Source: a virus
Reading direction: 5' to 3' (one strand)
Length of the DNA stretch: 64,000 nt
Virus genome (UHGV): UHGV-0021788
Part shown: piece by piece, positions 1-64,000 of the stretch
How positions within the stretch are numbered: the first letter of the stretch is position 1
Layout of the letters: each line of letters begins with the position of its first letter
The notes under the pieces: model-generated
What the model was told of the DNA's origin: nothing
Databases searched by the model: none
What the model saw: the letters and a program-made list of their open reading frames with translations, nothing else
Translations under genes and position numbers: made by a program

Positions 1-1266
1 ATAAAAAAATATATAAATCTTACAGTAGATGGTGATAAGGCTCATGTAGACCAACCAATATTTCTATTTCAAAATGATAAAAATATTGATTTAATATTTA
101 CTATAAAAAATTTAAAATTTGATTTTGTTAGAAATATTCAAAAAGAAGAAGATTTAGTTGAATCAATTGGAGCTACTTATTTTAGAGTTAAAGTATTAAA
201 ACCTGATAAAGATGATGTAGATAAAGAATATACAACTGATTTATTTAAAATAAAAGATAATAAAATTATATTTAATATAGATGATACTTTTATATTTGAT
301 AAAAAAGATGAAGATGGGAATTTACCATCTTCAGAAAATGATAAAATAGGTATATATAAATTACAGATACAATTATATGATAACGCAAATGGTAGAATTA
401 CAATACCTGAAATTGAATTTGTTGTATTAGACCCTATATTTTTTGACCCAGAAACAGATGGAATTATAGGTGGTGACATCGGAGACTCAACCATAGGTAA
501 ACCAAGTGAAATAACAGGATTGGTTGATTGGGTAAAAGGTCAAATAATAAGTGCAGAAAGAATGAATGCAATTCATCGTTATCTTGAAAAACTTCAAAAT
601 CAAATAGATAACATTGATTTAAGCGATAAAGATATATATGCGAAAAATGTACATTATGAAAATGAACAGTTTACAAACGTACAAGATGCCTTAGATAGCT
701 TATTATATAAAGCTCCTCAAGTTAATTCATTATCTTCAAATATAGGTACTACTGTTGAAATGGGTACTATGCTTTCTAGTGTAACTTTTACATGGTCTTA
801 TAATAAATCAATAGTTTCGCAATCATTTGCAGGGGTAACATTGGATTCAAATATAAGAACTTACACTTATACAAAAGGAATATATAATAATGTTACTTTA
901 ACATTAACTGCAAATGATGGAAAAAATAATTGTAGTAGAAATATAAGTTTTACTTATGCAAATCGTATTTTTTATGGGGTATCTGATACAACTACTTATA
1001 ATGTTAACTTATTAAAATCATTATCAAATACATTAAGTAATAATAGAAATAGAAGTTTTACTGTTAATCCAATAAACAATCAACATATTATATATGCAAT
1101 ACCTAGTAGATTAGGTGAATGTAAATTTTCAGTTAATGGTTTTGAAGGTGGTTTTCAAAAAGTATCCACTATAAAATATACAAATTCACAAAATTACACA
1201 GAAGATTATTATATTTATAGGTCAGATAACCCGAATTTAGGAAAAACAACAGTTGTTGTAAATTAG
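1..1266 (+). CDS. 5'-truncated structural protein (tail fibre/baseplate-like). Frame 1 is open from the window edge to the stop at 1266.
   Basis: No stop in frame 1 from nt 1. Listed ORF 520..1266 is only its Met-initiated tail. The next gene's RBS follows. Confidence 0.55.
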   Translation: MKKYINLTVDGDKAHVDQPIFLFQNDKNIDLIFTIKNLKFDFVRNIQKEEDLVESIGATYFRVKVLKPDKDDVDKEYTTDLFKIKDNKIIFNIDDTFIFDKKDEDGNLPSSENDKIGIYKLQIQLYDNANGRITIPEIEFVVLDPIFFDPETDGIIGGDIGDSTIGKPSEITGLVDWVKGQIISAERMNAIHRYLEKLQNQIDNIDLSDKDIYAKNVHYENEQFTNVQDALDSLLYKAPQVNSLSSNIGTTVEMGTMLSSVTFTWSYNKSIVSQSFAGVTLDSNIRTYTYTKGIYNNVTLTLTANDGKNNCSRNISFTYANRIFYGVSDTTTYNVNLLKSLSNTLSNNRNRSFTVNPINNQHIIYAIPSRLGECKFSVNGFEGGFQKVSTIKYTNSQNYTEDYYIYRSDNPNLGKTTVVVN

Positions 1267-1434
1267 GAGGTGATAGTTAACAATGGCTATTGAATTAATT
1301 TCAACTATAATTCCTAAAAATAGTGGGAATTTTGCTATTGTTCTCACCTGTCAAATGATATAAAAGGTGGATTACATTCAGTAAAAACAATAGCTGAAAG
1401 AGATAATATACCTCTTGAAAGATTAGAAGAAGGT

Positions 1435-2382
1435 ATGTTATGTTATGTAAAAGATACGGAAAAGTATTATAATTGGAAAAATAGTATTTGGTCAGAATTT
1501 AGTGGAGGCGGTTCTGGCAATTTACTAATTTATAGAGTTGATAATTTTAACGATATGAATTCTATTAATACAAAAAATCTTGAATATGGAAGTTTATGTC
1601 ATGTATTAAATGATGAAAACTTAAGATATATGTATTATTATGGTAAAGAGGGTTGGCAATCAATCAGCCATAAATATAAAGTGTGGATAGGTAAAGAACC
1701 ACCAAATGATAAAAACTCTCTTTGGGTTGACACAAGAATGATGGAATTAGATTTATCAACAGGTCAAGAATCAAGTATACCTCAATCTGTTAAATATTTA
1801 ATAAATGTAATTAGTAATCTATCTAATGAAATTATCAATCTAACAGCAAAAGTAAACATATTAAATAATGAAATAGAAACTATTAAAAAGCAAATTGGTA
1901 GTGGTGGAATTATTACTGATAATAATATATATCTTACTACTGAAGACGATAAGATTATTACAACAGAAGATGGAATTCCTATTTTATATGAAGAAAGTAA
2001 AGGTAACAGTGGAGGTTCAGGCGGTGGTACTGGTGGTGAAGATAAACCTCCTATTGATAACAACACCTATATTGTTACTGAAGATGATAAAATCATTACT
2101 ACTGAAGATGGAATTCCTATTTTATATGAAGAAAGTAAAGGTGGTAGTGGAGGAGGAACTACTCCTAGTGTTGATAATAATACTTATATTACAACTGAAG
2201 ATGGTAAAGTTATTACAACAGAAGATGGAAAACTTATATTACATGAACAAAGTAAAGGCAACAGTGGTGGTACTACAGGAGATACAGATAAAACAGATAA
2301 AAATACTTATATAATTAGTGAAAATGGTAAAATAATAATTACCGAGAATGGTAAAGCTATTATACCAGAAAATAAAAAATAA
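1435..2382 (+). CDS. Tail fibre protein with a conserved phage-fibre N-terminal motif (KGGLHSV..EGMLCYV). The C-terminus has tandem ~40-aa repeats joined by Gly/Ser linkers. The true start is probably ATG 1283 in another frame (apparent frameshift near 1340).
   Basis: RBS AGGAGGTGA precedes ATG 1283. Frame 2 (MAIELISTIIPKNSGNFAIV) stops at 1361. Frame 1 is open from 1324 with no start codon before 1435. DNA and protein repeats lie at 1927-2150. Confidence 0.55.
   Translation: MLCYVKDTEKYYNWKNSIWSEFSGGGSGNLLIYRVDNFNDMNSINTKNLEYGSLCHVLNDENLRYMYYYGKEGWQSISHKYKVWIGKEPPNDKNSLWVDTRMMELDLSTGQESSIPQSVKYLINVISNLSNEIINLTAKVNILNNEIETIKKQIGSGGIITDNNIYLTTEDDKIITTEDGIPILYEESKGNSGGSGGGTGGEDKPPIDNNTYIVTEDDKIITTEDGIPILYEESKGGSGGGTTPSVDNNTYITTEDGKVITTEDGKLILHEQSKGNSGGTTGDTDKTDKNTYIISENGKIIITENGKAIIPENKK
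1927..2150 (+). repeat. In-frame tandem repeat (~140-nt unit, 2 near-identical copies plus degenerate copies to 2380) encoding a TEDDKIITTEDGIPILYEESKG module.
   Basis: 1927-2010 and 2068-2150 are near-identical. Gly/Ser-rich linkers lie between the units. Confidence 0.8.
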
Positions 2383-2396
2383 AGGAGTTGGATATA

Positions 2397-3670
2397 TTGG
2401 AAACTATTAAGAAAAGTGCATTTCAAGAAATTGGTATTCTTAATGATAATGATTATTTTGATATAGTTACTAATACAAATGTTAATAGAAGAATTAAATT
2501 TTCAGCAATGAAAGAAGCTATAAATAATAGTGTTAATTCTTATGTCGATGTTAAAGCAAAAAATGGAAAAATTTTCAGATTAACTGTTAATAATGAAGGG
2601 GAAATAATTTGTCAAAATGCTGAAGCATATACTGCTACTGCTCCAGAAAAAACTGAAAGTGGTAGATTTGCTGGTTTAATGATAAACATGATATATGGTG
2701 GTGGAAATAATAAAAATAATACTGCTTGTTCACATCACTTTATAGAATTATATAATCAAAGTACTAGTAGTATGGATTTAAATTTAAAAGGACTTTATTT
2801 ATCTGTTAAAAGTAATACAGGTGATTGGCAATCTCTTGCATTAGAGGGTATAATACCTTATCAACATTCATTCCTTGTAAGATGTAATCAAGTTTCTAAT
2901 CCTGTACTATTAGGTACTAGATGTAAAATAGATACATATGACCAAGAATGGAATATAGATTTAACTGATGTAGGATTTAGTGCTTATTTATCAATAGGAA
3001 CACCTACAACTGTTAATCCAGCTAATGCAGATGGTAATATGAATAAAGAAGTTGGATATATAGACTTAATGGGTGCTGGTGGAACACAAGAAACACAAGG
3101 AGTTAAAGCTTTTGAAACTGCCTATCCAATGTTGATGACTAAAGATATAGGTTGTAGAAGACTTGACTTTGCTGATACAGATAATAATCAAAAAAACTGT
3201 AGAGCAATAAATTGGAAAACTTGTGATGTAAGTGTCTATAAACCTAGAAGTGTATCAGATGGTAAATGGGACTTATACTTTAACAAAGCAAAACTAAAAT
3301 CTACAATGCCTAATCTAATAAATATGTGTTATGGACAAGATGGTTCTAAAACTAGAACATTTACTTTCCAAACTGTATTAACTGATGAAGGTTATATTAA
3401 ATGGAGAAAATACGGAGAATTAAAATGGAATAAAAAACCTACTACTAAAGAAATAATAACTCACTATGATTGTGATGCTACTTTACATAGAGTTTTTATT
3501 ACTGATTTACAACCTGGAATTTATGAATATCAATGTGGTTCTGAAGGTGCATGGAGTGATATAAGTACTTTTGAAGTAAGAAATTATGCACAAACTGCTG
3601 ATAAAAGTAATTTTGTACATAACGATATAAAAATGTTATGGACTACAGACCAACAAGCATGGACTAACAT
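2397..3670 (+). CDS. Exon 1 of a split purple-acid-phosphatase-like metallophosphatase. It has a ~370-aa N-terminal domain plus a PAP N-terminal-like domain. Probable start is TTG 2397; the listed ORF is 2388..3674.
   Basis: C-terminal ITHYDCDATLHRVFITDLQPGIYEYQCGSEGAWSDISTFEV matches the PAP N-domain pattern. The ORF stops at 3674 just before motif I. The catalytic half lies downstream past a HEG. RBS AGGAG is 9 nt before TTG 2397. Confidence 0.45.
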
Positions 3671-3845
3671 ATAGTCCCTATATTAAGTGATTAGTATAGT
3701 AAATCCTTTGAATTGCTGGTAAATCCTAAAGCCTTATAAACTACAACATGATTAGAAATAATGAGTGTGAATGTTACGAAAGTAGAAAAAATTATAAGGA
3801 TAACATATGGTTAAATCCTAAGTGTTATATACAATGGAAGCTCAG

Positions 3846-3930
3846 CAGGTAAGATTCTAAATTAAATTATTTTAAATACTTGACTTTTAATAAGATAAAT
3901 TGTATAATATAAGTAAAGTGAGGTGATAAA
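3846..3930 (+). repeat. 85-nt HEG promoter/leader block, duplicated at 5984-6069.
   Basis: CAGCAGGTAAGATTCTAAATTAAATTATTTTAAATACTTGACTTTTAATAAGATAAATTGTATAATATAAGTA.AGTGAGGTGATAAA is near-identical in both. Confidence 0.85.
3880..3908 (+). promoter_or_regulatory. Consensus sigma-A-type promoter for the intron-1 HEG.
   Basis: TTGACT, 17 nt, TATAAT. Followed by ATAAGTAAAG and RBS GAGGTGA. Confidence 0.75.
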
Positions 3931-4845
3931 ATGGGAAGAAAGAAAACACATGAGGAATTTATGAAAGAGTTTTATGAAAAAAATCCTAATGCTAAAAATA
4001 TAGAAATATTAGGAAAATATGAAGGTAGAAAAGTAAAAATTTTATGTATGTGTAAAATAGATAACTATAAATGGCATACAACTCCTAATGGATTATTGGG
4101 AAGTAAAAATATTAAACCAAATGGATGTCCGAAATGTGCTGGAAAAATAAAAAAAACACATAAACAATTTATAGAAGAAATGAATGAAATAAATCCAAAT
4201 ATTAAAATATTGGGGCGTTACATAGATGCTAAAACTAAGATAGAATGTGAATGTAAAATAGATGGATATAAATGGGAAGTTGAACCAACTAATTTGCTAC
4301 AGAAAAGAGGATGTCCAAAATGTGCTAATAAAATACCTAGAGAACATGATGATTTTGTTAAAGAATTAAATAACATCAATCCTAATATAAAAATAATAGG
4401 TAAATTTATATCTACTAGAACTAAAATAGAATGTGAATGTAAAATAGATGGATATAAATGGGAAGCTGAGCCAAGACATCTTTTAGGAAATCATGGATGT
4501 CCAAAATGTAATGATTCTATTGGAGAAAAAATAACTTATAATATATTAAATAAATTAAATATAAAAAATATAAGACAATACAAATTTAAAGATTGTAAAT
4601 TTTATAAATGTCTTCCTTTTGATTTTTATTTGCCACAATATAATTGTTGTATTGAAATTGATGGTAAGCAACATGAGAATATAGTCAAATGGTTTGGTGG
4701 GTTAGATGGTTTTATAGATAGAAAAATTAGAGATACGGTTAAAGATATATATTGTAAGAATAATGGAATAAAATTAATTAGAATTACATATAAAGATATA
4801 AATGAAATAGAAAAAATAATTTGTCAAGAACTTAATTTAAATTAA
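3931..4845 (+). CDS. Intron-encoded homing endonuclease, family A. Three tandem ~60-aa zinc-ribbon modules (C-C...GCPKC) plus a C-terminal Vsr-like/DUF559 PD-(D/E)xK (EDxHD-type) nuclease core.
   Basis: Repeats THEEF..NPNIKILG..C.CKIDGYKW..GCPKC x3. C-terminus has FDFYLP...IEIDGKQHE...RDTVKD..GIKLIRI. Own promoter and RBS. Paralog of 6070..6984. Confidence 0.6.
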   Translation: MGRKKTHEEFMKEFYEKNPNAKNIEILGKYEGRKVKILCMCKIDNYKWHTTPNGLLGSKNIKPNGCPKCAGKIKKTHKQFIEEMNEINPNIKILGRYIDAKTKIECECKIDGYKWEVEPTNLLQKRGCPKCANKIPREHDDFVKELNNINPNIKIIGKFISTRTKIECECKIDGYKWEAEPRHLLGNHGCPKCNDSIGEKITYNILNKLNIKNIRQYKFKDCKFYKCLPFDFYLPQYNCCIEIDGKQHENIVKWFGGLDGFIDRKIRDTVKDIYCKNNGIKLIRITYKDINEIEKIICQELNLN

Positions 4846-5005
4846 TTTAATATGAATAAACTTCAACGACTAAGTATCCTAGTAGTCTAGGTAGTGGAGG
4901 ATACCCTTATTGGGTAATGATATAGTCTGCTCTCATGGGAAACCATGAGCAGTTTTTATGTAAAAAAACGGATAGAATAGTAACGATATTCTATTGAACA
5001 TAAGG

Positions 5006-5844
5006 TGTTGAGGAATCACAAGCTACTAATGTTTGTTTCCAAAATATAAGTGAATGGGAAAAAGGTACTGATTTTGATTTTCATTTAAATACAGGCGACA
5101 TTTCGCAAAATGCAAACAGAAGTTTTGAGTGGAGATACCACTATAAATATGCAGATGACCTAATAAGAACTATGTGTCATCAAATAACTTGTGGGAATAA
5201 TGACTTAATAGATAAGAAATATTCAGATGCATTTACATGGTACATGACACCAGAAGATTATTTCTTACCAGACCAAATAGATAGTGGTTCAGGTGTTATG
5301 GTTAATAATCCTAATAAATGTACTTTTAATTCATGTCATAGTTTTGACTTAGGATATGTACATTTTGTTTGTTTAAATAGTAATAAAGATTATTCTATGT
5401 TTAATGAAAATGAAGGTGAAAAAATAGATGATTGGATACAAAGAGAATGTGCATGGTTAGATGCAGATTTAACTAGAGATGAATCTAATGCTAAAACAAG
5501 ATGGGTAATATGTTATATGCATTACGCACCTTTTACAGTATCTAGACCTGACTGGATACAAAGATTTGTTCCTGTATTTGAAAAACATAGAGTACATTTA
5601 GTATTATGTGGTCACAACCATACAAACTCAAGAAGTATTGTAGTTAGAAGTGGTTATGATGGAGACCCAAATAAAGCAAGCTATGACCCTAAAGGTCAAA
5701 AAACAGCTGAAGAAGAAACAGCTTTAGGACATGGTACTATAAATCATAATGAAGATTTAAAAAATGGTACTCTTTACCTAATGATTAATGCAACTGGATT
5801 CAAGAATACAGGTAAAGAAAGTATACAAAATCCTTATCCTTGGT
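5006..5844 (+). CDS. Exon 2 of the split metallophosphatase, the catalytic core. Frame 3 is open from 5004; the listed Met-ORF is 5172..5846.
   Basis: GDISQNAN (GDLSY-like), VICYMHYAP, LVLCGHNHT (GHxH) and LYLMINATG align to PAP motifs. In-frame sequence without an ATG extends upstream to 5004. Confidence 0.5.
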
Positions 5845-6017
5845 AAAAAAATATTGCCACTTTACATAGTAATATGTAATGACAAACTCATTGAATTGCT
5901 GGGACGACCTTAGAGCCTTAATGCCACAATATAAGAGAAATCATTATATGAAGGTTTAAAAAGTTTAAGGATTGGTTAATCAGCAGGTAAGATTCTAAAT
6001 TAAATTATTTTAAATAC

Positions 6018-6046
6018 TTGACTTTTAATAAGATAAATTGTATAAT
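6018..6046 (+). promoter_or_regulatory. Consensus promoter for the intron-2 HEG.
   Basis: TTGACT, 17 nt, TATAAT. The 85-nt block is near-identical to 3846-3930. Confidence 0.75.
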
Positions 6047-6069
6047 ATAAGTAGAGTGAGGTGATAAAT

Positions 6070-6984
6070 ATGGGTAAAAAGAAAACACATGAGGAATTTA
6101 TGAAAGAGTTTTATGAAAAAAATCCTAATGCTAAAAATATAGAAATATTAGGAAAATATGAAGGAAACAATAAACCTATTAAATGTCGTTGCAGAATAGA
6201 TGAATACGAATGGTATCCAAGACCTTGTCATTTATTGGGAAATAAAAATGCTAAACCTACTGGTTGTCCTAAGTGTAGTGGAAAAGCAAAAAGAACAAAT
6301 GAAGAGTTTATTAAGGAAATATATATAATAAACCCTAATATAGAAATACTTAGTGAATATAGTGGAGTTAGTAATTTAATAGATTGTCGTTGTAAAATAG
6401 ATGATTATGAGTGGTCATCAATTGCTGATAATTTATTACATGGACATGGTTGTCCTAAATGTGGAGGACAAATAAAAAAGGAACATGAAGAGTTTGTAAA
6501 AGAAATGGAAGAAATAAATCCCAATATAGAAATACTTGGGGAATACAATGGAGTTCATGAATATATTTTATGTGGATGTAAAATATGTAATCATGAATGG
6601 ACAACTCGTCCTCATGAATTATTAAATGAATACGGATGTCCTTCTTGTAATATATCTCGAGGAGAATTTAAAATAAAAACTTTATTAGAAAAATATCAAA
6701 AACAATATAAATATCAATATAAATTTAAAGATTGTAAATTTTATAATGAATTACCTTTTGATTTTTATTTACCTGATTATAATATTGCAATAGAATATGA
6801 TGGAGAACAGCATTATAAAATAATTAAACAATTTGGTGGAATAAATAGATTAATAGATAGTAAAATAAGGGATACTGTTAAAACTGAATATTGTAAAAAT
6901 AATAACATAAAACTTATAAGAATACCTTATTGGAATTATAAAGATATAGAAAATATACTTATAAAAGAACTTAATTTAAAATAA
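6070..6984 (+). CDS. Intron-encoded homing endonuclease, family A paralog (zinc-ribbon x3 plus Vsr-like/DUF559 nuclease). Start ATG 6070; the listed GTG 6061 is unlikely.
   Basis: MGKKKTHEEFMKEFYEKNPNAKNIEILGKYEG is identical to the N-terminus of the 3931 paralog. C-terminus has DFYLPDYNIAIEYDGEQH...RDTVK...IKLIRI. Confidence 0.6.
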   Translation: MGKKKTHEEFMKEFYEKNPNAKNIEILGKYEGNNKPIKCRCRIDEYEWYPRPCHLLGNKNAKPTGCPKCSGKAKRTNEEFIKEIYIINPNIEILSEYSGVSNLIDCRCKIDDYEWSSIADNLLHGHGCPKCGGQIKKEHEEFVKEMEEINPNIEILGEYNGVHEYILCGCKICNHEWTTRPHELLNEYGCPSCNISRGEFKIKTLLEKYQKQYKYQYKFKDCKFYNELPFDFYLPDYNIAIEYDGEQHYKIIKQFGGINRLIDSKIRDTVKTEYCKNNNIKLIRIPYWNYKDIENILIKELNLK

Positions 6985-7140
6985 TTTAACATGAATAAAC
7001 TTCAACGACTATCCTGTAATGGAGTAGGGTTCAAGCGAACTCGAAGTAGTGAGCATCTTAATAAAGATGAAGATATAGTCTAGTCTCATGGGAAACCATG
7101 AGCAGTTTTTGTGCGTAAAAACAAAACGGGTTAGGTGTAG

Positions 7141-7376
7141 CGAACCTAATTGAATATAACGGGTATGGATTAAGAACTTCACATCCAACACAACCAACTT
7201 ATGCAACATTAACTATAGGTTGGGATAAGATAGAATATAAATGCTATAAGATAATGAACACATTAAGTAAAGATAGAAACGGAAATACAATAGTAGTGCC
7301 TTATGGTAGTCAAACTAAAGAATTGTATGATAGTTGTACTCTTAATTGGAGAGCAAAAGGTCAAACACTAATATAG
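7141..7376 (+). CDS. Exon 3 (C-terminus) of the split metallophosphatase.
   Basis: Frame 3 is open 7119-7376. NLIEYNGYGLRTSHPTQPTYATLTIGW..DRNGNTIV aligns to the PAP C-terminal FGHG...W.RN.DG. A U at 5844 and G at 7140 give an in-frame join (..NPYPW-S-NLIEY..). Confidence 0.45.
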
Positions 7377-7389
7377 GTGGTGATAGTTT

Positions 7390-10065
7390 ATGCCTAATAG
7401 AATTTGGAGTGAAGAAAAAAAAGATTGGATAATAGTCGATGAAACAAATTTAGCTACAAATATAGAAGTAATGGATATCAAAGAGTACTATCATAAAAAG
7501 AAAACAGAAGAAGAAACAAAAGATGATGAATTTTTAAGTGTTGAAAAATGCTTAGAACAAATAGGGGATAAAATAAATAATGGTGATATAGGTGCTATAG
7601 GTGAAATAAAAGATAAAGTACAAGATTTGGATGACAGAGTAACCTATATTGAAGAAAACGGTGGTGGTGGAGGAGGTGGCTCTTCCATGCCTACCGTTAA
7701 ACTTCTTAGTGATAGTTATTATGCTATACCAACCGATGGAGAATTAAATATTTATTATAACTTTACTTCTCCAAATATAGGATTTGGTACAGCATTTATA
7801 AGTTTAGACTATGGAACAGCTGAACAGTTATCAGTTGCACAAGGTCGTAATTTTTATACTGTAAAAAACTTAGAAAAAGGTGAACATAGACTAGATATAT
7901 ATGTAACTGATATAACAGGTTTATTCTCGAATACAGTTACAGTAACAATAGTTGTTGGTGGACTTGAATTAACTTCTAATTTTGACGATAGTACGGATTT
8001 ATCCTTAGAGGATTATATTAGAATAAGATATGTTATCTCAACAATATCTTCTAAGCCAATTGAAGTGTCTATTGAAATAGATGGTAAACTAACAAAAGCA
8101 GAAGGTATAATTGGTCAAAATATATTGGAAGTTGGACAGTTTAGTTCATTAGGGGTTCATACAGTTAAAATATCAGCCGTCAGTGGTGATTTAGTATCAA
8201 ACCAATTAGTATTTAATTTAGTTGTAGCCGATTCAGAAAATCTTTATGTATCTACTACTTTTCCTGATAATTATACTATACAAGTAGGTAAAAACCTACA
8301 AATTGATTATAGAAATAGTATGGTAAATCAAAATAGATTTATTACTCATATGCTTATAAATGGTACTGAAGTAGATACGGTAACATCTTATTCAGGATAT
8401 AACTATTGGAACGTTGGGTCTAATTTAGAGATAGGTTTATATACTTTAACATTATATTCTACTACATCCGATGGTGCATATACATCAAATTATTTAACAT
8501 GGGTAATAGATGTTGTTTCAGAAGACTATGTTCCCTTTAAGGTTGTAACAGATGGGTTATTATGTAATTTTGATGCTAATGGTAATCAACAAACATCTTC
8601 TAGTAGAAACATATGGAAAGACGATAGTGGAAACGACGTTAAATGTGAATTGTTTAATTTCAACTATTCTACAAATGGTTGGATAGATAACAGTTTAGTA
8701 TTTAATGGTAAAACATATGCTAAAATAGATTTTTCTCCTTTTAGTGATAATATCAAAAATGGTATGACAATTGATATGTTATTTAAAGTAAAAAATGTTG
8801 GTGATATAGACGGAAAAGTATTATGGTGTAAAAATCCAATTACACCTTACCAAGGTTTTTATATAAATACTTATGAGGCAAATTGTCGTTCTGCCAACTC
8901 AAGAATAGTTAGTAACCAATTTCAAGATGACACATGGACTAGAATAACATGGGTTATTAATAGAGAAGATTTGACAATGATAGCTTATGTAAATGGTATC
9001 ATAACGAAACCTGTATATATAACAGATACAGAAAACTTTAGAATGGAAAAAGATATTTATCTAGGTGTATCATTTGACGAAGTAGATAACAATTTAGATA
9101 ATGATGGTAATCCAATACCTCACTATGCATCTTGTTCTATAAAAACATTTAGAATATATGATAGAGCATTAACTGATGAAGAAATATTACAAAATCATAT
9201 TGCCGATATAAAAGATAAAGAAAAACAATTGGAAATAAGAGAAAAGAACTATGGTGATAGTACAATGCCTATCATAAAATTTGAAGGTAATGTAGAAGGT
9301 ATGGATGGTAGTATCTATAAATTATTAACAATAGATTATAATGACCCATTAGACCCATCTAAACGTTTTAGACAAGAACAATGTAGAGTAAAATGGCAAG
9401 GTACTTCTTCACTAGAATATCCAGTAAAAAACTATACAATAGAACTTAGAAGTGGTGGTAACGTTTGGGAATATGCTCCTAAAGACAATTGGCTACCAGA
9501 AAAAAGATATACTTTGAAGGCTTCGTTTATGGATAGTTCTACATATAATAACGTTGGTTCTTCTAAATTAATTTATGATTACTTTAGAAAATCTAATATG
9601 TTTTATCCACAAGAAATTAAAAATCCTAAAACTAGAGCAGTAATAGATGGTTTCCCAGTTAGACTTTATATTAATGGGGAATCAAAAGGTATATATATGT
9701 TCAATATAGATAGATATGCTGAAAACAATTATGGATTTTCTGGGGAATCATCAATTGTATCTTATGAAATAGCTGTCAACTCTGAAAGTGGTGCTGGTGC
9801 TTTCGCATCAGATGCTTGGTCAAGTATACGTTCTGAATTTGAAATGAGATATCATTATGCTGGAGATGAAAGTGTTGTATGTGAAACTGTTATGGAAAAT
9901 GGTGTACCAACTACTGTTTTAAAAGCAGGTTTTCATTCAGAATTACAAAATTTAGTTTCATGGGTATTAAATTCTACTATAGAAGAGTTTAGAAGTGAAT
10001 TAAAAGAACATTTTGAATTAAACTTTTTAATAGATTATTATCTATGGGTTCTATGTTTGGGTTAA
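7390..10065 (+). CDS. Tail fibre/receptor-binding protein with a Gly linker, Ig-like beta domains and a laminin-G/concanavalin-like lectin domain. Possibly exon 1 of a larger gene fused to 11689..15081.
   Basis: RBS AGGTGGTGA. LamG-like segment (VFNGKTYAKIDF...WTRITWVINREDLTMIAYVNG...IKTFRIYDRALTDEEI). The stop at 10063 lies right at the start of the intron-like array. Confidence 0.6.
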   Translation: MPNRIWSEEKKDWIIVDETNLATNIEVMDIKEYYHKKKTEEETKDDEFLSVEKCLEQIGDKINNGDIGAIGEIKDKVQDLDDRVTYIEENGGGGGGGSSMPTVKLLSDSYYAIPTDGELNIYYNFTSPNIGFGTAFISLDYGTAEQLSVAQGRNFYTVKNLEKGEHRLDIYVTDITGLFSNTVTVTIVVGGLELTSNFDDSTDLSLEDYIRIRYVISTISSKPIEVSIEIDGKLTKAEGIIGQNILEVGQFSSLGVHTVKISAVSGDLVSNQLVFNLVVADSENLYVSTTFPDNYTIQVGKNLQIDYRNSMVNQNRFITHMLINGTEVDTVTSYSGYNYWNVGSNLEIGLYTLTLYSTTSDGAYTSNYLTWVIDVVSEDYVPFKVVTDGLLCNFDANGNQQTSSSRNIWKDDSGNDVKCELFNFNYSTNGWIDNSLVFNGKTYAKIDFSPFSDNIKNGMTIDMLFKVKNVGDIDGKVLWCKNPITPYQGFYINTYEANCRSANSRIVSNQFQDDTWTRITWVINREDLTMIAYVNGIITKPVYITDTENFRMEKDIYLGVSFDEVDNNLDNDGNPIPHYASCSIKTFRIYDRALTDEEILQNHIADIKDKEKQLEIREKNYGDSTMPIIKFEGNVEGMDGSIYKLLTIDYNDPLDPSKRFRQEQCRVKWQGTSSLEYPVKNYTIELRSGGNVWEYAPKDNWLPEKRYTLKASFMDSSTYNNVGSSKLIYDYFRKSNMFYPQEIKNPKTRAVIDGFPVRLYINGESKGIYMFNIDRYAENNYGFSGESSIVSYEIAVNSESGAGAFASDAWSSIRSEFEMRYHYAGDESVVCETVMENGVPTTVLKAGFHSELQNLVSWVLNSTIEEFRSELKEHFELNFLIDYYLWVLCLG

Positions 10066-10145
10066 TACAATGGCTCAAGTAAAACTTTCTCTGATTAATG
10101 GCGAACACCCTAGTAGAAAAGGGCAACGCTCAAGAAGATTTATTT
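10053..10145 (+). repeat. Direct repeat R (exon-end plus intron 5' segment), copy 1. Copy 2 is at 11123-11218.
   Basis: TTGGGTT-AAT..GGCTCAAGTA.AA.T.TCTCTGATTAATGGCGAACACCCTAGTAGAAAAGGGCAACGCTCA.GAAGATTTA is ~90% identical between the copies. Confidence 0.8.
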
Positions 10146-10154
10146 AACAATATT

Positions 10155-10183
10155 TTGACTTTTAATAAAATAAGTAGTATAAT
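10155..10183 (+). promoter_or_regulatory. Consensus promoter for the GIY-YIG HEG.
   Basis: TTGACT, 17 nt, TATAAT, then RBS GGGGTGA. Confidence 0.75.
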
Positions 10184-10204
10184 ATAAATGAAAGGGGTGA
10201 TACT

Positions 10205-10915
10205 ATGAGTGAAAATAAATATTATGTTTATGAATGGATTAGATTAGACACAAATGAACCATTTTATGTAGGTAAAGGTTGTGGAGATAGATGGAGGAAT
10301 TTATATAGGGATTACAATCCTCGTTTTATGAATATAATAAATAAAGTACCAGTAGCAGTATCAATATTAATAAATAATTTAACAGAAAAGGAATCTTTTG
10401 ATTTTGAATGTTATTATATATGGTTATATAAAGATATTATAGGATATGATATATGCAATATAAATGAAGGTGGGGAAGGTCAAAGTTTATGTGGTGAAGC
10501 TAATGGTTTTTATGGTAAACATCATTCAGAAGAAACTAAAAAATTATTAAGTGAACAACATAAAGGCATGACTTATTCTCAAGAGACAAAAAATAAATTG
10601 AGTGCTATGAGAAAAGGTGAAGGGAACGCTATGTGGGGACGTAGAGGAGAATTATCTCCGCATTGGGGTAAAAAATATTCAGAAGAAAGAAAAAATAATA
10701 TTAGTAAAGCAATGGGTACTTCTGTAAAGTGTATTGAATTAAATATAGAATTTAATAGTCTTAATAAAGCAGAAAAATATATGATTAAAGAATATGATAT
10801 TAAATTTTCTCATAAAACTTTAAAAGCTACGATAGAAAAAAGAAGAAAAAAAGATTGGTATGGAGAAATAGAAATTAATGGAGAATTAATTAAACTTCAT
10901 TGGGAATATTGTTAA
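10205..10915 (+). CDS. GIY-YIG homing endonuclease (I-TevI/Seg-like) with NUMOD3 repeats and a C-terminal DNA-binding domain.
   Basis: YYVYEWIRLDTNEPFYVGKG..R..N GIY-YIG motif. Repeated GKHHSEETKKLLS / SQETKNKLSA NUMOD3-like units. Confidence 0.75.
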   Translation: MSENKYYVYEWIRLDTNEPFYVGKGCGDRWRNLYRDYNPRFMNIINKVPVAVSILINNLTEKESFDFECYYIWLYKDIIGYDICNINEGGEGQSLCGEANGFYGKHHSEETKKLLSEQHKGMTYSQETKNKLSAMRKGEGNAMWGRRGELSPHWGKKYSEERKNNISKAMGTSVKCIELNIEFNSLNKAEKYMIKEYDIKFSHKTLKATIEKRRKKDWYGEIEINGELIKLHWEYC

Positions 10916-11670
10916 ATAAAATCACTTGCAACGACTGAGTGAGAAAGGCTTAAAGATTAATTCTTTAAGTAAGCAACAGTCTGAACTTGCGAATATAATT
11001 TCTACAAAAAACAAATCGCAGAAGAGGGGTCATCGGTAATCAGACCGATTAAAGAAGAACCCCTCTCGCCAACTTAGGTTGGTCAGTAGCCGAAAGGTGA
11101 AAGTAACAGAATGCTAGTAGACAACTTGGGTTTAATGATTTTGGCTCAAGTATAAAATTCTCTCTGATTAATGGCGAACACCCTAGTAGAAAAGGGCAAC
11201 GCTCAGGAAGATTTATAAAATCACCTGCAACGACTGAGTGAGAGAACACTTATTTAAGTGAAGCAACAGTCTGAACTGCAAATATAATTTCTACAATAAC
11301 AAATTGCAGAAGGAAGTTGAAGTGCTTCCTCGCCAACTCAAGTTGGTCAGTAACCGAAAGGTGAAAGTAACAGAATTGAAAAATATGGTTTTAACAACTT
11401 TCGGTATGAATGCTGAAGGTAACGTAATTTGGTATCCATCCTTTGACATAGGAGGATGTAAAACTCTCTTTAATTGACTTGGAAGTCCTGAAGAGGACGA
11501 CAGGGGGCAAGTTTAAATACAGCCTGAACGACTAAACAAGAGAGCATTATCATATTGATAATGATGTGATAGTCTGAACTCTAGTAATAACTTGTTTTAA
11601 TGAAACTAGAGAAGGAAATCCGAAGTGTTTTCCTCGCCATAAAATATTATGGTCAGTAGCTTAGGAATAA

Positions 11671-14600
11671 GTGAAAGTAACAGAATGGTATGATGCAGAC
11701 TCAGAGTTGGGTTTAACCAACGATGGTGAGTTAAGATACGGTTCAGGTATCGACACTTTAACAGATAATTTCAATACTTCTGATTCTAAATTATGGACTA
11801 AATTACTAGAAGCTTTCCCAGATGAAGTACAAGCAAGATATATCTATATGAGAAGTAATGGATTTATGACTTATGAAAATATTATAAAATATTATGAAAA
11901 TATAGCAGATACAATTGGTCAAACATTCTATAATGAAGATGCAAGACTTAAATATATTAATGAAGATAATAAATCATTTATTTATATGTGTAATGGTTCA
12001 AGACTTGAACATACAAAAAGATGGTTAAGCGAACGTATTGTATATATGGATAGTAAATTTAACTATGGTGATTTCTTATTATCTTCTACTATACGTTCAA
12101 ATGTTTCCGGTGAGGTATCATTAAAAGTAAAAACATATTCACCTCAATGGGTAGAAATATCTTTCTCAGATAGTGCTACAGGTACAACAAGACAATGGTG
12201 TAGTAAAGATAAATGGTATACATTTATAAATACCATTGAAAATGCCGTCGACAACAATATCACCATTAGAGGTGTAACTAATATAATGTATTTACAAGGA
12301 TTAGAAAATTTAAATGTATCTTCTTTACTTGTATCAAATGCAAAAGGTTTATGTGAAATTGATATTCATGGTTCTAAACGTATTCAAAGATTGGAACTAG
12401 GTAACAATATCATGTTACAAAAACTTAATTGTAAAGATTGTATTAATTTAGGTATTGATGATAACTATAAAGTTGTTAACTTGGAAAAATGTATCAACTT
12501 AAAATATCTTGATTTATCTAATACTATGATAGGTACACTTCAATTAAATAAAGATGGTGGTGCATTAGAATATTTAGATTTATCTGAAACAGAATTAACT
12601 TATTTAACTTGTAACCATCAAGAATATTTACCTGAAATAAAATTAGATGGTTGTAAAAATCTATCATCTGTTACTATTAATGGTTGTAATGCATTAACAA
12701 GATTGAGTTTACCTAATACTAAATTAGCTGAATTTACTGTAACAGATTGTAATAGTTTAAATTACCTTGATATATCATATACTGGTTATTTAGTAAAATT
12801 AGATTTAACAGGTTGTAGTAGTTTAACTACTTTAATAATGTCAGGTATAGCAAATAATAAATTTACTGAATTAGATGCGAGAACATTAACAAAATTAACA
12901 ACATTAGATGTGTCTAAATGTTATTTCTTAAATAATATAAGATTTGCTAATGGATATAATGCTTTAACATCTGTAAACTTCCAACAAAGTGGGATTAAGA
13001 CTTTACAGTTTGGAAATAATGAAAAACCTCCTTATTTAGATTTATCTCCATTTAATTTAACAGAAGTTAATTTCTATAACTGTACTGAAATAGAATATAT
13101 TAAAAATATAAAATTATATGCTACAAAATCCATAGAACCTTTTTATAATTGTGTTAATTTACACACTATAGAAGGTACTATAAGTTTAACTGATGATTTA
13201 GGAAGAAGTTTTTATAATTGTAAAAAACTAGTTAATTTACCTACTTTAGATTTAAGTAGAGTTAAAACAGCTTCGGATTCCTTTATGCATTGTGAGTCTT
13301 TAACTTATGACCAATTACTAGAAATTTTAGGTAAGATGAATAATTGTCAAAGTTTTTATAGAACTTTCCAAAACTGTTTAGCTATGGAACATGACGGTTG
13401 GGAAAAAGCTTTATTCGATAAGATACCAAAAGCAACTTATTTTTATTGGACATTCTCAGATACTCCAATAAGCGGACAATTAGAGCAAGGAATCTTTGAT
13501 AGTTTATTAGATTTACAAACTGTAGATGGATTATTTAGCGGTGGTAAGGCAAAAGGTTATATTCCAGCCAATCTATTCAAATATAATACAAAATTACAAA
13601 ATCTTTGGAATCTATTTAATGGATGTAAAGAATTAGAAACTGCTACTAATATAGTAAACATGTTTACCACTACAGTAGATTTAAGAGGTATAGAGGGATT
13701 ATTTAGTGGTTGTACTAATGCTTTTATGAAACTAAGTGATACATGGTTTGCAAATTGTCCAGAGCTACAAAATATGGATTATGCTTTTGCAAATTGTACA
13801 AACTTAATTGGTTCTATAGCTGAAAATCCTCATATGATAAAAAATAAATCTAAATTAACAACAGCAGAACATACCTTCCTTAATTGTACAGGCATAAGTG
13901 GTGATTTACCTGATGATTATTTTGTTGGGTGTACTGCTTTACAAGAAATACAAGGACATTTTCAAGGATGTACTGGTCTAACAGGAACTCCTAAAACTGA
14001 ATCATGGATAGATTGTGAAAATATAACTAATGCTTCATATTTATATGCAGGATGTACTGGTTTAGGTGGTATAGCAGGTGCTACTCAAGAAATACCTAAA
14101 GATTTCTATAAAAGAAAATATAGACTTATAGATATATCTGGTATGTGGCAAGGTTGTAATCAACTACAATTTTCTCTAATGCCATTAAAAGAAGATAAGT
14201 TAGGTGAGGATGGAGCTGTTATAGAAAAAGGGGACGACCCTTGGTTTGTTGATTGTAGACAGTTAGCGAAAATAAATTATCTATTTGATGGTTGTAGTAA
14301 TTTATCATCTGTAATACCTTCTAGGTTATTTGAAGTTTGGGATGAAAAAGGCGAAGTAATGGATACACTTATAACAGAAGCTAAAGCGGTATTTAAAAAT
14401 TGTCAATTACTTACAGATGAAATACCAGAAAATCTATTTGAAAAATTTATTAAAGTTAGAGATTTAACTGAATTTTTCTATCAATGTAGAAGTTTAACTG
14501 GTGGTATTCCTGATACATTATTTTCTAATTGTTATTCTTTAGTTTATGCTAATAGAATGTTTATGCGTTGTGGTAAATTAGGAAAATATGCAGACCAAGT

Positions 14601-15081
14601 AACAGAAGAAGAGCCATATTTCTGTAATGAAGAACTATTTTGGAACTGTCCTAACCTATTGGAAATATCTCAATTATTCCATATGTATGATGGATGGGGA
14701 ACTTCTCTAAGAGGAGACATACCTCCATTGTTATTTAGAGCTAATCCTAAATTACAAAATATAAATAATGCCTTTGCTGGTTGTAGTCTTTTAACTGGTG
14801 GGTTGGATGGGCAACTATTTGTTAGAAATGCTAAATTAAAAACTGCTAGAGAAACTTTCCACGGTTGCTCAGGTTTAAATGGAGAAATGAGTGGAGCGTT
14901 ATTTACCTCTACTAATAATCCACTTTTAACAGATTTCTATCAAACCTTTCAAAATTGTAAAAATATACAAGGTACTGCACCTTCATTATGGACACAATTC
15001 TCTAATGCAAATGGTGGAGGATGTTTTAATGGATGTACTAAATTAAGTAATTATGCAGATATACCTTCACAATGGAAATAA
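11671..15081 (+). CDS. Large adhesin/receptor-binding protein with classical LRRs and many BspA-type (LRR_5) F.GC..L.G repeats. Listed GTG start 11671 is doubtful; it may be exon 2 joined to 7390..10062 from 11689.
   Basis: LDLSNTMIGTLQL..LDLSETELTYL LRRs. More than 12 FxGCxxLxG/IPxxLF units. Weak RBS; the N-terminus overlaps ribozyme core C. Confidence 0.6.
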   Translation: MKVTEWYDADSELGLTNDGELRYGSGIDTLTDNFNTSDSKLWTKLLEAFPDEVQARYIYMRSNGFMTYENIIKYYENIADTIGQTFYNEDARLKYINEDNKSFIYMCNGSRLEHTKRWLSERIVYMDSKFNYGDFLLSSTIRSNVSGEVSLKVKTYSPQWVEISFSDSATGTTRQWCSKDKWYTFINTIENAVDNNITIRGVTNIMYLQGLENLNVSSLLVSNAKGLCEIDIHGSKRIQRLELGNNIMLQKLNCKDCINLGIDDNYKVVNLEKCINLKYLDLSNTMIGTLQLNKDGGALEYLDLSETELTYLTCNHQEYLPEIKLDGCKNLSSVTINGCNALTRLSLPNTKLAEFTVTDCNSLNYLDISYTGYLVKLDLTGCSSLTTLIMSGIANNKFTELDARTLTKLTTLDVSKCYFLNNIRFANGYNALTSVNFQQSGIKTLQFGNNEKPPYLDLSPFNLTEVNFYNCTEIEYIKNIKLYATKSIEPFYNCVNLHTIEGTISLTDDLGRSFYNCKKLVNLPTLDLSRVKTASDSFMHCESLTYDQLLEILGKMNNCQSFYRTFQNCLAMEHDGWEKALFDKIPKATYFYWTFSDTPISGQLEQGIFDSLLDLQTVDGLFSGGKAKGYIPANLFKYNTKLQNLWNLFNGCKELETATNIVNMFTTTVDLRGIEGLFSGCTNAFMKLSDTWFANCPELQNMDYAFANCTNLIGSIAENPHMIKNKSKLTTAEHTFLNCTGISGDLPDDYFVGCTALQEIQGHFQGCTGLTGTPKTESWIDCENITNASYLYAGCTGLGGIAGATQEIPKDFYKRKYRLIDISGMWQGCNQLQFSLMPLKEDKLGEDGAVIEKGDDPWFVDCRQLAKINYLFDGCSNLSSVIPSRLFEVWDEKGEVMDTLITEAKAVFKNCQLLTDEIPENLFEKFIKVRDLTEFFYQCRSLTGGIPDTLFSNCYSLVYANRMFMRCGKLGKYADQVTEEEPYFCNEELFWNCPNLLEISQLFHMYDGWGTSLRGDIPPLLFRANPKLQNINNAFAGCSLLTGGLDGQLFVRNAKLKTARETFHGCSGLNGEMSGALFTSTNNPLLTDFYQTFQNCKNIQGTAPSLWTQFSNANGGGCFNGCTKLSNYADIPSQWK

Positions 15082-15093
15082 AAGTCTTATTAT

Positions 15094-15132
15094 ACTCATG
15101 TAAAGAGTTATTTCTTTACATGAGTTTTTTTA
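15094..15132 (+). terminator. Rho-independent terminator after the LRR protein gene.
   Basis: 12-bp stem ACTCATGTAAAG/CTTTACATGAGT followed by TTTTTTT. Confidence 0.75.
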
Positions 15133-15155
15133 TTTAAAATTAAGGAGATGATAAA

Positions 15156-15542
15156 ATGAGAGTAAATTTAACAATAGATAATAAAGATAAAATTATTGAA
15201 TTTCATTATAAGAAGGTGAAAGGAAATATTACAATTAAATTCATTGACGATGATACTGGTGAAGTTATAAAAACAAAAATATTATCTGATTTAGAACTTG
15301 GTACACATAATATAAAACCTACAGAAATAGAAGGATACAAATTCGTAGGGGAAGAGATTGTTGAAGAAATAGAAGAAGATGAAGAAGATTATGATGAAGA
15401 ATACGATGAAGATGAAATAGATGATGAAGAATATGACGAAGAGATAGAAGAAGATGATGATGAAATAGAAGAATTAGAAGACGACGAATTAGATTCTATT
15501 AAAAAATTTGTAGATGGATTAAGTGGAAAGGATGGGAAATAA
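15156..15542 (+). CDS. Small structural-module protein with a MucBP-like beta domain and a 50-aa poly-acidic (E/D) tail.
   Basis: GNITIKFIDDDTGEVIKTKILSDLELGTHNIKPTEIEGYKF followed by an EEDEEDYDEEYDEDE... tail. RBS AAGGAGATGA. Confidence 0.5.
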   Translation: MRVNLTIDNKDKIIEFHYKKVKGNITIKFIDDDTGEVIKTKILSDLELGTHNIKPTEIEGYKFVGEEIVEEIEEDEEDYDEEYDEDEIDDEEYDEEIEEDDDEIEELEDDELDSIKKFVDGLSGKDGK

Positions 15543-15926
15543 ATGGATAATAAAGAATTATTAGAACAATTAAAAAAGTGCCTTAGTATATGTGATAGTT
15601 TAAAAGCTGAGAAAGAAGAATTAATACAACAATTAGAAGAAGAAAAACAAACAAATGAACAATTATCTAAAACTTTAGTTGAAGCAAATAATGCAGTTGT
15701 TGAAACAATAGATGTCTTAGGTAAAACGAATAATTCTATTATGGAATTTAAAGAAGGCGTTTTAAATTATCAAGCTTATGTAACAGTTTCATTAGATAAT
15801 ATGTATAAAAAGGTTAATAGTATCATAGAAAATGAAGAAGTAAGAAAAGAAGATTTAAGTAAATTTAAAGACGAAGTAGAAAATGTAATAAAAGAATTAG
15901 AAGAATTAAATAAAGAATTAAGCTGA
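15543..15926 (+). CDS. Coiled-coil protein, hypothetical.
   Basis: Heptad-rich E/K/L sequence. Translationally coupled (stop/start overlap). Confidence 0.5.
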   Translation: MDNKELLEQLKKCLSICDSLKAEKEELIQQLEEEKQTNEQLSKTLVEANNAVVETIDVLGKTNNSIMEFKEGVLNYQAYVTVSLDNMYKKVNSIIENEEVRKEDLSKFKDEVENVIKELEELNKELS

Positions 15927-15936
15927 GGTGAATTCA

Positions 15937-16848
15937 ATGGATAAAAAAGAAAAAGAAGATGATAAAAAAGTAGATGTGCTTAGCAGTTCTTTATCAACAA
16001 CAGTTAAGAAAAATTATGCAATGGAACAAAGTAAAATTAAATTATTTTGGAATAAAGGAATTACTGGAGAAGGAATAAAGGTTGGAATAGTTGATACAGG
16101 TTTACAATTAGACCATCCTATGTATAATGGAAAAATATTATGTGGTAAAAATTTCTCTAATGATGGTAATTCTGAAGATAATTTATCTAGTAATCATTAT
16201 CATGGAACTGCCGTAACATCTTTAGTATGTGGCGATTATATGAATTATCAAGCTTATGGTATAGCACCTGATTGTAAAATTGTAATAGGTAAAGCTATGA
16301 ATGACAAAGGTGTAGGTAATGCTACTAATATAGCTAATGCAATAACATATTGTGTACAACAAGGAGTAGATATAATAAATTGTTCTTTAGGATGCGTAGA
16401 TGATACACAAGTATTGAGAAATGCCGTAAATTTAGCAGTTTCAAATGGCATATCAATAGTTTGTGCTAGTGGTAACGATGGACATAATGATACAGATGGG
16501 AGTATTAGAGAAGTAAGATACCCAGGTGCTTATGGTGAGAGTATTTGTGTAGGTGCAATAGATATAAATTTTAAGGTAACTGATTTTAGTAATTCAAATG
16601 AATTTGTTGATGTTGTAGCACCAGGGCAAGATATATTATGTGCTTATCCTGGTGATAAGTATGCTATAATAAGTGGAACTTCATTTGCTACACCTATAAT
16701 AAGTGGAATATTAGCATTACTTAAACAAAAGTTTAGAATAGACTTTAAAAGAGACCCAGTTGAATCAGAATTATATGGTATGTTATTAAAATATACCAGA
16801 GAGATTAAAGGAGTTCCAAGAAGTATGCAAGGGAATGGTTATCCCTGA
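15937..16848 (+). CDS. Subtilisin-like serine protease (S8), probably virion- or tail-associated. Start ATG 15937; listed GTG 15928.
   Basis: Catalytic triad contexts VGIVDTG (Asp), HGTAV (His), GTSFATPIISG (Ser). RBS GAGGTGA. Confidence 0.7.
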   Translation: MDKKEKEDDKKVDVLSSSLSTTVKKNYAMEQSKIKLFWNKGITGEGIKVGIVDTGLQLDHPMYNGKILCGKNFSNDGNSEDNLSSNHYHGTAVTSLVCGDYMNYQAYGIAPDCKIVIGKAMNDKGVGNATNIANAITYCVQQGVDIINCSLGCVDDTQVLRNAVNLAVSNGISIVCASGNDGHNDTDGSIREVRYPGAYGESICVGAIDINFKVTDFSNSNEFVDVVAPGQDILCAYPGDKYAIISGTSFATPIISGILALLKQKFRIDFKRDPVESELYGMLLKYTREIKGVPRSMQGNGYP

Positions 16849-16900
16849 CCTTAGTATACGCAGGGAAAAAATTATAAAATAAACAGAAAGGAGAAATAAA

Positions 16901-18502
16901 ATGTTTGATAAAGATAATAAATTTGGATTTATTAATAATAATGAATCTAATAATAATGTAGAAGGGTTGAATAAAGTTAAAACTGATATTACTAATATTA
17001 AAAGTGATGTAGATGAACTTAATACGCAATATAAAGATATTGCGACTAACAAAGCAGATAAAACTACTACTGCAAATATACAACAACAAGTAAATAATCT
17101 TGTATTAGGAGCAGTGGGGGACGGAAATAATGCTGAAGTAGTTCAAGCTAGAGGTTCTTATACTACTTTAAACGCAAGATTAGACAGTTCTGATAAAGGC
17201 AAACTTAATAAAATAGATTTTGTTGTAGATAAATACAATGATAATTATACAGCAATAGATGAATCCACTTTAAAATTTAATGTTGGTTATAATTTTAGCA
17301 CTGACGGAGAAATGAGCAAATTAACAAATCAGGATTGGTGGTGTGTGTCTGATTATATACAACTTCCAAATAAAGGATATTTAGAAGTGAAAGGATATAG
17401 TGACCGTACTACACCAACTGCAATTGTTGTATATAATTCTAGTAAAGAAATAGTTGAAAAAATAAAGACTAAAAACCCCGACGATGTCGGTAGTACTTTC
17501 CCGTGGGAAAAAGTAATTATATCAAAAGAGATTAATCCTGAATATTCATATGTACGAGTTTTAGGAAATTATTATAATGGGAGTTACCGTAGACCAGCTT
17601 ATGCAAATGAATACACTTGTCAAAATATACAAACAAATAGATATAAACCATATAGTGCAGGTACTATATTCTTTACTGTTAATGTTAATCAAGATTTTGC
17701 AGATACAACAAGTATAACTACAGCTACAAATGACAGCGAAACTATGAAACCAGTATACTGTGCTTTAAAATTGCCAACAAATTATTCTAATGAGGGTACT
17801 CCTACAAAAATAGCTGTTGTAATGCATGGAGCTGGGGGGAAAGTTACAGATAATAATGCTGGTGAAATGATGCACTTTACGGAACTTGTAAATAATGGGT
17901 ATGCAATATTTGATGTGAATGGAAGTAACAATGAATATACAGACGGAACTAGTGACCATATGGGAAGTTCAAGGACTATAAGTGCTTATCTTAAAGCATT
18001 TGAGTGGATTAAAAATAATTATAATGTAGAAGATAAGCTATATGTTCATGGACATAGTATGGGAGGTTTGACAGCTTTGAATTTTGCTGCAAAAAACCCA
18101 TATCTATGCAAAGTATTAGGTCTATATCACCCAGTTGTGGATATGTATAATCAAGCATGGTTGCATCCTTGGTTTAGTTCGACTAAACAAGCAATAGCTT
18201 CAGAATATAATTTCGATGACAAGACTGGTAACACTTATGAAAAAGATAAAGTAATAGGATACAACCCTATCGAAAATAACAGTATTTTAATAGATGGTAC
18301 TAGATATAATTACCTTCCATGTCCAATTAAAATATGGCATGGAAATGCAGATACTACTGTATCATTGAGTGGTAGCCAAGAGTATATAAAAGCACTAAAA
18401 AACAATGGTTGTGAAGCACATCTAAGAGTTGTAGACAAAGTAACACATAGTTACGTTGATAGTATGCACAAAGAATTGGTAATGTGGTTTAATAGACATT
18501 AG
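16901..18502 (+). CDS. Tail fibre/appendage protein with a C-terminal alpha/beta-hydrolase (esterase/lipase-type) domain.
   Basis: N-terminal fibre motif (VQARGSYTTLNARLD). VVMHGAGG...GHSMGG nucleophile elbow (GxSxG) and downstream D/H. Confidence 0.6.
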   Translation: MFDKDNKFGFINNNESNNNVEGLNKVKTDITNIKSDVDELNTQYKDIATNKADKTTTANIQQQVNNLVLGAVGDGNNAEVVQARGSYTTLNARLDSSDKGKLNKIDFVVDKYNDNYTAIDESTLKFNVGYNFSTDGEMSKLTNQDWWCVSDYIQLPNKGYLEVKGYSDRTTPTAIVVYNSSKEIVEKIKTKNPDDVGSTFPWEKVIISKEINPEYSYVRVLGNYYNGSYRRPAYANEYTCQNIQTNRYKPYSAGTIFFTVNVNQDFADTTSITTATNDSETMKPVYCALKLPTNYSNEGTPTKIAVVMHGAGGKVTDNNAGEMMHFTELVNNGYAIFDVNGSNNEYTDGTSDHMGSSRTISAYLKAFEWIKNNYNVEDKLYVHGHSMGGLTALNFAAKNPYLCKVLGLYHPVVDMYNQAWLHPWFSSTKQAIASEYNFDDKTGNTYEKDKVIGYNPIENNSILIDGTRYNYLPCPIKIWHGNADTTVSLSGSQEYIKALKNNGCEAHLRVVDKVTHSYVDSMHKELVMWFNRH

Positions 18503-18572
18503 ATACTTAACGAACTACACAATTTGAATCAATTGCGTAATAAAAAATTATAAAATATAAGGTGGTGATAAA

Positions 18573-20489
18573 ATGCGAATCAAAAAAATTTATTTCAATA
18601 GACTTTATAATCAATGGAAAGGTGAACCTTTATATGTAGAAGATGGTTTAAGAGATGATTGCTTATATGTTAGAATAATGGATGTTAAATATGAAGATGG
18701 TTCAACAAATGCAGTAACCGCTGATTTTAAAGATTTAAATGGTTATTCGTATTCTGTTTTAGGAGAAACAAACTATAAGAAAAGATTAGCCATATTTAAA
18801 ATACCTTTATCAATATTAAGTAATAATGGTATTTATGAAGTAGATTTTTCAATATCTTATAATTCTAAAGATACAGATAAAAATTATAAAAAAACTGCTA
18901 TTCAAACTTTTGAAATTGTAGATGCTATCGAATCAGATGATGAAGCTATCCAAAATGACCCTAAGTATCCTATATTAACTGATTTAATTAATCAATTAGC
19001 AGATTATAAAATAGATATGACTGAATATCCTAAAAAAGAAGAAGTTAACGAAATAATAGATTTAAAATTTGATGATTTTCCAATTGATAAAATAATAGAA
19101 AAAATTCGAAAAGATGGATATATAACACAAGATAAAGTAAACGACATATTAAGAGATTATGTAAAGAAATTTGATTTAGGTGACTATGCTAAAAGAACTG
19201 ATTTAAATAAATATGTTACTTACATAAATTTTAATAATACATTGGATAGATATATCTTAAAGAAAACAGTTGAAGATAATTATGTTTTAAAAGAAAATGG
19301 AAAACAATTATCTACTCATGATTTTACAGATGAATTATATAATAAATTAGTAGGTATTGATATAAATAATATTGAAGTTGATTTACATGAATATCAAAAA
19401 ATAGTAGACAATAATTTGAATACAAATAATAAAGAAATAACTAAAGCTATAAATGAAGTAAATAAGAAGATACCAACTAAAACTAGTCAATTAGAAAATG
19501 ATAGTTATTATGTTGTTAGAAATGAATTACATAATCATAATAATATAGATGTATTAAATAATATTACATCTTCTGATATAAACAATTGGAATAATAAATC
19601 TGATTTTAGTGGTCAATATAATGACCTTGAAGGATTACCAAAAATACCTTCAAAAGTATCTGAATTAACTAATGATAGCAATTATGTTAATGATAATTAT
19701 GTAACTAGAAAAATAGCTGAAGCTAGTTTAAATAAAGATATTGATTTAAGTGCTTATGCTACTAAGAATTTTGTAATTGATACTTTAGCATCAGATGTTA
19801 AAAACTTGACATTAGTTAATTCAAGTGCTAAAGTTAGTCAAAATATTATAGATTATTTAAATGAAATTGTTAAATGTTTTTTAACCAATAATACAATTAA
19901 AAATAATAAGATAAAATACTATTATATATTAAGAGGTAAGATAAATCCATTAGACGATGAATTTCAATTAAGTGTTAATGATGAATTTTATACTAATGTT
20001 TCTTATATTTCTATGTTAAATATAGAATGTAAAGTATTAACAACATTTCTATTTGCTAATGAAGGAATGATGAGATTAGAAACACCAGTTGAAACAGTTG
20101 TTAGTGGTGATGGAACTTATATAAATTTATCTGTCACTGAATTAGGTAGTGTTTATCTTAACAATAGCAATAACAATGTTAATGATGTTAGTGTAGATGA
20201 TATTATACAAACAATTATAAGTGATGATAAGAATAACTTATCTGAATTTAAAACATATTCAAATTCTATGATTGAAAATAGATTATTAGAGGTTAATGCT
20301 GATATAACTGAAGTTTCAGATAATCTAAGTGGAGTTGGAAATAGAGTAAACTACTTGGAACAAAGAGAAACTTATTTAACTGAATCTTTAAATAATATTA
20401 AAAATTTACCTCAATTATCTTTTAATGAAAATGGAGAATTAGTTGTAATTATTAATGGAGTTAGTAAAACATTTGTACCTAAAGGATAG
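18573..20489 (+). CDS. Tail fibre-like protein (long coiled/beta-rich, Asn-rich).
   Basis: RBS AAGGTGGTGA. Composition and position in the structural module. Confidence 0.45.
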   Translation: MRIKKIYFNRLYNQWKGEPLYVEDGLRDDCLYVRIMDVKYEDGSTNAVTADFKDLNGYSYSVLGETNYKKRLAIFKIPLSILSNNGIYEVDFSISYNSKDTDKNYKKTAIQTFEIVDAIESDDEAIQNDPKYPILTDLINQLADYKIDMTEYPKKEEVNEIIDLKFDDFPIDKIIEKIRKDGYITQDKVNDILRDYVKKFDLGDYAKRTDLNKYVTYINFNNTLDRYILKKTVEDNYVLKENGKQLSTHDFTDELYNKLVGIDINNIEVDLHEYQKIVDNNLNTNNKEITKAINEVNKKIPTKTSQLENDSYYVVRNELHNHNNIDVLNNITSSDINNWNNKSDFSGQYNDLEGLPKIPSKVSELTNDSNYVNDNYVTRKIAEASLNKDIDLSAYATKNFVIDTLASDVKNLTLVNSSAKVSQNIIDYLNEIVKCFLTNNTIKNNKIKYYYILRGKINPLDDEFQLSVNDEFYTNVSYISMLNIECKVLTTFLFANEGMMRLETPVETVVSGDGTYINLSVTELGSVYLNNSNNNVNDVSVDDIIQTIISDDKNNLSEFKTYSNSMIENRLLEVNADITEVSDNLSGVGNRVNYLEQRETYLTESLNNIKNLPQLSFNENGELVVIINGVSKTFVPKG

Positions 20490-20591
20490 TCTAAAAGTCT
20501 TATTAAATAAGTGAAGAAATATAATATAAAATAAAAATAATTAGCATATAATAAATCTTTGAACATATTATATATCAAGGGGTGATGATAT

Positions 20592-21944
20592 ATGAAGTTT
20601 AAAGATTTAAATAAAATAAAAAATGGTATTGTGAAAATTGGAACTACAATAATATTGATATTTTCAATAAGTTTAAATTCTATTTTTATAAGTTTTGGAA
20701 ATATTAATTATTCTAATGATACACAAATATTGAATGAGGTGAATGAAGAAGTGAAAACTCAAAATGGTTTTACATTGTTAGAAAATGCCAAAGAAGTAAA
20801 AGATTGGTTAGCAAAACAAAAAGTAACTAGAAAAATTACTAAATTACAAGTACATCATATGGATTTACCAAGTTATAGCACATGGGAAAAAACTGATAAG
20901 AAGTTATTTGATGAACCACATTTTGGGAGAACACAATCTTTAAACAGTTACGGAAAATCTACATGGGGTAGTGGAGCTAGCGACGGACATGGTCATTATA
21001 TTGCACAACACTTCAATGTTTTTCCTGATGGTAAGATAACAACTGGTAGAAACCTTAATAGTACTCCAATAGGAATTAGAGGATGGAATACAAATGCTAT
21101 CTGCATAGAAATATATGGTTGCTTTGATAAAGGAAAAGATACAATGACTAAAGAACAAAAGAAAGCAGTTGTTTATCTTTATGGTGAATTATGTAAGAGA
21201 TTTGATATTCCAGTTAATACCACTCACATAAGACCGCATTGTTGGTTTACAGCAGGAGGAACTTATCTAGGTAAGTATAATCCTTCAAGAAGTGCTAAAA
21301 CTTGCCCAGGTACTGCATTTTGGGGATATGGATGTAGTGCTGATGGTTTCGCTCACTTTATAAAGGATGTAAAGAATTATGTGGATGGTAAAAAAGAAGA
21401 ACCTAAAGTAGTAGATAGAAGTGGAGAAAAAGATGTACCTAATTACACAGTTCAAGTAATAACTGATACATTAAATGTTAGATATGGTGCTAGTACATCA
21501 TATGATAAAATATCAACACTTAAAAAAGGTGACAAGGTTGTAATTACCCATGAAAAAGATGAATGGGGATTAATACAAGGTGCTAAAGGTTGGATATCTT
21601 TAAATGATAAATATGTGAAAAAAGTTGAAATTAAAAAAGAAGATGAAGTAAAAAAAGATACAGATACAAAAAAAAATGAATCACAAGAAAGTGAAACAAC
21701 TTTTTATAGAGTTGTAACAGGTTCTTATTCAGATAGAGATAATGCTATAGTAGAACAAGATAAATTAAAGAAATTAGGATATGATGCATTTTTAATTACT
21801 GCTAAAGTTAATAAAAAAATAATATTTAGAGTAGTAGCTGAATCTTTTAAAGATAAAAAAGATGCTGAAAATTTAATAGCACAATTGAAGAAAAAAGGTT
21901 ACGACCCTTTTATAGTTATATATGTAAAAAATAATACAAATTAA
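20592..21944 (+). CDS. Endolysin: N-terminal signal-anchor, N-acetylmuramoyl-L-alanine amidase (Amidase_2/PGRP), SH3b and two C-terminal SPOR domains.
   Basis: Hydrophobic segment IVKIGTTIILIFSISLNSIFISF. Amidase_2 motifs (HHMD...AQHFNV..DG...IGIE.YG...TCPG). SH3b (YTVQVITDTLNVRYG..GWISL). 2x SPOR (FYRVVTGSY..; IFRVVAESF..). Confidence 0.7.
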   Translation: MKFKDLNKIKNGIVKIGTTIILIFSISLNSIFISFGNINYSNDTQILNEVNEEVKTQNGFTLLENAKEVKDWLAKQKVTRKITKLQVHHMDLPSYSTWEKTDKKLFDEPHFGRTQSLNSYGKSTWGSGASDGHGHYIAQHFNVFPDGKITTGRNLNSTPIGIRGWNTNAICIEIYGCFDKGKDTMTKEQKKAVVYLYGELCKRFDIPVNTTHIRPHCWFTAGGTYLGKYNPSRSAKTCPGTAFWGYGCSADGFAHFIKDVKNYVDGKKEEPKVVDRSGEKDVPNYTVQVITDTLNVRYGASTSYDKISTLKKGDKVVITHEKDEWGLIQGAKGWISLNDKYVKKVEIKKEDEVKKDTDTKKNESQESETTFYRVVTGSYSDRDNAIVEQDKLKKLGYDAFLITAKVNKKIIFRVVAESFKDKKDAENLIAQLKKKGYDPFIVIYVKNNTN

Positions 21945-21958
21945 GGAGAAGATAAGAT

Positions 21959-22237
21959 ATGATAGATTTAAATATTTTAACAAATTATGTAGTTTTACTA
22001 GTGGTAGGAATTTGCGTTTGTATAGGATATATACTTAAAAATAGCTGTCCTAAATTAGATAATAAATATATACCACTTATAATGGGATTATTAGGATTAG
22101 TGCTTAATATTTGGTTAAGTAATTGGCAAATTAGTGGTGAAATAGTATTAGGTGGATTATTTAGTGGATTAGCCAGTACCGGATTACACCAAGCATTCAA
22201 AAATCTAATAAATGGAAACAAAAAAGAAGATGAATAA
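21959..22237 (+). CDS. Holin (small 2-3 TM protein with a charged C-terminus).
   Basis: 92 aa, TM segments, KKEDE tail. Immediately downstream of the endolysin. Confidence 0.6.
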   Translation: MIDLNILTNYVVLLVVGICVCIGYILKNSCPKLDNKYIPLIMGLLGLVLNIWLSNWQISGEIVLGGLFSGLASTGLHQAFKNLINGNKKEDE

Positions 22238-22242
22238 TACTA

Positions 22243-22280
22243 AAGGCTAGAGAAAATAATCTCTAGCCTTTAGTTTTTTA
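22243..22280. terminator. Bidirectional rho-independent terminator between the convergent modules.
   Basis: 12-bp stem AAAGGCTAGAGA/TCTCTAGCCTTT with T-runs on both sides. Confidence 0.75.
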
Positions 22281-22296
22281 TAATATTTTTAATTTT

Positions 22297-22536
22297 TTAT
22301 TTAAAACTCAATACAATATCATGTGCTTTTATGATTTGATTATATTTATATTCATCTCTAATTTCATTAATACTATCATATATTCTTACATTATCAGTTG
22401 TTTCAGTTAAATCTATAGTAATAGCTTTTTGTTTAATATCGTCCCAACCTATTAATAAATAGCTATTTCCATCTATAATTATATCTCCATCAGTAGCCGA
22501 ACTTCCTTTAGGGTAGTTTTTCTTTTTAATTTCCAT
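22297..22536 (-). CDS. Hypothetical protein.
   Basis: ORF with RBS. Confidence 0.4.
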   Translation of the reverse strand: MEIKKKNYPKGSSATDGDIIIDGNSYLLIGWDDIKQKAITIDLTETTDNVRIYDSINEIRDEYKYNQIIKAHDIVLSFK

Positions 22537-22568
22537 ATATCATCTCTCCTTTATTTTTTTATAATATT

Positions 22569-23315
22569 TTATTTATCTTTATCAATTCTAGGATATGGAT
22601 TTTTACAACTCATGTCGCCCTCATTACATTTACCTCTTACACAATCTGCACCAGCATATTTAAATAAGGTAGGTGCTACTTCTCTACATAGTCTTAACAT
22701 TTCATTAGCTAATTCACATATAGGTTCTTGTGCCCTATGACAACATCTTTTATTAAAGAAATGTAATAATTCTCTTACATTCATAGTCATTACTATTTTA
22801 GTTTCACAAGCATTAGGTAACATACCTCTTGCATTTTCATTTGCTACTTTTTCTGCATTCATACCATTAGTTGGATAATCATTTGTTTCTACATATTCTT
22901 TTATTATTTTTTGCCATTTAATATATTTGTCTAATATTTCCATCATATCTTCATGCCATTCATCTGTCATATTCATTTCTTTTACTACATTAGGAGTAGT
23001 GTGTTTAAATGTTTCATCAAGATTAACATATCTTTGAGATTGTTGACTATATGAAGCTACCCTGTGACGGACAATTTGATGTGAAATTGTTCTATCAATT
23101 CCTTCAATAGCAAATGTAAACGAAACATGTTCTAATGGACTATCGTGACCTATTTCAACTAGATGTGTTAAAAATTTTTCTATTTTTTCAGGAGTAAGTT
23201 TCTCCATTATTTCGTCTACACCAACTTTACTATAGCATAATTTTGCAGATTGAGCAATTACTTCCTCCGGATTTGGTGTATGTGCTAATATTTTTACTTT
23301 TAATAAATCATTCAT
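22569..23315 (-). CDS. thyX: Flavin-dependent thymidylate synthase ThyX.
   Basis: ThyX signature RHRVASYSQQSQR (RHRX7-8S). Length 248 aa. Confidence 0.85.
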   Translation of the reverse strand: MNDLLKVKILAHTPNPEEVIAQSAKLCYSKVGVDEIMEKLTPEKIEKFLTHLVEIGHDSPLEHVSFTFAIEGIDRTISHQIVRHRVASYSQQSQRYVNLDETFKHTTPNVVKEMNMTDEWHEDMMEILDKYIKWQKIIKEYVETNDYPTNGMNAEKVANENARGMLPNACETKIVMTMNVRELLHFFNKRCCHRAQEPICELANEMLRLCREVAPTLFKYAGADCVRGKCNEGDMSCKNPYPRIDKDK

Positions 23316-23498
23316 AATATCTCTCTCCTTTTTATATTATTATTATCTATTTTCTTTTTCTTCTATTTCTTTTTGCATTTCTTTTCTTACTGCTTCTTTG
23401 TACATTGTTTAATAATATTTGAAAAGAATATCTAGCTCTATCTATTCCTTGTAATTCATTTACCATATTTACCAACTCCTTAATAATCATTTACTTAT

Positions 23499-23527
23499 AT
23501 TATACTATTATTCTTGTTAAAAGTAAA
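23499..23527 (-). promoter_or_regulatory. Family promoter (-10 rc at 23499-23504, -35 TTTACT) upstream of thyX.
   Basis: The rc reads TTTACT, 17 nt, TATAATATAAGTAA. Confidence 0.6.
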
Positions 23528-23533
23528 GTATTT

Positions 23534-23851
23534 TTATATTAACATTGCAAATCTTGATATTTCAAAACCATTTAAGTAATATGTGAATTCATATATTTTT
23601 AATTCATCCATTCTTTTTTCTTCTTTAGTATGCATACTTAATGGATATATGGTTAAACTTTGCATTTTTTCTTTTAACTCATTAGCAAAATGAAACAATT
23701 CTTCTTTCTTCCATTCTGTAAATTTATTAGTATCATAACATATTAATTCACATCTTGATTCAAATCTTAATATTCTTTCATTAAAATATTTTATCTCAAT
23801 ATCTACAAAATTCATTAACTTATTTCTATCATTATTATATTCGTCTCCCAT
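23534..23851 (-). CDS. Hypothetical protein.
   Basis: ORF 105 aa. Confidence 0.4.
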   Translation of the reverse strand: MGDEYNNDRNKLMNFVDIEIKYFNERILRFESRCELICYDTNKFTEWKKEELFHFANELKEKMQSLTIYPLSMHTKEEKRMDELKIYEFTYYLNGFEISRFAMLI

Positions 23852-23863
23852 TAATACCCTCCT

Positions 23864-24310
23864 TTATATTTCATCATATTTAAGACAATTAATACCTCTT
23901 AAAGATGCTAATTTCTTACTTAATGGTGCATCATAATCTTCTAAATATATTATTGTATTTATACCACTGTTAATAATTGCTTTCATACAATTAACGCATG
24001 GAAAAGTTGTTACATAAAGAGTAGCACTTTCACAAGATACTCCTACTCTAGCACATTGTAAAATTGCATTCATTTCTGCATGAACAGCAAAACAAGTATC
24101 TAAATTTTCTCCACTTTTACTTTCTTTTCTTATACAATAACCTTTATCATAACAAGTTTCTATACCTTGTGGTGAACCATTGTATCCTGTTGCTAATATT
24201 CTTTTATCTTTTACTATTACTGCTCCTACTTGTCTTGATAAACAACTAGAACGTTTGGCTATATCTAAACATACTGTCATAAAATATTCTTCCCATGTTA
24301 ATCTTCGCAT
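23864..24310 (-). CDS. dCMP deaminase (zinc-dependent cytidine/deoxycytidylate deaminase family).
   Basis: HAEMNAI and PCVNCMKAI zinc-ligand motifs. Confidence 0.8.
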   Translation of the reverse strand: MRRLTWEEYFMTVCLDIAKRSSCLSRQVGAVIVKDKRILATGYNGSPQGIETCYDKGYCIRKESKSGENLDTCFAVHAEMNAILQCARVGVSCESATLYVTTFPCVNCMKAIINSGINTIIYLEDYDAPLSKKLASLRGINCLKYDEI

Positions 24311-24331
24311 TTAATCATCTCCTTTATTTAT

Positions 24332-24360
24332 ATTATACTATTAATATTATAAAAAGTAAA
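24332..24360 (-). promoter_or_regulatory. Family promoter upstream of the dCMP deaminase gene.
   Basis: The rc reads TTTACT, 17 nt, TATAATATAAATAAAGG. Confidence 0.6.
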
Positions 24361-24395
24361 TAAAATCCTAAGAAAAAATTCTTAGGATTTTTTAA

Positions 24396-25574
24396 TTATT
24401 TCAATTCTTTATGATTTAAGATTATATTTAATATAACTCCAACTATAGCAGATAATGCTAAAGAAGATAATGACACAATTCCTAATGTTAATGTAAATCC
24501 ACCTAATCCTATAATTAGCATAATTATTATAATAATTATATTTTTTATAGATTTATATGATTTATTATCTTTTAATGATTTCATACCAACCCAAGCTATC
24601 ATAAAATAAAGTTGTAAACTAATTGCTCCAACAACAAAACTAGGGATTGATTGTAATGTTCCACTAAAATAACCACATAAAGATAAAATTATAGCTAATA
24701 TTCCAGCCCTTCTAGTTAACTTACTATCATATTGTTTTGTTAAAGCTAATACTGAAGTTGATTCTCCATAAGTAGTATTTCCTACGCTTCCAAATAATCC
24801 TCCTAATGCAGTAGCTAAACCATCTGCAATTAATGTTCTGTGCAAACCAGGATTTTCTATGAAATTTTTATTAGTAACAACACCCAATGTAGTTATGTCT
24901 CCTATATGCTCTAAACAAGTTACTAATGCAACTGGAGCAACAATCATAATTGCAGTTAAATCGAATTTGGGTAATACTATACTAGGTAACATTATGCTTT
25001 GTGATTGTGTTACAATAGAAAAATCAACTAAACCACATAAAATAGATATTGCATATCCAACTAATAATGCTATCATTATTCCCAATTGTTTTAATAATCC
25101 TTTTCCAAATAATAAAATTAATAATGATATACTTAAAGATATTATAGCTATTAATATATTTCCTTGTATATTCGTTATAGCACTAGGAACTAAAGATAAT
25201 CCAATTATTATTATCATTGTTCCTGTTATATGAGGTGGTAATATTTTATTAATTTTGTTTACGCCTATTTTATAAATCAATAACGCAAATACAATATATA
25301 TTAATCCTACTATTATAAATCCACCACAACTATATTCATAACCATATTGTGAAACAATAATAGACATAGGTGTTATAAAGGCAAAACTAGAACCTAAAAA
25401 TGCTGGAACTTTATTTTTTGTAATAAAACCAAATAACAAAGTACCAATTCCAGCAGTGAATAACGCAGTAGATGGAGGAAATCCAACTAATAATGGCACG
25501 AGCGTAGTTGCTCCTACGCAAGCCAATAATATTTGTAAACTTAATAACCATTCTTTTACATTTTGTTTTTTCAT
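24396..25574 (-). CDS. Uracil permease (NCS2/UraA-PyrP family), ~11 TM.
   Basis: VGATTLVPLLVG.., LGSSFAFITP motifs typical of PyrP/UraA. Strongly hydrophobic. Confidence 0.7.
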   Translation of the reverse strand: MKKQNVKEWLLSLQILLACVGATTLVPLLVGFPPSTALFTAGIGTLLFGFITKNKVPAFLGSSFAFITPMSIIVSQYGYEYSCGGFIIVGLIYIVFALLIYKIGVNKINKILPPHITGTMIIIIGLSLVPSAITNIQGNILIAIISLSISLLILLFGKGLLKQLGIMIALLVGYAISILCGLVDFSIVTQSQSIMLPSIVLPKFDLTAIMIVAPVALVTCLEHIGDITTLGVVTNKNFIENPGLHRTLIADGLATALGGLFGSVGNTTYGESTSVLALTKQYDSKLTRRAGILAIILSLCGYFSGTLQSIPSFVVGAISLQLYFMIAWVGMKSLKDNKSYKSIKNIIIIIIMLIIGLGGFTLTLGIVSLSSLALSAIVGVILNIILNHKELK

Positions 25575-25620
25575 TATATCAAATCCTTTCTCTATCTCTC
25601 GTGGATAGAATTAAAATTAT

Positions 25621-26328
25621 TTAATCATTTATTTCTACTTCATAATCATACATAGCATCATATAACTTTTTAGATATGTATGGTTTATATTCATTAGCTA
25701 TTTGTTTAATATATTTTTCTTTTTCTATTTTATATACATTAAATGCTTCTTCTACTGTAGAATAACATCCTAAATATCTTTTTCTACTATCATTAAACTC
25801 ACATTGTGATATATATTTTCCATTTTTATGTTTATATACGCCTATAGGATATTTTCCTCTTTTAATATCTGTCTTTGTAAATATTTTATTTATTCTTTGA
25901 GGTACAAAAACACAAGTTTTAGGAGAGTATATTTTATTTCCTTTTATTAATATATCTTTATCTAAACACATAGTTTCTTTTTCAATCTCATAGTAATTTT
26001 CTTCAAACCATTTAGCAAAGTTTTGGAAATTATGCCATTCTTCACAAACATAACAATCTTCATACGTATTATATTTTTCTTTCCATAATTTACTATATCC
26101 TCTTTCCAACATTCTCATCCATTCATGGTAACATTTTGTTTCCTTATTGTTTTCTCTAAATTTATATTTACCTTCACCTAAATATCCAATATCTCTAAAC
26201 CTTTTTTCATAAGGGCATATGATACTACCATTTTTAAAATGCTCATATCTACTATGTTTAAAAGTCCAATTATATTCCTCAAAATAAACATCTATATCCT
26301 TAGCATTTCTATATTCAATTATTTTCAT
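25621..26328 (-). CDS. Homing-endonuclease-like protein. The N-terminal module is shared with HEG family B and the C-terminus is an AP2-like DNA-binding domain.
   Basis: N-terminus IIEYRNAKDIDVYFEEY resembles IITYRCYEDIDVQFEDNT. C-terminus GKYISQCEFNDSRKRYLGCYSTVEEAFNVY is AP2-like. Confidence 0.4.
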   Translation of the reverse strand: MKIIEYRNAKDIDVYFEEYNWTFKHSRYEHFKNGSIICPYEKRFRDIGYLGEGKYKFRENNKETKCYHEWMRMLERGYSKLWKEKYNTYEDCYVCEEWHNFQNFAKWFEENYYEIEKETMCLDKDILIKGNKIYSPKTCVFVPQRINKIFTKTDIKRGKYPIGVYKHKNGKYISQCEFNDSRKRYLGCYSTVEEAFNVYKIEKEKYIKQIANEYKPYISKKLYDAMYDYEVEIND

Positions 26329-26365
26329 TTTGCTACCAAAATTATTATAATTAATTTCTCCAATT

Positions 26366-27799
26366 CTATCTTCTTTTCTTATTTTTATTCACCTCTTCCA
26401 ATAATGATGTTGCACATAAAATCCCCATACTGCATGCAGTTGTTAAACCACGCCCCATTCCACTACAGTCGCCTATAAAATATACATTTTTATTTGAACT
26501 CTTGCCATATTTATCAATTAACACTTTGTTAGAACATAGTTTCACTTCTAATCCATATAATAATGTTTTATCACCATTTATTCCTGGTACTATCTTATCT
26601 AATTCTTCTATAAATTCAAGTATACTTTGCAATGTTCTATATGGCATAGCACTTGTCAAATCTCCTGCATATGCTTTAGCAGTTGGTGTCACATCTAATT
26701 CTTTTAATCTTTCATCTGTACTTCTTCTTTTAAGTTTTATATCTTTTAAAGATTGTATTATAACAGAACCATTACCTAAAGAATTAACTGCTAAAGTTAA
26801 AGGATACACATAATTACTTAATGGGTCTTCCATATCTTCATTAAAATGTCTACTAACTAATATTGCAAAATTTGTATTATCAGATTTTTTATTTCTAAAG
26901 CTATGACCATTAGCACAAAATAATTTTTTATCACCATATGGATAACTTTCTATTGTAACAAATCCACCTGGGTTAACACAAAAAGTTCTACAACTATCAC
27001 CAAAAGAACTAGTAAAATATGTTTTAAGTTCATAAAAATTTCTATTTAACTTATCCATTATATCATTAGTTGTTTCTACTCTAACACCAATTTGAACTTC
27101 ACCATTTTTATATTCAATGTTATTGTTATCACATATAGTTTTTACTAATTTATTACCACTTCTACCCATAGCAACAATTATTTTATCACAACTTAAGTGT
27201 TTAATATTTCGACCCTTTTTATACCATATTTCATTAGATACATCATTTGCTATTATATCAATAACTTCACAATCAGGTATAATATTAACATTGTTATCTT
27301 TTAAAAAGTCTAGCATTCTTTTATATATGATTCTTGAGTTTTCGCTTCCAAGATGAATAGTAATGCATTCTCCTATGTCTAATCTAGGATTATCTTTAAT
27401 TATATCCATTATTTCTTTTGCTTCTTCAGTATGTTTTTTTCCATATGCTTTAGATTTAAATTCTTCTATTCCAAATTGTTGATATATTTCATATGTTTTT
27501 TTAAGATATTTAGTTATCTCTTCTTCAGTCATTAATTCAGCCATATCCCCACCTACTCTACCAGTAGTATCAAAGTTAAGTTTACTATCTGAAAAAGAAC
27601 CAGCTCCACCACAACCATGTGTTATAGAACATACCTTACATTTCTTACAAGATGTATCAGCAGTTACAAAACATTTTCTTTTATCTATTGTCTTACCTTT
27701 TTCTAACATTGTTATATCAGCACCATCAAATCCATTATTAATTAATTCTATTGCCGTAAATATTCCTGATGCACCTGTTCCAATAATTCCTATATTCAA
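26366..27799 (-). CDS. FAD-dependent oxidoreductase of unknown function (COG2509-like) with a Cys-rich insert. TTG start.
   Basis: Rossmann GIIGTGASG...E. C-terminal GDCSGMGRG. Cys cluster CKKCKVCSITHGCGG. Confidence 0.55.
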   Translation of the reverse strand: MNIGIIGTGASGIFTAIELINNGFDGADITMLEKGKTIDKRKCFVTADTSCKKCKVCSITHGCGGAGSFSDSKLNFDTTGRVGGDMAELMTEEEITKYLKKTYEIYQQFGIEEFKSKAYGKKHTEEAKEIMDIIKDNPRLDIGECITIHLGSENSRIIYKRMLDFLKDNNVNIIPDCEVIDIIANDVSNEIWYKKGRNIKHLSCDKIIVAMGRSGNKLVKTICDNNNIEYKNGEVQIGVRVETTNDIMDKLNRNFYELKTYFTSSFGDSCRTFCVNPGGFVTIESYPYGDKKLFCANGHSFRNKKSDNTNFAILVSRHFNEDMEDPLSNYVYPLTLAVNSLGNGSVIIQSLKDIKLKRRSTDERLKELDVTPTAKAYAGDLTSAMPYRTLQSILEFIEELDKIVPGINGDKTLLYGLEVKLCSNKVLIDKYGKSSNKNVYFIGDCSGMGRGLTTACSMGILCATSLLEEVNKNKKRR

Positions 27800-27831
27800 T
27801 CTATCATCTCCAATCCAATGTCTTTAATATT

Positions 27832-27860
27832 ATTATACTAATACTATTATTAAAAGTCAA
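27832..27860 (-). promoter_or_regulatory. Family promoter (TTGACT/TATAAT) for the FAD-protein - HEG-like - uracil permease operon.
   Basis: The rc reads TTGACTTTTAATAATAGTATTAGTATAAT. Confidence 0.7.
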
Positions 27861-27907
27861 CATTTTTATAAAAAAATAGGAAGAAAATTTCTTCCTATTT
27901 TATATTG

Positions 27908-28477
27908 TTATCTACTTGATGTTGTCCCGAAGCCACCTCTGTTTTCTGTACCTAAATCATCAGTTTCATTAAATTCAATAGATGGTGGAATCTTACATAT
28001 TTCCATTTGACATATTTTGTCACCTTTTTTAATCCATGTACCACTTATTGTTACTTTATGTCCATTTATCACAACTTTTTCAGTTTGTTTTGCCATAGTA
28101 CATTGACAAGGATACATATAGATATCATCATTGCCACAGTATGAATTATCTATTACACCAACATGATTGGTTTGTATTATTCCAAAGTTTTTAAAAGTTG
28201 AACTTCTAGGATATAATTTAGCCATATAACCTTCAGGTAATTTTAATGAAAATCCTAGAGATATCAATGCTTGACCCATATAAGGAACAAATACATCTTC
28301 ATATGCATATAAGTCTATAAAATCACCTTTTGATATTTTAAATAATTTATTAGCACCTTCCAAATATTTTATATCTACTTTTAAAGTTTCAGTATCTTCC
28401 GGAGTATTTTCTATAATATTTTCTCCTTTTGTATCTTTTAGTCCTTTGAAATATTTATTTAAATCTATATTATCCAT
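27908..28477 (-). CDS. dut: dUTPase.
   Basis: Motif 3 GVIDNSYCG and C-terminal motif 5 RGGFGTTS. Confidence 0.75.
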   Translation of the reverse strand: MDNIDLNKYFKGLKDTKGENIIENTPEDTETLKVDIKYLEGANKLFKISKGDFIDLYAYEDVFVPYMGQALISLGFSLKLPEGYMAKLYPRSSTFKNFGIIQTNHVGVIDNSYCGNDDIYMYPCQCTMAKQTEKVVINGHKVTISGTWIKKGDKICQMEICKIPPSIEFNETDDLGTENRGGFGTTSSR

Positions 28478-28719
28478 TATTCATTTTCTCCTTTTTCTTT
28501 TTCTTCTTTTTCAGTTTCTCTTATAATTGCATTAATTTTGCCTATAATTATTTCATTCATTTTTGTTAATGCATCGCTTAATTCTTCTGAATCTTCTTTA
28601 GTCATTTTTTCTTTTATATCTATTTTTTTACCATTTATTTCTAATTCATATATTTCTAATGATAAAGTACCATTCTCACCAATTAATAATTCACCTATTT
28701 GTTCTTTCACAAATATCAA
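28477..28719 (-). CDS. Hypothetical protein (acidic C-terminus).
   Basis: ORF 80 aa coupled to dut. Confidence 0.4.
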   Translation of the reverse strand: MIFVKEQIGELLIGENGTLSLEIYELEINGKKIDIKEKMTKEDSEELSDALTKMNEIIIGKINAIIRETEKEEKEKGENE

Positions 28720-28738
28720 CTCCTTACACTTTATTTAT

Positions 28739-28767
28739 ATTATACTATTATTTTTCTTTATTGTCAA
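28739..28767 (-). promoter_or_regulatory. Family promoter (TTGACA/TATAAT).
   Basis: The rc reads TTGACAATAAAGAAAAATAATAGTATAATATAAATAAAG. Confidence 0.65.
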
Positions 28768-28792
28768 GAGAAATTTTAAATTTTTTAATCAC

Positions 28793-29971
28793 CTATTTTA
28801 TATTATTTAATTTTTTATATAAACACTTATTGCATTCTTCTCCTATTTTAAGATATTTTCTAACTACGTCATCGCTAATATTCATTTTATTGGCTATGTC
28901 TATAACTTTATATTTATTATTCCATAGTTCCCATGTTTTAACACATAAACTATTTTGACTTTCTTCCCAAGCCAATTCCCAATCTACATTAGATAAATCA
29001 AAACAATCACTAAGTTCTTTTATGATGTTTTCTTTTAACCATTCTAAAGTAGAATATCTACAATCTATTACTATATAATTGTTAATATGATTCTTAGCAC
29101 ACTTATATTTAAATAAATCATTCATTTGTTCTTGTTCTAAAGTTCTACCTCTAGCACTACTTTCATAATGTTGTATCCCATTTATTTCTATTATACTATT
29201 TGTTCTAGGTAAATAAAAATCATAATAGAAATAATTTTTATCACTAAATTTTTTAGAAGATAATTCTGCTATAAAATCTTCATTTAATTGTTTTAATATG
29301 TTAGCCATAAATTTATTTGGAATACTAATTCCATCAGAACAAATTTCACAAGAAAATCTTCTTCTTACTACATTATTTAATATTTTTTTATTTTTTGATA
29401 TATTACCACAATCTAAACATTTAAAATAGTATTTTTTATCACTTCCACAAGATATATTATAACAATCTTCAAAAGTTAAATTATTTTCAGATATAGCAAT
29501 CATTTTGGCTACATTTGGATAATTATATGCTAAACTATCTTTATAATGAGTTTTTTTTCTAGCATTACAATATCCACATCTACCTCCTCTGTAAAAATGG
29601 CTACAACTTATTTCATATCCAATTTTATTACCTTCTCTGTCATAATTATGATATTCATTTTCTAAACAATATAGCCAAACTTTTTTATTTGCCTGTTTTG
29701 ATATTTCTTTTGGATTAACTTTATTCAGTTCCCAATTCCATATGTCATCTAAATTTAATCCTAATTCAATTTCTATATGATGTGCAAAACTTTCTTCATA
29801 TCTAAAAGGATGTTTTATTTCACCTTTTTTAAAACTTCCATAACTTTTATTATAATTTATAGTATTATCTTCAAATTGAACATCTATATCCTCATAACAT
29901 CTATAAGTTATAATCGTCATTTTTTCTCCTTGTGTATTTAGATTTGTTTCTCCAGTTCTGTCTTTTTTCAT
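28793..29971 (-). CDS. Free-standing homing-endonuclease-like gene, family B (N-terminal module, Cys-rich zinc-binding region, Vsr-like/DUF559-like nuclease core).
   Basis: YDFYLPRTNSIIEINGIQHYE core; CxxC pairs. Paralogs at 31745 and 41528. Confidence 0.5.
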   Translation of the reverse strand: MKKDRTGETNLNTQGEKMTIITYRCYEDIDVQFEDNTINYNKSYGSFKKGEIKHPFRYEESFAHHIEIELGLNLDDIWNWELNKVNPKEISKQANKKVWLYCLENEYHNYDREGNKIGYEISCSHFYRGGRCGYCNARKKTHYKDSLAYNYPNVAKMIAISENNLTFEDCYNISCGSDKKYYFKCLDCGNISKNKKILNNVVRRRFSCEICSDGISIPNKFMANILKQLNEDFIAELSSKKFSDKNYFYYDFYLPRTNSIIEINGIQHYESSARGRTLEQEQMNDLFKYKCAKNHINNYIVIDCRYSTLEWLKENIIKELSDCFDLSNVDWELAWEESQNSLCVKTWELWNNKYKVIDIANKMNISDDVVRKYLKIGEECNKCLYKKLNNIK

Positions 29972-29972
29972 T

Positions 29973-30485
29973 TTAAACCTCTCTTTTCATTTTCTTATAC
30001 ATATATAAACCAGTCACAATAGCATCGTAAATATCACTTGTTTTTTCTATTTCTTTTGTTTGTTTATCACTATATTCTCCAATATCTATATAATTTTCTC
30101 TGATATAATTTGCTACTCTTTCTTTTGTAGCATTACCTACACCAATTACCCCTTTTCTTATTGTTGATGGCATATATACACCAATTACAATATTTTTTTT
30201 ATATGACATTAATGCTTGGCATACAAACCCACATAATCTTGCTAACAAAGTAGATGTCTTTGGGTTTACACCAGTATAAGTATTTTCTATTGCTACATAA
30301 GATATATCATATTTTTCAGCTAATTCTTTTAATGTATTTGCTATATAATGCATTCTTTTTTCATCTGACCTATTAAAATCAGATGATTTAGTGCATATTT
30401 TTCCACAATATATAATTTCATCATCATTTAATATCGCAAAACCTGTTGAGCTTAATGATAAGTCTAAAGATAATATTTTTTTCAT
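29973..30485 (-). CDS. RuvC-like Holliday junction resolvase.
   Basis: N-terminal ILSLDLSLSSTGFAIL (RuvC D-x-G-x-x-x-TG motif). 170 aa. Confidence 0.65.
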   Translation of the reverse strand: MKKILSLDLSLSSTGFAILNDDEIIYCGKICTKSSDFNRSDEKRMHYIANTLKELAEKYDISYVAIENTYTGVNPKTSTLLARLCGFVCQALMSYKKNIVIGVYMPSTIRKGVIGVGNATKERVANYIRENYIDIGEYSDKQTKEIEKTSDIYDAIVTGLYMYKKMKREV

Positions 30486-30644
30486 CTATTCATTTTCACC
30501 TTCTTTAGTATAGTAATATTCTTTTTCTAATAGAAATATTATTAAAGAAGATGTTTTTTTGCCATATTTTTCACATAATTCATCAAGTATTTTTTCTTCT
30601 CTTTCATTTACTCTAAATGAAATGGTTCTACTTTTATTACTCAA
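30486..30644 (-). CDS. Small ribbon-helix-helix (CopG/Arc-like) regulator. TTG start; the stop overlaps the ruvC-like start.
   Basis: SNKSRTISFRVNEREEKILDELCEKYGKKTSSLI RHH pattern. RBS GGAGAG 8 nt upstream. Confidence 0.5.
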   Translation of the reverse strand: MSNKSRTISFRVNEREEKILDELCEKYGKKTSSLIIFLLEKEYYYTKEGENE

Positions 30645-30668
30645 AATATTCACTCTCCATATAATTTG

Positions 30669-30711
30669 TTATAATGTAATACAAAATATTATAAAATGTA
30701 TTACATTATAA
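30669..30711. promoter_or_regulatory. Perfect 14-bp inverted repeat (TTATAATGTAATAC-15 nt-GTATTACATTATAA), an operator-like palindrome upstream of the RHH gene.
   Basis: Arms 30669-30682 and 30698-30711. It overlaps TATAAT-like hexamers. Confidence 0.6.
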
Positions 30712-30729
30712 CTATAAGACTATTATGTT

Positions 30730-31371
30730 TTATTTTTTCTTTGTTTTCTTATTTTTACTTTCCTCGCATTCTTTAATATGTTTATTTATTATAACTTCTA
30801 CTTCTCTAATTGCTTCATCTAATCGACCATTATTATTTTTTATTTCATTATATACAGTATGAACTCTAAAAGGCATAAAACGTTCATAGTCATCTTTTAA
30901 TCTTCTATCAACTTCTGCTTCTAAATCACCTCTAGCTAATGCTCTAGCTTTTATTTCTTCTTGTGGAGCAGTTATAAATATTGGAACTATCTTATTATTA
31001 CCTACATATGCTTTAAGTTCTTTAAAACCAATTGAATCAACTATAACTATTAAATAATCATCTTTTTCCAATTCTGCTCTTTCTATACCATATCTCCAAG
31101 TCGCATCTTTTTCTATACCATTTTCTTCTATTTTAGTATGATATGCTCTTTGTTCAACAAAATCTGTTCCTCTTTCAAAAAAATCTTTATCATTAATAAA
31201 ATAATATTCTACACCTTCTGTTTCACCATTTCTCATAGGTCTAGTTGTTGTACTAATTATTGGTTTAACCATATCTAAATCTTTTAATATTTGTTTTAAT
31301 ATAGTATCTTTACCAGAACTACAATATCCGAGTAATGCGAATATTTTCTTAGCTTTTACATTTCTACTCAT
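30730..31371 (-). CDS. Guanylate-kinase-family nucleotide kinase (GMP/dNMP kinase).
   Basis: P-loop GYCSSGKDT. ISTTTRPMRNGETEGVEYYFI matches the Gmk substrate-binding motif. Confidence 0.6.
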   Translation of the reverse strand: MSRNVKAKKIFALLGYCSSGKDTILKQILKDLDMVKPIISTTTRPMRNGETEGVEYYFINDKDFFERGTDFVEQRAYHTKIEENGIEKDATWRYGIERAELEKDDYLIVIVDSIGFKELKAYVGNNKIVPIFITAPQEEIKARALARGDLEAEVDRRLKDDYERFMPFRVHTVYNEIKNNNGRLDEAIREVEVIINKHIKECEESKNKKTKKK

Positions 31372-31400
31372 TTACATCTCTCCTTTATTCATTTACTTAT

Positions 31401-31429
31401 ATTATACTAATGTTCTTATTAAAAGTCAA
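31401..31429 (-). promoter_or_regulatory. Family promoter upstream of the kinase gene.
   Basis: The rc reads TTGACTTTTAATAAGAACATTAGTATAATATAAGTAAAT. Confidence 0.75.
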
Positions 31430-31647
31430 TTATTTTCTTCCCATTTTGTATTTTTATAATCTGCTTCTATTTTTTCTAATACTTCATCAACTGTTAATTC
31501 ACCACTTACACCTTTACTTAAAGAAAATAACATTGAACAATAATCATATATTGGACAAAATTCTTCACATTGCATGATTGTGTCGCATGGTAAATTAGAA
31601 AAATCAATTAATAATTCACTTAATTCTAAGAGTTTCTTTTCATCCAT
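31426..31647 (-). CDS. Hypothetical small protein.
   Basis: ORF 73 aa. Confidence 0.4.
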   Translation of the reverse strand: MDEKKLLELSELLIDFSNLPCDTIMQCEEFCPIYDYCSMLFSLSKGVSGELTVDEVLEKIEADYKNTKWEENN

Positions 31648-31668
31648 ATTATCAACTCCTTTACTTAT

Positions 31669-31697
31669 ATTATACTATTGATATTATTAAAAGTCAA
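31669..31697 (-). promoter_or_regulatory. Family promoter.
   Basis: The rc reads TTGACTTTTAATAATATCAATAGTATAATATAAGTAA. Confidence 0.75.
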
Positions 31698-31700
31698 TAT

Positions 31701-31737
31701 AAAAAGAAAAAACCTAGATAAATTATTTATCTAGGTT
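31701..31737 (-). terminator. Rho-independent terminator after HEG 31745..33175.
   Basis: 12-bp stem AACCTAGATAAA/TTTATCTAGGTT with a T-run on the - strand. Confidence 0.7.
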
Positions 31738-31744
31738 TTAAATT

Positions 31745-33175
31745 TTAACTACATTTAGTAATTTTATATCCTTCGTATTTTGATATAATACTTCTTTTAG
31801 ATTTAGAAAAATTTGAAGAATATATTATAAATCCTTTTTTTGCAATATTATTATAATAAGTATCTTTTGATATATTTAATAATTTACACAATTCTGTTAA
31901 TGTTATTTTAGTTTTATTATTTTTTAAATCAATCAGATATAATGTTAATTCTTTAAATTTACCCTTTTCCTTTTGACTATCTACATCATATTTTATATTA
32001 TTTGAATCATTACCATCTTTTAAATACTTTCTTATAGTATGTCTATCTAATTTTAATAATTGACATATCTCACTTATACTTTTTCCATTTTTCCATAAGT
32101 CCCAAGTTTCAACACATAAACTTTTCTGAGAATTTTTCCATATTAAATTCCAATCTAAAATACTTAAATCGTATAAATATTTTAAATTGGAATTTAATAT
32201 TTTCATTTTTATATAATTAAAAGTATTACAATTATATTCTTTAGAATCCATCAAATCTACTCTTATGACATATATCTCATGCTCTAAGCATTTCTTATCT
32301 TTCCAACTATCTATTTCTTTTCTTTTATTTTTATGATTATCTTTATATTCTGCATCCATTTCTATAGCAATTTTTAAATGTTTATCATATCCGTCTAATC
32401 TTTTATTTTCCAACCATATTGGAGAATATTCAAATTCTAAATCTAAATTAAGTTGTTCTGATATTTGTCTTAAAATTTTATTTGGTAAACTTATTCCATC
32501 TGAACAATATTCACAATGATGATTTTGAAGCATAACACTACTCAATTCTTTCTTATTATTTGATATTTTATTACACTTATCACATTTAAAATAAAACTTT
32601 TTATTACTTTGACAAGCTATATTATAACAATCATCAAAAGTTAAATTATTCTCAGATATAGCAATCATTTTGGCTATATTTGGATAATTGTAAGCTAAAC
32701 TATCTTTATAATGAATCTTTCTTCTATTACAATATCCACATCTATGACCTCTGCAAAATCGACTTGGTTTAGTTTTATATCCTATTTTATCACCCTCTTT
32801 ATTGTAGTTATGACAATTATATTCTAAACAATACAACCATATTTCCTTATCACTCCCAAAAGAAATAAAATAAGGATTTATATTATTTTCATTATTCTTT
32901 TCCCAATTCCAAATATCATCTAAATTTAATCCTAATTCAACTTCTATATGATAAGCAAAACTTTTTTCATAACAGCCACAACAATTCCTACATTTATTTA
33001 TATATTTATTAAAACTATCCAATCTAATAATTAACTCATTATCACAATACAAATGTGTTACATTCACTTTAATTCTATCTTTTCCATTCTCTTTTAGTTT
33101 AATAGAATAATTATATTTAAAAGTATTATATTGTTCAACTTTATTTTTATGATTTTCATTATAATATTTTACCAT
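31745..33175 (-). CDS. Family B homing-endonuclease-like protein with C-terminal tandem HTH extensions.
   Basis: DGYDKHLKIAIEMDAEYK core. Cys-rich region shared with 28793 and 41528. HTH-like segments ITLTELCKLLNISKDTYYNNIAKKG. Confidence 0.5.
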   Translation of the reverse strand: MVKYYNENHKNKVEQYNTFKYNYSIKLKENGKDRIKVNVTHLYCDNELIIRLDSFNKYINKCRNCCGCYEKSFAYHIEVELGLNLDDIWNWEKNNENNINPYFISFGSDKEIWLYCLEYNCHNYNKEGDKIGYKTKPSRFCRGHRCGYCNRRKIHYKDSLAYNYPNIAKMIAISENNLTFDDCYNIACQSNKKFYFKCDKCNKISNNKKELSSVMLQNHHCEYCSDGISLPNKILRQISEQLNLDLEFEYSPIWLENKRLDGYDKHLKIAIEMDAEYKDNHKNKRKEIDSWKDKKCLEHEIYVIRVDLMDSKEYNCNTFNYIKMKILNSNLKYLYDLSILDWNLIWKNSQKSLCVETWDLWKNGKSISEICQLLKLDRHTIRKYLKDGNDSNNIKYDVDSQKEKGKFKELTLYLIDLKNNKTKITLTELCKLLNISKDTYYNNIAKKGFIIYSSNFSKSKRSIISKYEGYKITKCS

Positions 33176-33268
33176 TATTTACCACCTCGTTTATATTATA
33201 AGACTTGGTGGTTATAAATAATGGTAAAATATGTAATTAAAGGTGTATATATTTATTATATAATATAT

Positions 33269-35686
33269 CTATTCACATTTACTCCAAGAGCATGCACCAC
33301 ATTGAATGCATCCTCCCACGTAGGATAACTCTTCATAGCACACTGGACATCTACTGAATCTTTGAGCAAATGCAACTTCTCCATACTCATTTATAAAATC
33401 TAATTCTTCTTTAGTAAATATTTCATGTTTACTTAATTTATATTCTTCTTTTTTTTCTTTAACTACTTCCATAGTTTCCTTTTTATCATAATATCCTAAT
33501 AATCGAAGCTCTTCTAAACAATCATTTTTTAAATCCTTTTCAACATCCAATAACATATGCAATATTGCAGAACCACAAGAATTTCCTTTTGATACTATTT
33601 GTCCTTTTGCTCTTGCTCTTGCAAATGAACTACAGTTACCCGCTCCTTCATAGCTCTTCTCTAAACTTTGAAGCGAACCTCCAGTTCTAATAAGGTTAGA
33701 TATTGTTATAGCTATATTTTGTATGCTTAAAGAACATCCACCTTTAGCTGAATTCGTTACATATACATCAAATACTCTCTTTTCACTAGGTATAATAGTT
33801 ATATGTAATGTCATTTTTCCACATCCACTATATATTTTTCTAGGTATTTCTATACATCCTTGAGGTTTAACTTCCCATTCACCACGTTTTAATTCATGAG
33901 GTTTTTCGTCCTCTTTAGTATTCTCATTAGTTAATAATATACCTTGTCTTACTTCATTAGGTCTAAATACAGTACATCCTTTTATTCCTCTTTTCCAACA
34001 TTCCATATAAACATCTTTCATTTCTTCAAAAGGGTATTCTGTTGGTATGTTAATGGTCTTACTACAACTCATATCTGTATGAAAGGCTATTGTAGATAAT
34101 ATATCTAAATGACTTTTAACACTCAATTCCATAGATGTTTTAAATACATCTTTATTTACTATATTATCTTCATTATTAAATTCTAACCATTCTCCATAAG
34201 CATAATCTCTCATTTTATATATTCTTTCATGTTCTTCGTCTTGACCTCCAACTTTTATCTTCCTATCATATTCTAAAGAAAATATAGGTTCAAGACCACT
34301 TGAGCAGTTATTTCCATATGATAAAGATAAAGTTCCGGTAGGAGCGATTGATACAAGTCTAGCGTTTCTAATACCATCTTTTAATATTTTTTCTTTTATA
34401 TTATTCCATTTTGAATTTCTTTCAATATGTTTTTTTATAAAATTACTTTCTACAAATTTCTCTCTATCTAAAAAATTAAATGAACCTTTTTCTTTAGCAA
34501 GATTACAACTTTCATCATAAGCAGTATATACTATAAAATCCATTAATTCATCGGTTAATTGAATTGATTCTTCATCACCATACTCTAAACCTAGCATAAC
34601 AAATAAATCTGCCAATCCAGTTATTCCTAATCCTATTGTTCTTATATTTTTTTGATAATTAGCATAATTTTCTAATGGATAATTATTAATATCTATTATA
34701 TCATCCAATAATCTTACCCCTACTCTAATAGCTTTTTCAAGTTTATTCATATTGATTCCAGCTTCTTTAGTAAATGGATTTTCAACAAAGTTATGCAAGA
34801 ATAAACTACCTAAATTACAAGCCCCAAAATAATCGTATCTAGCTTTACCATCTAAAGTAATAACACCACTAAGATATTCACCGCATGGATTTGTTGTTAC
34901 TATTTTTTCCATATACTTTAAATTATTATCTTTATTCATATTGTCATAATATAATACTCCATATTCTCCAGTATTATATGCTTTTTCCATTATTAAATTC
35001 CATAACTCTCTCGCATTAACCTCTTTTTTTACATTCCATTCATCTTCGTTATATATAAAATCACCATTTTCCGTCATACAAGGGTATCTTAAATATATGT
35101 TTCCGTCTTTTTCTACGGCTTCCATAAATTTATCATCGACTAAAAATGATAAATTAAAATGTGTTAACTTACCTTCATCCCAAGATTTACTTTCTAAAAA
35201 TTCATAAATATCAGGATGATATATACAAAGACAGCCCATGTTAGCACCTCTACGTGAACCTTGTAAAACTGTATGAGTTTGTGCATCAAATGCATTCATA
35301 AAAGATACTACTCCACTAGCTATAGCTTCATTAGAAGTTGGAGTACCATTAGGTCTTAATAGTGAGAAATTATATCCTGTTCCTCCACCAGCTTTTTGAG
35401 TTATAGCACCATATTTTACAAAATTAAATATTCCTTCCATTGAATCAGGTACAAAATTTAAAGAAAAACAATTATTTAATGTTAATGATTTTCCTATTCC
35501 ACTATTACTCATTGTTCTACCAGCTGGATAAAATAATCCATCTATCATTACATCATAAAAATCTTGTTTTTCTTTATCTGTTGAACCTATATAATCAGCT
35601 ACTCTTCTTAACTGTTCTTCAAAAGTTTCATCATGTTTTCTATATCTATCATTCCATATTTCTTTAGAAATCAAATTATTTATCAT
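33269..35686 (-). CDS. Ribonucleotide reductase, class II (adenosylcobalamin-dependent, NrdJ-like) with a C-terminal Cys-rich tail.
   Basis: Active-site TTNPCGEY loop. C-terminus CPVCY..CIQCGACS. 805 aa. Confidence 0.6.
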   Translation of the reverse strand: MINNLISKEIWNDRYRKHDETFEEQLRRVADYIGSTDKEKQDFYDVMIDGLFYPAGRTMSNSGIGKSLTLNNCFSLNFVPDSMEGIFNFVKYGAITQKAGGGTGYNFSLLRPNGTPTSNEAIASGVVSFMNAFDAQTHTVLQGSRRGANMGCLCIYHPDIYEFLESKSWDEGKLTHFNLSFLVDDKFMEAVEKDGNIYLRYPCMTENGDFIYNEDEWNVKKEVNARELWNLIMEKAYNTGEYGVLYYDNMNKDNNLKYMEKIVTTNPCGEYLSGVITLDGKARYDYFGACNLGSLFLHNFVENPFTKEAGINMNKLEKAIRVGVRLLDDIIDINNYPLENYANYQKNIRTIGLGITGLADLFVMLGLEYGDEESIQLTDELMDFIVYTAYDESCNLAKEKGSFNFLDREKFVESNFIKKHIERNSKWNNIKEKILKDGIRNARLVSIAPTGTLSLSYGNNCSSGLEPIFSLEYDRKIKVGGQDEEHERIYKMRDYAYGEWLEFNNEDNIVNKDVFKTSMELSVKSHLDILSTIAFHTDMSCSKTINIPTEYPFEEMKDVYMECWKRGIKGCTVFRPNEVRQGILLTNENTKEDEKPHELKRGEWEVKPQGCIEIPRKIYSGCGKMTLHITIIPSEKRVFDVYVTNSAKGGCSLSIQNIAITISNLIRTGGSLQSLEKSYEGAGNCSSFARARAKGQIVSKGNSCGSAILHMLLDVEKDLKNDCLEELRLLGYYDKKETMEVVKEKKEEYKLSKHEIFTKEELDFINEYGEVAFAQRFSRCPVCYEELSYVGGCIQCGACSWSKCE

Positions 35687-35910
35687 ATTATCTCTCCTTT
35701 TTAATTTAATATAACCACTATATATTGTGTAGCATATAAAAAATAAGACACTATATATTGTATTTTTAACCCCTAACCTTAATAAAAATGAATCAATTAA
35801 TATTTATAAAATTTCATGAATTGATATAATGTTAAAGTTTGTTGTTTTTCTAATGAAGCTAATATATTATTCATAATTCATCTCTCCTTTATTAAGATTA
35901 TTTTAATTAT

Positions 35911-35939
35911 ATTATACTAATATTATTTATAAAAATCAA
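35911..35939 (-). promoter_or_regulatory. Family promoter (TTGATT/TATAAT) upstream of a tiny ORF and nrd.
   Basis: The rc reads TTGATTTTTATAAATAATATTAGTATAATATAATTAA. Confidence 0.6.
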
Positions 35940-35982
35940 TAAAACAAATGTATATTTTTAAAATCTTTTGATAATAATATTA

Positions 35983-36069
35983 GTATCAAAGAGTTGTCAA
36001 CGTGCTTTCATGATAAACCTATCGCCTTTTTACCAACTGACTAATTGTAAATTTGACAACTCTTTGATA
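35983..36069 (-). terminator. Long hairpin (17-bp perfect stem, 53-nt loop) right after the kinase-HD gene. It may be a terminator or a regulatory structure.
   Basis: TATCAAAGAGTTGTCAA ... TTGACAACTCTTTGATA, followed by a T-rich tract on the - strand. Confidence 0.45.
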
Positions 36070-36072
36070 GAA

Positions 36073-37074
36073 TTATTTTGCTGAATTATCTGCATTATCT
36101 AAAGTCAATAGTCTAGCATAATTTAAATATCCAATTTTTCTAACCAATTTTTCAGATGAATATCCATTTTTTAATATCATATGGTTATTTATTAACCAAG
36201 CTATATCCATAATATCTCTATCACAAAGTTTAGTATATTTTATTAATACATCTATAACATCATAAGCTGACATATTCTCATGATTATAATAATGGCAATG
36301 TCTACCTTCTTCGTCTTCTGTTTTTGCTATTGGTTTACTTATGTCATGCAACATAGAAGCTATTAATAAATTTTCATCAAGTTTACTAACTTCTTTAATT
36401 TTCTTATAACAAAAATACATATGTTTACTTAAGGATAAATTGTGCCATTTACTATCTTGTGGCATTTCTATGCAATTGCTTAAGCTTAATTCAATTAATA
36501 AATTAATGTATTCTTTATAATCATCACATTTAATAAATCTTTCTTTATCCATACCTAAGCCAATTTTTCTTCTATTATCAATATATAATTTTGTTTTATT
36601 ATCATAATCTATAATAATTTCATCAAACCCTTCACATTTATGTGGTATTTCTATATTTTTATACATTCTTTCTACAACTTCATTAGGAACTTCTCTATCT
36701 CTTGCTTCATTATCTATAATACAATTTGTTAAATTCTTATATTTAAATAAACAAATTACTTTAGAATAATATTTTTTCATTTCTTTTAATAAGGCTCTTC
36801 TACGTTTGCTAGATATATTTGTAGCTTCATATATAGTCACATAACCTTTAGATAAACTCTTTTTTGTTCTTTTCCTCATCATTTCAAATACTTCTTTATT
36901 TTTGCTTTGGTCTTCTATGTCATTTAATAATTCTTTTCTAATTTCATCTGATGATATAACTTCTATATTTTTATCTTTATTTTCTTCTATATAATTTTTA
37001 ACCCAAGATGTTTTTCCACTTCCAGGTATACCAACTGCAACAATTAGAATTCCTTGCAATTTTCTTCCACCCAC
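36073..37074 (-). CDS. P-loop polynucleotide-kinase-like domain fused to an HD phosphohydrolase domain (putative RNA 5'-kinase / 2',3'-cyclic phosphodiesterase end-healing enzyme).
   Basis: Walker A VGIPGSGKTSW. HD motif ASMLHDISKP...H..H. Overlaps and is co-oriented with the RNA ligase gene. Confidence 0.5.
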   Translation of the reverse strand: MGGRKLQGILIVAVGIPGSGKTSWVKNYIEENKDKNIEVISSDEIRKELLNDIEDQSKNKEVFEMMRKRTKKSLSKGYVTIYEATNISSKRRRALLKEMKKYYSKVICLFKYKNLTNCIIDNEARDREVPNEVVERMYKNIEIPHKCEGFDEIIIDYDNKTKLYIDNRRKIGLGMDKERFIKCDDYKEYINLLIELSLSNCIEMPQDSKWHNLSLSKHMYFCYKKIKEVSKLDENLLIASMLHDISKPIAKTEDEEGRHCHYYNHENMSAYDVIDVLIKYTKLCDRDIMDIAWLINNHMILKNGYSSEKLVRKIGYLNYARLLTLDNADNSAK

Positions 37075-38279
37075 TTTCTTATTTCATTATATTTTTTATA
37101 TGCACCACTATGAGATTTAAGTATATTATATTTTCTTCCTAAATATTTCATTCTAACAAATTCTCTAATGTCACTATCTAAACAATTAATATATTTATGT
37201 AATTCTTTATCGGTTTGAAGCTTACCTTTATTTCTTAATAATTCTATATTTATTCTATTTTTTGTTATTTTCATATTCATTCCAACTATAAATTTTTCTA
37301 TGGTATCTATTGTGTTTTTATTTGTTTCTTTTAGTGAGGACGACATATTAGCATATAAATCATCTATTGTGTCATCTGCATATGCTTTTATTATTGTGTT
37401 AGCAGAACTTAATTTATCATTTAGTCTATGTAATTGTAGATAGTCTTCACATTTAAGTTTTATTTTATGACCGTCTATATTTAATACAAACCCTTCTCCA
37501 TCGTTTATTGTCATTTTATTTAAACGTTCCAAGACTTCTTCTAATGTATCACATTGATAAATCTTACAACAAGGAACATTAAATTTTATTGATGTTTTTT
37601 TAATGTATTTATAATCATATTCTTTACCATCTAAAACGCTTCTCATACCTATAAGATATAGACCTTTTTCTTTAGAATAGTCATAAGGAATAACATGCTT
37701 ATCTTTTTCTGATATATATTCAAATACAAATGTTATCATTGGACAACTTTTTATCATCTGTTTATGATTATCTGTTAACATTTCAAATCCTTCTTTTAAT
37801 CTAAATGAATTATTTATATCTAAAGATATACTTCCACTACCAACTATTTTTCCGTTATAATACCTATATGATTGCATACTACCATCTAATTTTTCAGATA
37901 CTTCAAACATATCGCAGTTGTTTATTTCTTCTTCTATAATATCTTTCATATTTTCTTTTACTTCATTCATATTAAAAAATTTTCTAAATGGTGTTAATAC
38001 CATTTCTTCATTTTTTATATCAAAAACCAAACTTCTTGCTTCTCTTAGTGGAGAATTTTCATCTTCCCACATATTTCTTCCCATTTCATGTAATTTATAT
38101 CTAATTAATACCAAGTCGTCTTTTTGATTAATTTGTACTTCATCAAATATTTCATTATATGGAATCCCTTCTTCTTTCATTGTATCAATCATACCATTGA
38201 AAATTATATAATCTCCAAAATATTTAATATAATCATGTTTTAACTTAATACATTCATCAAACATTTTATTCCAACTCAT
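37044..38279 (-). CDS. ATP-dependent RNA ligase (Rnl1-like).
   Basis: Nucleotidyltransferase motif I EKLDGSM. Motif IV/V EGFVLNIDGHKIKLK. Confidence 0.65.
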   Translation of the reverse strand: MSWNKMFDECIKLKHDYIKYFGDYIIFNGMIDTMKEEGIPYNEIFDEVQINQKDDLVLIRYKLHEMGRNMWEDENSPLREARSLVFDIKNEEMVLTPFRKFFNMNEVKENMKDIIEEEINNCDMFEVSEKLDGSMQSYRYYNGKIVGSGSISLDINNSFRLKEGFEMLTDNHKQMIKSCPMITFVFEYISEKDKHVIPYDYSKEKGLYLIGMRSVLDGKEYDYKYIKKTSIKFNVPCCKIYQCDTLEEVLERLNKMTINDGEGFVLNIDGHKIKLKCEDYLQLHRLNDKLSSANTIIKAYADDTIDDLYANMSSSLKETNKNTIDTIEKFIVGMNMKITKNRINIELLRNKGKLQTDKELHKYINCLDSDIREFVRMKYLGRKYNILKSHSGAYKKYNEIRKWVEENCKEF

Positions 38280-38323
38280 ATCATCATCTCCTTAAAAATA
38301 ATAGTTTGTGTATCTTTACTTAT

Positions 38324-38352
38324 ATTATACACAAACTATTATCAAAAGTCAA
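38324..38352 (-). promoter_or_regulatory. Family promoter upstream of the RNA ligase / kinase-HD operon.
   Basis: The rc reads TTGACTTTTGATAATAGTTTGTGTATAATATAAGTAAAG. Confidence 0.75.
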
Positions 38353-38368
38353 TTATTTTTTATTATTT

Positions 38369-39307
38369 TTATTCAGTATCTTCATCATATTTACTTAATA
38401 CTTCACCTAATGTTTTAGATAATTCATCTTTATCTTCTTCTTCATCCTCAGTATCTTCTTCTTCATCTTCTTTGTGGCAATCACAATTTCCGTCACATTC
38501 ACAATTTCCACCACATTTACATTCTTTCTTATCTTCCATTTCTTCATCTCCCTCCTCATCTTCATCTTCATCATTTAATCCTAAAATTTCAGATAAACCT
38601 GTATGTAATAAAGTTATCGCCAATTCTCCTTCTTCCATATCCATTAATTGAGCAAAGGTTTGAACTGCTAAAGCAGTTGCTTGATTAAATCTTTCATCTA
38701 ATTCATCCCAATCAGGTTCACAACCTTCATATCCATAATTTACTATTCCTAACTCTATTGCTTCCTCATAGCCATAGTATATACATTTTAATCTACTTGC
38801 TTCAATTTGTTCTTCAGGTATATTTGTTTGTTCTCTTATCATTTTATCATATAAATCATCCATATAATCACTATGGTCTAAATCACTTCTAACTTCTTCT
38901 CTATATCCCATATAATGAGAACGACTACTATGATTCATGCCAGCAAATAATTTATCTGCTGTCCTTTTATTAAATGCTATATATATTATGAACGCCATAG
39001 ACATACAAGTTATTCCATTTGCTATTAAAGGTATTTCTAATTCTTGCATCTCTTTTATTCTTGATATAATTAAGTTACCATCATATATATTTCCTCCAGG
39101 AGAGTTTATAGTAACTGTTATCGTAGGAAATTTTTGTTGCATAATTTCTTTTATATAAGAAGTTTCAGTTTTATATGATGTAAATTCATCTATTATATCT
39201 TGTGTTTCTTCAATAAACTTATTAGATACATTATCATCAATTATTCCAGTTATAAATAATTCAGTTCTTAATTTATTTTTTTTATCTACCATATTTTTAT
39301 TCTTCAC
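38369..39307 (-). CDS. ClpP-family (S14) serine peptidase with a poly-acidic, Cys-rich (metallothionein-like) C-terminal tail.
   Basis: INSPGGNIYDG and GITCMSMA (ClpP Ser motif). Tail ..DEDEEGDEEMEDKKECKCGGNCECDGNCDCHKEDEEED.. Confidence 0.55.
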   Translation of the reverse strand: MKNKNMVDKKNKLRTELFITGIIDDNVSNKFIEETQDIIDEFTSYKTETSYIKEIMQQKFPTITVTINSPGGNIYDGNLIISRIKEMQELEIPLIANGITCMSMAFIIYIAFNKRTADKLFAGMNHSSRSHYMGYREEVRSDLDHSDYMDDLYDKMIREQTNIPEEQIEASRLKCIYYGYEEAIELGIVNYGYEGCEPDWDELDERFNQATALAVQTFAQLMDMEEGELAITLLHTGLSEILGLNDEDEDEEGDEEMEDKKECKCGGNCECDGNCDCHKEDEEEDTEDEEEDKDELSKTLGEVLSKYDEDTE

Positions 39308-39320
39308 TTTGTTATCAAAG

Positions 39321-40040
39321 TTACTCTCCTTGTTTTATTCTATATACTTTATTATGATTCCATACTAAAAACTTCCATTTTAACTTAACTCCATTAGGTA
39401 GTTTTCCAGCAGTTTTAATATTTATTTTTTTACCATTTGCCATACGATAACCATAACAACATCTAGTTATTCCAGATTGATGACAATTATAATATTGAGA
39501 AGCTTCTGATAATGATGTAAAAATTCTTTTTGTTGTTAAACATATAACGCTTTTAGCTTCTGGATGATTACCAAATGAAACATCAGCATGATTTTTACTC
39601 ATTTTTATTCTGGACTCTTCACTCATTTTAACTCCAAACATATGATTATCTTCTCCACAATATTTACCTTTTTTATTTTTACTCATTTTTTTCTTACTTT
39701 CTTCTTTATGATGATATCCACTTACTCCTTCTCCTCCCCAACTACAATTAACTAAATGATAATTTTTACCATCACAACTTCCATTATTAATTATATCAAT
39801 AGAATAACCTTCATTAAACACTAGATTATATATTGTTTCTTCTTCCAATTGAAACGCTTCTTTTTCTGTTAGGTTATCATATAATATTTCAACAACACAT
39901 TCTGTTTTATTTAATATATTTGTAAAATGATTGCTTCTATCTTGTAAAACAAATCGTCTTCTGTCTTTTCCTTTGCCTATATAAAAATAAGTATTTGTAT
40001 CTAATCTTATATATCCATATACATAGTATTTATTATTCAT
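39321..40040 (-). CDS. GIY-YIG homing endonuclease paralog. Start ATG 40040; listed GTG 40049.
   Basis: MNNKYYVYGYIRLDTNTYFYIGKGKDRR GIY-YIG motif. NUMOD3-like repeats. C-terminal module shared with 41528. Confidence 0.7.
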   Translation of the reverse strand: MNNKYYVYGYIRLDTNTYFYIGKGKDRRRFVLQDRSNHFTNILNKTECVVEILYDNLTEKEAFQLEEETIYNLVFNEGYSIDIINNGSCDGKNYHLVNCSWGGEGVSGYHHKEESKKKMSKNKKGKYCGEDNHMFGVKMSEESRIKMSKNHADVSFGNHPEAKSVICLTTKRIFTSLSEASQYYNCHQSGITRCCYGYRMANGKKINIKTAGKLPNGVKLKWKFLVWNHNKVYRIKQGE

Positions 40041-40206
40041 TTTTATCACCTATGTATTCCAAATATTGTTCATGAGTATAATATCTTCTATTAGTTGGAG
40101 TTCTATATGCTACTAATAATCCTTTTTTATCCCATCTTTGTAATGTTTTTACAGATACTCCTAATAATTTTGCAAATTCTTTTGGTTTATATATCTTACC
40201 TTCCAT
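40033..40206 (-). CDS. Small MerR/excisionase-type HTH protein (57 aa). Its stop overlaps the GIY-YIG start.
   Basis: KEFAKLLGVSVKTLQRWDKKGLLVAYRTPTNRRYYT. RBS GAGGTGA. Confidence 0.55.
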   Translation of the reverse strand: MEGKIYKPKEFAKLLGVSVKTLQRWDKKGLLVAYRTPTNRRYYTHEQYLEYIGDKNE

Positions 40207-40284
40207 TTTATCACCTCACTATCTAGGTAAGACTATATTTGTATACTTTTGTCTATATTTATTTATGTTTATTATTTTAATTAT

Positions 40285-40313
40285 ATTATACTAAAAAATT
40301 TATTAAAAGTAAA
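40285..40313 (-). promoter_or_regulatory. Family promoter (TTTACT/TATAAT).
   Basis: The rc reads TTTACTTTTAATAAATTTTTTAGTATAATATAATTAA. Confidence 0.6.
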
Positions 40314-40316
40314 TAG

Positions 40317-40880
40317 TTATTTCAAAATTTCTGTTTCTAAAGTTATAGGATTAATGTTTATAATTTCTACAATGTTTTCTTGTTGTAAAGCATATCTAAT
40401 AGTATACCATGTCCCACCATGTTTTTCATGATTCCAACATGAAATAAGAACATTAGAATTGTCTATCATTAATTCATTTCTTTTTATTAATTTTGCAATA
40501 TGATATTCTCCTTCTATTGTATCTTTAACTTTATATTGTTCTACACTATCAACATAAATAACCTCATCACATTTCGACTTCATAATATTATAAACTTCAA
40601 TATCATTCTTTTTCCATTTTTTATATTGTTTTTCAAAAGGTATACAACCTATTATATTAGTTCCTTGTCTACTAAACCATAGCTCCTCAAAAGCTATTGT
40701 ATCAAATCCTAATGCTAAACCATTATAAGCATTAATTATTTCGCCATATTTATTTTCGATATAAGAGAAAATTTCTTGTAGTTTATCTCTCAATGGGTCG
40801 TATTTTTTACTGTAAATATTATCACCATATAACCCTTTTGGTCTATGACCAGTGAAAGATATATTAACCATATATTTCAC
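40317..40880 (-). CDS. YpsA-like SLOG-family (DUF1273) protein.
   Basis: ISFTGHRPKGL..., NGLALGFDTIAFEELW and WNHEKHGGTWYTIRYA resemble B. subtilis YpsA motifs (ITGYKPHELGIF / G..G.E.WAAE / EKPGSPKY), recalled from memory. Confidence 0.4.
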   Translation of the reverse strand: MKYMVNISFTGHRPKGLYGDNIYSKKYDPLRDKLQEIFSYIENKYGEIINAYNGLALGFDTIAFEELWFSRQGTNIIGCIPFEKQYKKWKKNDIEVYNIMKSKCDEVIYVDSVEQYKVKDTIEGEYHIAKLIKRNELMIDNSNVLISCWNHEKHGGTWYTIRYALQQENIVEIININPITLETEILK

Positions 40881-41559
40881 CTACTTTTATTCTTTTTTTA
40901 TTATCTAAAATTAAACATCCTTTATCTGTTATTGCATAATTTAAAGTTTGCTTAAAAGAGCAATCTAAAAATCTATTAAATTCTCTAAATAATTCTTCAT
41001 GATTTTCTTCATTGTAATGGACGAATAAGTTAACTATATCTATTAACCCTATTCCTTCATATTTCATTGGTATTGCATTTGTCATTACTACATAATATTC
41101 TAATAAGCATAATGCCCCAGCTGACTCCCCTATTAAAATTTTGTTATCCAATTGTTTTATTGTATCTAATAATTTATATTTCTTTAACATCATCATTAGC
41201 ATATCCATAGAACCACCAGTAAAATATATTACATCTGACGTATTTATTAGCCATTTAATAAGGTTTAAATTGTCCAAAGGAGTAATTACATTAAAATCTT
41301 TAATCCCATACTCTCTAAAGTGTTTATTATGTTTATTATAGAATTTACCATTATATTGTAAATCAGTTTGATTTTTAAATAAATATTCTAAATCACAAGC
41401 AAATGGAATACATACTACTCTTGAATTAGGTTTTATATATTCCTTAACTTTATTATAACATTGTTTATCTTCTAAGTAATCAGCATTAGATAATAATATA
41501 TATTTATTCATATCAACCACCACCCTTTTAATATATTTGTCTGAAGAATTGTAAATCAT
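40864..41559 (-). CDS. Peptidase S51 (dipeptidase E/cyanophycinase-like) family protein.
   Basis: FTGGSMDMLM ... ILIGESAGALCL (the GGN..L / G.SAG signature). Confidence 0.5.
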   Translation of the reverse strand: MIYNSSDKYIKRVVVDMNKYILLSNADYLEDKQCYNKVKEYIKPNSRVVCIPFACDLEYLFKNQTDLQYNGKFYNKHNKHFREYGIKDFNVITPLDNLNLIKWLINTSDVIYFTGGSMDMLMMMLKKYKLLDTIKQLDNKILIGESAGALCLLEYYVVMTNAIPMKYEGIGLIDIVNLFVHYNEENHEELFREFNRFLDCSFKQTLNYAITDKGCLILDNKKRIKVGEIYG

Positions 41560-42979
41560 TATTTTTTATTTTATAAATTTTATTATGTCTCCAATTTATA
41601 TATTTCCATATTAATTTAGTTCCATCTTCTAATTTTCCAGCTGATTTACTTCTGCCTTTACAACAAGATGTTACACCACTTGGACTTTTAATATTATAGA
41701 AATTACAAGCATCAGTTATTGTATAAAATAATTTACCAGTGGTAATACATATAACTCCTCTTGAACAATAATTATCTTTTCCTTTTTTCTTTAAATTTCC
41801 AATTCTTTTACTTTCTTCTTTTGTATAATCGCATTTATTACATTTCACTCCTTGTTTCAAATAGCTTCTAACCGTAGACCTATTTAAATCAAGTATATTA
41901 CTTATTTTATTAATATCATGTTCTCCATTGTTCCATAATTCCCATGTTTTAACACACAAACTATTCTGAGTTTTTTTCCATGCTAATTCCCAATTAATAT
42001 CAGACAAATTAAATAAATTTGATAATTTCTTAGTTACATTTTCTTTTAACCATTCTAAAGTTGAATATCTACAATCTATTACTATATAATTATCTACATG
42101 AACTTTAGCACATTTATATTTAAATAAATCATTCATTTGTTCTTGGAATAAATTTCTTTTAGTTAAACTGCATTCTTCATAATGTTGTATCCCATTTATT
42201 TCTATTATCATATTATATTTTTTAATATAAAAATCATATTTGAAATATCCACACCATTTAAAATCTGATTTATTTAATTGTGTTTGAAAATCTACGTTAA
42301 GTTGTTTTAATATGTTTATCATAAATTTTTCAGGAATTGAAATGCCATCTGAACAAAAATTACAAGAATATCCTCTATTAACAATAAATTGTAAAACTAT
42401 TTTATTTTCACTTACTAAATTACAATCCAAACACTTAAAATAATATTTTTTATGACTAAAAGGTGCTATACTATAGCAATCTTCAAAGGTTAAATCATTT
42501 TCTTTTATAGCAATCATTCTGGCTATTTGAGGATATTTATATGCTAAACTATCTCTCCAATGAGTTCTATTAGTACTGCAATACCCACATTTACTTCCAT
42601 TATAAAAATTATTACACTTCATTTTATATCCTATTTTATTTCCTTCTCTATCATAATTATGATAATCGTGTTCTTGACAATATAACCATATAATAGTTCT
42701 GCTACTTTTAGATGTTTCATAGGGATTAATGCCTAATTCATTATTTTTCTCCCAATTCCAAATATCATCTAAATTTAATCCTAGTTTATTTTCTATATAG
42801 TAACCAATACTATTTTTTAACGGGTGTTTAATATCTCCGTTTTTAAAATTTTTATAATGCTTTTTATAAGCTATAGTACCATCTTCAAATTGTATATCTA
42901 TATCTTCATATTTTCTATAATTTATTACAGTCATTTTTTCGCCTTGTTTATTGTATTTTATTTCTCCTTCTCTATTCAT
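41528..42979 (-). CDS. Family B homing-endonuclease-like protein. Its C-terminal ~70-aa DNA-binding module is shared with the GIY-YIG gene 39321.
   Basis: YDFYIKKYNMIIEINGIQHYE core. C-terminus VICITTGKLF...GVTSCCKG...GKLEDGTKLIWKYINWRHNKIYKIK. Confidence 0.5.
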   Translation of the reverse strand: MNREGEIKYNKQGEKMTVINYRKYEDIDIQFEDGTIAYKKHYKNFKNGDIKHPLKNSIGYYIENKLGLNLDDIWNWEKNNELGINPYETSKSSRTIIWLYCQEHDYHNYDREGNKIGYKMKCNNFYNGSKCGYCSTNRTHWRDSLAYKYPQIARMIAIKENDLTFEDCYSIAPFSHKKYYFKCLDCNLVSENKIVLQFIVNRGYSCNFCSDGISIPEKFMINILKQLNVDFQTQLNKSDFKWCGYFKYDFYIKKYNMIIEINGIQHYEECSLTKRNLFQEQMNDLFKYKCAKVHVDNYIVIDCRYSTLEWLKENVTKKLSNLFNLSDINWELAWKKTQNSLCVKTWELWNNGEHDINKISNILDLNRSTVRSYLKQGVKCNKCDYTKEESKRIGNLKKKGKDNYCSRGVICITTGKLFYTITDACNFYNIKSPSGVTSCCKGRSKSAGKLEDGTKLIWKYINWRHNKIYKIKNNDLQFFRQIY

Positions 42980-43112
42980 TTATATCATCTTCTTTATGTA
43001 ATAATTCAAAATACTTTAAATCACATAAATATAATATCATTTCTGTTCTATTCATATCTAATTTATCACATATATATTCAATTCTATCATTTTCTATTTT
43101 ATTAACTTTCAT
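42972..43112 (-). CDS. Small ORF (46 aa). Its stop overlaps the start of HEG 41528.
   Basis: RBS AAAGGAGAG. Ends ..DDINE then TAG inside ATGAATAG. Confidence 0.35.
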   Translation of the reverse strand: MKVNKIENDRIEYICDKLDMNRTEMILYLCDLKYFELLHKEDDINE

Positions 43113-43162
43113 TGTTATAAGTTTATCTTTTTTCAAACTAATCTCTCCTTTAAAGTAAAATA

Positions 43163-43200
43163 AGGTATATACAAATATATAACATATCTGTATATACCTT
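43163..43200 (-). terminator. Hairpin terminator downstream of the MBL gene.
   Basis: 11-bp stem AAGGTATATAC/GTATATACCTT. Confidence 0.5.
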
Positions 43201-43214
43201 TAATAAGACTTACT

Positions 43215-45121
43215 TTATATAAAAAATATACTATTATCTTTATCAGCACAAATTATTTTAGTAGTTTTATTTGATTTTCTAAGTTCTTCTTCCATCTTAT
43301 CTCTAAATTTATATTTACTATCATCACTATGATGTATAACAATTAAATTAGTATTAATACCTTTCATCATTTTGATTATTTCTTCTCCTTGTATATGAGA
43401 AGACCATGTATTATATCTTATAACTTTAGCTTTCTTTTTAAATGACATATTTTCAATTTTAACTTCTTTAGTATTATCTTTTAATAATAATCCTCCTACT
43501 GTCGTTGGAGCACAATAGCCAATTATCATTATAGTATAATTACTATCTTCTATATTTGCTTTTAAATGATTCAATATTCTACCTATATTACACATACCAG
43601 CAGATGATATTACAATTTTTTGTTGTTCTTTATTAAGTGCTAAATTCATAGATGATTCAAAATCTTTTACAAAATGAAGTTTTTCCCATGATAATATTTT
43701 TTCAAACATATCTTTATCTTCTTTGTTTAATATTTGTTTATAAACATCATTGATTTCCAAAGAAAGTTTACCATCTAAGAATATAGGAGTTTTAAAATTT
43801 GGGTCATTAGAAAAAGTATTATATAAGTAATATAATAAATCTTGAGTTCTAGCTTGAGCAAAAGCTGGTATTAAAATTGAATGACCTTGTTTTAATTCGT
43901 TGATTATATCATCTTTCATTTTCTTTCTTTCTTTTTCGATATCTTTTGCATTAAATCCTCTTGATAAATCTGAATAAGTTGCTTCTGTTATTACTAAATT
44001 AGCATTTGATATAGTTTTAGTTTTTTTACGGAATGGTTGTTGATTATTGAAACTACCTGTATCTCCACTATAATATATTTTTTTTGTAACTCCACTTGGC
44101 ATTTTAAAGAATAATTCTATTGAAGTTGCTCCTACTATATGGTTATTTGGCAAAAGTCTAAAGCTAACATATTCATTTAACTCATGTATAACATCTTCTT
44201 CATAAGTAGAAGTTTTTGATAACATTCTATATACATCGCTTTCAGTATAAAGAGGTTCTACCTTATATCCTTGATTACTCATTTGTCTACAATTTCTTTG
44301 TAATATATAAGCACCATCTATCAATAAAGGTTCAGATAATTCTTTATTCTCATAACCCATAATAAATTTATCTACATTATCTACTATAGCTGGTAGATTT
44401 CCTATATGGTCTAGTGATTTCAAAGATGTGAATGAGATACAAAACAAGCTTTTATTTGACCACATTCACAAACTTTTTCAACCACCCCCTTATTAACTAC
44501 ATATTCTTCTCTTAAAGCACCATTCATTTGAACCATACCACATTCAATAAGAACTTTTTCATAGTCTCCTTCTTTTGTTGGATATGATAAGAGTATAGAA
44601 GTTCCAACAACTCCATTATGGCTTTCGCCTACGAATTCAACTATTACTTTATTTTTATTTTTCTTACTTATAATATATGGATTCTTTTTCTTCTTTTTCT
44701 TTTTCTTGATTACATTGAGATTTTCTTTTCTGCAATCCAAAAAATCACCATTTATAAATTCTATTTTATTATCATTTCCTAGTATATAATTTTGTAAAGT
44801 TGTATTTTTGCCTAACACATCTCCAATAATACAAGAATGTTTTTTATTCCATCTTACATTTTTACATGTTTTTACATCATCTAAATCTATTAATACTCTT
44901 TCTTCAAGTTCTTCTTGAAATAAAGTATCATATAATACAATTTCAGCATAATCTTTATGTATTATTATTTCATTATTGTCAAATTCTGTTACAGGACTAT
45001 CTGATATACAAAAACCATATTTCCTATATTCATCCCAATGTTTTTTACAAAGTCCATTTTTATTTTTTTTGCTTAATAATTTTCCACATTGGCTACAGTG
45101 TTTTTTATTATCTTTATCCAT
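43215..45121 (-). pseudogene. Metallo-beta-lactamase / beta-CASP nuclease (RNase J/Artemis-like) with an N-terminal zinc finger. It is split into two ORFs (44420..45121 and 43215..44465) by a frameshift exactly at the HxHxDH motif.
   Basis: ORF1 ends ..ACFVSHSHL*. ORF2 starts in another frame with ..SLDHIGNLP. Downstream beta-CASP motifs ITEATY and IVIHHSD. Confidence 0.55.
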
Positions 45122-45276
45122 TTATTTCCCTCCATCCATACCCTGATACAAATATTTTTATATTTTTAATAACAATGTTTTATGGTTAATAATAAATCTA
45201 TTCTTCATATTCAACACCTCTTTACCTTTACATATATTAAATAAGTCAAATTCTTTATAATTATCTATTTACTTAT

Positions 45277-45305
45277 ATTATACTATCAGTCTTATTAAAA
45301 GTCAA
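45277..45305 (-). promoter_or_regulatory. Family promoter, directly abutted upstream by a terminator hairpin (45305-45328).
   Basis: The rc reads TTGACTTTTAATAAGACTGATAGTATAATATAAGTAAATA. Confidence 0.75.
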
Positions 45306-45328
45306 GGAGTGAATTTCACTTCACTCCT
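45305..45328 (-). terminator. Hairpin (AGGAGTGAA/TTCACTCCT) ending the 45352 transcription unit.
   Basis: 9-bp stem. Fused to the next promoter's -35. Confidence 0.55.
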
Positions 45329-45351
45329 AATAAAATTAAAATTTTATTCAA

Positions 45352-45552
45352 TTACTCCTTTGCAAACTCACCTAATTTTTCACCACACATAGGACAATAA
45401 TTTAATTTTATCCCATATATACTTTCTTTATGTCCTCCAACTCTATTTTCTTCTAAATAGTTACAACTATTAATTTTTATTGCATAATCACTATTATTTT
45501 TATACATTAATGGTTCTTTATCTTTATATTTACCTTCGCAATATTTACACAT
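45352..45552 (-). CDS. Small zinc-ribbon protein.
   Basis: CKYCEGKY...CPMCGEKL. Confidence 0.45.
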   Translation of the reverse strand: MCKYCEGKYKDKEPLMYKNNSDYAIKINSCNYLEENRVGGHKESIYGIKLNYCPMCGEKLGEFAKE

Positions 45553-45564
45553 ATTAATCCTCCT

Positions 45565-45756
45565 TTACTTATATTCTACCAAATACTCTTTTATATCATC
45601 TATAAAATAACAATCTTCACTTATTATAATTGGAAATCCTACGAATAAAATTTGCATAATATTTTTCAAATCATCAAAATCTTTTACTTTATCAAAATCA
45701 ACTATATATCGCTTTGGCATTTCAGTAGTTGTAAAATCTTCTTTCTTTATTTCCAT
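45565..45756 (-). CDS. Hypothetical small protein.
   Basis: ORF 63 aa with RBS. Confidence 0.35.
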   Translation of the reverse strand: MEIKKEDFTTTEMPKRYIVDFDKVKDFDDLKNIMQILFVGFPIIISEDCYFIDDIKEYLVEYK

Positions 45757-45788
45757 ATTATCATCTCCTTTTATTATCTATTTACTTA

Positions 45789-45817
45789 TATTATACTACT
45801 ACTCTTATTAAAAGTCA
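45789..45817 (-). promoter_or_regulatory. Family promoter with an abutting terminator hairpin (45817-45840).
   Basis: The rc reads TTGACTTTTAATAAGAGTAGTAGTATAATATAAGTAAATA. Confidence 0.75.
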
Positions 45818-45828
45818 AGGAGTAGAAA

Positions 45829-46236
45829 TTAATCTACTCCTAATTCTGTAATGTTTGTGTTAAAATTTTCATTTAAATATTCACGCAAAATATGTCTATG
45901 GCAAAAATCAGTAGACTTTTCATAACACAATAATACAATTTCCGTATCTGTAATTCCTTCATAATCATACATATCTTCGAGTATTCGTTCTAAATCTAAT
46001 TCTTTTAATTTATCAATATATGCATTTATAAAACCTTCTTGTGATATGTTGTTATTTTTTAGTTTAAAAACATTGTCACCAGATGGTGCTAATGGTTTAT
46101 ATTCCATATAGTATTCTTCCCTATCTAAGAACCATTTAGGTAGACTGGTTGAAATTAATATTGGCATATATCTATCCTTTTCTTCTTTTGATAACCTAGA
46201 AAAACGAGCATAATAACTTGTTTTCATCACAATCAC
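45829..46236 (-). CDS. DUF488-like protein (function unknown).
   Basis: PLAPSGDN...LLCYEKSTDFCHRHIL pattern. Confidence 0.4.
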   Translation of the reverse strand: MIVMKTSYYARFSRLSKEEKDRYMPILISTSLPKWFLDREEYYMEYKPLAPSGDNVFKLKNNNISQEGFINAYIDKLKELDLERILEDMYDYEGITDTEIVLLCYEKSTDFCHRHILREYLNENFNTNITELGVD

Positions 46237-46242
46237 TCCTTT

Positions 46243-47775
46243 TTATTTATTTGCTTTTCTATATTCATATTCTTCTTTATTTAATTCTTCTACTTCTTCT
46301 TCATTAAGTAAATGATATTCATCACACCATATTTCAAACTCTCCATTTTGTACCCATTTTGTTTTAGTTATTGTATTTCCATCTTTGTCTATTGTTTCAA
46401 CTTCTTTTTTTTCTTTTTTTGCCTTTTGAAACATATGGTATACATTGATTACACTAAATGCTTTAAATGGTTGTGCTTCATAAATTCCTTCACCAACTTT
46501 TATTTCTATGTTTTTTCCAGTACTTATATTAAAAATCCATGCTTTTTTATTCTTAAATTTGGTTATAACATCAATAACGATACAAGTTGATGAATCATAA
46601 TCTTCAAAATAATAATTACATTCTCCAGTCATTTCAAGATTAATTTTAACCTTATCTATTGATGGCATTTCGTTATCTTCTATATTCAACATTAATTCAT
46701 TACATAATTCTAATGCTTTTTCTACTTTATATTGTTTATATTTATCTTCTTTACTTTTTTCAGTTGCATATTTTTCTATTATTTCTTTAGGATATGGTAG
46801 GTCAGCTTTATTAAATGATACTTCACCTTTCTTAGATTTTAATTTTTTACTCATTATTTTTTCATATAAATCTATAATATCTAATAATTTTTGTGATTTA
46901 CCAAATTCATCGAAGAAATCTATTGCTATTAATATATTAAGTTGTCTTGAGTTTATAGATGTTTTATCATTTAAATCAATAAGTAAATCCATAAAACTAT
47001 TATATTTATTATCTTTTAACATATATAATTCTTGTGATACTTGTTCATTCATATATTTTATACTAGCCATACCTTTATATATAGAATTACTTTCTTTATC
47101 CATAAAATATTCAGCTTTAGAATATCTAAATTTAGGTGGTAATAATTTTATATCAAAATAACTTAATTCTTTTATTAGTCTATTTGTTCTAGTTGAATCA
47201 TCGGAATAAATAGATAGGGCAACTGTATAATATTCAAGAGGATAATGTGATTTTAAAAATGCTCCATACAGACTATCATAGGCATAAGAAAGTGAATGTG
47301 AAGCATTGAATGAATATTTTGAAGCATCATTAACTACTTGCCATGTTTCTTCAAATCCATCAATTGAACCAACTTTATCTATCCAACCTTTTTTTAATTT
47401 TTTTTCTAACTCTATTAATTCTTTTTCTTTAAATTTTTTCTTTGATATTTTTTTAATAATTCCATATGTTTCAGGCTCAGGAATACCTAACCATATTAAA
47501 TATTTCATAATAGATTCTTGATACATCAAATAATGATAACTATCTTCTAACAAATTATCCAATTCTTTTACACCTGTTGTATATGGTTTTCTTTCTATAA
47601 AATTATCTAATAAAGAAGCAAATCCTGGTCTAATTGAAGCAACAAACGCACTCATTTCAGCTACACTAGAAACTTTATATCTTGATGCTAAATTAGTTGC
47701 AAAATCTGAATCAGATTGATTTATTGTACAAGTTATTTTATCTTCATATATTTTAAATGTTTTTTCATCTAACAT
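46243..47775 (-). CDS. dnaE: DNA polymerase III alpha subunit (DnaE-type), C-terminal exon. It may extend a few codons upstream of the Met.
   Basis: FNASHSLSYAYDSLYGAFLKSHYP matches DnaE FNKSH..Y....AYLK.HYP. Confidence 0.7.
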   Translation of the reverse strand: MLDEKTFKIYEDKITCTINQSDSDFATNLASRYKVSSVAEMSAFVASIRPGFASLLDNFIERKPYTTGVKELDNLLEDSYHYLMYQESIMKYLIWLGIPEPETYGIIKKISKKKFKEKELIELEKKLKKGWIDKVGSIDGFEETWQVVNDASKYSFNASHSLSYAYDSLYGAFLKSHYPLEYYTVALSIYSDDSTRTNRLIKELSYFDIKLLPPKFRYSKAEYFMDKESNSIYKGMASIKYMNEQVSQELYMLKDNKYNSFMDLLIDLNDKTSINSRQLNILIAIDFFDEFGKSQKLLDIIDLYEKIMSKKLKSKKGEVSFNKADLPYPKEIIEKYATEKSKEDKYKQYKVEKALELCNELMLNIEDNEMPSIDKVKINLEMTGECNYYFEDYDSSTCIVIDVITKFKNKKAWIFNISTGKNIEIKVGEGIYEAQPFKAFSVINVYHMFQKAKKEKKEVETIDKDGNTITKTKWVQNGEFEIWCDEYHLLNEEEVEELNKEEYEYRKANK

Positions 47776-48197
47776 TTTTTCTAATTCTTTAATAGTCGGT
47801 ATTTTAATATTAGCTAATTCACAAGTTTTTCTTATTAATGTCCAAACTGTAACCGCAAGATACGTTAATACCGTTCCTTTCGGAATACTTTAACACCCAT
47901 TTAAGGGTCGGACTAGACTATACCTTTATCTTCGACATTACTCGTTAAGATATGCCTATTATAGTCGTTGAAGGTTTCCCATTTTAAAGGGATTTCCCTG
48001 CTGATTATCCATTCATTCGCCCTTAGCGCCTTTTACAAGGCTTTTATTTCAGCTTAGGTAATCCTTATAATTTTTTCTGCTTTCGCAACCATCAAGCTTA
48101 ATGTCACCATTTACTTTGTGGTTTATAAGGCTTTAGGAACTCCCAGCAATTTAAGGCATCATAATCTACATAATTTCTTATATAGACGACTATTAAA
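47776..48197 (-). ncRNA. HEG-less group I intron splitting dnaE. It is homologous to +strand introns 1 and 2. Boundaries are approximate.
   Basis: On the - strand: AAUUGCUGGGAGUUCCUAAAGCCUUAUAAAC block (= intron 1 block). GCGAAAGCAGAAAAAAUUAUAAGGAUUA. P7 CAACGACUAUAAU and GGUAUAGUCUAGUCC. UUCCGAAAGGAA GNRA hairpin. Locally higher GC. Confidence 0.6.
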
Positions 48198-51173
48198 TTA
48201 ATCATTCTTTAGATATTTATAAACATCACAATTATAACCATCTAAATTACAACATATTCCTTCTTTAGTTTTTATTAAACCAATTTCTTCTGAAACATTT
48301 TTATCATATAATAACATTGAACAAGGTGATTCTGATATACTTTCTACTACTCCTTTAAATACTTTTGAATCTTTTATTATTTTTCCCCAATATTCATCAT
48401 TTTCATATTGTTCTAAATTTTTAGCTATTTCATCATATTTACTAACATGCATATCATTTGCCTTACACCATAGTCTAAAAGCAGATGAATCTTGTAAAGG
48501 TTTATATGATAAAATCCAAGCACAATTTTCTTCGCCTAATAAATCTTTAGTTGCTTGTATAAATACTGAACGGTCTTCTGTATTTAAATCTACATCAGGC
48601 AATGAACGTGTACCTAATATACGTTCTATACTCATAAATCTAGTTGGATACAATGGAACTGGTGCAGACAATCTATCTATTTCTGTTAAACCTAATAATT
48701 TATTTATAATAAAACTTACAGCTGAATTATGAACTATCATATTATTAAGTAAATAACTATGCTCATTTTCAACTTCTATATCATATACTGTGGTTTTTTG
48801 TTTAGGTAATATAATGATTTCCTTAATAGGAAGATAATAGTAATTATTATCCTCGAAAGTTCTTTCATTTTTTTTCTGTGAATAATTAGAATTTTTATTT
48901 AATCTTAATTTATAAGATTCTTTACATAAATACCCTTCTTTCATTTTATGTTCTTTTCTTACGCTTAAACTATTTACTCCTTCATCCGTCATTAAACATA
49001 ATAATTTATATGCGTTTATTAAAGATTTTGAAGTATTATCGAAATTGATTCTATATTCACAAAAGCTTCCATCTGATAATCTTAATCCTTTTACTATACC
49101 TAATAAATTTTCTTTTGATTGATTAAACCATTTTTCATTAAATATTTTATCTTTTCCTTTTTTAGATTCAAATAATTCCTGTTTAACAAAATTACAAAAT
49201 ACTGTAGAATTAATATATAGTTGACTTAATTTTTTAGTTTTACTTACATTTTCATATATAGATTTATTTAATTTAGATGCTATATTATAAAATATTTCTC
49301 TATTATATTTATCTTTTTCAGTAGTATTGTTTATGGCTAATCCAACACTGGTTTTTTTAGAAGTAAATCCGTCGCCATACATTAATCCTATAAATATATT
49401 AAATTCTTTATCTATTTCAATATATCTTTCTAATTTTGAAAATTGTTTAGATTTAACATATTTAGAATATTCTTCTTGGGTATTAAAAGGTATATAATCC
49501 ATTAAAGCTTTATATTTATCTTTTTTCCTATTAAAACAATTTTTTTTCATATTTGCAAAATTTTCTACTAATGACTTACCAACACCTATTTTTCTTGCAA
49601 CATCACTAGGAGAATATTTATAAATAGTATTAGTTTTTTCATATATATATTTATCATCAAAATCAAATCCGTTGATATTATAATCATTTAAATCAATTAT
49701 CTTATTTAAACTATCCGTAACATTTATTTTAGGTACACATACATAATCTGTTTTCACTATATCTTTTGCTTGTATCCATTTTAATGTATTATTTCTGTTT
49801 ATAAGTATTTTATGGTCTAAAGTACATACAGTTGGATAATATTTATCAGTACCATAGATATGTTTAATTTGAACTAATTCTTCTTCTATATCATATTTTG
49901 CAGTGTTAATTACCTTATTAAAATTTCCACTTTCTGTAATTACATAATCACCTATTTTAACATCCTTTATAGATTTTAAAGAATTTTTTGTATGAACTAA
50001 AGCATCTTCAGTAAAACATCCTCTTCCAGTCTTAGTTAATAAACCATTATATTTATTTATTGCTCTTTGACATATTTTATAATCTAATATAAAATAATCT
50101 TCCATGTGTGTTTTTTCGATTATATTAAATTCATATTTTATAGCATCTAAATACTCATTCCATCTTTCTTTAGGTATCGTATCTCTTATTTCCACCCATC
50201 TTTTATTAATTATATCTTTTAATTCTTTATTTGGATTATCAGATATTGATGGCATTTTAATTTCTTTATCCAATATAATATTTTCACATTCGTCAAAAAT
50301 TAAAGTATTATTAATTGCGACTTTTATTTGTTCTTCATTTAATACATTTTGTTTATTATATCTTTCTATTATAGTTTCTACATTAGGATAATCTAATATA
50401 AAATTTGTTTCTTCTTTATATATAATACCTTTTGCTTTAAGAAATAATTCTCTATAAATATAATCTTGTGGATTAATATAATGAGAATCATTACCATGAA
50501 TGATATTAATATTATATTTTTCACTTAAACATATAATTTTTCTATTAAGATTTTTTTGTATATCTTCATTATGGTTTTGAACTTCTAAATAAAAATTATC
50601 ACCAAAATACTCTTTCATTTTTATAATCCAATCATCTAAGCCTTCATCATTTCTTAAACGACCAGCAACACAAGCTGTTGTTATGATTACATTGTTTGGA
50701 TTAACACTAAATAATAATTCATCATCTATTCTATTTTTATAATATACTCCATCTATATTGCTATAGGATAATATTCTATTTAGGTCTCTATATCCATCTT
50801 TGTTTTTTGCTATTATAACTAAGTGATAATTAGAGTTATCTTTTTCTTTTCTATCTTTAACATAATATACTTCTGCACCAACTACCATTTTAATACCTTT
50901 GTATGATTTATCACAAACATCTTTATATTGACATTTTTCACAATTATGTTTAGTATATTCATTATTTTCTTGAGTAAGTTTCACACATACTTCGCTACAT
51001 AGAGTATGTGCTTCATATACATTACCTTGATAACCATGTTCAGTAGTAAAATATATTGCATCTTTACCATCTAATTCAATTGCTCTAACTATATATTCTA
51101 TTGGTTTAGCGACTACATCTAAACTTTTAATATTACTATATATTTTATGTGAATGATAATTATTACATCTCAT
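48198..51173 (-). CDS. dnaE: DNA polymerase III alpha subunit, N-terminal exon (PHP domain plus palm). It contains an intein.
   Basis: N-terminal PHP His motifs. ..GLLTKTGRG / SAVSFIINKLLGLTEIDRL is contiguous DnaE sequence once the intein is removed. Confidence 0.7.
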   Translation of the reverse strand: MRCNNYHSHKIYSNIKSLDVVAKPIEYIVRAIELDGKDAIYFTTEHGYQGNVYEAHTLCSEVCVKLTQENNEYTKHNCEKCQYKDVCDKSYKGIKMVVGAEVYYVKDRKEKDNSNYHLVIIAKNKDGYRDLNRILSYSNIDGVYYKNRIDDELLFSVNPNNVIITTACVAGRLRNDEGLDDWIIKMKEYFGDNFYLEVQNHNEDIQKNLNRKIICLSEKYNINIIHGNDSHYINPQDYIYRELFLKAKGIIYKEETNFILDYPNVETIIERYNKQNVLNEEQIKVAINNTLIFDECENIILDKEIKMPSISDNPNKELKDIINKRWVEIRDTIPKERWNEYLDAIKYEFNIIEKTHMEDYFILDYKICQRAINKYNGLLTKTGRGCFTEDALVHTKNSLKSIKDVKIGDYVITESGNFNKVINTAKYDIEEELVQIKHIYGTDKYYPTVCTLDHKILINRNNTLKWIQAKDIVKTDYVCVPKINVTDSLNKIIDLNDYNINGFDFDDKYIYEKTNTIYKYSPSDVARKIGVGKSLVENFANMKKNCFNRKKDKYKALMDYIPFNTQEEYSKYVKSKQFSKLERYIEIDKEFNIFIGLMYGDGFTSKKTSVGLAINNTTEKDKYNREIFYNIASKLNKSIYENVSKTKKLSQLYINSTVFCNFVKQELFESKKGKDKIFNEKWFNQSKENLLGIVKGLRLSDGSFCEYRINFDNTSKSLINAYKLLCLMTDEGVNSLSVRKEHKMKEGYLCKESYKLRLNKNSNYSQKKNERTFEDNNYYYLPIKEIIILPKQKTTVYDIEVENEHSYLLNNMIVHNSAVSFIINKLLGLTEIDRLSAPVPLYPTRFMSIERILGTRSLPDVDLNTEDRSVFIQATKDLLGEENCAWILSYKPLQDSSAFRLWCKANDMHVSKYDEIAKNLEQYENDEYWGKIIKDSKVFKGVVESISESPCSMLLYDKNVSEEIGLIKTKEGICCNLDGYNCDVYKYLKND
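48726..50018 (-). mobile_element. Intein (431 aa) with a LAGLIDADG homing endonuclease domain, inserted at the DnaE GRG/S site.
   Basis: Begins CFTEDALV after GRG. Two LAGLIDADG motifs (IGLMYGDGF, LGIVKGLRLSDGSF). Ends VHN followed by extein Ser. Confidence 0.8.
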
Positions 51174-51202
51174 ATATATTCTCCCTTCTTTCCTTTATTT
51201 AT

Positions 51203-51231
51203 ATTATACTATATTTTTTATTAAAAGTAAA
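51203..51231 (-). promoter_or_regulatory. Family promoter upstream of dnaE.
   Basis: The rc reads TTTACTTTTAATAAAAAATATAGTATAATATAAATAAAGG. Confidence 0.6.
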
Positions 51232-51232
51232 T

Positions 51233-51259
51233 AAGGATAGAGAATTTATCTCTATCCTT
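51233..51259 (-). terminator. Hairpin terminator after gene 51266..51724.
   Basis: 11-bp stem AAGGATAGAGA/TCTCTATCCTT. Confidence 0.55.
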
Positions 51260-51265
51260 AACAAA

Positions 51266-51724
51266 TTAATATATTAATATAATCCTATCTAAATCTTTTC
51301 CATTATTATGAACTGTCAATGGTAATAAATAATTTGTTATTATGTCACTAGTAACTTTAATATCATCATCACCTATACAGTCAATGAAAATTTGGTCAAC
51401 TCGCATACCTCTAACTGATTCTATATTACAATCACCTTTTATCATTATTAAGATTTTTTCATTATTACCTATCAAACAATCTATGATTACTTCATCGGTT
51501 TCTTTTCTTATATTCATAATATCCATGCAATCCATATATGTAACTATTGTCTTATGAATTGTACTATAAGTTTTTTCTATATCCGATGTTATAAATAACA
51601 ATGTTCCATAATTTTTTTCTCTAAATACCCAATAATCATCTAATAATTTTTCAAAGGTTCTAATTCTTCTAATTTTTCTAATGTGCAATACACTATCGCA
51701 ATATTGAAATAATTCTTTTTTCAT
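51266..51724 (-). CDS. Hypothetical protein.
   Basis: ORF 152 aa. Confidence 0.4.
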   Translation of the reverse strand: MKKELFQYCDSVLHIRKIRRIRTFEKLLDDYWVFREKNYGTLLFITSDIEKTYSTIHKTIVTYMDCMDIMNIRKETDEVIIDCLIGNNEKILIMIKGDCNIESVRGMRVDQIFIDCIGDDDIKVTSDIITNYLLPLTVHNNGKDLDRIILIY

Positions 51725-51757
51725 TTTTATATCTCCCTCTTTTATATAAAATTTTAT

Positions 51758-53554
51758 TTAAAATGGTACATTTTTATCTTTTTTCTTTTTATCTTTATCA
51801 ATATGAGTTTTTGCACTTTTTATTTCAAAACATGGTTGTTTTTTATAATTATCCCAACCAATTGATACTACCATTTCATCTATTATTATATCGGGTCTTC
51901 CAAATACACCTTTCATTTCTTCTTCACATAAAAAGTCTTCTTTAAATACCCTAGAGCAAAATTCTTTTTTAAATGTTATACCGTCTATATTAAATGTTAA
52001 TAATGTTGGATATGGATTCTTTATATTCGCAGGTTTAATTTTTAAATCCTTTAATAAGAAGGTCGGCTTAGGACAAAACGTAAACCATAATGGTTTTAAA
52101 TCAACTATTTCATTCATTTGTTTAAATGATATATCATCTAAATCTATTACACAATCTATATTAATTGCTACATCTTCTACTTCTACATCTTCCATAACTT
52201 TATCAATTCTCTTTTTCACTCTTCTTATATTACTATAATCTGTTTCTACACCAGCAGAACCATTATGTCCTTTTACTGTAAGTATTTCTGTTGATTCAAG
52301 AATTGATTTAAAATCATCTATACCATAAGTTCTCATACTACCTATTAATCTATCTTTTTTAGGTGAAACAGATAATAATACTACAGGTTTTTTATATATG
52401 TCAATTAAATTGGTGGCTATTAATCCAGTTATTCTTTTATCAACTAATTTTCTTTCTTCATCTATTATTGTTAAAACTTTACTATCATTACAATTATTTT
52501 CTTCTATATATTTCTCACAAAGTTTTATGCATTCTTTTTTCTTTTTATCTTGCTTTTGCTTAACACTTTTAGCAATTCTAACCATATGTTGTTGTAATGT
52601 TTCTATTTGAACTTGTGGGTTAGGATTATTTTTAGATTTTCTAGGTTTATATTCAAACTCTTCTTCTTCTCCTATTAATGCTTTAAATAATAATTCACAT
52701 TCTTCCATACTACCAAATCTTATAGTTCCATTTATAATATTAGCTAAATTAAACGATATTGTTTCAGGTGTTATATCATCTAAATCAAAATCTTTTAATA
52801 TTTCTTTAAAAAATTCATTTCTTATATTATTTAAACCTTTATGAACTAAGTATGCAACTTCTTTATCATGTATATCCATTATATCAGCTATACAACCAAT
52901 TGCAACTAAATCCAAATAATGTTCTAACTCATTCTCAGTCATTCCGACTAGGAACTTATAAACAACTCCTACACCACTTAAATTATGTGAATATTCATCC
53001 AACTGATTATTGACAATAACTCCAATAAGAGCATTACTTGTATCTCTAAATACTGTTTTAAAATCTTCACCATTAGACTGCGGAATATGGTGGTCAACGA
53101 CTAAAATTCTTTTTCCCATTGTCAACAACTCTTTAATTTCCTTAAAATCATTAGTAGAGGCATCAGGTATTATCAAAAATTCTACACTAGATTTTTTTAT
53201 TCGTTTAAAAACTTTTGGGTCAAGTCCATGAAATTTTCCATCATGAAAAAATAAAGTTATCTTTTCTTTAGGAATTTGACATTCATTAATTAAAAACAAA
53301 TACATTAAAGCAGAACTAGTATATCCATCTACATCGGTATCAACTAAGATACCGATGTCACTTCCTTTATCAAGTTCACTTATGAATAATTCTATTCCTT
53401 TGTCTACATTTTTTATTTTAAATGGCATTTCTTGATATTCAGATGTAGGATTAAGTAAAAAATCCACATCTTTTTCAGTCAATTCTCTATTTTTTAATAC
53501 TATATCTCTTAATGTTCTACCGAAGGTGTTTTCTGTTTTTATATTATATTTCAT
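51758..53554 (-). CDS. RecJ-like DHH-family single-strand exonuclease.
   Basis: DHH motifs GILVDTDVDGYTSS, LVVDHHIP. DHHA1-like GHNGSAGVE. Confidence 0.6.
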   Translation of the reverse strand: MKYNIKTENTFGRTLRDIVLKNRELTEKDVDFLLNPTSEYQEMPFKIKNVDKGIELFISELDKGSDIGILVDTDVDGYTSSALMYLFLINECQIPKEKITLFFHDGKFHGLDPKVFKRIKKSSVEFLIIPDASTNDFKEIKELLTMGKRILVVDHHIPQSNGEDFKTVFRDTSNALIGVIVNNQLDEYSHNLSGVGVVYKFLVGMTENELEHYLDLVAIGCIADIMDIHDKEVAYLVHKGLNNIRNEFFKEILKDFDLDDITPETISFNLANIINGTIRFGSMEECELLFKALIGEEEEFEYKPRKSKNNPNPQVQIETLQQHMVRIAKSVKQKQDKKKKECIKLCEKYIEENNCNDSKVLTIIDEERKLVDKRITGLIATNLIDIYKKPVVLLSVSPKKDRLIGSMRTYGIDDFKSILESTEILTVKGHNGSAGVETDYSNIRRVKKRIDKVMEDVEVEDVAINIDCVIDLDDISFKQMNEIVDLKPLWFTFCPKPTFLLKDLKIKPANIKNPYPTLLTFNIDGITFKKEFCSRVFKEDFLCEEEMKGVFGRPDIIIDEMVVSIGWDNYKKQPCFEIKSAKTHIDKDKKKKDKNVPF

Positions 53555-53566
53555 ATATTCACCAAC

Positions 53567-53788
53567 CTAATCTTCGTATTCTTCTATTTCTAATAAATTA
53601 ACATACAAAAATGTTTTATATACGCTTTTATCATAACTAGATACTTCAAGTTCCACATAACTATTTGTTAAGTCAGCTATTTTTCCTATTACATTTTCGT
53701 CTTTAGTTCTTACTCTTATATAATCTCCAACAATTAGAGTAATTTCTTTACCATTATTTTCTATTGTATACATTTTTCTTATTTCCAT
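53567..53788 (-). CDS. Hypothetical small protein.
   Basis: ORF 73 aa. Confidence 0.35.
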   Translation of the reverse strand: MEIRKMYTIENNGKEITLIVGDYIRVRTKDENVIGKIADLTNSYVELEVSSYDKSVYKTFLYVNLLEIEEYED

Positions 53789-53821
53789 TATTTTACATTC
53801 TCTCTTTCTTTTAATAATATT

Positions 53822-54679
53822 TTATTCATTAATTACTTTTATATATTCATCATAAGATTTAAATTTATTATTAGAAATGTTTTCAATAGTTTTGTTTAGT
53901 CTTTCTAAGCCTTCTTTTACTTGATTTTCTGATATTTCACTTCCTAAATAATCTAATCCTCTTATAACACAAGCATTTTGAGTTGTGCAAGTTCCACTGA
54001 ATGGGTCATATATTAAAGCATTATCTTTACAATATATATTCATTAACTTCATTATCAATTCAGTACTATATGTAGCTTTATTTAATTTACTAGGATTATC
54101 ATTATTTTTTGCTTCAATAAAATTAAAATAATTTGCATACATCTTTTGTCCGGTTTTTCTAACACTTGTTACTTCTTTATTAGCATTAAATGTTTTAAAC
54201 TCGGATTTTCTACAAAACACAAAGACATGTTCAACAATTCTAGTTAATTTATTAGGAGAAGTGTTATTAGGTAGTGCTGATTTCTTTTTCCATATAATAT
54301 CATCAGCTATTATAAAATTTGTATTTTTAATTATCTCGGCTACAACTAACCACATTAAATGTGTATTTTCACTTCCATAATTCATATTATATAATATACA
54401 TCCATTTTTATTTAATATATTATCAAATTCATTAAATAATTTAAGTGTAAAGTTAATATATTCATCATCATTCATATTATCTAAATGTACATCATATCTT
54501 CCTTCATAATTATCCCTAGACTTTTGAGTTTTATGACATTTGCTTCCTCTACCAGTATTATAAAAAGGAGATGTTATGATGTTATCAACCTTAACATCAT
54601 CCTTAATCATTCTTTCCATAGTTACAAAGCAATCCTCAACATATATCTTATTTAATTCCATATACATATATCCCTCCAT
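53822..54679 (-). CDS. DNA methyltransferase (beta-class amino-MTase, N6A or N4C). Orphan: no adjacent restriction enzyme.
   Basis: Motif IV ITSPFY precedes motif I DPFSGTCTT. Confidence 0.65.
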   Translation of the reverse strand: MEGYMYMELNKIYVEDCFVTMERMIKDDVKVDNIITSPFYNTGRGSKCHKTQKSRDNYEGRYDVHLDNMNDDEYINFTLKLFNEFDNILNKNGCILYNMNYGSENTHLMWLVVAEIIKNTNFIIADDIIWKKKSALPNNTSPNKLTRIVEHVFVFCRKSEFKTFNANKEVTSVRKTGQKMYANYFNFIEAKNNDNPSKLNKATYSTELIMKLMNIYCKDNALIYDPFSGTCTTQNACVIRGLDYLGSEISENQVKEGLERLNKTIENISNNKFKSYDEYIKVINE

Positions 54680-54711
54680 TTTTATATATTACAAATAATA
54701 TATCAAATTTT

Positions 54712-54852
54712 CTATTCGTTTATATCACTTTCATTTTTTAATTTTTTATATAAACTACAAAGAACATAAAAATTATATAATTTTATTGATTTACCCATGT
54801 AACTTTTTACACCAAACTCATCTCTTAATTTTTTTATTAAAATACTTTTCAT
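54712..54852 (-). CDS. Small ORF (46 aa), ends ..SDINE.
   Basis: RBS AAAGGAGAG. Similar 3' end to ORF 42972. Confidence 0.35.
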   Translation of the reverse strand: MKSILIKKLRDEFGVKSYMGKSIKLYNFYVLCSLYKKLKNESDINE

Positions 54853-54885
54853 ACTTAATCTCTCCTTTATTTATCTATTTACTTA

Positions 54886-54914
54886 TATTATACTATTATT
54901 CTTATTAAAAATCA
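54886..54914 (-). promoter_or_regulatory. Family promoter (TTGATT/TATAAT).
   Basis: The rc reads TTGATTTTTAATAAGAATAATAGTATAATATAAGTAAATA. Confidence 0.7.
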
Positions 54915-54918
54915 ATTG

Positions 54919-55278
54919 TTATTTAAGATTTTCTTTTGATAATTTTTCTGCAACTTCATTAATTTCATTAAAATAGAAAAATACATCATGAAATTTTTTA
55001 ACTTCTTTATCTAATTCTTTAGTTCTACTATAGTATCCATCAAAAGAACAATGTATTCTCAAGGGTAAATCTTTATTATTTATAAGTCTACAACTGTCTA
55101 AAATTGAAGAATAAATAACATCTTCTATTTTCTTGTATTGTATGATTCCACTACTAACCTTTTTATCTGCAATAAGTTCCAATTCATTATTAATGTATTT
55201 AAGATAAATACCATAACTAGCTTTGGTTGTTTTGTTTATTTTATTAACAAATATATAAACTTCTATTAAACTATTCAT
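54919..55278 (-). CDS. Hypothetical protein.
   Basis: ORF 119 aa. Confidence 0.4.
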   Translation of the reverse strand: MNSLIEVYIFVNKINKTTKASYGIYLKYINNELELIADKKVSSGIIQYKKIEDVIYSSILDSCRLINNKDLPLRIHCSFDGYYSRTKELDKEVKKFHDVFFYFNEINEVAEKLSKENLK

Positions 55279-55660
55279 ATTTTCTAGCCTCTTTCAATAA
55301 TATCTCAAATATTTCCCTACCTTTATCAGCTGGAGATTCTTTTAAATCTAAGTATTTACCATTTTTATCTTCTATGATATAACATTCAAGATTAAAATTT
55401 ACTATTTTTTGACATATTTTATTTAACTTATTTTCCCATTTTTCTCCTTCTCTATCAAATGCTAAATATACCTTTTCACAACCATTAACTTTTAAAAGAT
55501 TAAGTTGATATTCTGATACTGAACTTCCACCTACTGCAACAGAAGGATTATTACCATAAATTGAATCCATTTTTAATACTGATTTTTCTGCTTCAAATAT
55601 AATACATTTTTTATATTCTTTTATTGATTCCTTATTTTTATCAATACCATAAGCATTCAT
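55271..55660 (-). CDS. Primase Toprim-domain segment (C-terminal part of a DnaG-like primase). The frame is open upstream to ~55768 without a start codon.
   Basis: IIFEAEKS...VAVGGSS...YLAFDREGE Toprim pattern. Confidence 0.5.
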   Translation of the reverse strand: MNAYGIDKNKESIKEYKKCIIFEAEKSVLKMDSIYGNNPSVAVGGSSVSEYQLNLLKVNGCEKVYLAFDREGEKWENKLNKICQKIVNFNLECYIIEDKNGKYLDLKESPADKGREIFEILLKEARKYE

Positions 55661-55790
55661 TGAAAGTTTATGTTTATACGTTATCTTATGTGTAAATGAT
55701 GTATAAGGTACATATTTTCTTCCAAATACTTCTACTTGTTTCTTATCTAAATTTCTTTCCCTTATGCCGACCAGCCTTCCAAACTGGTCT

Positions 55791-56318
55791 CTATGTGGGT
55801 ATGATTATTGAATTATTTTCAATATTAAATTTAATACCATATTTATTCATAGTTTCAATTGATATACCTTCATAAATCCATTCGATAGCTTTATAATTGA
55901 CAAAAGTATTAAGTATGCTTTCATCATATTGTGGCAATTGTTCATTAAAGTCTATTTCTTTTTTTATAGGTTTTCTTATAGGAACTTCTTTTTTCTTAGG
56001 TCTACCAAATCCTTTTTGAAAATTCATATTTAAATTAAAATAATCCTCAATAAATTCAACTGATTCTGTAAATGTTAAATCCATTACTTCTTGAACTAAT
56101 GTTATTATATCAAAACTACCACAATTTGTATAACAATGGAAAATTAAAGAATCTTTATATAATTCACATTTCCATGATTCACCACTATGACATAGAGATG
56201 TATTCATAACCATTTTCTCATTTGTTTCCATCTGTTCATTAAATTCTCCGCCTAAATATAAAACTAAATCAACTATCATATCCAATGTAAGTTTATCTTT
56301 AAGTTCTTTACTATTCAA
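55791..56318 (-). CDS. Primase zinc-binding (zf-CHC2) N-terminal segment. It is separated from the Toprim segment by a -1 frameshift near 55770-55795.
   Basis: SLCHSGESWKCELYKDSLIFHCYTNCGSFDIITLVQEV zf-CHC2 motif. Confidence 0.65.
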   Translation of the reverse strand: MNSKELKDKLTLDMIVDLVLYLGGEFNEQMETNEKMVMNTSLCHSGESWKCELYKDSLIFHCYTNCGSFDIITLVQEVMDLTFTESVEFIEDYFNLNMNFQKGFGRPKKKEVPIRKPIKKEIDFNEQLPQYDESILNTFVNYKAIEWIYEGISIETMNKYGIKFNIENNSIIIPT

Positions 56319-56341
56319 TTAACTCACCATCCTTTACTTAT

Positions 56342-56370
56342 ATTATACTAAAAATTTTATTAAAAGTAAA
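56342..56370 (-). promoter_or_regulatory. Family promoter upstream of the primase.
   Basis: The rc reads TTTACTTTTAATAAAATTTTTAGTATAATATAAGTAAAGG. Confidence 0.6.
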
Positions 56371-56400
56371 TAAAAAGAGATGTAAATGTTTACATCTCTT
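56371..56400 (-). terminator. Rho-independent terminator after the FtsH-like gene.
   Basis: 11-bp stem AGAGATGTAAA/TTTACATCTCT plus a T-run. Confidence 0.7.
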
Positions 56401-56421
56401 TTTTATAGCATGTCTTATTTA

Positions 56422-58266
56422 TTATTTTTTCATACTCATATTATAAGTTGTTATAAGTTTTTCTACTTCATATCCTTCTAATGTTTCTTTTTCCATTAAT
56501 TCTTCAGCTATTGTTGATATTAATTCTTTATTTTCTTCTACTATTTGCATTGCTTTTCCATATGCTTCATCAACTATTTTTTTCATTTCTTCATGTATTT
56601 TTTCTTGCATAAATAAATTTCTTTCATCTATTTTCATTTTACCTAACTCACTCATACCATAATCACAAACCATACGTTGTGCTATTGCTGAAACACTTCC
56701 TAAATCTCCACTACATCCACTACTCTCATGTCCAAAGAATACCTTTTCACTTACTGCCCCTCCAAGAGATACTATCATACTATTTATTAGGTCTTCTTTT
56801 GTTCTTATAAATCTATCATCTTCTTCATGATATAAGCAGTAACCTAAAGCATCTGCATGTGGTATGATTGTACATTTACTTAATTTTTTATTATTTAATA
56901 TTTCTGACATCATTAAGTGTCCAACTTCATGATAAGCAGTTATTTTCTTTTCTCTATCTATCATGACTGTAGATTTTCTTTCTAGTCCAGCTATTTGTCT
57001 ATCTATTGCTCTTAATAACATATTTTGAGTTATTTCATCAGCATCTTCTCTTATTGCTATCATTGCACCTTCTGTTAATATAGCTTCCATATCAGCACTA
57101 GCCATACCATGCGTTTGACTAGCTATGATTTCTAAATCAACATCTTCTGCTAAAGGTCTATCCTCGGCATATAATTTTAATATTTCTAATCTTGTTTTTT
57201 TATCAGGGTTAGGTATGTATATATGTCTACTTAATCTACCTTGTCTTTTTAAAGCTGGGTCTAATATATCACTTCTATTTGTTGCACCTATTACTAATAT
57301 ATCCTCATTGTCAGGACTTGCTAATTCAACTAATAATTGATTTAATGTGGCATTATGCTCTTTATTATTTTCTTCTTCTCTTTTTCCACCAACTGCATCA
57401 ATTTCATCTATAAATATAACGGCAGGTCTATTATTTCTAGCTTTTTTAAATAGGTCTCTTACTCTTGATGCACCAACACCAACGTATTTTTCATTAAATT
57501 CAGAACCAGCCATTGAATAAAATACTGCATCTGTTTCTCCTGCTATGGCTCTAGCTAATAAAGATTTACCATTACCTGGTTCGCCTTCTAATAACACTCC
57601 TCTTGGAGGAGTAACTTTAAATTTCTTAAATTTCTCTTTATCATTAAAACCAGCTATTAGTTCCATAAGTTCAATTTTAACTTCTTCTAATCCAGCTACA
57701 TCTTTTAGAGTAGTATTAGATTTTTCACCACCATCGAAATTTTCAGTTTGTTTTTTTATTTTAGAATTAAATTTAGATGTGTCGAAAGTAAAAAGTCCCA
57801 TATCTATTTCTTCTTTTTCATCATCATCATCTGTTTCTTTAGGATTTCTTATTTCATCAAATAAATCTTCTATTTTTTTCATACTACCTTCTATTTCTTT
57901 TCTTTCTTTTTCAATTTTTCTTTCTTCATCTCTTATTGCTTGTTCTACTTGAAATATTAATATATCAACATAACTATCTGCAATATCTTCTGCTACTGAT
58001 AACGCTTTTTCATTAGGTTCTGCTATTTGAAATAATAATTCCCTAGCTTCAAATTTTGTTTCTATTGATTTAACATCTTTTATGCTTAAGCTATCTATGT
58101 CTACATCATCTTTTAATGTGTCTTTTAGAGTACATGGTGAACAAACTAAATAATAACCCCTTACACTAGGATAAAATAAAGCACTACCATAAGTAAAAAT
58201 TATATCCATAAAATAACTTTTTTGTTCTTCTCCATTTTTTCTTATTACAACCTTATTCCTTTTCAT
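56422..58266 (-). CDS. FtsH-like AAA+ ATPase fused to an M41 zinc metalloprotease, with no N-terminal transmembrane segments (a soluble FtsH homolog).
   Basis: Walker A GEPGNGKS. Walker B IFIDEIDAVG. SRH ATNRSDILDPALKRQGR. HEVGHLMM HExxH. Confidence 0.7.
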   Translation of the reverse strand: MKRNKVVIRKNGEEQKSYFMDIIFTYGSALFYPSVRGYYLVCSPCTLKDTLKDDVDIDSLSIKDVKSIETKFEARELLFQIAEPNEKALSVAEDIADSYVDILIFQVEQAIRDEERKIEKERKEIEGSMKKIEDLFDEIRNPKETDDDDEKEEIDMGLFTFDTSKFNSKIKKQTENFDGGEKSNTTLKDVAGLEEVKIELMELIAGFNDKEKFKKFKVTPPRGVLLEGEPGNGKSLLARAIAGETDAVFYSMAGSEFNEKYVGVGASRVRDLFKKARNNRPAVIFIDEIDAVGGKREEENNKEHNATLNQLLVELASPDNEDILVIGATNRSDILDPALKRQGRLSRHIYIPNPDKKTRLEILKLYAEDRPLAEDVDLEIIASQTHGMASADMEAILTEGAMIAIREDADEITQNMLLRAIDRQIAGLERKSTVMIDREKKITAYHEVGHLMMSEILNNKKLSKCTIIPHADALGYCLYHEEDDRFIRTKEDLINSMIVSLGGAVSEKVFFGHESSGCSGDLGSVSAIAQRMVCDYGMSELGKMKIDERNLFMQEKIHEEMKKIVDEAYGKAMQIVEENKELISTIAEELMEKETLEGYEVEKLITTYNMSMKK

Positions 58267-58305
58267 AAATATCTCTCCAATCTTTTTATAATTTATTTTA
58301 TATAT

Positions 58306-58334
58306 ATTATACTATAAAACTTATTAAAAGTCAA
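58306..58334 (-). promoter_or_regulatory. Family promoter upstream of the FtsH-like gene.
   Basis: The rc reads TTGACTTTTAATAAGTTTTATAGTATAATATATA. Confidence 0.7.
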
Positions 58335-58405
58335 ATAGTTTTCTGAAAATTTAATTTTATTTATTTTTTTGTATTTATAATCTATTAACACCATACTTTC
58401 GTATT

Positions 58406-58579
58406 CTATAAGTAATTATCAACAATAGTCATAATCAATGAAATACCAATTACAGCTAAAAATACCTTACCTATTAAAAAATGAAACAACCAATAAGACA
58501 TTCCTCCTATTAATACAAGACCTAAAGTAACTATAATCATTATAATAAAATATGAAACCCAATTTTTAAAAAAATTCAT
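58406..58579 (-). CDS. Small membrane protein (57 aa, 2 TM).
   Basis: MNFFKNWVSYFIIMIIVTLGLVLIGGMSYWLFHFLIGKVFLAVIGISLIMTIVDNYL. RBS GGGGGGTG. Confidence 0.45.
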   Translation of the reverse strand: MNFFKNWVSYFIIMIIVTLGLVLIGGMSYWLFHFLIGKVFLAVIGISLIMTIVDNYL

Positions 58580-58682
58580 ATTACACCCCCTTTTTTTTAT
58601 AATTTATCTAATTCCTCTTGTAATCTTTTTATTTGGTTTTCTATGTCTTTTATCTTTGCTTTTCTTTTTTCTTCTTCTTGGT

Positions 58683-59153
58683 CTACTTTTGTTTTATAAA
58701 ATTTATCTCTAAAGTCCCACAAATCTTTTGTTTTCCAGTGAACTTTTTATAACCTAAATCATATGCTTTCTCTATGCTAATAAATGGTGCATCCCAATCA
58801 CAATGTTCACCTGTGCATCCATATCTATAGTCATAACCTTTATCATTTTCAGTGCAACAACAATATCCTTCCATGATTTCTTTGTATCCAAAAACTAGTC
58901 TATATTGATAAAAAAAACTATCAATACTACTGTTATAGATATCTACAAAGAATATAAATTCTTCAAAAGGATTATCTGAAGTCATTGAACTAACATTATA
59001 CTTATAATTTTCCATATCATAAAATAAATTTGTGAAACAATCATCATTCTCATATTGTTCTACAACTGCTAAATAAAATGAAGGTTCTATGTTATTTCTC
59101 ACCAGATGTTTATGAATTTCTTTTTTAAATTTACTCTTAATTTCTTCATTCAT
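58683..59153 (-). CDS. Cys-rich hypothetical protein. A -1-frame coiled-coil extension (to 58596) is possible at a T_AAA_AAG site.
   Basis: ORF 156 aa. See the finding on recoding. Confidence 0.45.
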   Translation of the reverse strand: MNEEIKSKFKKEIHKHLVRNNIEPSFYLAVVEQYENDDCFTNLFYDMENYKYNVSSMTSDNPFEEFIFFVDIYNSSIDSFFYQYRLVFGYKEIMEGYCCCTENDKGYDYRYGCTGEHCDWDAPFISIEKAYDLGYKKFTGKQKICGTLEINFIKQK

Positions 59154-59173
59154 ATCAATCTCTCCTTTATCTT

Positions 59174-59202
59174 ATTTACTTATATTATACTATGCTTTTT
59201 AT
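59174..59202 (-). promoter_or_regulatory. Family promoter.
   Basis: The rc reads TTTACTTTTAATAAAAAGCATAGTATAATATAAGTAAATAAG. Confidence 0.6.
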
Positions 59203-59269
59203 TAAAAGTAAATAAATAAAATAAACTTTTTACTTATTTTCAACAATTTTATAAAAAGTAAAATAATAA

Positions 59270-59292
59270 AATTCCCCTCTTGTAGGGGAATT
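59270..59292 (-). terminator. Rho-independent terminator after the small-peptide operon.
   Basis: 9-bp stem AATTCCCCT/AGGGGAATT plus a T-rich tract. Confidence 0.65.
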
Positions 59293-59314
59293 TGCTACTG
59301 TTTATCTTCTCTTT

Positions 59315-59443
59315 TTAACAAATAAATAATAAAAGAAATCCTACTAACAACATTACTACGCCAAGAATCATTTCACCAACCATTAAACCTATTATTCCTA
59401 TAACTATGTTGCATGTACCTACAGCAATACGAAACTTATCCAC
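59315..59443 (-). CDS. Tiny hydrophobic peptide a (42 aa, GTG start), paralog of b and c.
   Basis: DKFRIAVGTCNIVIGIIGLMVGEMILGVVMLLVGFLLLFIC. RBS GGGAG. Confidence 0.45.
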   Translation of the reverse strand: MDKFRIAVGTCNIVIGIIGLMVGEMILGVVMLLVGFLLLFIC

Positions 59444-59447
59444 TTTA

Positions 59448-59582
59448 TCACTCCCATTTAACAAACACTAAATAAAATCCTGTTAATAACATCGCAATAC
59501 CCATCATTATTTCACTATTCATCAAATCTATTATTCCTGCAAGTATGTCACATACACCTACAACTCTACAAACCTTATTCAT
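59448..59582 (-). CDS. Tiny hydrophobic peptide b (44 aa).
   Basis: MNKVCRVVGVCDILAGIIDLMNSEIMMGIAMLLTGFYLVFVKWE. RBS AGGAG. Confidence 0.45.
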   Translation of the reverse strand: MNKVCRVVGVCDILAGIIDLMNSEIMMGIAMLLTGFYLVFVKWE

Positions 59583-59593
59583 TTTATACTCTC

Positions 59594-59710
59594 CTAATTA
59601 ATAAATAATAAAAGAAATACTGCTAAAAACATTGTAATAGCTAAACCTATTTTACCACACATCAAATCTATCACCCCTAGAATAACACAAGCCATAATCA
59701 TAAAAAACAT
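59594..59710 (-). CDS. Tiny hydrophobic peptide c (38 aa).
   Basis: MFFMIMACVILGVIDLMCGKIGLAITMFLAVFLLLFIN. RBS AAAGGAGG. Confidence 0.45.
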   Translation of the reverse strand: MFFMIMACVILGVIDLMCGKIGLAITMFLAVFLLLFIN

Positions 59711-59728
59711 ATTCACTATTCCTCCTTT

Positions 59729-59875
59729 TTACATTCCAAACAAATGCCAAATAAATTCAATTACTGGTATTATAACACCATCACAAAACTTATCCATTAT
59801 AGCTATAAATGCAGTAATAAGACCAGCTATTATCGTAGGGATAATAGTTAATAAGGCTATAATTTCAGTAATCAT
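59729..59875 (-). CDS. Tiny hydrophobic peptide d (48 aa).
   Basis: MITEIIALLTIIPTIIAGLITAFIAIMDKFCDGVIIPVIEFIWHLFGM. RBS AGGAG. Confidence 0.45.
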   Translation of the reverse strand: MITEIIALLTIIPTIIAGLITAFIAIMDKFCDGVIIPVIEFIWHLFGM

Positions 59876-59918
59876 AATTAATCATCTCCTTACATTTATA
59901 ATATGCCTAAATAAAATA

Positions 59919-60716
59919 CTATTGATTTTTATATTCTCTTTCAACTAACCACAATAAGCAATAATTTGCTAAGTCCAATATAGTATCATCAATCTTTTTC
60001 ACTCTTTGTTCAGGTATATTTGGGTTACACAATGTTAATAATTTATTATATTCGTCAGTGATTCTTACTAAGAATGACACACAACCAAATTTTTCATAAG
60101 TATCTGCAAAACTATTCCCATAATCGTTATTTTTAGCTTTATATGTTTCTTCTAAATTATTTAATAAATATTGGTATATATCTAATCTATCCATTTTAGA
60201 TGTTGTAGCAGGCTCTAAATCATCTTCCATTATAACAGGTTCTACCATATCTTTATTCCATGCAAAAGGATTATCCTTACCAGCTAAATATAAATCACCG
60301 TCCTCATCTATACTTTCTATAGTGTCAGTTGTTCCCCTAAATTTAAGCATATGTTCATTAACGTCACAATGTCCATATTTCTCACCCTTTTTCAAGTCAT
60401 CCCTTATTTCAACAACATCGCCTATTTTATATTCCACACTATTTTTCTCCTTTATTTCTTCTACATGAATAAGTTCTTTTAAATCATCTTTTAATTCAAC
60501 AAGTTCTAGCATGTCTTTATGCCATGAATAATAATTTGTATCTTTAGGGTTAGCTATAGATTTTAAGCTATAATCTCCATCAAAATCTATATCAACTATA
60601 ACATACATTTTTCCTCTATATTCTAACATACCTTCTAAAACTTCACAATTCCCATACTTTTCTCCCACTTGTAAGCCATCTCTTACTTTTACAATATCAC
60701 CTATTTCATATTTCAA
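59919..60716 (-). CDS. Hypothetical protein with an internal ~85-aa tandem duplication and a distinct C-terminal domain.
   Basis: Repeats Y(E/K)IGD(I/V)V(K/E)(V/I)RD.L..GEKYG.C.V.E.ML..RG ... W.KDM(L/V)E x2. Confidence 0.4.
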   Translation of the reverse strand: MKYEIGDIVKVRDGLQVGEKYGNCEVLEGMLEYRGKMYVIVDIDFDGDYSLKSIANPKDTNYYSWHKDMLELVELKDDLKELIHVEEIKEKNSVEYKIGDVVEIRDDLKKGEKYGHCDVNEHMLKFRGTTDTIESIDEDGDLYLAGKDNPFAWNKDMVEPVIMEDDLEPATTSKMDRLDIYQYLLNNLEETYKAKNNDYGNSFADTYEKFGCVSFLVRITDEYNKLLTLCNPNIPEQRVKKIDDTILDLANYCLLWLVEREYKNQ

Positions 60717-60748
60717 GTTAATCTCTCCTTTATCTTATTTATTTATAT

Positions 60749-60777
60749 TATACTACACTTTTTATAAAAAGTAAAGA
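60749..60777 (-). promoter_or_regulatory. Family promoter for 59919..60716 and the peptide operon.
   Basis: The rc reads TTTACTTTTTATAAAAAGTGTAGTATAATATAAATAAATAAG. Confidence 0.6.
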
Positions 60778-60802
60778 GATAAAATAAAATTTATCTCTTT
60801 AT
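60775..60802 (-). terminator. Hairpin terminator after the helicase gene.
   Basis: 11-bp stem AAAGAGATAAA/TTTATCTCTTT. Confidence 0.6.
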
Positions 60803-62373
60803 TGCATTAACATTCCTGTACTCACTTTTCCAGCATATCCATATTCTGTTAATCTTCCGAAACTATCCATTTGATACAATAATACAAAATCTGTTCTTCC
60901 ACTACGATTCTTATCACAAAATAACATTATATAATTTTTACTTTTATCTAAATAACCTTTCTTGTATTCATTTTGTTTATCTGTACCACCATTTTGACTA
61001 TTGATTATTTTAAATTTCTTTTGTTTAAATGTTTTTTCAAATTTATTATATTCATAATAAAATGGGTCAATGAAGGCTTTGTTTTCAGGGTCTAATTCCC
61101 AAGGTCTAACCCTTCTTGCTAATAAAACACTATGAGCAACATCTAATACTTGTTTAGCAAAAGCAAGTTGAGAACCAGTTAGATATGAAACTTTATCAGT
61201 ACTTTTTAATAGTTGCATTGTCATAACTACTCCATATCCATTTTTTCTTCCCCATTTATCAAGTATTTTAGAATTATTAACCATTTCTATCATTGCACTA
61301 TCCATATCATCACTCTTAAAAGTATCAACCATTAAGTAATTATATCCTTCTGTCATTCCTAATTTATTAAAAACTTTAGTTATTTTTTCAAAATTAAATT
61401 CTTCAACACAAACAAATGTCATTTTACCTTCAAATTTTTCTTTTATAAAATCATTAGCTTTTTCAAATATTTTATATTCTTCATCTGTCAAATCTGCTTC
61501 AATTAACTTTTGTCTTGTAATAGTTTTACAATGAAATACGTTACTACATACATAACTAACCATAAGTCTTTTTAAATATATTGATTCAAATTCATTTGAC
61601 ACATACATAACTTTATTTCCACTTTCGACTAATGCCATAGCTACATTGCATAACATAGTAGATTTACCAACTCCTGTTGTTGATGCTATTACATGAATAC
61701 CTAATCCTCTTGATAAACCTACCAATTCTTTATCTAAATATTTAAATGATTGTATATATCTATCTTCATTTTCTTCGGTCTTCCATGTCATTGCTATATC
61801 GAAATGGGAAGTATCACTAATTTCTTTTTCTCTTACTTTTCTTTTTTCTTCATCTGTAAAATGTAAACTTTGTAATTTAAATTCTTGAAATTCAACATCT
61901 ACTCCAACATCTAATATAATTGACTGCATAAGGCTACTAAATTGAGTACAATTTAAATATGGTGCTTCCTCTATTGGTATTATATTCCTTCCACTTATTT
62001 CATATTTTCTTTCCAAATTAATACCTAAATCAATATATCTTTCTATTAATATCATTTTTTTCAAACTATCAATATATGATTCTATATTCTCTACATTAGC
62101 TTTTAAGTTTAATAAGTTTTCTATTCTTTCATATCCACCATAATTATTAAAAACTTCAATTAATCCATTACTTCCAACAAATCCACTAACAGATAATTCA
62201 TCAATTTCTTTTACCTTTTTAGCTAACTCATAAGCTAATGAAAAGAAAAATCTTGTATCATTTAAAGAAAAATATTCTGACCTTAATTCATATTCACTTG
62301 TTAATGTTAAATCTTGGTATATACAAGATAGTATAGCACATTCAGTATCTAATCTTTCTTTTGAAATTTTCAT
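60799..62373 (-). CDS. DnaB-like (RecA-fold) replicative helicase.
   Basis: Walker A ASTTGVGKST. C-terminal RecA-like core. Adjacent to the primase. Confidence 0.55.
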   Translation of the reverse strand: MKISKERLDTECAILSCIYQDLTLTSEYELRSEYFSLNDTRFFFSLAYELAKKVKEIDELSVSGFVGSNGLIEVFNNYGGYERIENLLNLKANVENIESYIDSLKKMILIERYIDLGINLERKYEISGRNIIPIEEAPYLNCTQFSSLMQSIILDVGVDVEFQEFKLQSLHFTDEEKRKVREKEISDTSHFDIAMTWKTEENEDRYIQSFKYLDKELVGLSRGLGIHVIASTTGVGKSTMLCNVAMALVESGNKVMYVSNEFESIYLKRLMVSYVCSNVFHCKTITRQKLIEADLTDEEYKIFEKANDFIKEKFEGKMTFVCVEEFNFEKITKVFNKLGMTEGYNYLMVDTFKSDDMDSAMIEMVNNSKILDKWGRKNGYGVVMTMQLLKSTDKVSYLTGSQLAFAKQVLDVAHSVLLARRVRPWELDPENKAFIDPFYYEYNKFEKTFKQKKFKIINSQNGGTDKQNEYKKGYLDKSKNYIMLFCDKNRSGRTDFVLLYQMDSFGRLTEYGYAGKVSTGMLMQ

Positions 62374-62375
62374 AA

Positions 62376-62936
62376 TTATTTATCCCCTTTCTTTTTACTA
62401 TCTATTATTTTAAATATATTATTTGAATTTTTATCCGCATTCCTTCTTTGTCTTTCTAATCTTTCAAATATATCGCTATCATCTTCATATTTTAAATTTA
62501 TAATTATATCATCATTAGTATTTATTTCAGTTGTGCCAAAATTTGCCGTATCATCTTTGATTTTGTTTCTAATACAAGCAAATATATAACTTATTTTTCC
62601 ATATTCATCTTGTATATTTTTCATTTCTAAATATCTTTTAATTTCTTCTTTATTATTTTCTATACAATTATATATTTGTTCTCTTGTATATTCTTTTTCC
62701 AATTCCTTTAATTCATTAACCTTCACTTTAGATACAGATGTATAACCTAATATATCATCTATACTAATAAGAAGTTTTTTCCATAGACTTTTTAAATATT
62801 TATCTCTTTCAAATTCTTCTTTAGAACAATAATATGAATTTGTTTTTTTCTTTGTTTCTTCATTAATTTTTGTTACAACATATGCTTCATTTTTTTCTAT
62901 TTTATTTTTACAAATCTTACAAGTTACTTTAGCCAC
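62376..62936 (-). CDS. Hypothetical protein with an N-terminal zinc ribbon.
   Basis: CKICKNKI...YYCSKEEF. Confidence 0.4.
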   Translation of the reverse strand: MAKVTCKICKNKIEKNEAYVVTKINEETKKKTNSYYCSKEEFERDKYLKSLWKKLLISIDDILGYTSVSKVKVNELKELEKEYTREQIYNCIENNKEEIKRYLEMKNIQDEYGKISYIFACIRNKIKDDTANFGTTEINTNDDIIINLKYEDDSDIFERLERQRRNADKNSNNIFKIIDSKKKGDK

Positions 62937-62981
62937 ATTCTCACCCCCTCTTTATAAGTCTAAAATTCATTTCTTATTTAT

Positions 62982-63010
62982 ATTATACTATGTTTTTTAT
63001 AAAAAGTAAA
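62982..63010 (-). promoter_or_regulatory. Family promoter.
   Basis: The rc reads TTTACTTTTTATAAAAAACATAGTATAATATAAATAAG. Confidence 0.6.
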
Positions 63011-63012
63011 TA

Positions 63013-63040
63013 AAAACGACTGAAAAAATCAGTCGCTTTT
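63013..63040 (-). terminator. Hairpin terminator after 63048..63233.
   Basis: Stem CGACTGA/TCAGTCG plus T-runs. Confidence 0.6.
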
Positions 63041-63047
63041 ATATTAA

Positions 63048-63233
63048 TTATAAATTTTCTTTTTTTACAGTCACAACTTCCCCATCTTCAGTTTCCACTA
63101 TATAATAAATTAATTTTTCTTTATTATAATACTCAGCTAATATTTTATAATTATTCATTATTATCTTCCCCTCTTTCTCATTGTTATGGGTAATATTTAG
63201 AATCAAGTATTCTACAAGTTCTATTCTTTTCAT
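63048..63233 (-). CDS. Hypothetical small protein.
   Basis: ORF 61 aa. Confidence 0.35.
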   Translation of the reverse strand: MKRIELVEYLILNITHNNEKEGKIIMNNYKILAEYYNKEKLIYYIVETEDGEVVTVKKENL

Positions 63234-63392
63234 CTACTTCTGTAGCAGGTTTCAATGCTTGTTACAAGCTTCCCTATTCAACGTGTTCTCTTTCGTTTTA
63301 AACTACTTGAGTTTTTTACAACACTCCAAGGGCGTAAATTCGGACTTGAACGTTCCTACATATTAATTTGTTTTTATTTCTTATTTACTTAA

Positions 63393-63421
63393 ATTATACT
63401 ATTACTCCTATTAAAAGTCAA
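63393..63421 (-). promoter_or_regulatory. Family promoter (TTGACT / TATAAT).
   Basis: The rc reads TTGACTTTTAATAGGAGTAATAGTATAATTTAAGTAAATAAG. Confidence 0.7.
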
Positions 63422-63511
63422 TAACATTTTATAACTTATCTTTAACCGTCAATGTCCCTTTAACTAATTTTTTATAAATTTTCACAATATCATCTCCTAA
63501 TAATTATTTTA

Positions 63512-63901
63512 CTATTCATTATAATTACTTACATCTATTATCTCACCACATTTTGGACATCTTAATTCAACAATAGTTATCACATTAGTTGGTGTAACTG
63601 TATATGTGAAACTTCTATGTCCTGTTTCACATTTTTTATAATGTTCACGTTGAAATTCTTCTGCTCTTTCCCTTTGTGTATCGCTTAATACAACTAGACT
63701 ATTTCTTTTATAAAAATCTAACTCTTCTTTTAGTCTTTTTACTTCTTCATCTTTAAATTTTTCATCTTTAACCTCCAAATATGCTTGTCTATAATCTTCT
63801 TTATCCTCTTGTAGTATGTCTATTTGGGTTTCTAATTCTTTTAATGTTTCCTTTATATCTTTCCCTCTAAGAACCGCTTTTTCCCAATCCATATTATTCA
63901 C
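63512..63901 (-). CDS. Hypothetical protein with a C-terminal zinc ribbon.
   Basis: CETGHRS...CPKCGEIIDV. Confidence 0.4.
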   Translation of the reverse strand: MNNMDWEKAVLRGKDIKETLKELETQIDILQEDKEDYRQAYLEVKDEKFKDEEVKRLKEELDFYKRNSLVVLSDTQRERAEEFQREHYKKCETGHRSFTYTVTPTNVITIVELRCPKCGEIIDVSNYNE

Positions 63902-64000
63902 TCTCCTTTATTTTCTCTACATGAATAGATTGCAACAGGTTCTAGCATTTCTTCATTCCACACATAAGGATTATTATTATTTGCCAAATGGTAATTTCCA

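Follow-up and report, generated by a model that had tools for sequence, protein, structure and literature searches.

The window, which is the whole 64,000-nucleotide stretch of virus genome UHGV-0021788 that was analysed, comes from a large phage with AT-rich DNA. Its positions 2397-7376 very probably form one late gene that encodes a 773-aa purple-acid-phosphatase-like metallophosphatase and whose coding sequence is broken up by two mobile group I introns, paralogous to each other and each with an endonuclease cassette. A preliminary description had proposed one metallophosphatase gene in three exons, separated by two homologous introns that carry homing endonuclease genes, and expressible only after splicing. 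Collinearity with homologues, intron-less alleles, covarying helices of the ribozyme core and the matches of ORF-less family members to Rfam bear out this arrangement, and the same four lines of evidence suggest that the gene would indeed depend on splicing. The category is unchanged: the phage gene contains mobile group I introns, and elements of this sort are well known in phages.

In the predicted transcript, each intron would fold into a group I core with helices P3 to P9, and an internal guide sequence would pair with the exon end to give P1. Two guanosine-initiated transesterifications would lead to self-excision, joining 3664 to 5006 and 5844 to 7162 and restoring the reading frame. The terminal loop of each P6 holds a cassette in which a putative sigma-70-like promoter and a ribosome-binding site precede a gene for a 304-aa homing endonuclease. 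These enzymes are presumed to cut intron-less alleles of co-infecting relatives, whereupon repair would copy the intron into the cut allele (homing). Self-splicing, promoter use, and the activity and specificity of the endonucleases are all things that we infer from sequence features.

The metallophosphatase gene and its exons

Three coding pieces, all in the same frame, were present in the list of open reading frames. Exon 1 (2397..3664, plus strand) was defined from this list, Pfam, the ribosome-binding site, the gene call in contig L182, the homologue junction and the intron-less allele L001. It comprises an N-terminal domain, a lamin-tail-like domain, the purple-acid-phosphatase N domain and metal motif I (WTTDQQ); Pfam matched Pur_ac_phosph_N (PF16656), and a match to LTD (PF00932) was sub-threshold. 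The ORF originally reported at 2388..3674 exists as an open frame from 2388, but its start codon is probably TTG 2397, because AAGGAG lies at 2383-2388 and the L182 gene call agrees, and exon 1 ends at C3664, within a Thr codon (AC/U, the slash here and below marking the splice site), not at TAG 3672-3674.

Exon 2 (5006..5844, plus strand) contains the catalytic core with motifs GDISQN, CGNND and CGHNH, as identified by Pfam (PF00149) and alignment to homologues; it matches Metallophos from profile position 27, and its last base, U5844, opens a Trp codon. Exon 3 (7162..7376, plus strand), placed by homologue alignment and junction sequence, supplies the last 71 residues (..W-YGLRTSHPTQPTY..) and the stop codon. 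Both Pfam matches were above curated cutoffs, with 30.3-33.9 bits for PF00149 (cutoff 21.5) and 32-32.6 bits for PF16656 (cutoff 30). A stop codon follows each exon, and neither exon 2 nor exon 3 begins with a start codon.

The spliced product was collinear with uninterrupted homologues (71-78% identity, 100% coverage) and gap-free at both junctions, and the metal-binding motifs TTDQQ, GDISQN, CGNND and CGHNH were kept in the alignment. When the spliced protein was searched with Pfam, the Metallophos match began at residue 436, after junction 1, with no extension across the junction, so that domain reconstitution at this point is argued for solely by homologue collinearity. Comparison of the window with L130, both of which have an intron at site A, gave dN/dS values of 0.26, 0.16 and 0.32 for exons 1, 2 and 3, which indicates purifying selection on the exons, an argument that is weaker if the introns are recent acquisitions.

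The gene sits in a late, tail-like module; to call it a structural gene, as the preliminary description did, goes further than this placement. The DnaE of this phage is closest to those of Clostridioides and Clostridium phages, and megablast of the locus against deposited phages returned no close relative. Gene callers fragment the metallophosphatase gene, and public collections contain the pieces as products of 425 aa, 271 aa and the like.

Ribozyme cores and splice sites

Both gaps contain TTCAACGACTA (R element, 5' strand of P7), GATATAGTC (S element, 3' strand of P7) and the GAAA-loop P9 hairpin CTCATGGGAAACCATGAG; the P7 5', J8/7-P7 3' and P9 elements noted earlier were thus all found in both. 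Helix mapping located P, Q, R and S elements in each intron, with helices P3 to P9 all forming in canonical order. Among ten family members, 98% of cells were paired, versus 37-46% when partners were slid, and double changes occurred in 21 pairs versus 2-5 in the slid controls; none of 500 shuffles matched the observed pairing and covariation values. The 3' tail GAAYAUAA(A)SG/ is shared by 13 family members and fixes the terminal G of the introns at G5005 and G7161. Excision at the terminal G puts the exons back in frame and reproduces intron-less alleles to the base. The two introns are paralogous, with 73% identity over ~1160 nt and a near-identical block of ~180 nt that begins at the Q element and extends to codon 33 of the ORF. 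An intein was ruled out, as the gaps hold in-frame stop codons and fold as RNA.

Intron 1 (site A) occupies 3665..5005 on the plus strand (1341 nt), as delimited by helix mapping, covariation, homologous 3' ends and the sequences L001 and L182/L183. Its helices are P1 (3661-3664 with 3674-3677, GGAC/GUCC), P2 (3678-3682 with 3695-3699), P3 (3704-3709 with 4896-4901), P4 (3714-3717 with 3844-3847), P5 (3724-3726 with 3836-3838), P6 (3848-3857 with 4854-4862), P7 (4868-4872 with 4923-4927), P8 (4902-4907 with 4911-4916), P9 (4929-4938 with 4943-4953) and P9.2 (4972-4979 with 4987-4994). Hairpins between P7 and P3' were also seen by eye, for example CCUAG..CUAGG at ~4879-4892.

The 5' splice site of intron 1 is formed by a C3664-G3674 pair and not by the conserved U.G wobble. 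In model ribozymes, replacing this wobble slows the first step of splicing. Because of the C-G pair, intron 1 may splice poorly or need help. Candidate boundaries with U(-1) at 3660/5005, 3670/5006 and 3672/5005 were rejected, as the resulting protein length differs from that of every homologue and P1 offers no support; every U(-1) alternative breaks the frame, alters protein length or needs a terminal base other than G. One-base ambiguity in the boundary is excluded by L130, which has the same C-G pair at its 5' splice site, as does L005. The predicted ligated junction is GCATGGAC followed by TGTTGAGGAA (3664/5006).

Intron 2 (site D; 5845..7161, plus strand, 1317 nt) was defined by helix mapping, covariation, the join in L182 and six uninterrupted alleles. 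Its 5' splice site is canonical, with U5844 paired to G5856 as U.G. The helices are P1 (5841-5844 with 5856-5859, UGGU/GCCA), P2 (5862-5867 with 5874-5879), P3 (5887-5892 with 7048-7053), P4 (5897-5900 with 5982-5985), P5 (5907-5909 with 5974-5976), P6 (5986-5995 with 6993-7001), P7 (7007-7011 with 7076-7080), P8 (7054-7059 with 7064-7069), P9 (7082-7091 with 7096-7106) and P9.2 (7131-7136 with 7144-7149).

The exon 2-exon 3 join had been placed at U5844 and G7140, which is 21 nt off: the true 3' splice site is G7161. G7140 lies within the loop of the P9.2 hairpin, and its use would yield NPYPW-SNLIEYNG-YGLR, with seven extra residues that are absent from all homologues. Site D reads CCTTGGT/GGTATG (CCTTGGTGGTATG) in the six uninterrupted alleles, and L182 (98.5% identical) joins window position 5844 directly to 7162 while retaining intron 1. 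The protein across this junction is NPYPW-WYGLR. The predicted ligated junction, TCCTTGGT followed by GGTATGGATT (5844/7162), is also genomic DNA in L182-like strains.

Rfam returned no group I match on the whole window at the gathering threshold, and none to the window introns on 3500-7500 at E<=10. We attribute these misses to the ~1-kb ORF in P6 and to filter losses. The silence was rejected as evidence of absence, since an ORF-less DnaE intron that reaches 65.3 bits in a scan of its own was missed by the same whole-window scan, and the scores of ORF-less relatives go as high as 105.5 bits. The ORF-bearing copies in the window gave no hit to the covariance model RF00028 (curated cutoff 50 bits); over the full length of this model, the ORF-less site C intron of L182 scored 105.5 bits (E 1.3e-28) and an ORF-less relative in L007 scored 40.8 bits (E 3.5e-9). 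Membership of the Rfam family is shown by way of such ORF-less relatives. Subgroup IA2 of the group I introns is heterogeneous (PMC11878797). A default Rfam scan misses introns of this kind, and both this and the fragmentation by gene callers also befall the DnaE and CotH-like genes in the window. A scan of IMG/VR with the R..S pattern found more than 120 loci, a pattern too generic to define the intron family.

Endonuclease cassettes in the P6 loops

The earlier placement of the endonuclease genes upstream of P7 was correct, and they lie specifically in the P6 loop. Endonuclease gene 1 (3931..4845, plus strand, 304 aa) encodes three zinc-finger repeats and a C-terminal EDxHD/Vsr-like nuclease domain; endonuclease gene 2 (6070..6984, plus strand, 304 aa) was identified by Pfam, PHROGs and BLASTP. 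The two proteins are 57% identical by BLASTP, with the first 33 residues nearly identical and the zinc-finger repeats diverged.

Each gene had been described as equipped with a promoter. Promoter-like sites TTGACT-17-TATAAT are present on the plus strand at 3880-3908 and 6018-6046, followed by ribosome-binding sites GAGGTGA at 3920-3926 and 6058-6064; the sites match at 11 of 12 positions and are identical in both introns. In this AT-rich DNA such hexamers are no commoner than expected (36 against 40), but they occur at the same position before the ORF in L130, L006, L004, L155 and L160. It is this conservation in relatives, rather than the hexamer count, that supports the two putative promoters.

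Pfam identified three DUF4379/CapR zinc-finger repeats in the N-terminal region and no NUMOD, and a structure model displayed three helix-sheet-knuckle repeats in that part of the protein. A phmmer search against PDB sequences gave no match with either the full-length protein or the C-terminal domain. A fold comparison was needed, and it identified the catalytic domain as having a Vsr-like fold. Residues E199, D231, H248 and D268 were invariant in 34 homologues, with D and H spaced by 17, as in I-Bth0305I (PMC3239194). PHROGs labels the family 'HNH endonuclease', a label that the fold does not support. The combination of three zinc fingers with EDxHD has modular repeats and more than 2,300 relatives, and it may hold interest as a scaffold for programmable DNA binding.

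Intron distribution, alternative explanations and known systems

Near-identical strains differ in which sites are occupied. Introns are present at A and D in the window, at A and C in L182, and at B only in L001, within its available sequence. L001 (96.6% identical) reads uninterrupted through site A. Compared with the window, it differs at 3 positions across the 400 nt upstream of site A; the first 30 nt downstream hold 5 mismatches, at +0, +3, +6, +15 and +21, all of them synonymous, and the tract beside site A is co-conversion-like. This tract and the variable presence of the introns lend indirect support to the presumed cleavage of intron-less alleles near the insertion site. These strains allow ongoing homing and changes of site to be studied in a natural setting, within a single gene.

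Relatives of the metallophosphatase gene carry three to four introns. In this gene family, relatives of the intron were found at no fewer than six sites, most of which coincide with metal-binding motifs; a seventh site holds an intron of different appearance. Three of the six sites lie in codons that do not allow U before the 5' splice site (AC/N for Thr, G/AY for Asp and AG/U for Ser). At two sites 15 nt apart, introns share the guide GUCC, with GGAU/ in L157-L159 and GGAC/ in the window. Only tentatively, and with more doubt than confidence, do we suggest the joint reading that an intron family with EDxHD-type endonucleases at no fewer than six codon positions is still moving among 96-98% identical strains, that it splices efficiently with C-G or G-C in place of U.G, and that the GUCC pair records an ectopic jump directed by the guide sequence. 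Direct evidence for jumps of this type is lacking in the field (PMC3984707). If non-U 5' splice sites are truly used, a rule used in predicting group I splice sites would be relaxed.

As the C-G pair could compromise intron 1, we considered whether intron 2 is normal and intron 1 splicing-impaired, so that the locus would yield mostly a 425-aa N-terminal fragment (exon 1 plus three read-through codons) and full enzyme only at a low level or with a protein cofactor. The form of P1 (GGAC/U..GUCC), the want of any U(-1) option that fits both terminal G and frame, and the recurrence of the same pair in L130 and L005 are in keeping with this explanation. We nevertheless judge it unlikely: the arrangement persists, with downstream exons intact, in lineages that are ~25% diverged in protein; dN/dS is lower in exon 2 (0.16) than in exon 1; all other core elements are intact; and U(-1) is likewise missing before related introns at sites B and B', whose genes are otherwise intact, the site B introns of L155 and L157 having G(-1).

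It is far less credible that the locus is a dead pseudogene with two free-standing endonuclease cassette insertions, its ORFs being unrelated remnants or separate proteins and no splicing taking place. The stop codons after each exon, the missing starts of exons 2 and 3 and the silence of Rfam on the window copies would suit such a locus. Complete, covarying cores with guides complementary to the upstream exon ends would not, nor would exact restoration of frame and allele sequence by terminal-G excision, purifying selection on the exons, or ORF-less family members above the Rfam threshold. An assembly chimera induced by the ~180-nt block is similarly hard to credit. A near-identical repeat could mislead short-read assemblers, and intron 2 at site D was seen in this window only. 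However, L182 and L183, independent contigs from other samples, reproduce window positions 1-5194 with intron 1 at 98.5% identity, and the intron 2 guide GCCA pairs with its own upstream exon UGGU and has base-exact ends, which is not expected of a chimera.

These introns resemble those of T4 (td, nrdB, sunY), Twort orf142, Bastillevirinae and crAss-like Delta/Zeta phages in the P/Q/R/S core, P3-P7 pseudoknot and terminal G (PMC3984707, PMC11878797, PMC7886860). Further likenesses are an ORF placed in the loop of a peripheral helix (P6 in this case), its internal promoter, insertion at conserved catalytic-motif codons, several related introns per gene, and strain-level presence and absence. 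Unlike in those phages, the host is a PAP-like metallophosphatase gene in a late module instead of a gene for nucleotide metabolism, replication, terminase or capsid; intron 1 has no U.G wobble at its 5' splice site; and relatives occupy six or more sites in one gene family. The preliminary view that two paralogous introns in one gene are unusual was overstated. Besides the relatives of this gene, Twort orf142 is a tail-tube gene with three introns (Landthaler and Shub 1999, as cited in PMC11878797), and among crAss-like phages a capsid gene can be split into five pieces and a genome can hold as many as 14 introns (PMC7886860).

Compared with the EDxHD enzyme I-Bth0305I (PDB 3R3P; PMC3239194), the window endonucleases have a common Vsr-like fold and no phmmer-detectable sequence similarity. 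Their N-terminal part consists of three helix/beta-sheet/CPKC zinc-knuckle repeats (DUF4379, CapR) instead of NUMOD/HTH, and their ORF lies in P6 instead of P5. The 'phosphatase' genes of crAss-like phages, Bacteroides phages and Bacillus phage G (crAss002 'phosphatase', phage G gp352) share the domain architecture and family of the window metallophosphatase, with 26-35% identity over 70-93% of the length. Unlike the window gene, these genes as deposited are single uninterrupted matches.

Exon structure of the metallophosphatase gene

On the plus strand, 2388-3674, 5004-5846 and 7119-7376 are open frames of one phase, and each of the two gaps between them holds one 304-aa ORF. The first piece matched the Pfam purple-acid-phosphatase N domain, as the preliminary description had read for exon 1, and, below the Pfam threshold, a lamin-tail domain. 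Because the match of the second piece to the calcineurin-like metallophosphatase profile starts only at profile position 27, this piece lacks the first metal motif. No match was found in Pfam for the third. Translation most likely begins at TTG 2397, as AAGGAG lies 8 nt before it and the same gene call was made in L182, a 98.5%-identical strain from another sample; the product is then 773 aa. With the provisional spliced protein 335 relatives were found, many of them uninterrupted, about 770 aa long and 71-78% identical over full coverage. Relatives in deposited genomes (phage G gp352 and crAss-like 'phosphatase' genes) were only 26-35% identical. The gene sits between tail-like genes and a giant CotH-like gene. 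The ORF immediately upstream (1435-2382, 315 aa) contains, from its translation and blastn self-matches, several tandem units of about 40 aa (..Y(I/V)TTEDG(I/K)(P/V)IL(Y/H)E(E/Q)SKG(N/G)SGG..) and may encode a fibre-like protein.

At the first junction, alignment showed that close homologues read DQQAWTVEE(A/S)QATNV; therefore exon 1 ends at C3664 and exon 2 begins at U5006. At the second, all homologues read NPYPW-WYG, and joining U5844 to G7162 gives UGG U↓GG UAU (W-W-Y; ↓ marks a splice or insertion point). The join originally proposed, U5844 to C7141 (NPYPW-SNLIEYNG-YG), adds seven residues that are present in no homologue and must be replaced. G7140, a loop nucleotide of the hairpin formed by 7131-7136 and 7144-7149, was rejected as a 3' splice site. 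The arms of this hairpin and of its intron 1 counterpart (4972-4979 with 4987-4994) are wholly different, and both are perfectly paired. Natural alleles gave the same boundaries: in L001, a 96.6%-identical locus, the intron 1 position (site A) is uninterrupted and reads GCATGGACAGTCGAAGAA; six alleles uninterrupted at the intron 2 position (site D) read CCTTGGT↓GGTATG; and L182 retains intron 1 and joins window position 5844 directly to 7162. The homologue alignment and these alleles thus place the introns at 3665-5005 and 5845-7161. Collinear homologues, natural alleles and a covarying core bear out the core of the initial reading, a metallophosphatase gene split in three by two homologous group I introns.

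Group I core and splice sites

The four classical sequence elements were located by eye in both gaps: P (UGAAUUGCUGG), Q (AAUCAGCAGG), R (CUUCAACGACUA) and S (GAUAUAGUC). Rfam scans gave no group I match on the window copies of introns 1 and 2. This carries no weight, since the same whole-window scan missed an ORF-less group I intron at 47895-48212 (minus strand) that matched the full group I model, RF00028, with 65.3 bits (E 2e-16) when scanned alone. The model search that the preliminary description had suggested gave no match on the two introns themselves and did give matches on ORF-less relatives of both. The 367-nt intron of locus L007, at site B' of the same gene, aligned to the full model with 40.8 bits (E 3.5e-9), and the site-C intron of L182, which resembles intron 2 in guide sequence, P2 and core, scored 105.5 bits (E 1.3e-28), twice the curated cutoff.

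Covariation was assessed in ten aligned introns including both window copies, with the ORF cassette cut from the P6 loop of ORF-bearing members. RNAalifold recovered P3, P4, P5, P6, P8 and P9, and compensatory double changes were present at 20 of the 36 pairs. When P7 was included as a pseudoknot, the paired share of cells was 98.0%, compared to 37-46% when the 3' partners were slid by 1-3 columns, and 21 pairs had double changes, compared to 2-5 in the slid controls; none of 500 shuffles reached the observed values. All P3-P9 helices mapped onto window coordinates, and the only mismatches were one U.U and one G.G. The ORF cassette occupies the terminal loop of P6 (AUUCUAAAUUAA...UAAUUUAAUAUGAAU). 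Read by eye, P2 and both P9 extensions vary on both strands among family members, P2 being CUAUA/UAUAG in intron 1, UUACAU/AUGUAA in intron 2 and CUAUG/CAUAG in L007.

A homologous 3' tail, GAAYAUAA(A)SG↓, is shared by all family members and fixes the terminal G. P1 of intron 2 is canonical (UGGU↓...GCCA), with U5844 paired to G5856. In intron 1, P1 is GGAC↓U...GUCC, with C3664 before the cut and paired to G3674. Taken alone, the window leaves a one-base ambiguity for intron 1, with T on both flanks. Two loci, L130 and L005, have this intron in the identical position; the sole alternative there is A(-1) with a terminal A, so C(-1) with a terminal G is the only sensible reading. C3664 cannot change, because it occupies the middle position of a Thr codon that is almost invariant. 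In related introns at sites B (GGAG↓UAAC..GCUCC) and B' (GAAG↓UAAC..GCUUCC), G(-1) is forced and a U.G pair lies one position inside the intron. Diverged lineages retain the arrangement of intron 1, without the U.G wobble, and their downstream exons are intact. In a comparison of the window with L130, dN/dS was 0.26, 0.16 and 0.32 for exons 1, 2 and 3 (dS 0.7-1.0), which argues that the exons downstream of the introns are translated; the introns may be recent gains in each lineage, which would weaken this argument.

Endonucleases, putative promoters and homology between the introns

An endonuclease gene in each intron had been predicted, and both ORFs indeed had matches in phage families that carry the annotation homing, intron-encoded or 'HNH' endonuclease (phrog_559, E 1e-72 to 1e-75). 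The two proteins are 57% identical, have more than 2,300 family relatives and each contain three DUF4379/CapR zinc-finger repeats in Pfam. Sequence searches against solved structures found nothing. E199, D231, H248 and D268 are invariant in 34 homologues, and the D-to-H spacing of 17 equals that of D196-H213 in I-Bth0305I (PMC3239194). The ORFs have an EDxHD/Vsr-like homing endonuclease fold with a different DNA-binding module, zinc fingers in place of NUMOD; the fold does not support the PHROGs label 'HNH'.

The introns were also described as homologous to each other, and over about 1160 nt they are 73% identical. One block (3842-4026 and 5980-6165, about 180 nt), comprising the Q element, the P6 5' strand, the putative promoter, the RBS and endonuclease codons 1-33, is nearly identical, and outside it identity is about 70%, a pattern suggestive of recent gene conversion between the copies. 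More broadly, family members look like mosaics with swapped P3-P5, P7-P8 and P9 modules. The claim that the endonuclease genes are promoter-equipped was borne out in part: TTGACT-17-TATAAT (11/12 consensus matches) precedes each ORF, but this DNA shows no excess of such matches (36 found, 40 expected). The putative promoters are supported by their conservation before the ORF in relatives. In both introns the P9 GAAA hairpin followed by CAGUUUUU (4932-4959 and 7085-7112) was flagged as terminator-like and might dampen transcription across the intron or terminate the endonuclease mRNA.

Site occupancy and other introns

Near-identical strains differ in occupancy, with introns at sites A and D in the window and at A and C (ORF-less) in L182; within its available sequence L001 has site A empty and site B occupied. 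Compared to L001, the window differs at 3 positions over the 400 nt upstream of site A and at 5 within the 30 nt just downstream of it; these 5 are all synonymous third-position changes, a cluster that would be expected from co-conversion or target-site immunity. In homologues, interruptions occur at no fewer than seven positions of the gene: after TTD, within AWT↓V (A), within NTG↓D (B), after NANRS (B'), at TCG↓NND (C), at PW↓WY (D) and at CG↓HNH (E, a different-looking intron). Single genes have up to 3-4 introns, with mini-exons of 99-123 nt. The TTD↓ (GGAU↓) and AWT (GGAC↓) sites lie 15 nt apart and share the guide sequence GUCC, from which we infer a possible ectopic transfer between look-alike sites. 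Of most interest in these introns are the putative non-U splice sites and their spread over several positions of a single gene. Distant homologues (about 35% identity) on viral contigs of 150-200 kb (L157, L155, L158, L159 and L161) contain 3-4 introns in the gene; L157 has three ORF-less introns within 1.2 kb (7375-8599) separated by exons of 123 and 99 nt; in the first intron, the P7 pair that usually serves as the guanosine-binding site is an A.C mismatch.

Two paralogous introns in one gene had been considered unusual. [quoted passage not shown]

The intron at 47895-48212 interrupts a DnaE-type DNA polymerase gene; the resulting ORFs, 48198-51173 and 46243-47775, match pieces 45-406 and 630-1066 of phrog_405. 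Residues ~383-494 of the N-terminal fragment (48198-51173, minus strand) matched unrelated PHROGs, one annotated as anaerobic ribonucleotide reductase, and may be an intein. The identity of this DnaE to its counterparts in phiCD211, phiCDIF1296T and c-st is about 54%, suggesting a large phage with a Clostridia host; the window G+C content is about 28%.

Immediately downstream of the metallophosphatase gene, a different group I-like unit, in about three tandem copies, interrupts the CotH-like gene (7390-15081, phrog_9915) at 10063-11680 (plus strand), with weak RF00028 matches (28.8 and 23 bits). The first unit carries a 236-aa NUMOD3 ORF (10205-10915), and positions 11379-11444 form a mini-exon of 22 aa. 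About 1.3 kb of this region is absent from L182, window positions 10062 and 11379 corresponding to its 9689 and 9708. A RAGATH-18 RNA motif was found at 63270-63332 on the minus strand (68.2 bits; gathering cutoff 44.9).

Follow-up and report, generated by a model that had tools for sequence, protein, structure and literature searches.

What divides the two large open reading frames (ORFs) at 7390..10065 and 11671..15081 of UHGV virus genome UHGV-0021788, and do they specify one protein or two? A sequence-only reading of the window (the whole stretch analyzed, 64,000 nucleotides) had described the first of these ORFs, which is present, and the downstream one, which the ORF list gives as 11671..15081. 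It took the intervening DNA for one intron 5' segment with three ribozyme cores arrayed behind it, plus an endonuclease gene and exon scars, all excised in one splicing event between U10062 and G11688. The region 7390-15081 is instead very probably one four-exon gene, split by three independent self-splicing group I introns that are packed within 84 coding bases of a very large phage gene. The predicted features are:

7390..10062, + strand: exon 1, 891 codons; N-terminal region, Laminin_G_3-like region and first half of the CotH kinase-like domain
10063..11113, + strand: intron I1, 1051 nt, group I, type A P4-P6 domain
10139..10920, + strand: P6a terminal-loop insertion in I1, bounded by a 16-bp perfect inverted repeat (10139-10154 / 10905-10920)
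10155..10183, + strand: promoter-like site, TTGACT-17-TATAAT, near-consensus sigma-70-like, 11/12 matches
10205..10915, + strand: homing endonuclease gene, 236 aa; three NUMOD3 motifs, N-terminal YVY..(10)..YVG motif
11114..11131, + strand: exon 2, 18 nt, CTAGTAGACAACTTGGGT = LVDNLG
11132..11378, + strand: intron I2, 247 nt, ORF-less group I, type A
11379..11444, + strand: exon 3, 66 nt, KNMVLTTFGMNAEGNVIWYPSF; alternative end 11443 if I3 shifts by one base
11445..11688, + strand: intron I3, 244 nt, ORF-less group I, type B P4-P6 domain
11689..15081, + strand: exon 4, 1130 codons plus stop; remainder of the CotH-like domain and leucine-rich repeat region

Removal of the three introns in silico leaves a single ORF of 2049 codons with only a terminal stop, and this aligns with the uninterrupted gp353 of Bacillus phage G without a gap across the junction (..GMVDNLGKNMVLSTWGKNSQGNTVWYPSFYDVDS..). 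Exon 1, which ends ..TGT TTG GGT, is collinear with gp353, and collinearity is regained once exon 2 is inserted. The product has a CotH kinase-like domain, a lectin-like (Laminin_G_3/LamG-like) region and leucine-rich repeats. On exon 1 the Pfam CotH profile matches at positions 2-182 of 322 (Laminin_G_3 falls just under its cut-off); on the four-exon product it matches in one stretch, 2-299/322, with 58 bits, versus 38 bits for a two-exon fusion at 10062/11689, where the match ends at profile position 183. The intron sites fall in the CotH kinase-like catalytic motifs: around the DxxxxN loop, whose Asp lies in exon 2, and just before YDxD, exon 4 beginning with YDADS, a putative metal-binding Asp motif. 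The ligated mRNA, whose splicing we infer by analogy, would very probably encode a 2049-aa protein. The sequence-only reading was right that the two ORFs are parts of one gene needing splicing; it gave the product LamG and BspA-LRR regions, but the CotH kinase-like domain went unmentioned and the length was put at ~2020 aa.

Joined, LVDNLG and KNMVLTTFGMNAEGNVIWYPSF, the products of the two micro-exons, line up one to one with the 28 residues found between the two ORFs in uninterrupted homologues. A one-base ambiguity affects the I3 boundaries (alternatively 11444-11687); both choices are in frame and give F or, with exon 3 ending at 11443, L as its last residue. Codon differences in exon 2 against four relatives comprise no non-synonymous and 3-5 synonymous changes, and in exon 3 against relatives 2-4 and 6-9, respectively; since synonymous differences outnumber non-synonymous ones, the micro-exons evolve as coding sequence. 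The exons flanking and between the introns are under purifying selection, and homology shows where the exon-intron boundaries lie. Stretches formerly read as degenerate copies of the downstream ORF start, and as scars of repeated duplication, are therefore exons 11114-11131 and 11379-11444; their likeness to the start of exon 4 is limited to a 10-mer, TTGGGTTTAA.

Three homologous 3' regions had been noticed between the ORFs, and each indeed holds a core motif (AGTCTGAAC, at 10978, 11268 and 11571) and a tail (GTGAAAGTAACAGAAT, at 11097, 11361 and 11671); the tail alone matches at least 120 IMG/VR contigs. (A GAAAGGUGAAAG quoted for all three is absent from the third tail, which reads ..GCTTAGGAATAAGTGAAAG...) No Rfam family, Intron_gpI included, matched the region at E ≤ 10 in the group I search proposed at that time. 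Structural alignment of the cores, proposed alongside it, left 97-99% of cells paired with extensive compensatory change. For the I3 type (42 sequences), 97.4% of cells in P3-P9.3 are paired versus 36-45% in slid controls, and both partners vary in 31 of 44 pairs, values reached by none of 500 shuffles; for the I1/I2 type (14 sequences), pairing is 98.8% versus 34-43%, with both partners varying in 22 of 30 pairs. Both alignments fit a canonical group I core, P3/P7 pseudoknot included, in keeping with the original group I identification, and the hairpin differences quoted with it are real, lying in helices P9.1 and P9.2, which co-vary across the family. Two pairs of P3 and one of P6 differ between I1 and I2 with full compensation, no core-helix difference between the two is uncompensated, and every invariant family position is kept in all three introns, which can be assigned with good confidence to one widespread phage intron family.

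A separate P1 with guide sequence, P3-P8 core and terminal G are present in every one of the introns, so the locus holds three complete introns in tandem. The tandem half of the earlier "twintron/tandem-intron" proposal thus stands, but nothing is nested. In I1, guide GCUCAAG at 10073-10079 is paired with UUUGGGU at the end of exon 1 (10056-10062), the splice-site pair being U.G; P3 is formed by 10085-10091 / 10941-10947, P7 lies within 10931-10937 / 10977-10982, and the final base is G11113. An in-frame TAA directly follows the 5' splice site, and by eye there is no convincing P10 pairing with exon 2. In I2, CUUGGGU pairs with GCUCAAG (11144-11150), with P3 at 11158-11164 / 11240-11246, P7 within 11230-11236 / 11267-11272 and G11378 at the end. 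Its 5' half accounts for a segment at 11143-11218 taken for a stray duplicate; the duplication itself is genuine (10080-10143 vs 11153-11216, 95% identical). In I3, CAUCCUU(U) pairs with (G)GAGGAUG (11451/2-11458), with P3 at 11464-11470 / 11538-11544 and P7 within 11528-11534 / 11570-11575. Across six sites, all 12 intron/site combinations have a P1 of 6-8 contiguous pairs ending in U.G, and the guide follows synonymous exon variation both at site 0 (GCCUGU/GCAGGC, GCGAAU/GUUCGC, GCGAGU/GCUCGC) and at site 2 (UUGGGU/GCUCAA and CUCGGU/GCCGAG).

The homing endonuclease gene lies, as proposed, within one intron and behind a promoter-like site: the 236-aa ORF follows the sigma-70-like site and a Shine-Dalgarno-like AAAGGGGTGA. 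A repeat search showed that the 16-bp inverted repeat closes the I1 loop enclosing it; P6a in the ORF-less I2 is simply GAUUU-AUA-AAAUC. The promoter cassette is nearly identical in L006. (A nearly identical cassette also precedes two HNH genes upstream in the window.) The protein matches Pfam NUMOD3 (5e-12) and PHROG 314, "homing endonuclease" (9.6e-19, residues 1-218), with a score of only 0.003 against TIGR01453. It is plausibly a GIY-YIG enzyme, as had been suggested: full-length homologues (52-59% identity) carry Pfam GIY-YIG, but that model has no match to the protein itself, and the N-terminal domain has no significant sequence match to it or to any solved structure.

How did three introns come to occupy one gene? 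The 246 metagenomic relatives (best 68% identity) are mostly continuous over the intron sites, a count biased to uninterrupted alleles by a search pattern spanning site 2. Among strains at least 97% identical in protein, intron sets differ: 1,2,3 in the window, 1,2,4 in L239/240/242 and 0,1,3,4 in L236-238; because such close strains hold different subsets, the introns are probably independently mobile. I1 copies at the same site in L236 and L239 are 95% identical (995/1053). I2 is present in L239/240/242 and absent from L236/237/238, and L005 and L006 have an intron at the orthologous site. I3 has an orthologue in L236 (240/244 identical) and one in L154, where the 3' junction would drop the YD codons; its site is vacant in L239 and L006. 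Exon 3 accordingly adjoins exon 2 directly in L236, and exon 4 directly in L239 and L006. Taken across relatives, the insertion sites number at least six over a stretch of about 220 codons. Exon differences between the window and L236 are concentrated in the 21 nt upstream of each of sites 0, 2 and 4; none alters an amino acid (ttgaaggcttcg and ttgaaagcgagt, for instance, both read LKAS), and this clustering is a homing signature. Like most of the relatives, the window was assembled from short metagenomic reads, and repeats as long as 64 nt are common to the introns; an assembly error could conceivably lie behind the exact 1+2+3 combination, although the pairs 1+2 and 1+3 are each found in independent contigs.

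A single composite intervening sequence, with one working 5' segment, redundant or duplicated cores and exon scars, is highly improbable. The join of 10062 to 11689 does keep the frame, and because I1 and I2 have identical guides and upstream hexamers, ligation of exon 1 at a 3' splice site further downstream is chemically conceivable; such exon skipping has been observed in Twort orf142 and phage SIOphi (PMC10136302, PMC11878797). However, the product of the single splice would lack 28 residues of the CotH-like catalytic region that every uninterrupted homologue has in conserved form, the Pfam CotH match is cut off where the two exons meet, the supposed scars evolve like coding sequence, and P1 and guide occur separately in all three units, each of which is found alone in related strains. 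It is somewhat less improbable, yet still quite unlikely, that the gene is broken, its ribozymes inactive or the locus mis-assembled, with the ORFs expressed separately or the gene a pseudogene. ORF 11671 starts with an in-frame GTG, L241 and L154 are defective or collapsed versions in assemblies, and I1 lacks an obvious P10; against this stand the compensated I1/I2 core helices, the retained invariant positions and purifying selection on either side and between, and the GTG belongs to the conserved 3' tail of I3 and has no ribosome-binding site of its own.

A variant of the three-intron gene has a modest chance of being correct: deliberately heterogeneous splicing. Since I1 and I2 share P1 (guide GCUCAAG, both upstream exons ending UUGGGU) and the micro-exons, 18 and 66 nt, are multiples of three, skipping would give in-frame isoforms minus 6, 22 or 28 catalytic-loop residues. 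A short exon between tandem introns with identical splice-site recognition elements is skipped in E. coli (PMC10136302), and Twort orf142 is cited there as skipping its 23-nt exon. However, I1 and I2 differ in P3, P6, P8 and P9.1, so hybrid ribozymes should be disfavored, and the skipped products would lose invariant residues.

If the three introns follow the standard group I pathway, by analogy, each guide would pair with the last 6-8 bases of the upstream exon (P1, with U.G at the cleavage site), each core (P3-P9) would fold with its P3/P7 pseudoknot, bind guanosine and terminate in G, and two transesterifications would excise each intron. I1 carries in its P6a loop the endonuclease gene, with what would be its own promoter and ribosome-binding site; I2 and I3 have no ORF. 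Spread would occur at the DNA level, intron by intron: the putative endonuclease would cut the intron-less allele of a co-infecting relative, and repair would copy the intron along with about 20 nt of upstream exon.

The closest precedent is phage Twort orf142, whose introns were reportedly described by Landthaler and Shub in 1999 (PNAS 96:7005). The core motifs GCAACGACU.. and ..AUAGUCUGAAC found here presumably resemble those of the Twort introns. Orf142 is a tail tube gene of a Staphylococcus phage with three group I introns, according to two later accounts (PMC10136302, PMC11878797), and the likeness extends to a virion-gene candidate split by three self-splicing introns, two of them close paralogues around a very short exon (23 nt in Twort, 18 nt here). 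In contrast, the gene here encodes a 2049-aa protein with CotH-like, LamG-like and leucine-rich repeat regions, one intron bears an endonuclease gene, all three lie within 84 coding bases, P2 is missing, as are P7.1/P7.2 between P3' and P8, and exon skipping, shown in Twort, is only predicted. T4 td/I-TevI offers a second parallel: an endonuclease gene with its own promoter in a peripheral loop (also P6a in td) of a group I intron in a phage coding gene, NUMOD3-type DNA-binding motifs and a stop codon shortly past the 5' splice site. I-TevI cuts 23-25 nt upstream of its insertion site, and the exon changes here look as if made by a cut ~20 nt upstream. However, cleavage here is only putative, the N-terminal domain has no significant Pfam GIY-YIG or solved-structure match, and the intron subgroup features are unlike those of td.

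The presence of related group I introns at several rDNA positions has been taken as evidence of reverse splicing (PMC1299323; review PMC3984707), and here too one ribozyme lineage, with guide GCUCAA(G/A), occupies three positions (sites 1, 2 and 4); by inspection, UUGGGU is the only sequence shared by the flanks of sites 1 and 2. Unlike the rDNA cases, these are protein-coding phage genes, and the polymorphic sites show exon co-conversion-like tracts, which point to homing at the DNA level and not to insertion at the RNA level. The same pattern would arise if, after insertion of any kind, splicing competence were selected for.

In Bastillevirinae, crAss-like phages and the "Jug" gut jumbo phages, essential genes are interrupted by two or three such group I elements, with small internal exons, observed exon skipping and many ORF-less introns of ~200 nt; gut jumbo phages average 18.5 introns per genome, and standard models often overlook such introns (PMC11878797, PMC12880540). 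Those reports deal chiefly with genes for DNA polymerase, terminase, ribonucleotide reductase and thymidylate synthase, whereas here the CotH-like domain of a giant leucine-rich repeat protein is interrupted. The locus is no new kind of element; it is a dense phage intron cluster of a familiar type.

Two open reading frames, at 7390-10065 (891 aa) and 11671-15081 (1136 aa), border 1.6 kb of DNA that has a 236-aa reading frame (10205-10915) inside it, and a distant BLASTN match links both flanks to one uninterrupted gene, gp353 of Bacillus phage G (2055 aa). The sequence-only reading had fused the flanks by a single splice (..LCLG|YDADS..). Comparison with gp353, the intron-less homologue, gives 38% identity over the full length of that fusion, but exposes a gap of 28 residues at the junction, opposite MVDNLGKNMVLSTWGKNSQGNTVWYPSF. 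The missing residues are encoded between the ribozyme cores, in what had been taken for degenerate exon copies: 11114-11131 reads LVDNLG and 11379-11444 reads KNMVLTTFGMNAEGNVIWYPSF. Joining 7390-10062, 11114-11131, 11379-11444 and 11689-15081 yields 2049 codons with a single terminal stop and leaves no gap against gp353 over the junction. The Pfam CotH profile (PF08757) then matches in one stretch, from position 2 to 299 of 322, at 58.1 bits (gathering score 23.8), versus 38 bits and an end at profile position 183 for the single fusion. Since the missing residues lie between the cores, the joined frame is free of gaps and the CotH match is restored, the locus is best described as three separate introns, and we infer that all three are spliced out. 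The twintron once considered here falls away, since nothing is nested; the introns lie side by side with coding exons between them.

Parts of the CotH-like gene in the window
7390-10062, exon 1
10063-11113, intron I1, carrying the endonuclease gene
11114-11131, exon 2
11132-11378, intron I2
11379-11444, exon 3
11445-11688 or 11444-11687, intron I3
11689-15081, exon 4

The two micro-exons behave as coding sequence by their codon differences from four relatives, which are 3-5 synonymous and no non-synonymous for exon 2 and 6-9 synonymous and 2-4 non-synonymous for exon 3. A tandem duplication of "intron plus 18 nt" was considered and rejected, as the 18 nt are native coding sequence and add no residues beyond those of the homologues. 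In an alignment of five sequences, the invariant residues are concentrated here (G90, V92, D93, G96, K97, N98 and W114). The D..(4)..N of VDNLGKN presumably corresponds to a protein kinase catalytic loop, YDxD to what we take to be a kinase metal-binding motif, and the K of TLKA presumably to the ATP-binding lysine; these assignments in the CotH-like region are putative, and a search of it against solved structures gave no match. The position of the introns at such motifs would fit the habit of homing endonucleases of targeting the codons of critical residues (PMC3984707). A scan of viral contigs with the window's junction peptide also gave no match, the patterns being overly specific.

The repeats described in the sequence-only reading were borne out by repeat analysis and follow the architecture of the introns.

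Repeats within the intron cluster
10080-10143 and 11153-11216, 95% identical
10916-10944 and 11215-11243
11065-11112 and 11329-11376, 94% identical
20-nt tail common to 11097, 11361 and 11671

The segment R and core B of that reading together make up I2, a whole intron without a reading frame. I1 is built in the same way and has, in addition, the endonuclease gene in the terminal loop of P6a, which is closed by a perfect 16-bp inverted repeat. Before both I1 and I2 the upstream exon ends in UUGGGU, and a guide, GCUCAAG, lies 10-12 nt inside the intron; for I3 the exon is CAUCCUU(U) and the guide (G)GAGGAUG. Pairing of the splice-site U of the exon with G is common to all three introns, as is a final G (omega G): their 3' ends are ..AGAAUG, ..AGAAUUG and ..AGAAUG(G), and the reading frame is restored. 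In-frame stops occur 0, 7 and 10 codons past the 5' splice sites. The boundaries of I3 leave an ambiguity of one base. With the register CCUU|, U.G is present in each of the three orthologues and the intron ends in ..AAUG, as most family members do; CCUUU| is the only one that keeps the I3 orthologue of contig L154 (1-300) in frame. In that orthologue the guide co-varies with the exon (CGUCCUU/GAGGACG), and from its 3' end (..GTAATAGTTGTG|GCAGAC) the product would lack the conserved YD codons. Counting the three window introns and nine from relatives, 12 intron/site combinations have a P1 of 6-8 contiguous pairs that always ends in U.G, and the guide co-varies with the synonymous codon choice of the local exon at the same site, as in the exon/guide pairs GCCUGU/GCAGGC, GCGAAU/GUUCGC and GCGAGU/GCUCGC at site 0, one of six insertion positions found across relatives.

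Are these group I introns? An Rfam group I search and a structural alignment of the cores had been proposed as checks, and both were carried out. The Rfam model (Intron_gpI) did not match at its gathering threshold in the window or at E <= 10 in 9800-12000, where all matches at that level were chance snoRNA- or miRNA-like ones. This negative marks the limit of the model's reach, and it says little, since Rfam also misses two further intron-like sequences upstream; the structure tests lend no support to the idea that a group I fold is missing. (The sole Rfam match in the window is a RAGATH-18 RNA at 63270-63332 on the minus strand, which scores 68 bits where the gathering score is 44.9.) At least 120 IMG/VR contigs contain the tail motif GTCAGTAR..TGAAAGTAACAG, and in MW202674 a P22-type coat gene is split by an I3-like intron. 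Introns were extracted by HMM and regular expression and aligned with MAFFT, and a structure was written down with P3, P4, P5, P6, P7 (in a pseudoknot with P3), P8, P9, P9.1, P9.2 and P9.3. Among 42 non-identical introns of the I3 type, I3 included, standard pairs fill 97.4% of 1822 cells, versus 36-45% in slid controls (partners shifted by 1-3 columns); both sides change in 31 of 44 pairs, and 0 of 500 shuffles reach the observed values. The I1/I2 type differs in its P4-P6 domain; its 14 sequences pair in 98.8% of cells (slid controls, 34-43%), with 22 of 30 pairs compensatory. Covariation thus supports the canonical P3-P8 order with the P3/P7 pseudoknot. I1 and I2 differ in two pairs of P3 and one of P6, always compensated, so both paralogues would have been kept foldable; their P8 and P9.1 are different hairpins. 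P3' adjoins P8 directly, and a run of A residues joins P1 to P3. The alignments of I1-I3 contain neither P2 nor P7.1/P7.2, which sets these introns apart from subgroup IA2, that of typical phage introns. On this covariation I1-I3 are classed as group I introns, predicted to be self-splicing.

The 236-aa protein encoded within the P6a loop of I1 has three NUMOD3 matches (5e-12) and matches PHROG 314, "homing endonuclease", over residues 1-218 (9.6e-19). It has no solved-structure (PDB) match, and TIGR01453 matches weakly (0.003), below the cut-off. Although Pfam GIY-YIG (PF01541) does not match it even at E <= 10, the protein is likely a GIY-YIG endonuclease, since full-length homologues with 52-59% identity carry PF01541 and the motif YVY-x10-YVG is present. 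An identical copy occurs among the database proteins (P0027). Ahead of the gene lie a promoter-like site close to consensus (10155-10183) and an SD-like sequence. Nearly the same promoter and ribosome-binding cassette, TTGACTTTTAATAA[A/G]ATAA..GTATAATATAA....GGTGATA, is found at 3880-3930, 6017-6060 and 10155-10204, ahead of all three intron-borne endonuclease genes of the region (two HNH, one GIY-YIG-like), and also precedes the endonuclease gene of the related contig L006.

Across relatives, six positions in the CotH-like region hold introns of the I1-I3 family, and near-identical strains (97-99.7% protein identity) differ in their sets.

Insertion sites and their occupancy
Site 0, after TLKAx
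Site 1, after CLG
Site 2, after LVDNLG
Site 3, after WYPS(F/L)
Site 3b, after YDxD
Site 4, after (E/A)(L/F)G plus one base
Window: sites 1, 2 and 3 occupied
L239, L240 and L242: sites 1, 2 and 4 occupied
L236, L237 and L238: sites 0, 1, 3 and 4 occupied

Among more distant relatives, L007 has a single intron at site 0 and L150 a single one at site 4, and phage G and most of 246 metagenomic relatives have none, although the 246 were found with a search pattern that spans site 2 and so favours uninterrupted alleles. L007 provides an intron-less allele around site 1 (..GTATTGGGT|CTTGTC). The introns appear to move independently of one another. The window and L236 differ in occupancy at three sites, and the exon differences between them cluster in the 21 nt upstream of these sites and are all synonymous, against a background of 0-2 differences per 60 nt. 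Vacant alleles lack a match to the guide.

Exon differences, window versus L236
Site 0, ttgaaggcttcg versus ttgaaagcgagt
Site 2, ctagtagacaacttgggt versus ctagtggataacttaggg
Site 4, gcagactcagagttgggtt versus gccgattcagaacttggat

Clustered synonymous tracts of this kind would result from co-conversion during endonuclease-driven homing, with the cut made upstream of the insertion site.

How did I2 come to lie beside I1? The idea that reverse splicing recently copied I1 within the genome to give I2 was rejected: in its 5' half I2 matches the endonuclease-containing intron at site 2 of L006 at 93% identity and I1 at 89%, strains with I1 and without I2 exist, and exon 2 differs from the vacant allele by a cluster of four synonymous changes. 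The exon 2 differences suggest homing with co-conversion, and this pattern argues that I2 arrived by homing at the DNA level, rather than by reverse splicing from I1. Introns at sites 1, 2 and 4 (the last in L143, L150 and L211) have the same guide, GCUCAA, each time after UUGGGU, and sites 1 and 2, 18 nt apart in the window, share by inspection just the 6-7 nt of UUGGGU that pair with the guide. One ribozyme lineage might have colonised these three sites of CotH-like phage genes by guide-directed transposition of the reverse-splicing type, although we consider this unlikely; the recurring guide fits equally well with selection for the ability to splice, acting after insertions of any kind, and guide-directed transposition has no direct experimental support according to a review (PMC3984707). 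If true, it would be natural evidence for reverse-splicing-type transposition of group I introns in phage protein-coding genes, and the identical P1 of I1 and I2 would permit in-frame skipping of the 18-nt exon, with isoforms altered in the kinase catalytic loop. An in-frame product without LVDNLG is plausible, since I1 and I2 share P1, and exon skipping is favoured in engineered tandem introns whose splice-site elements are identical (PMC10136302).

Several further alleles were seen among the relatives, which like the window are metagenome assemblies with repeated introns. Site 0 holds an intron without a reading frame in L236 and one with an intact frame in L007; that of L155 (8124-8360) retains about 150 nt of the 3' end of the endonuclease gene, which suggests endonuclease decay. 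Exon 4 of the window has a further TTGGGT (11707-11713, codons ELG) that matches the I1/I2 guide, and site 4, one base downstream, is vacant in the window and occupied in L236, L239, L150 and L211. In L241 (3421-3690) the 3' junction of the site-4 intron follows directly on the site-2 intron, with loss of 91 nt of exon and a frameshift. Since the site-2 and site-4 introns of L239 share about 60 nt of identical tail sequence, this fusion may be a real deletion by recombination between tandem introns or an assembly collapse. The sequence after ..VVWY in L153 is unlike an intron; it was left out and may be part of a chimeric contig. In three other IMG/VR phage contigs (L017, L023 and L100) a pair of introns from the I1-I3 family lies 420-860 nt apart, so the CotH-like gene is not the only place where such insertions cluster.

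The gene upstream (2394-7373) encodes a metallophosphoesterase of 764 aa that is uninterrupted in L007 and in three pieces in the window, split by two inserts, which brings the total to five introns in 9.3 kb.

Parts of the metallophosphoesterase gene in the window
2394-3665, first piece
about 3666-5006, insert with an HNH homing endonuclease gene (3931-4845, PHROG 559)
5007-5843, second piece
about 5844-7163, insert with an HNH homing endonuclease gene (6061-6984, PHROG 559)
7164-7373, third piece

These inserts, the two missed by Rfam, have group-I-like core motifs (CAACGACTA...GATATAGTCT) of a family other than that of I1-I3. In phage G (L001, 8942-9078) the metallophosphoesterase gene gp352 lies directly upstream of the intron-less gp353, and a free-standing gp355, annotated as a GIY-YIG endonuclease, lies two genes downstream of it; the window's relatives keep this order.

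The locus does not represent a new kind of element. In the Bastillevirinae, genes for polymerase, terminase and reductase have up to three introns, with small internal exons and exon skipping (PMC11878797), and gut "Jug" jumbo phages have on average 18.5 group I introns per genome, crAss-like phages also having many (PMC12880540). Three features are unusual here: the introns are dense, with three of them in 84 coding bases and one exon of 18 nt; the target is the CotH-like domain of a giant LRR protein rather than a gene of DNA metabolism; and intron occupancy forms a mosaic among strains. For the phage, two "fibre/adhesin" reading frames, a free endonuclease gene and about 750 nt of "intergenic" DNA become one gene of 2049 codons, in which exons of 18 and 66 nt would escape gene finders and Rfam gives no warning. 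For its relatives, at least six insertion sites lie within about 220 codons, all at putative kinase-type catalytic motifs, and near-identical strains with different intron subsets and co-conversion-like tracts make up a natural allele series.

Follow-up and report, generated by a model that had tools for sequence, protein, structure and literature searches.

The window analyzed here, a 64,000-nucleotide stretch of virus genome UHGV-0021788, contains 22 copies of a 38-base motif, TTKACTTTTAATAAGA-N4-TAGTATAATATAAGTAAA, three on the + strand and 19 on the - strand. These repeats are probably strong pre-replicative promoters read by the host primary sigma-A (sigma-70 family) RNA polymerase (RNAP) holoenzyme, with additional conserved blocks that would tune the polymerase, and they would serve both as terminator-promoter modules and as substrates for recombination.

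A pattern search of the window allowing up to three mismatches recovered 20 copies, against 0.23 expected from shuffles and a largest shuffle of 2. The PWM scan, with mononucleotide shuffles as the null (top shuffle score 1.7), returned 22 copies at 25-52 bits and none between 8 and 25; the two that it added are 28730-28767(-) and 35902-35939(-). Every copy is oriented toward its downstream gene. The copies, the first two of which have ~50 nt of upstream flank in common, are as follows (HEG, homing endonuclease gene):

3880-3917, + strand: before HEG-like ORF 3931-4845 (treble-clef zinc finger/CapR)
6018-6055, + strand: before HEG-like ORF 6061-6984 (treble-clef zinc finger/CapR)
10155-10192, + strand: before NUMOD3 HEG-like ORF 10205-10915
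23490-23527, - strand: TTTACT; before ORF 23534-23851
24323-24360, - strand: TTTACT; before the dCMP deaminase gene; terminator hairpin 24362-24391 abutting
27823-27860, - strand: before the FAD-dependent protein gene; hairpin 27873-27901, 12 nt upstream
28730-28767, - strand: weaker (25 bits), TTGACA, divergent spacer block; before ORF 28477-28719
31392-31429, - strand: before the guanylate kinase gene; directly adjoins the upstream ORF's stop codon
31660-31697, - strand: before ORF 31426-31647; terminator 31709-31739, 11 nt upstream
35902-35939, - strand: weaker (28 bits), TTGATT; upstream of the ribonucleotide reductase gene
38315-38352, - strand: TGTG preceding TATAAT; before the RNA ligase gene, which is missing from three relatives
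40276-40313, - strand: TTTACT; 78 nt between TATAAT and small ORF 40033-40206; downstream HEG module missing from three relatives
45268-45305, - strand: hairpin 45305-45328 abutting; one arm of a direct repeat around a variable 441-bp module
45781-45818, - strand: hairpin 45818-45841 abutting; other arm of that direct repeat
51194-51231, - strand: TTTACT; before the Pol III alpha (PHP + intein) gene; -35 is the tail of terminator 51232-51260
54878-54915, - strand: TTGATT; just past the stop of ORF 54919-55278
56333-56370, - strand: TTTACT; before ORF 55791-56318; terminator 56372-56403 abutting
58297-58334, - strand: before the FtsH-like AAA protease gene
59175-59212, - strand: TTTACT; before ORF 58683-59153; upstream lie a decayed partial copy (59229-59262) and terminator 59269-59293
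60738-60775, - strand: TTTACT; before ORF 59919-60716; hairpin 60776-60797 abutting
62973-63010, - strand: TTTACT; before ORF 62376-62936 and the DnaB-like helicase gene; -35 is the tail of terminator 63010-63042
63384-63421, - strand: no nearby ORF start; followed by RAGATH-18 RNA 63270-63332

These copies have the layout of primary-sigma promoters: a TTGACA-like -35, TATAAT at 17 +/- 1 bp from it, and a position upstream of a gene and co-oriented with it. The -10 is exactly TATAAT and the spacer exactly 17 bp in 22/22 copies; the -35 is TTGACT in 11, TTTACT in eight, TTGATT in two and TTGACA in one (those at 54915, with TTGATT, and 28767 being among the departures from TTGACT/TTTACT), and agrees with TTGACA at 4-6 of 6 positions. 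In the 20 copies of the pattern search, bases outside the search pattern were also conserved (A at position 16 in 18/20, T21 in 19/20, A22 in 17/20 and G23 in 20/20), and positions 30-38 (ATAAGTAAA) were mostly 19/20. Strong conservation stops at motif position 38, approximately +3, and positions 39-42 (TAG/TAAG) are weakly conserved. A generic search for perfect hexamers with a 17-bp spacer found 20 sites and the extension was present at 20/20; loose sigma-70-like matches showed no excess over shuffles (194 vs 170; 165 vs 180).

With TATAAT at -12 to -7, ATAAGT would occupy -6 to -1 as an A+T-rich discriminator, and transcription would most likely start at the A of AAA at motif position 36. 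The extra blocks would then lie at -29 to -20 (TTTAATAAGA), -15 to -13 (TAG) and -6 to +3 (ATAAGTAAA), where they most likely adjust polymerase binding, open-complex stability and escape, allowing phage promoters to beat those of the host. A Shine-Dalgarno (SD) sequence and start codon follow 21-78 nt past the -10 in 21/22 copies, the remaining copy leading to the RAGATH-18 RNA, and the predicted leaders would be short and run directly into the SD sequence. The preliminary description, which had counted about 22 copies of an extended promoter consensus, is borne out on number, on coordinates and on conservation well beyond the hexamers, as well as on the proximal spacer and the TAG; its conserved block at +1 to +12 was mis-registered. 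Since strong conservation in the predicted transcript is limited to AAA (+1 to +3), little favors the shared 5' leader function that it suggested, and its interpretation overall is partly supported.

Among 57 orthologous site alignments, the two motif blocks mismatched at 1.6% and 2.4% of positions, the upstream flank at 7.3% and the 4-nt gap at 21.5%, so that the blocks change 3-4 times less than the flanks and the gap ~3 times more than the flanks; the relatives in this comparison were partly retrieved via the motif itself, an ascertainment bias, and loci retrieved by protein, all from close relatives, agree. Distant phage-like contigs (65-76% nucleotide identity), searched with the hexamers only, carried the extension at 18 of 19 sites (18 unique sites with a 17-bp spacer). 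The strict form of the motif occurs in none of 185,579 species genomes. Judged from these alignments, the extra conserved blocks are under purifying selection.

The RNAP holoenzyme contacts DNA in a sequence-dependent way in the spacer, at -17 to -13, in the discriminator and from -4 to +2. It is therefore an overstatement that the conservation reaches far beyond normal sigma-A contacts, as had been proposed, since the holoenzyme contacts the spacer and discriminator and T4 early promoters also carry additional consensus regions (Hinton, 2010; PMC2988021). The copies do not resemble T4 middle (MotA/AsiA) promoters, which have a MotA box centred at -30 in place of the -35 element (PMC2988021): a canonical -35 is found in all copies and a TGCTT box in none. 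Nor do they have an extended -10 of the TGn/TRTGn type. TAG directly abuts TATAAT with no TG at -15/-14, and TG one base before TATAAT was found in none of the copies listed by the scan, that at 35939 included. G occupies -13 in 20/20 copies, and in 151/153 when relatives are included; in the relatives NTG-TATAAT occurs alongside TAG-TATAAT, with G still at -13. This invariant G, which is not the canonical TGn, counts against the sigma-A reading.

A phage-specific specificity factor, as the preliminary description suggested, is possible; that a phage-encoded or virion-injected factor recognizes the extension, at a promoter still read by sigma-A, is, in our estimation, unlikely. The candidates would be a DNA-binding activator or repressor, or an RNAP modifier comparable to T4 Alt, and the extension, as an operator or specificity element and not a sequence that tunes RNAP, would mark phage promoters for preferential use or coordinated shut-off. 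To our knowledge, spacer and discriminator are less invariant in host promoters than here, which leaves room for such a factor. In its favor, the blocks outside the hexamers hold ~23 bits of information vs ~15 bits in the hexamers, these blocks are near-invariant over ~157 copies in relatives, and the strict form of the motif is absent from bacterial genomes. The G lies at -13 rather than within the canonical TGn, the extended -10 reported in C. difficile (TGNTATAAT, PMC7438776), and in T4 the Alt-modified RNAP prefers certain early promoters, the mechanism of early shut-off being still unknown (PMC2988021). Against it, a scan of 40 window ORFs revealed no domain of sigma-like, RNAP-like, anti-sigma or ADP-ribosyltransferase type, and every conserved position falls where the holoenzyme itself contacts DNA. 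Nor is any dyad or direct repeat in the motif convincing: CTTTTAATAAG is only weakly palindromic, and TTTACTT can pair with AAGTAAA in the minority TTTACT variant alone.

The genes served by these putative sigma-A promoters would be pre-replicative, either early or early/middle. The 19 - strand copies precede nucleotide-metabolism and replication genes, including those for Pol III alpha, DnaB, ribonucleotide reductase, dCMP deaminase, dUTPase, guanylate kinase, RNA ligase, an FtsH-like protease and similar proteins, and the three + strand copies precede HEG-like ORFs. The + strand tail-fibre-like and lysis genes in the window are without the motif, and the + strand block ends in endolysin and holin genes (assigned from orthologues). 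The claim that late genes lack the motif thus holds within the window, where + strand copies stand only before the three HEG-like ORFs; the claim that all three + strand HEGs are preceded by copies also holds, and every early transcription unit on the - strand may have one, as had been proposed. The - strand HEG-like ORFs at 28793-29971 and 39321-40049 do not each have a copy of their own. The source is an uncultivated gut phage of ~200 kb, most of whose genome lies outside the window, with relatives of 147-204 kb. Its replicase is a Pol III alpha with an intein, and the sole GenBank relative is Clostridioides phage AR1086-1 (dnaE fragment, 74.6% nucleotide identity). A search with the uracil permease matched metagenomic proteins only.

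A hairpin ended within 20 nt of the -35 at 96/177 copies, compared with 12/150 control positions, in keeping with the earlier statement that terminator hairpins are often fused to the promoter; the four hairpins that it quoted (45305-45328, 45817-45840, 51233-51259 and 60775-60802) are present. A hairpin accompanies nine or ten of the 22 copies in the window, roughly half. With an intrinsic terminator defined as a G+C-containing hairpin followed by a T-rich tail, from which termination is predicted, the terminator scan returned 11 and 7 terminator-like sites vs 2.0 and 2.3 in shuffles. In the - strand terminators at 63042-63010, 56403-56372, 51260-51232, 45841-45818, 45328-45305 and 24391-24362, the -35/TTTT is the T-tail, and in several copies the -35 and following TTTT would double as the terminator U-tract. 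The TTTACT variant is associated with abutting hairpins (17/33 vs 8/134, odds ratio 16.7). The hairpin sequences are mutually unrelated, except for the GGAGT...ACTCC pair at 45305 and 45818. A terminator-fused copy would make the gene or small gene group behind it an insulated terminator-promoter-SD module.

As direct repeats of 38-70 bp, the copies may also be substrates for homologous recombination, by which modules would be added, deleted and swapped between related phages. Where the window has two copies, 45305 and 45818, on either side of 441 bp, one relative (L039) has a lone chimeric cassette, which supports module exchange like that of the promoter-early stem-loops (PeSLs) discussed below. 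Homology breakpoints fall within 50 nt of a copy in 11/51 cases vs ~2.4 expected, and further indels adjoin copies; a single case is clean, with both breakpoints inside copies. Polymorphisms at positions 3/10/15/18/19/34 are linked among copies (T3-A15 odds ratio 18.7; 15 and 34 co-vary), and show that part of the similarity between copies reflects common descent or gene conversion, not independent selection alone. It is nonetheless improbable that the extended identity is mainly copy-and-paste ancestry, in which a cassette was spread and homogenized by recombination or gene conversion and the extra bases are hitch-hiking homology, aiding modular shuffling and dispensable for transcription. 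The sub-families defined by the linked polymorphisms, the chimeric cassette, the breakpoint enrichment, the decayed partial copy and the PeSL precedent (PMC4122927) would all fit such ancestry, but identity ends sharply at positions 1 and 38 and the 4-nt gap inside the motif is close to random, which argues for position-specific selection rather than recent copying. Moreover, the blocks change ~10 times less than the gap as well as less than the flanks, the extension is retained in the 65-76% identical relatives, and gene boundaries account for most indel breakpoints, with or without a copy there.

It is highly improbable that the motif is read by a phage-encoded sigma or RNA polymerase, or acts in RNA as a shared 5' leader or processing site: AAA(TAG/TAAG) is conserved at the predicted 5' end and the large genome lies mostly outside the window, but the motif matches the primary-sigma consensus perfectly (TTGAC-17-TATAAT), as does no phage sigma or RNAP promoter that we know of, six of the nine strongly conserved downstream bases are upstream of the probable start, conservation dwindles by +3 to +7, and the leaders vary in sequence and length.

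A repeated promoter/terminator arrangement is already known from T4 relatives and staphylococcal Kayvirus, and the closest analogues of the window promoters are best read as the T4 "uber" early promoters, the PeSL cassettes and the Kayvirus early promoters; the SPO1 host-takeover module is presumably a further comparable system. Staphylococcus Kayvirus vB_SauM-515A1 has 58 sigma-70-type early promoters, some before intron endonuclease genes (PMC7698491). It resembles the window phage as a large phage with dozens of TTGACW-17-TATANT early promoters, intrinsic terminators that bound many short units, and early promoters also before intron-encoded endonuclease genes within the morphogenesis region; its host is Gram-positive and its late genes use a different motif. 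Unlike those in the window, its promoters carry a Gram-positive TRTGN extension and a loosely defined UP region, without invariant spacer and discriminator blocks, and its sites are validated by RNA-seq, whereas those of the window are predicted from sequence. The T4 early promoters (UP/-35/TGn/-10), whose use is enhanced by Alt (PMC2988021), are likewise a phage-specific, very strong host-sigma class whose consensus extends past the canonical elements; T4 uses them to capture host RNAP as infection begins, and the window promoters may by analogy do the same. In contrast to T4, the window promoters have no TGn and no clearly conserved UP element, the parts conserved in them are the proximal spacer and the discriminator/+1 region, and no Alt-like enzyme is known for the phage.

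PeSLs are composite terminator/promoter cassettes of T4-like phages (Arbiol et al., 2010, PMC2839356; Comeau et al., 2014, PMC4122927). As in PeSLs, a stem-loop lies immediately 5' of a sigma-70-type promoter close to consensus (N17), with an SD sequence and start codon behind it; each genome has many copies, mostly in non-structural regions, and degraded partial copies occur. Copies also border indels and replacements between close relatives, and the chimeric single cassette fits recombination between two copies. Unlike in PeSLs, the stem-loop is present at only about half of the copies and has no conserved, family-specific sequence (e.g. GN-loop-CN, A3-4G3-loop-C3T3-4), the conserved core being the 38-bp promoter itself, spacer and discriminator included. 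Mini-circle formation is a feature of PeSLs, whereas the window cassettes are known from sequence alone. The phage lineage is also different, with a Pol III alpha-type replicase, a Gram-positive-style SD, 26% G+C and an origin in gut metagenomes rather than a T4-like myovirus genome. Given AR1086-1 as the sole GenBank relative and the intein-containing replicase, the window cassettes would be an analogue of the PeSLs, not a member of that family.

A search of the window for TTKACTTTTAATAAG-N8-TATAAT, allowing up to three mismatches, returned 20 matches, against 0.23 expected from dinucleotide shuffles. Scanning with a 38-bp position-weight matrix, in which positions 1-6 form the -35 hexamer, 24-29 the -10 hexamer (TATAAT) and 30-38 a downstream block, gave 22 matches of 25-52 bits and none between 8 and 25; the top score in shuffled DNA was 1.7 bits. 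Three copies lie on the + strand (3880, 6018 and 10155) and 19 on the - strand, between 23490 and 63421, a number that bears out the roughly 22 copies of an extended consensus claimed in the preliminary description. The conservation is not an artifact of the search pattern, since near-invariant bases lie outside it: A16, T21, A22, G23 (20/20) and positions 30-38, which read ATAAGTAAA. When perfect hexamers with a 17-bp spacer were the sole query, 20 sites were found in the window, with the extension present in all. Measured against the 74% A+T background, the extension holds ~23 bits and the two hexamers ~15 bits, and loose sigma-70-like matches in the window showed no excess over shuffles. 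The motif is real, and in DNA of this composition only its extended form is informative; loose sigma-70 scans are not.

With TATAAT at -12 to -7 and a 17-bp spacer, positions 7-16 (TTTAATAAGA) correspond to -29 to -20, the variable positions 17-20 to -19 to -16, TAG to -15 to -13, and ATAAGT to -6 to -1. Transcription probably starts (+1) at A36, judged from the customary distance of 6-8 nt; Kayvirus transcripts start ~6 nt past the -10 (PMC7698491). Beyond +3 conservation is weak, with a TAG/TAAG signal up to +7. The block formerly placed at +1 to +12 is indeed conserved, but it is mostly discriminator rather than transcript and its strong conservation stops at +3, a registration that weakens the argument for a shared leader. 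A G directly adjoins TATAAT at -13 and does not form the canonical TGn seen in C. difficile (TGNTATAAT; PMC7438776). A Shine-Dalgarno sequence and start codon lie 21-78 nt past the -10 in 21 of the 22 copies; at the remaining one (63421) a RAGATH-18 RNA comes next instead. This RNA (63270-63332, - strand; Rfam RF03064, 68.2 bits, gathering threshold 44.9) sits ~50 nt downstream of the copy at 63384-63421 and upstream of a 61-aa ORF (63048-63233). Two further features of the motif were set aside: the inverted repeat TTTACTT (1-7)/AAGTAAA (32-38), treated as chance or low complexity, is perfect in the minority TTTACT variant only and is broken by G3 in ~80% of copies, while stop codons in all three frames (TAG21, TAA26, TAA31 and others) are a trivial outcome of a TA-rich motif and do not testify to any function.

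The window has a G+C content of ~26% and a strand switch near 22.2 kb. The + strand block encodes tail-fiber-like proteins (CotH/laminin-G, LRR) and ends in an endolysin and a holin, judged from orthologues; no late-promoter motif was established in the window, which has few late intergenic regions. The - strand block is a replication and nucleotide-metabolism region, with ThyX, dCMP deaminase, uracil permease, dUTPase, RuvC, guanylate kinase, RNR, RNA ligase, a ClpP-like protein, a beta-CASP nuclease, Pol III alpha (with intein), a DHH phosphoesterase, a DNA methylase, an FtsH-like protease and DnaB. The ClpP-like protease (38369-39307) and the FtsH-like AAA+/M41 protease (56422-58266) are both phage-encoded on the - strand. 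Pol III alpha occupies two - strand ORFs, 46243-47775 and 48198-51173, ~420 bp apart, one with PHP, intein and NTPase content and the other with finger and HHH; the intein region 48726-50020 is precisely missing from three related loci, and an insertion of 842 bp is present in one relative at 47976-47992. At 59315-59875 (- strand) four tandem ORFs of ~40-50 aa, below our ORF cut-off of 50 aa, encode similar hydrophobic peptides (e.g. MITEIIALLTIIPT..., MFFMIMACVILGVIDLM...), and their copy number varies among relatives.

Of the three ORFs that follow the + strand copies, two carry treble-clef zinc finger/CapR domains and one carries NUMOD3; all are therefore homing endonuclease gene (HEG)-like. 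They are surrounded by G+C-richer, structured-looking DNA:

3675-3930, + strand, G+C-richer flank of a HEG-like ORF
4846-5171, + strand, G+C-richer flank of a HEG-like ORF
5847-6060, + strand, G+C-richer flank of a HEG-like ORF
6985-7389, + strand, G+C-richer flank of a HEG-like ORF
10066-10204, + strand, G+C-richer flank of a HEG-like ORF
10916-11670, + strand, G+C-richer flank of a HEG-like ORF

Motifs such as CAACGACTA...GATATAGTCT occur in these flanks, as does the hairpin CTCATGGGAAACCATGAG followed by TTTTT; some 80 nt at 10070-10150 recur at 11140-11215, and related phages have copies (67-84% identity) in several locations. In appearance they resemble group I intron cores; Rfam gave no match at E ≤ 0.01 across 3500-11800. 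Three - strand ORFs of 392-483 aa (28793-29971, 31745-33175 and 41528-42979) have treble-clef zinc finger or multiple HTH matches, are variably present among relatives and appear paralogous through cross-matches via related loci (58-59% aa, 72-76% nt identity); they probably form a further family of free-standing endonuclease-like genes. Close relatives (L069, 1228-2328; L070, 143-3436) have an IS605 OrfB/TnpB (Cas12f-like) gene between the KTI12-like and RNR genes and an RNR with a LAGLIDADG-bearing intein, both missing from the window.

Outside the window, eight IMG/VR contigs (18-204 kb) each have numerous copies of the motif, six of these contigs being from metagenome 3300045988 (147-204 kb) and two from 3300000360 (18 and 51 kb), and independently protein-retrieved loci lie on ~175-200 kb human-gut metagenome contigs syntenic with the window. 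Phage-like relatives with 65-76% nt identity (contigs L059-L064, L066 and L067) are binned in 'Bacilli bacterium' MAGs (MAG195, MAG100, MAG064); either these contigs were mis-binned or they hint at the lineage of the host. These relatives carry the extension at 18/19 hexamer-only sites (18 unique sites with a 17-bp spacer), but NTG rather than TAG precedes their TATAAT and position 34 varies. The strict motif occurred in none of 185,579 bacterial and archaeal species (one genome each), and a relaxed pattern gave just two matches that were not phage-like. The sole GenBank phage match, Clostridioides phage AR1086-1 (a dnaE fragment, 74.6% nt identity), has two perfect-hexamer sites across 100 kb, neither with the extension, and so provides no comparative information. 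A homology search with the uracil permease, made for the host, returned metagenomic proteins only, many on ~200-kb phage-like contigs; homologues of this uracil/xanthine permease (24396-25574, - strand) number in the thousands in metagenomes.

Stable hairpins ending within 20 nt of the -35 accompany 96/177 copies, compared with 12/150 control positions, and an independent terminator scan gave 11 and 7 sites against ~2 expected. At the - strand sites 63042, 56403, 51260, 45841, 45328 and 24391 the promoter itself supplies the T-rich tail, as TT(T/G)ACTTTT. The TTTACT variant, a G-to-T change at -33, is tied to abutting hairpins (17/33 vs 8/134), which suggests a compromise between a good -35 and a good U-tract, or else a sub-family effect. 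The reading of these elements as promoters in terminator-promoter cassettes holds; since hairpin sequence and distance vary, the conserved unit is the promoter and there is no fixed cassette.

Selection and recent copying both contribute to the identity of the copies. Across 57 orthologous-site alignments with relatives, part of which were found through the motif itself so that the comparison is biased, mismatch rates were 1.6% at positions 1-16 and 2.4% at positions 21-38, whereas the upstream flank reached 7.3% and the 4-nt gap 21.5%, which indicates position-specific purifying selection. Among 80 non-orthologous copies, linkage is seen between polymorphic positions 3, 10, 15, 18, 19 and 34 (T3 goes with A15, for instance, at an odds ratio of 18.7); the copies thus form sub-families, related through descent or gene conversion.

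The copies at 45305 and 45818 form a direct repeat, with hairpin type, promoter and +1 region in common and two small ORFs between them. The related locus L039 has one cassette, its upstream flank and hairpin as in copy 45818 and its downstream flank as in copy 45305, as would be produced by a crossover within the promoter that deleted or added 441 bp; other relatives have 297-1750 bp of unrelated DNA between the two cassettes. Homology breakpoints fall within 50 nt of a copy in 11/51 cases (~2.4 expected), and many lie at gene boundaries without any copy. Gene-sized indels beginning just downstream of copies involve the RNA ligase gene, a NUMOD3 HEG module, the methylase gene and others, and the segment comprising a promoter and the RAGATH-18 RNA is itself an indel (349 bp missing in four related loci, other sequence in seven). 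A second, seemingly clean recombination at 58363-59157 was rejected on alignment, since a relative keeps both copies ~60 nt apart; this segment is a module inserted between two retained cassettes, with no crossover inside the motif. A decayed partial copy at 59229-59262 (- strand), 16 nt upstream of the intact 59175-59212, has kept TTTACTTTTTATAAAATTGTTGAAAATAAGTAAA and lost TAGTATAAT, and is like the 'degraded PeSLs' (promoter-early stem-loops) of T4-like phages.

Taken together, we consider it likely that the motif is a host sigma-A-type class of pre-replicative promoters, carried in insulated, recombination-prone modules. An alternative, which we think improbable, is that the spacer (-29 to -20), G(-13) and discriminator/+1 blocks are not bases that tune RNA polymerase (RNAP) and instead spell out a recognition code specific to the phage, its reader being phage-modified RNAP or a phage protein that is injected or early; no sigma-like or RNAP-like domains were found among 40 scanned window ORFs. 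Such a code would set the phage's own promoters, ~40-50 per genome, apart from the sigma-A promoters of the host and would permit coordinated switch-on or shut-off. It would thereby be the Gram-positive equivalent of two features of T4 that still lack an explanation, the Alt effect and early shut-off. For annotation, the sigma-A-type motif is a very sharp promoter model (38 bp, ~38 bits) for the transcription units of a human-gut phage family (~175-200 kb) that is widespread but uncultivated. If confirmed experimentally, a -35 that doubles as a terminator U-tract could inform promoter engineering in low-G+C Firmicutes, which the G at -13 replacing TGn and the near-invariant A+T-rich discriminator could likewise guide. 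PeSL-type modules were previously described for T4-like phages of Gram-negative hosts. Our analysis shows this module architecture, and its swapping, also in an unrelated, very low-G+C phage lineage, and does not overturn current understanding.

Early promoters of T4 have consensus regions beyond UP/-35/TGn/-10, some favored by Alt-modified RNAP (PMC2988021); PeSL terminator/promoter cassettes are agents of modular shuffling in T4-like phages (PMC4122927); and Kayvirus carries 58 early promoters of sigma-70 type, some of which precede genes for intron endonucleases within its structural region (PMC7698491). The window motif matches all three in kind. It differs from them in its phage lineage, in the G at -13 that replaces TGn, in its unusually rigid spacer and discriminator blocks, and in its non-conserved hairpins, whose U-tract overlaps the -35. 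These differences in lineage and sequence make it an analogue of PeSLs and early 'uber' promoters rather than a member of the T4 families.
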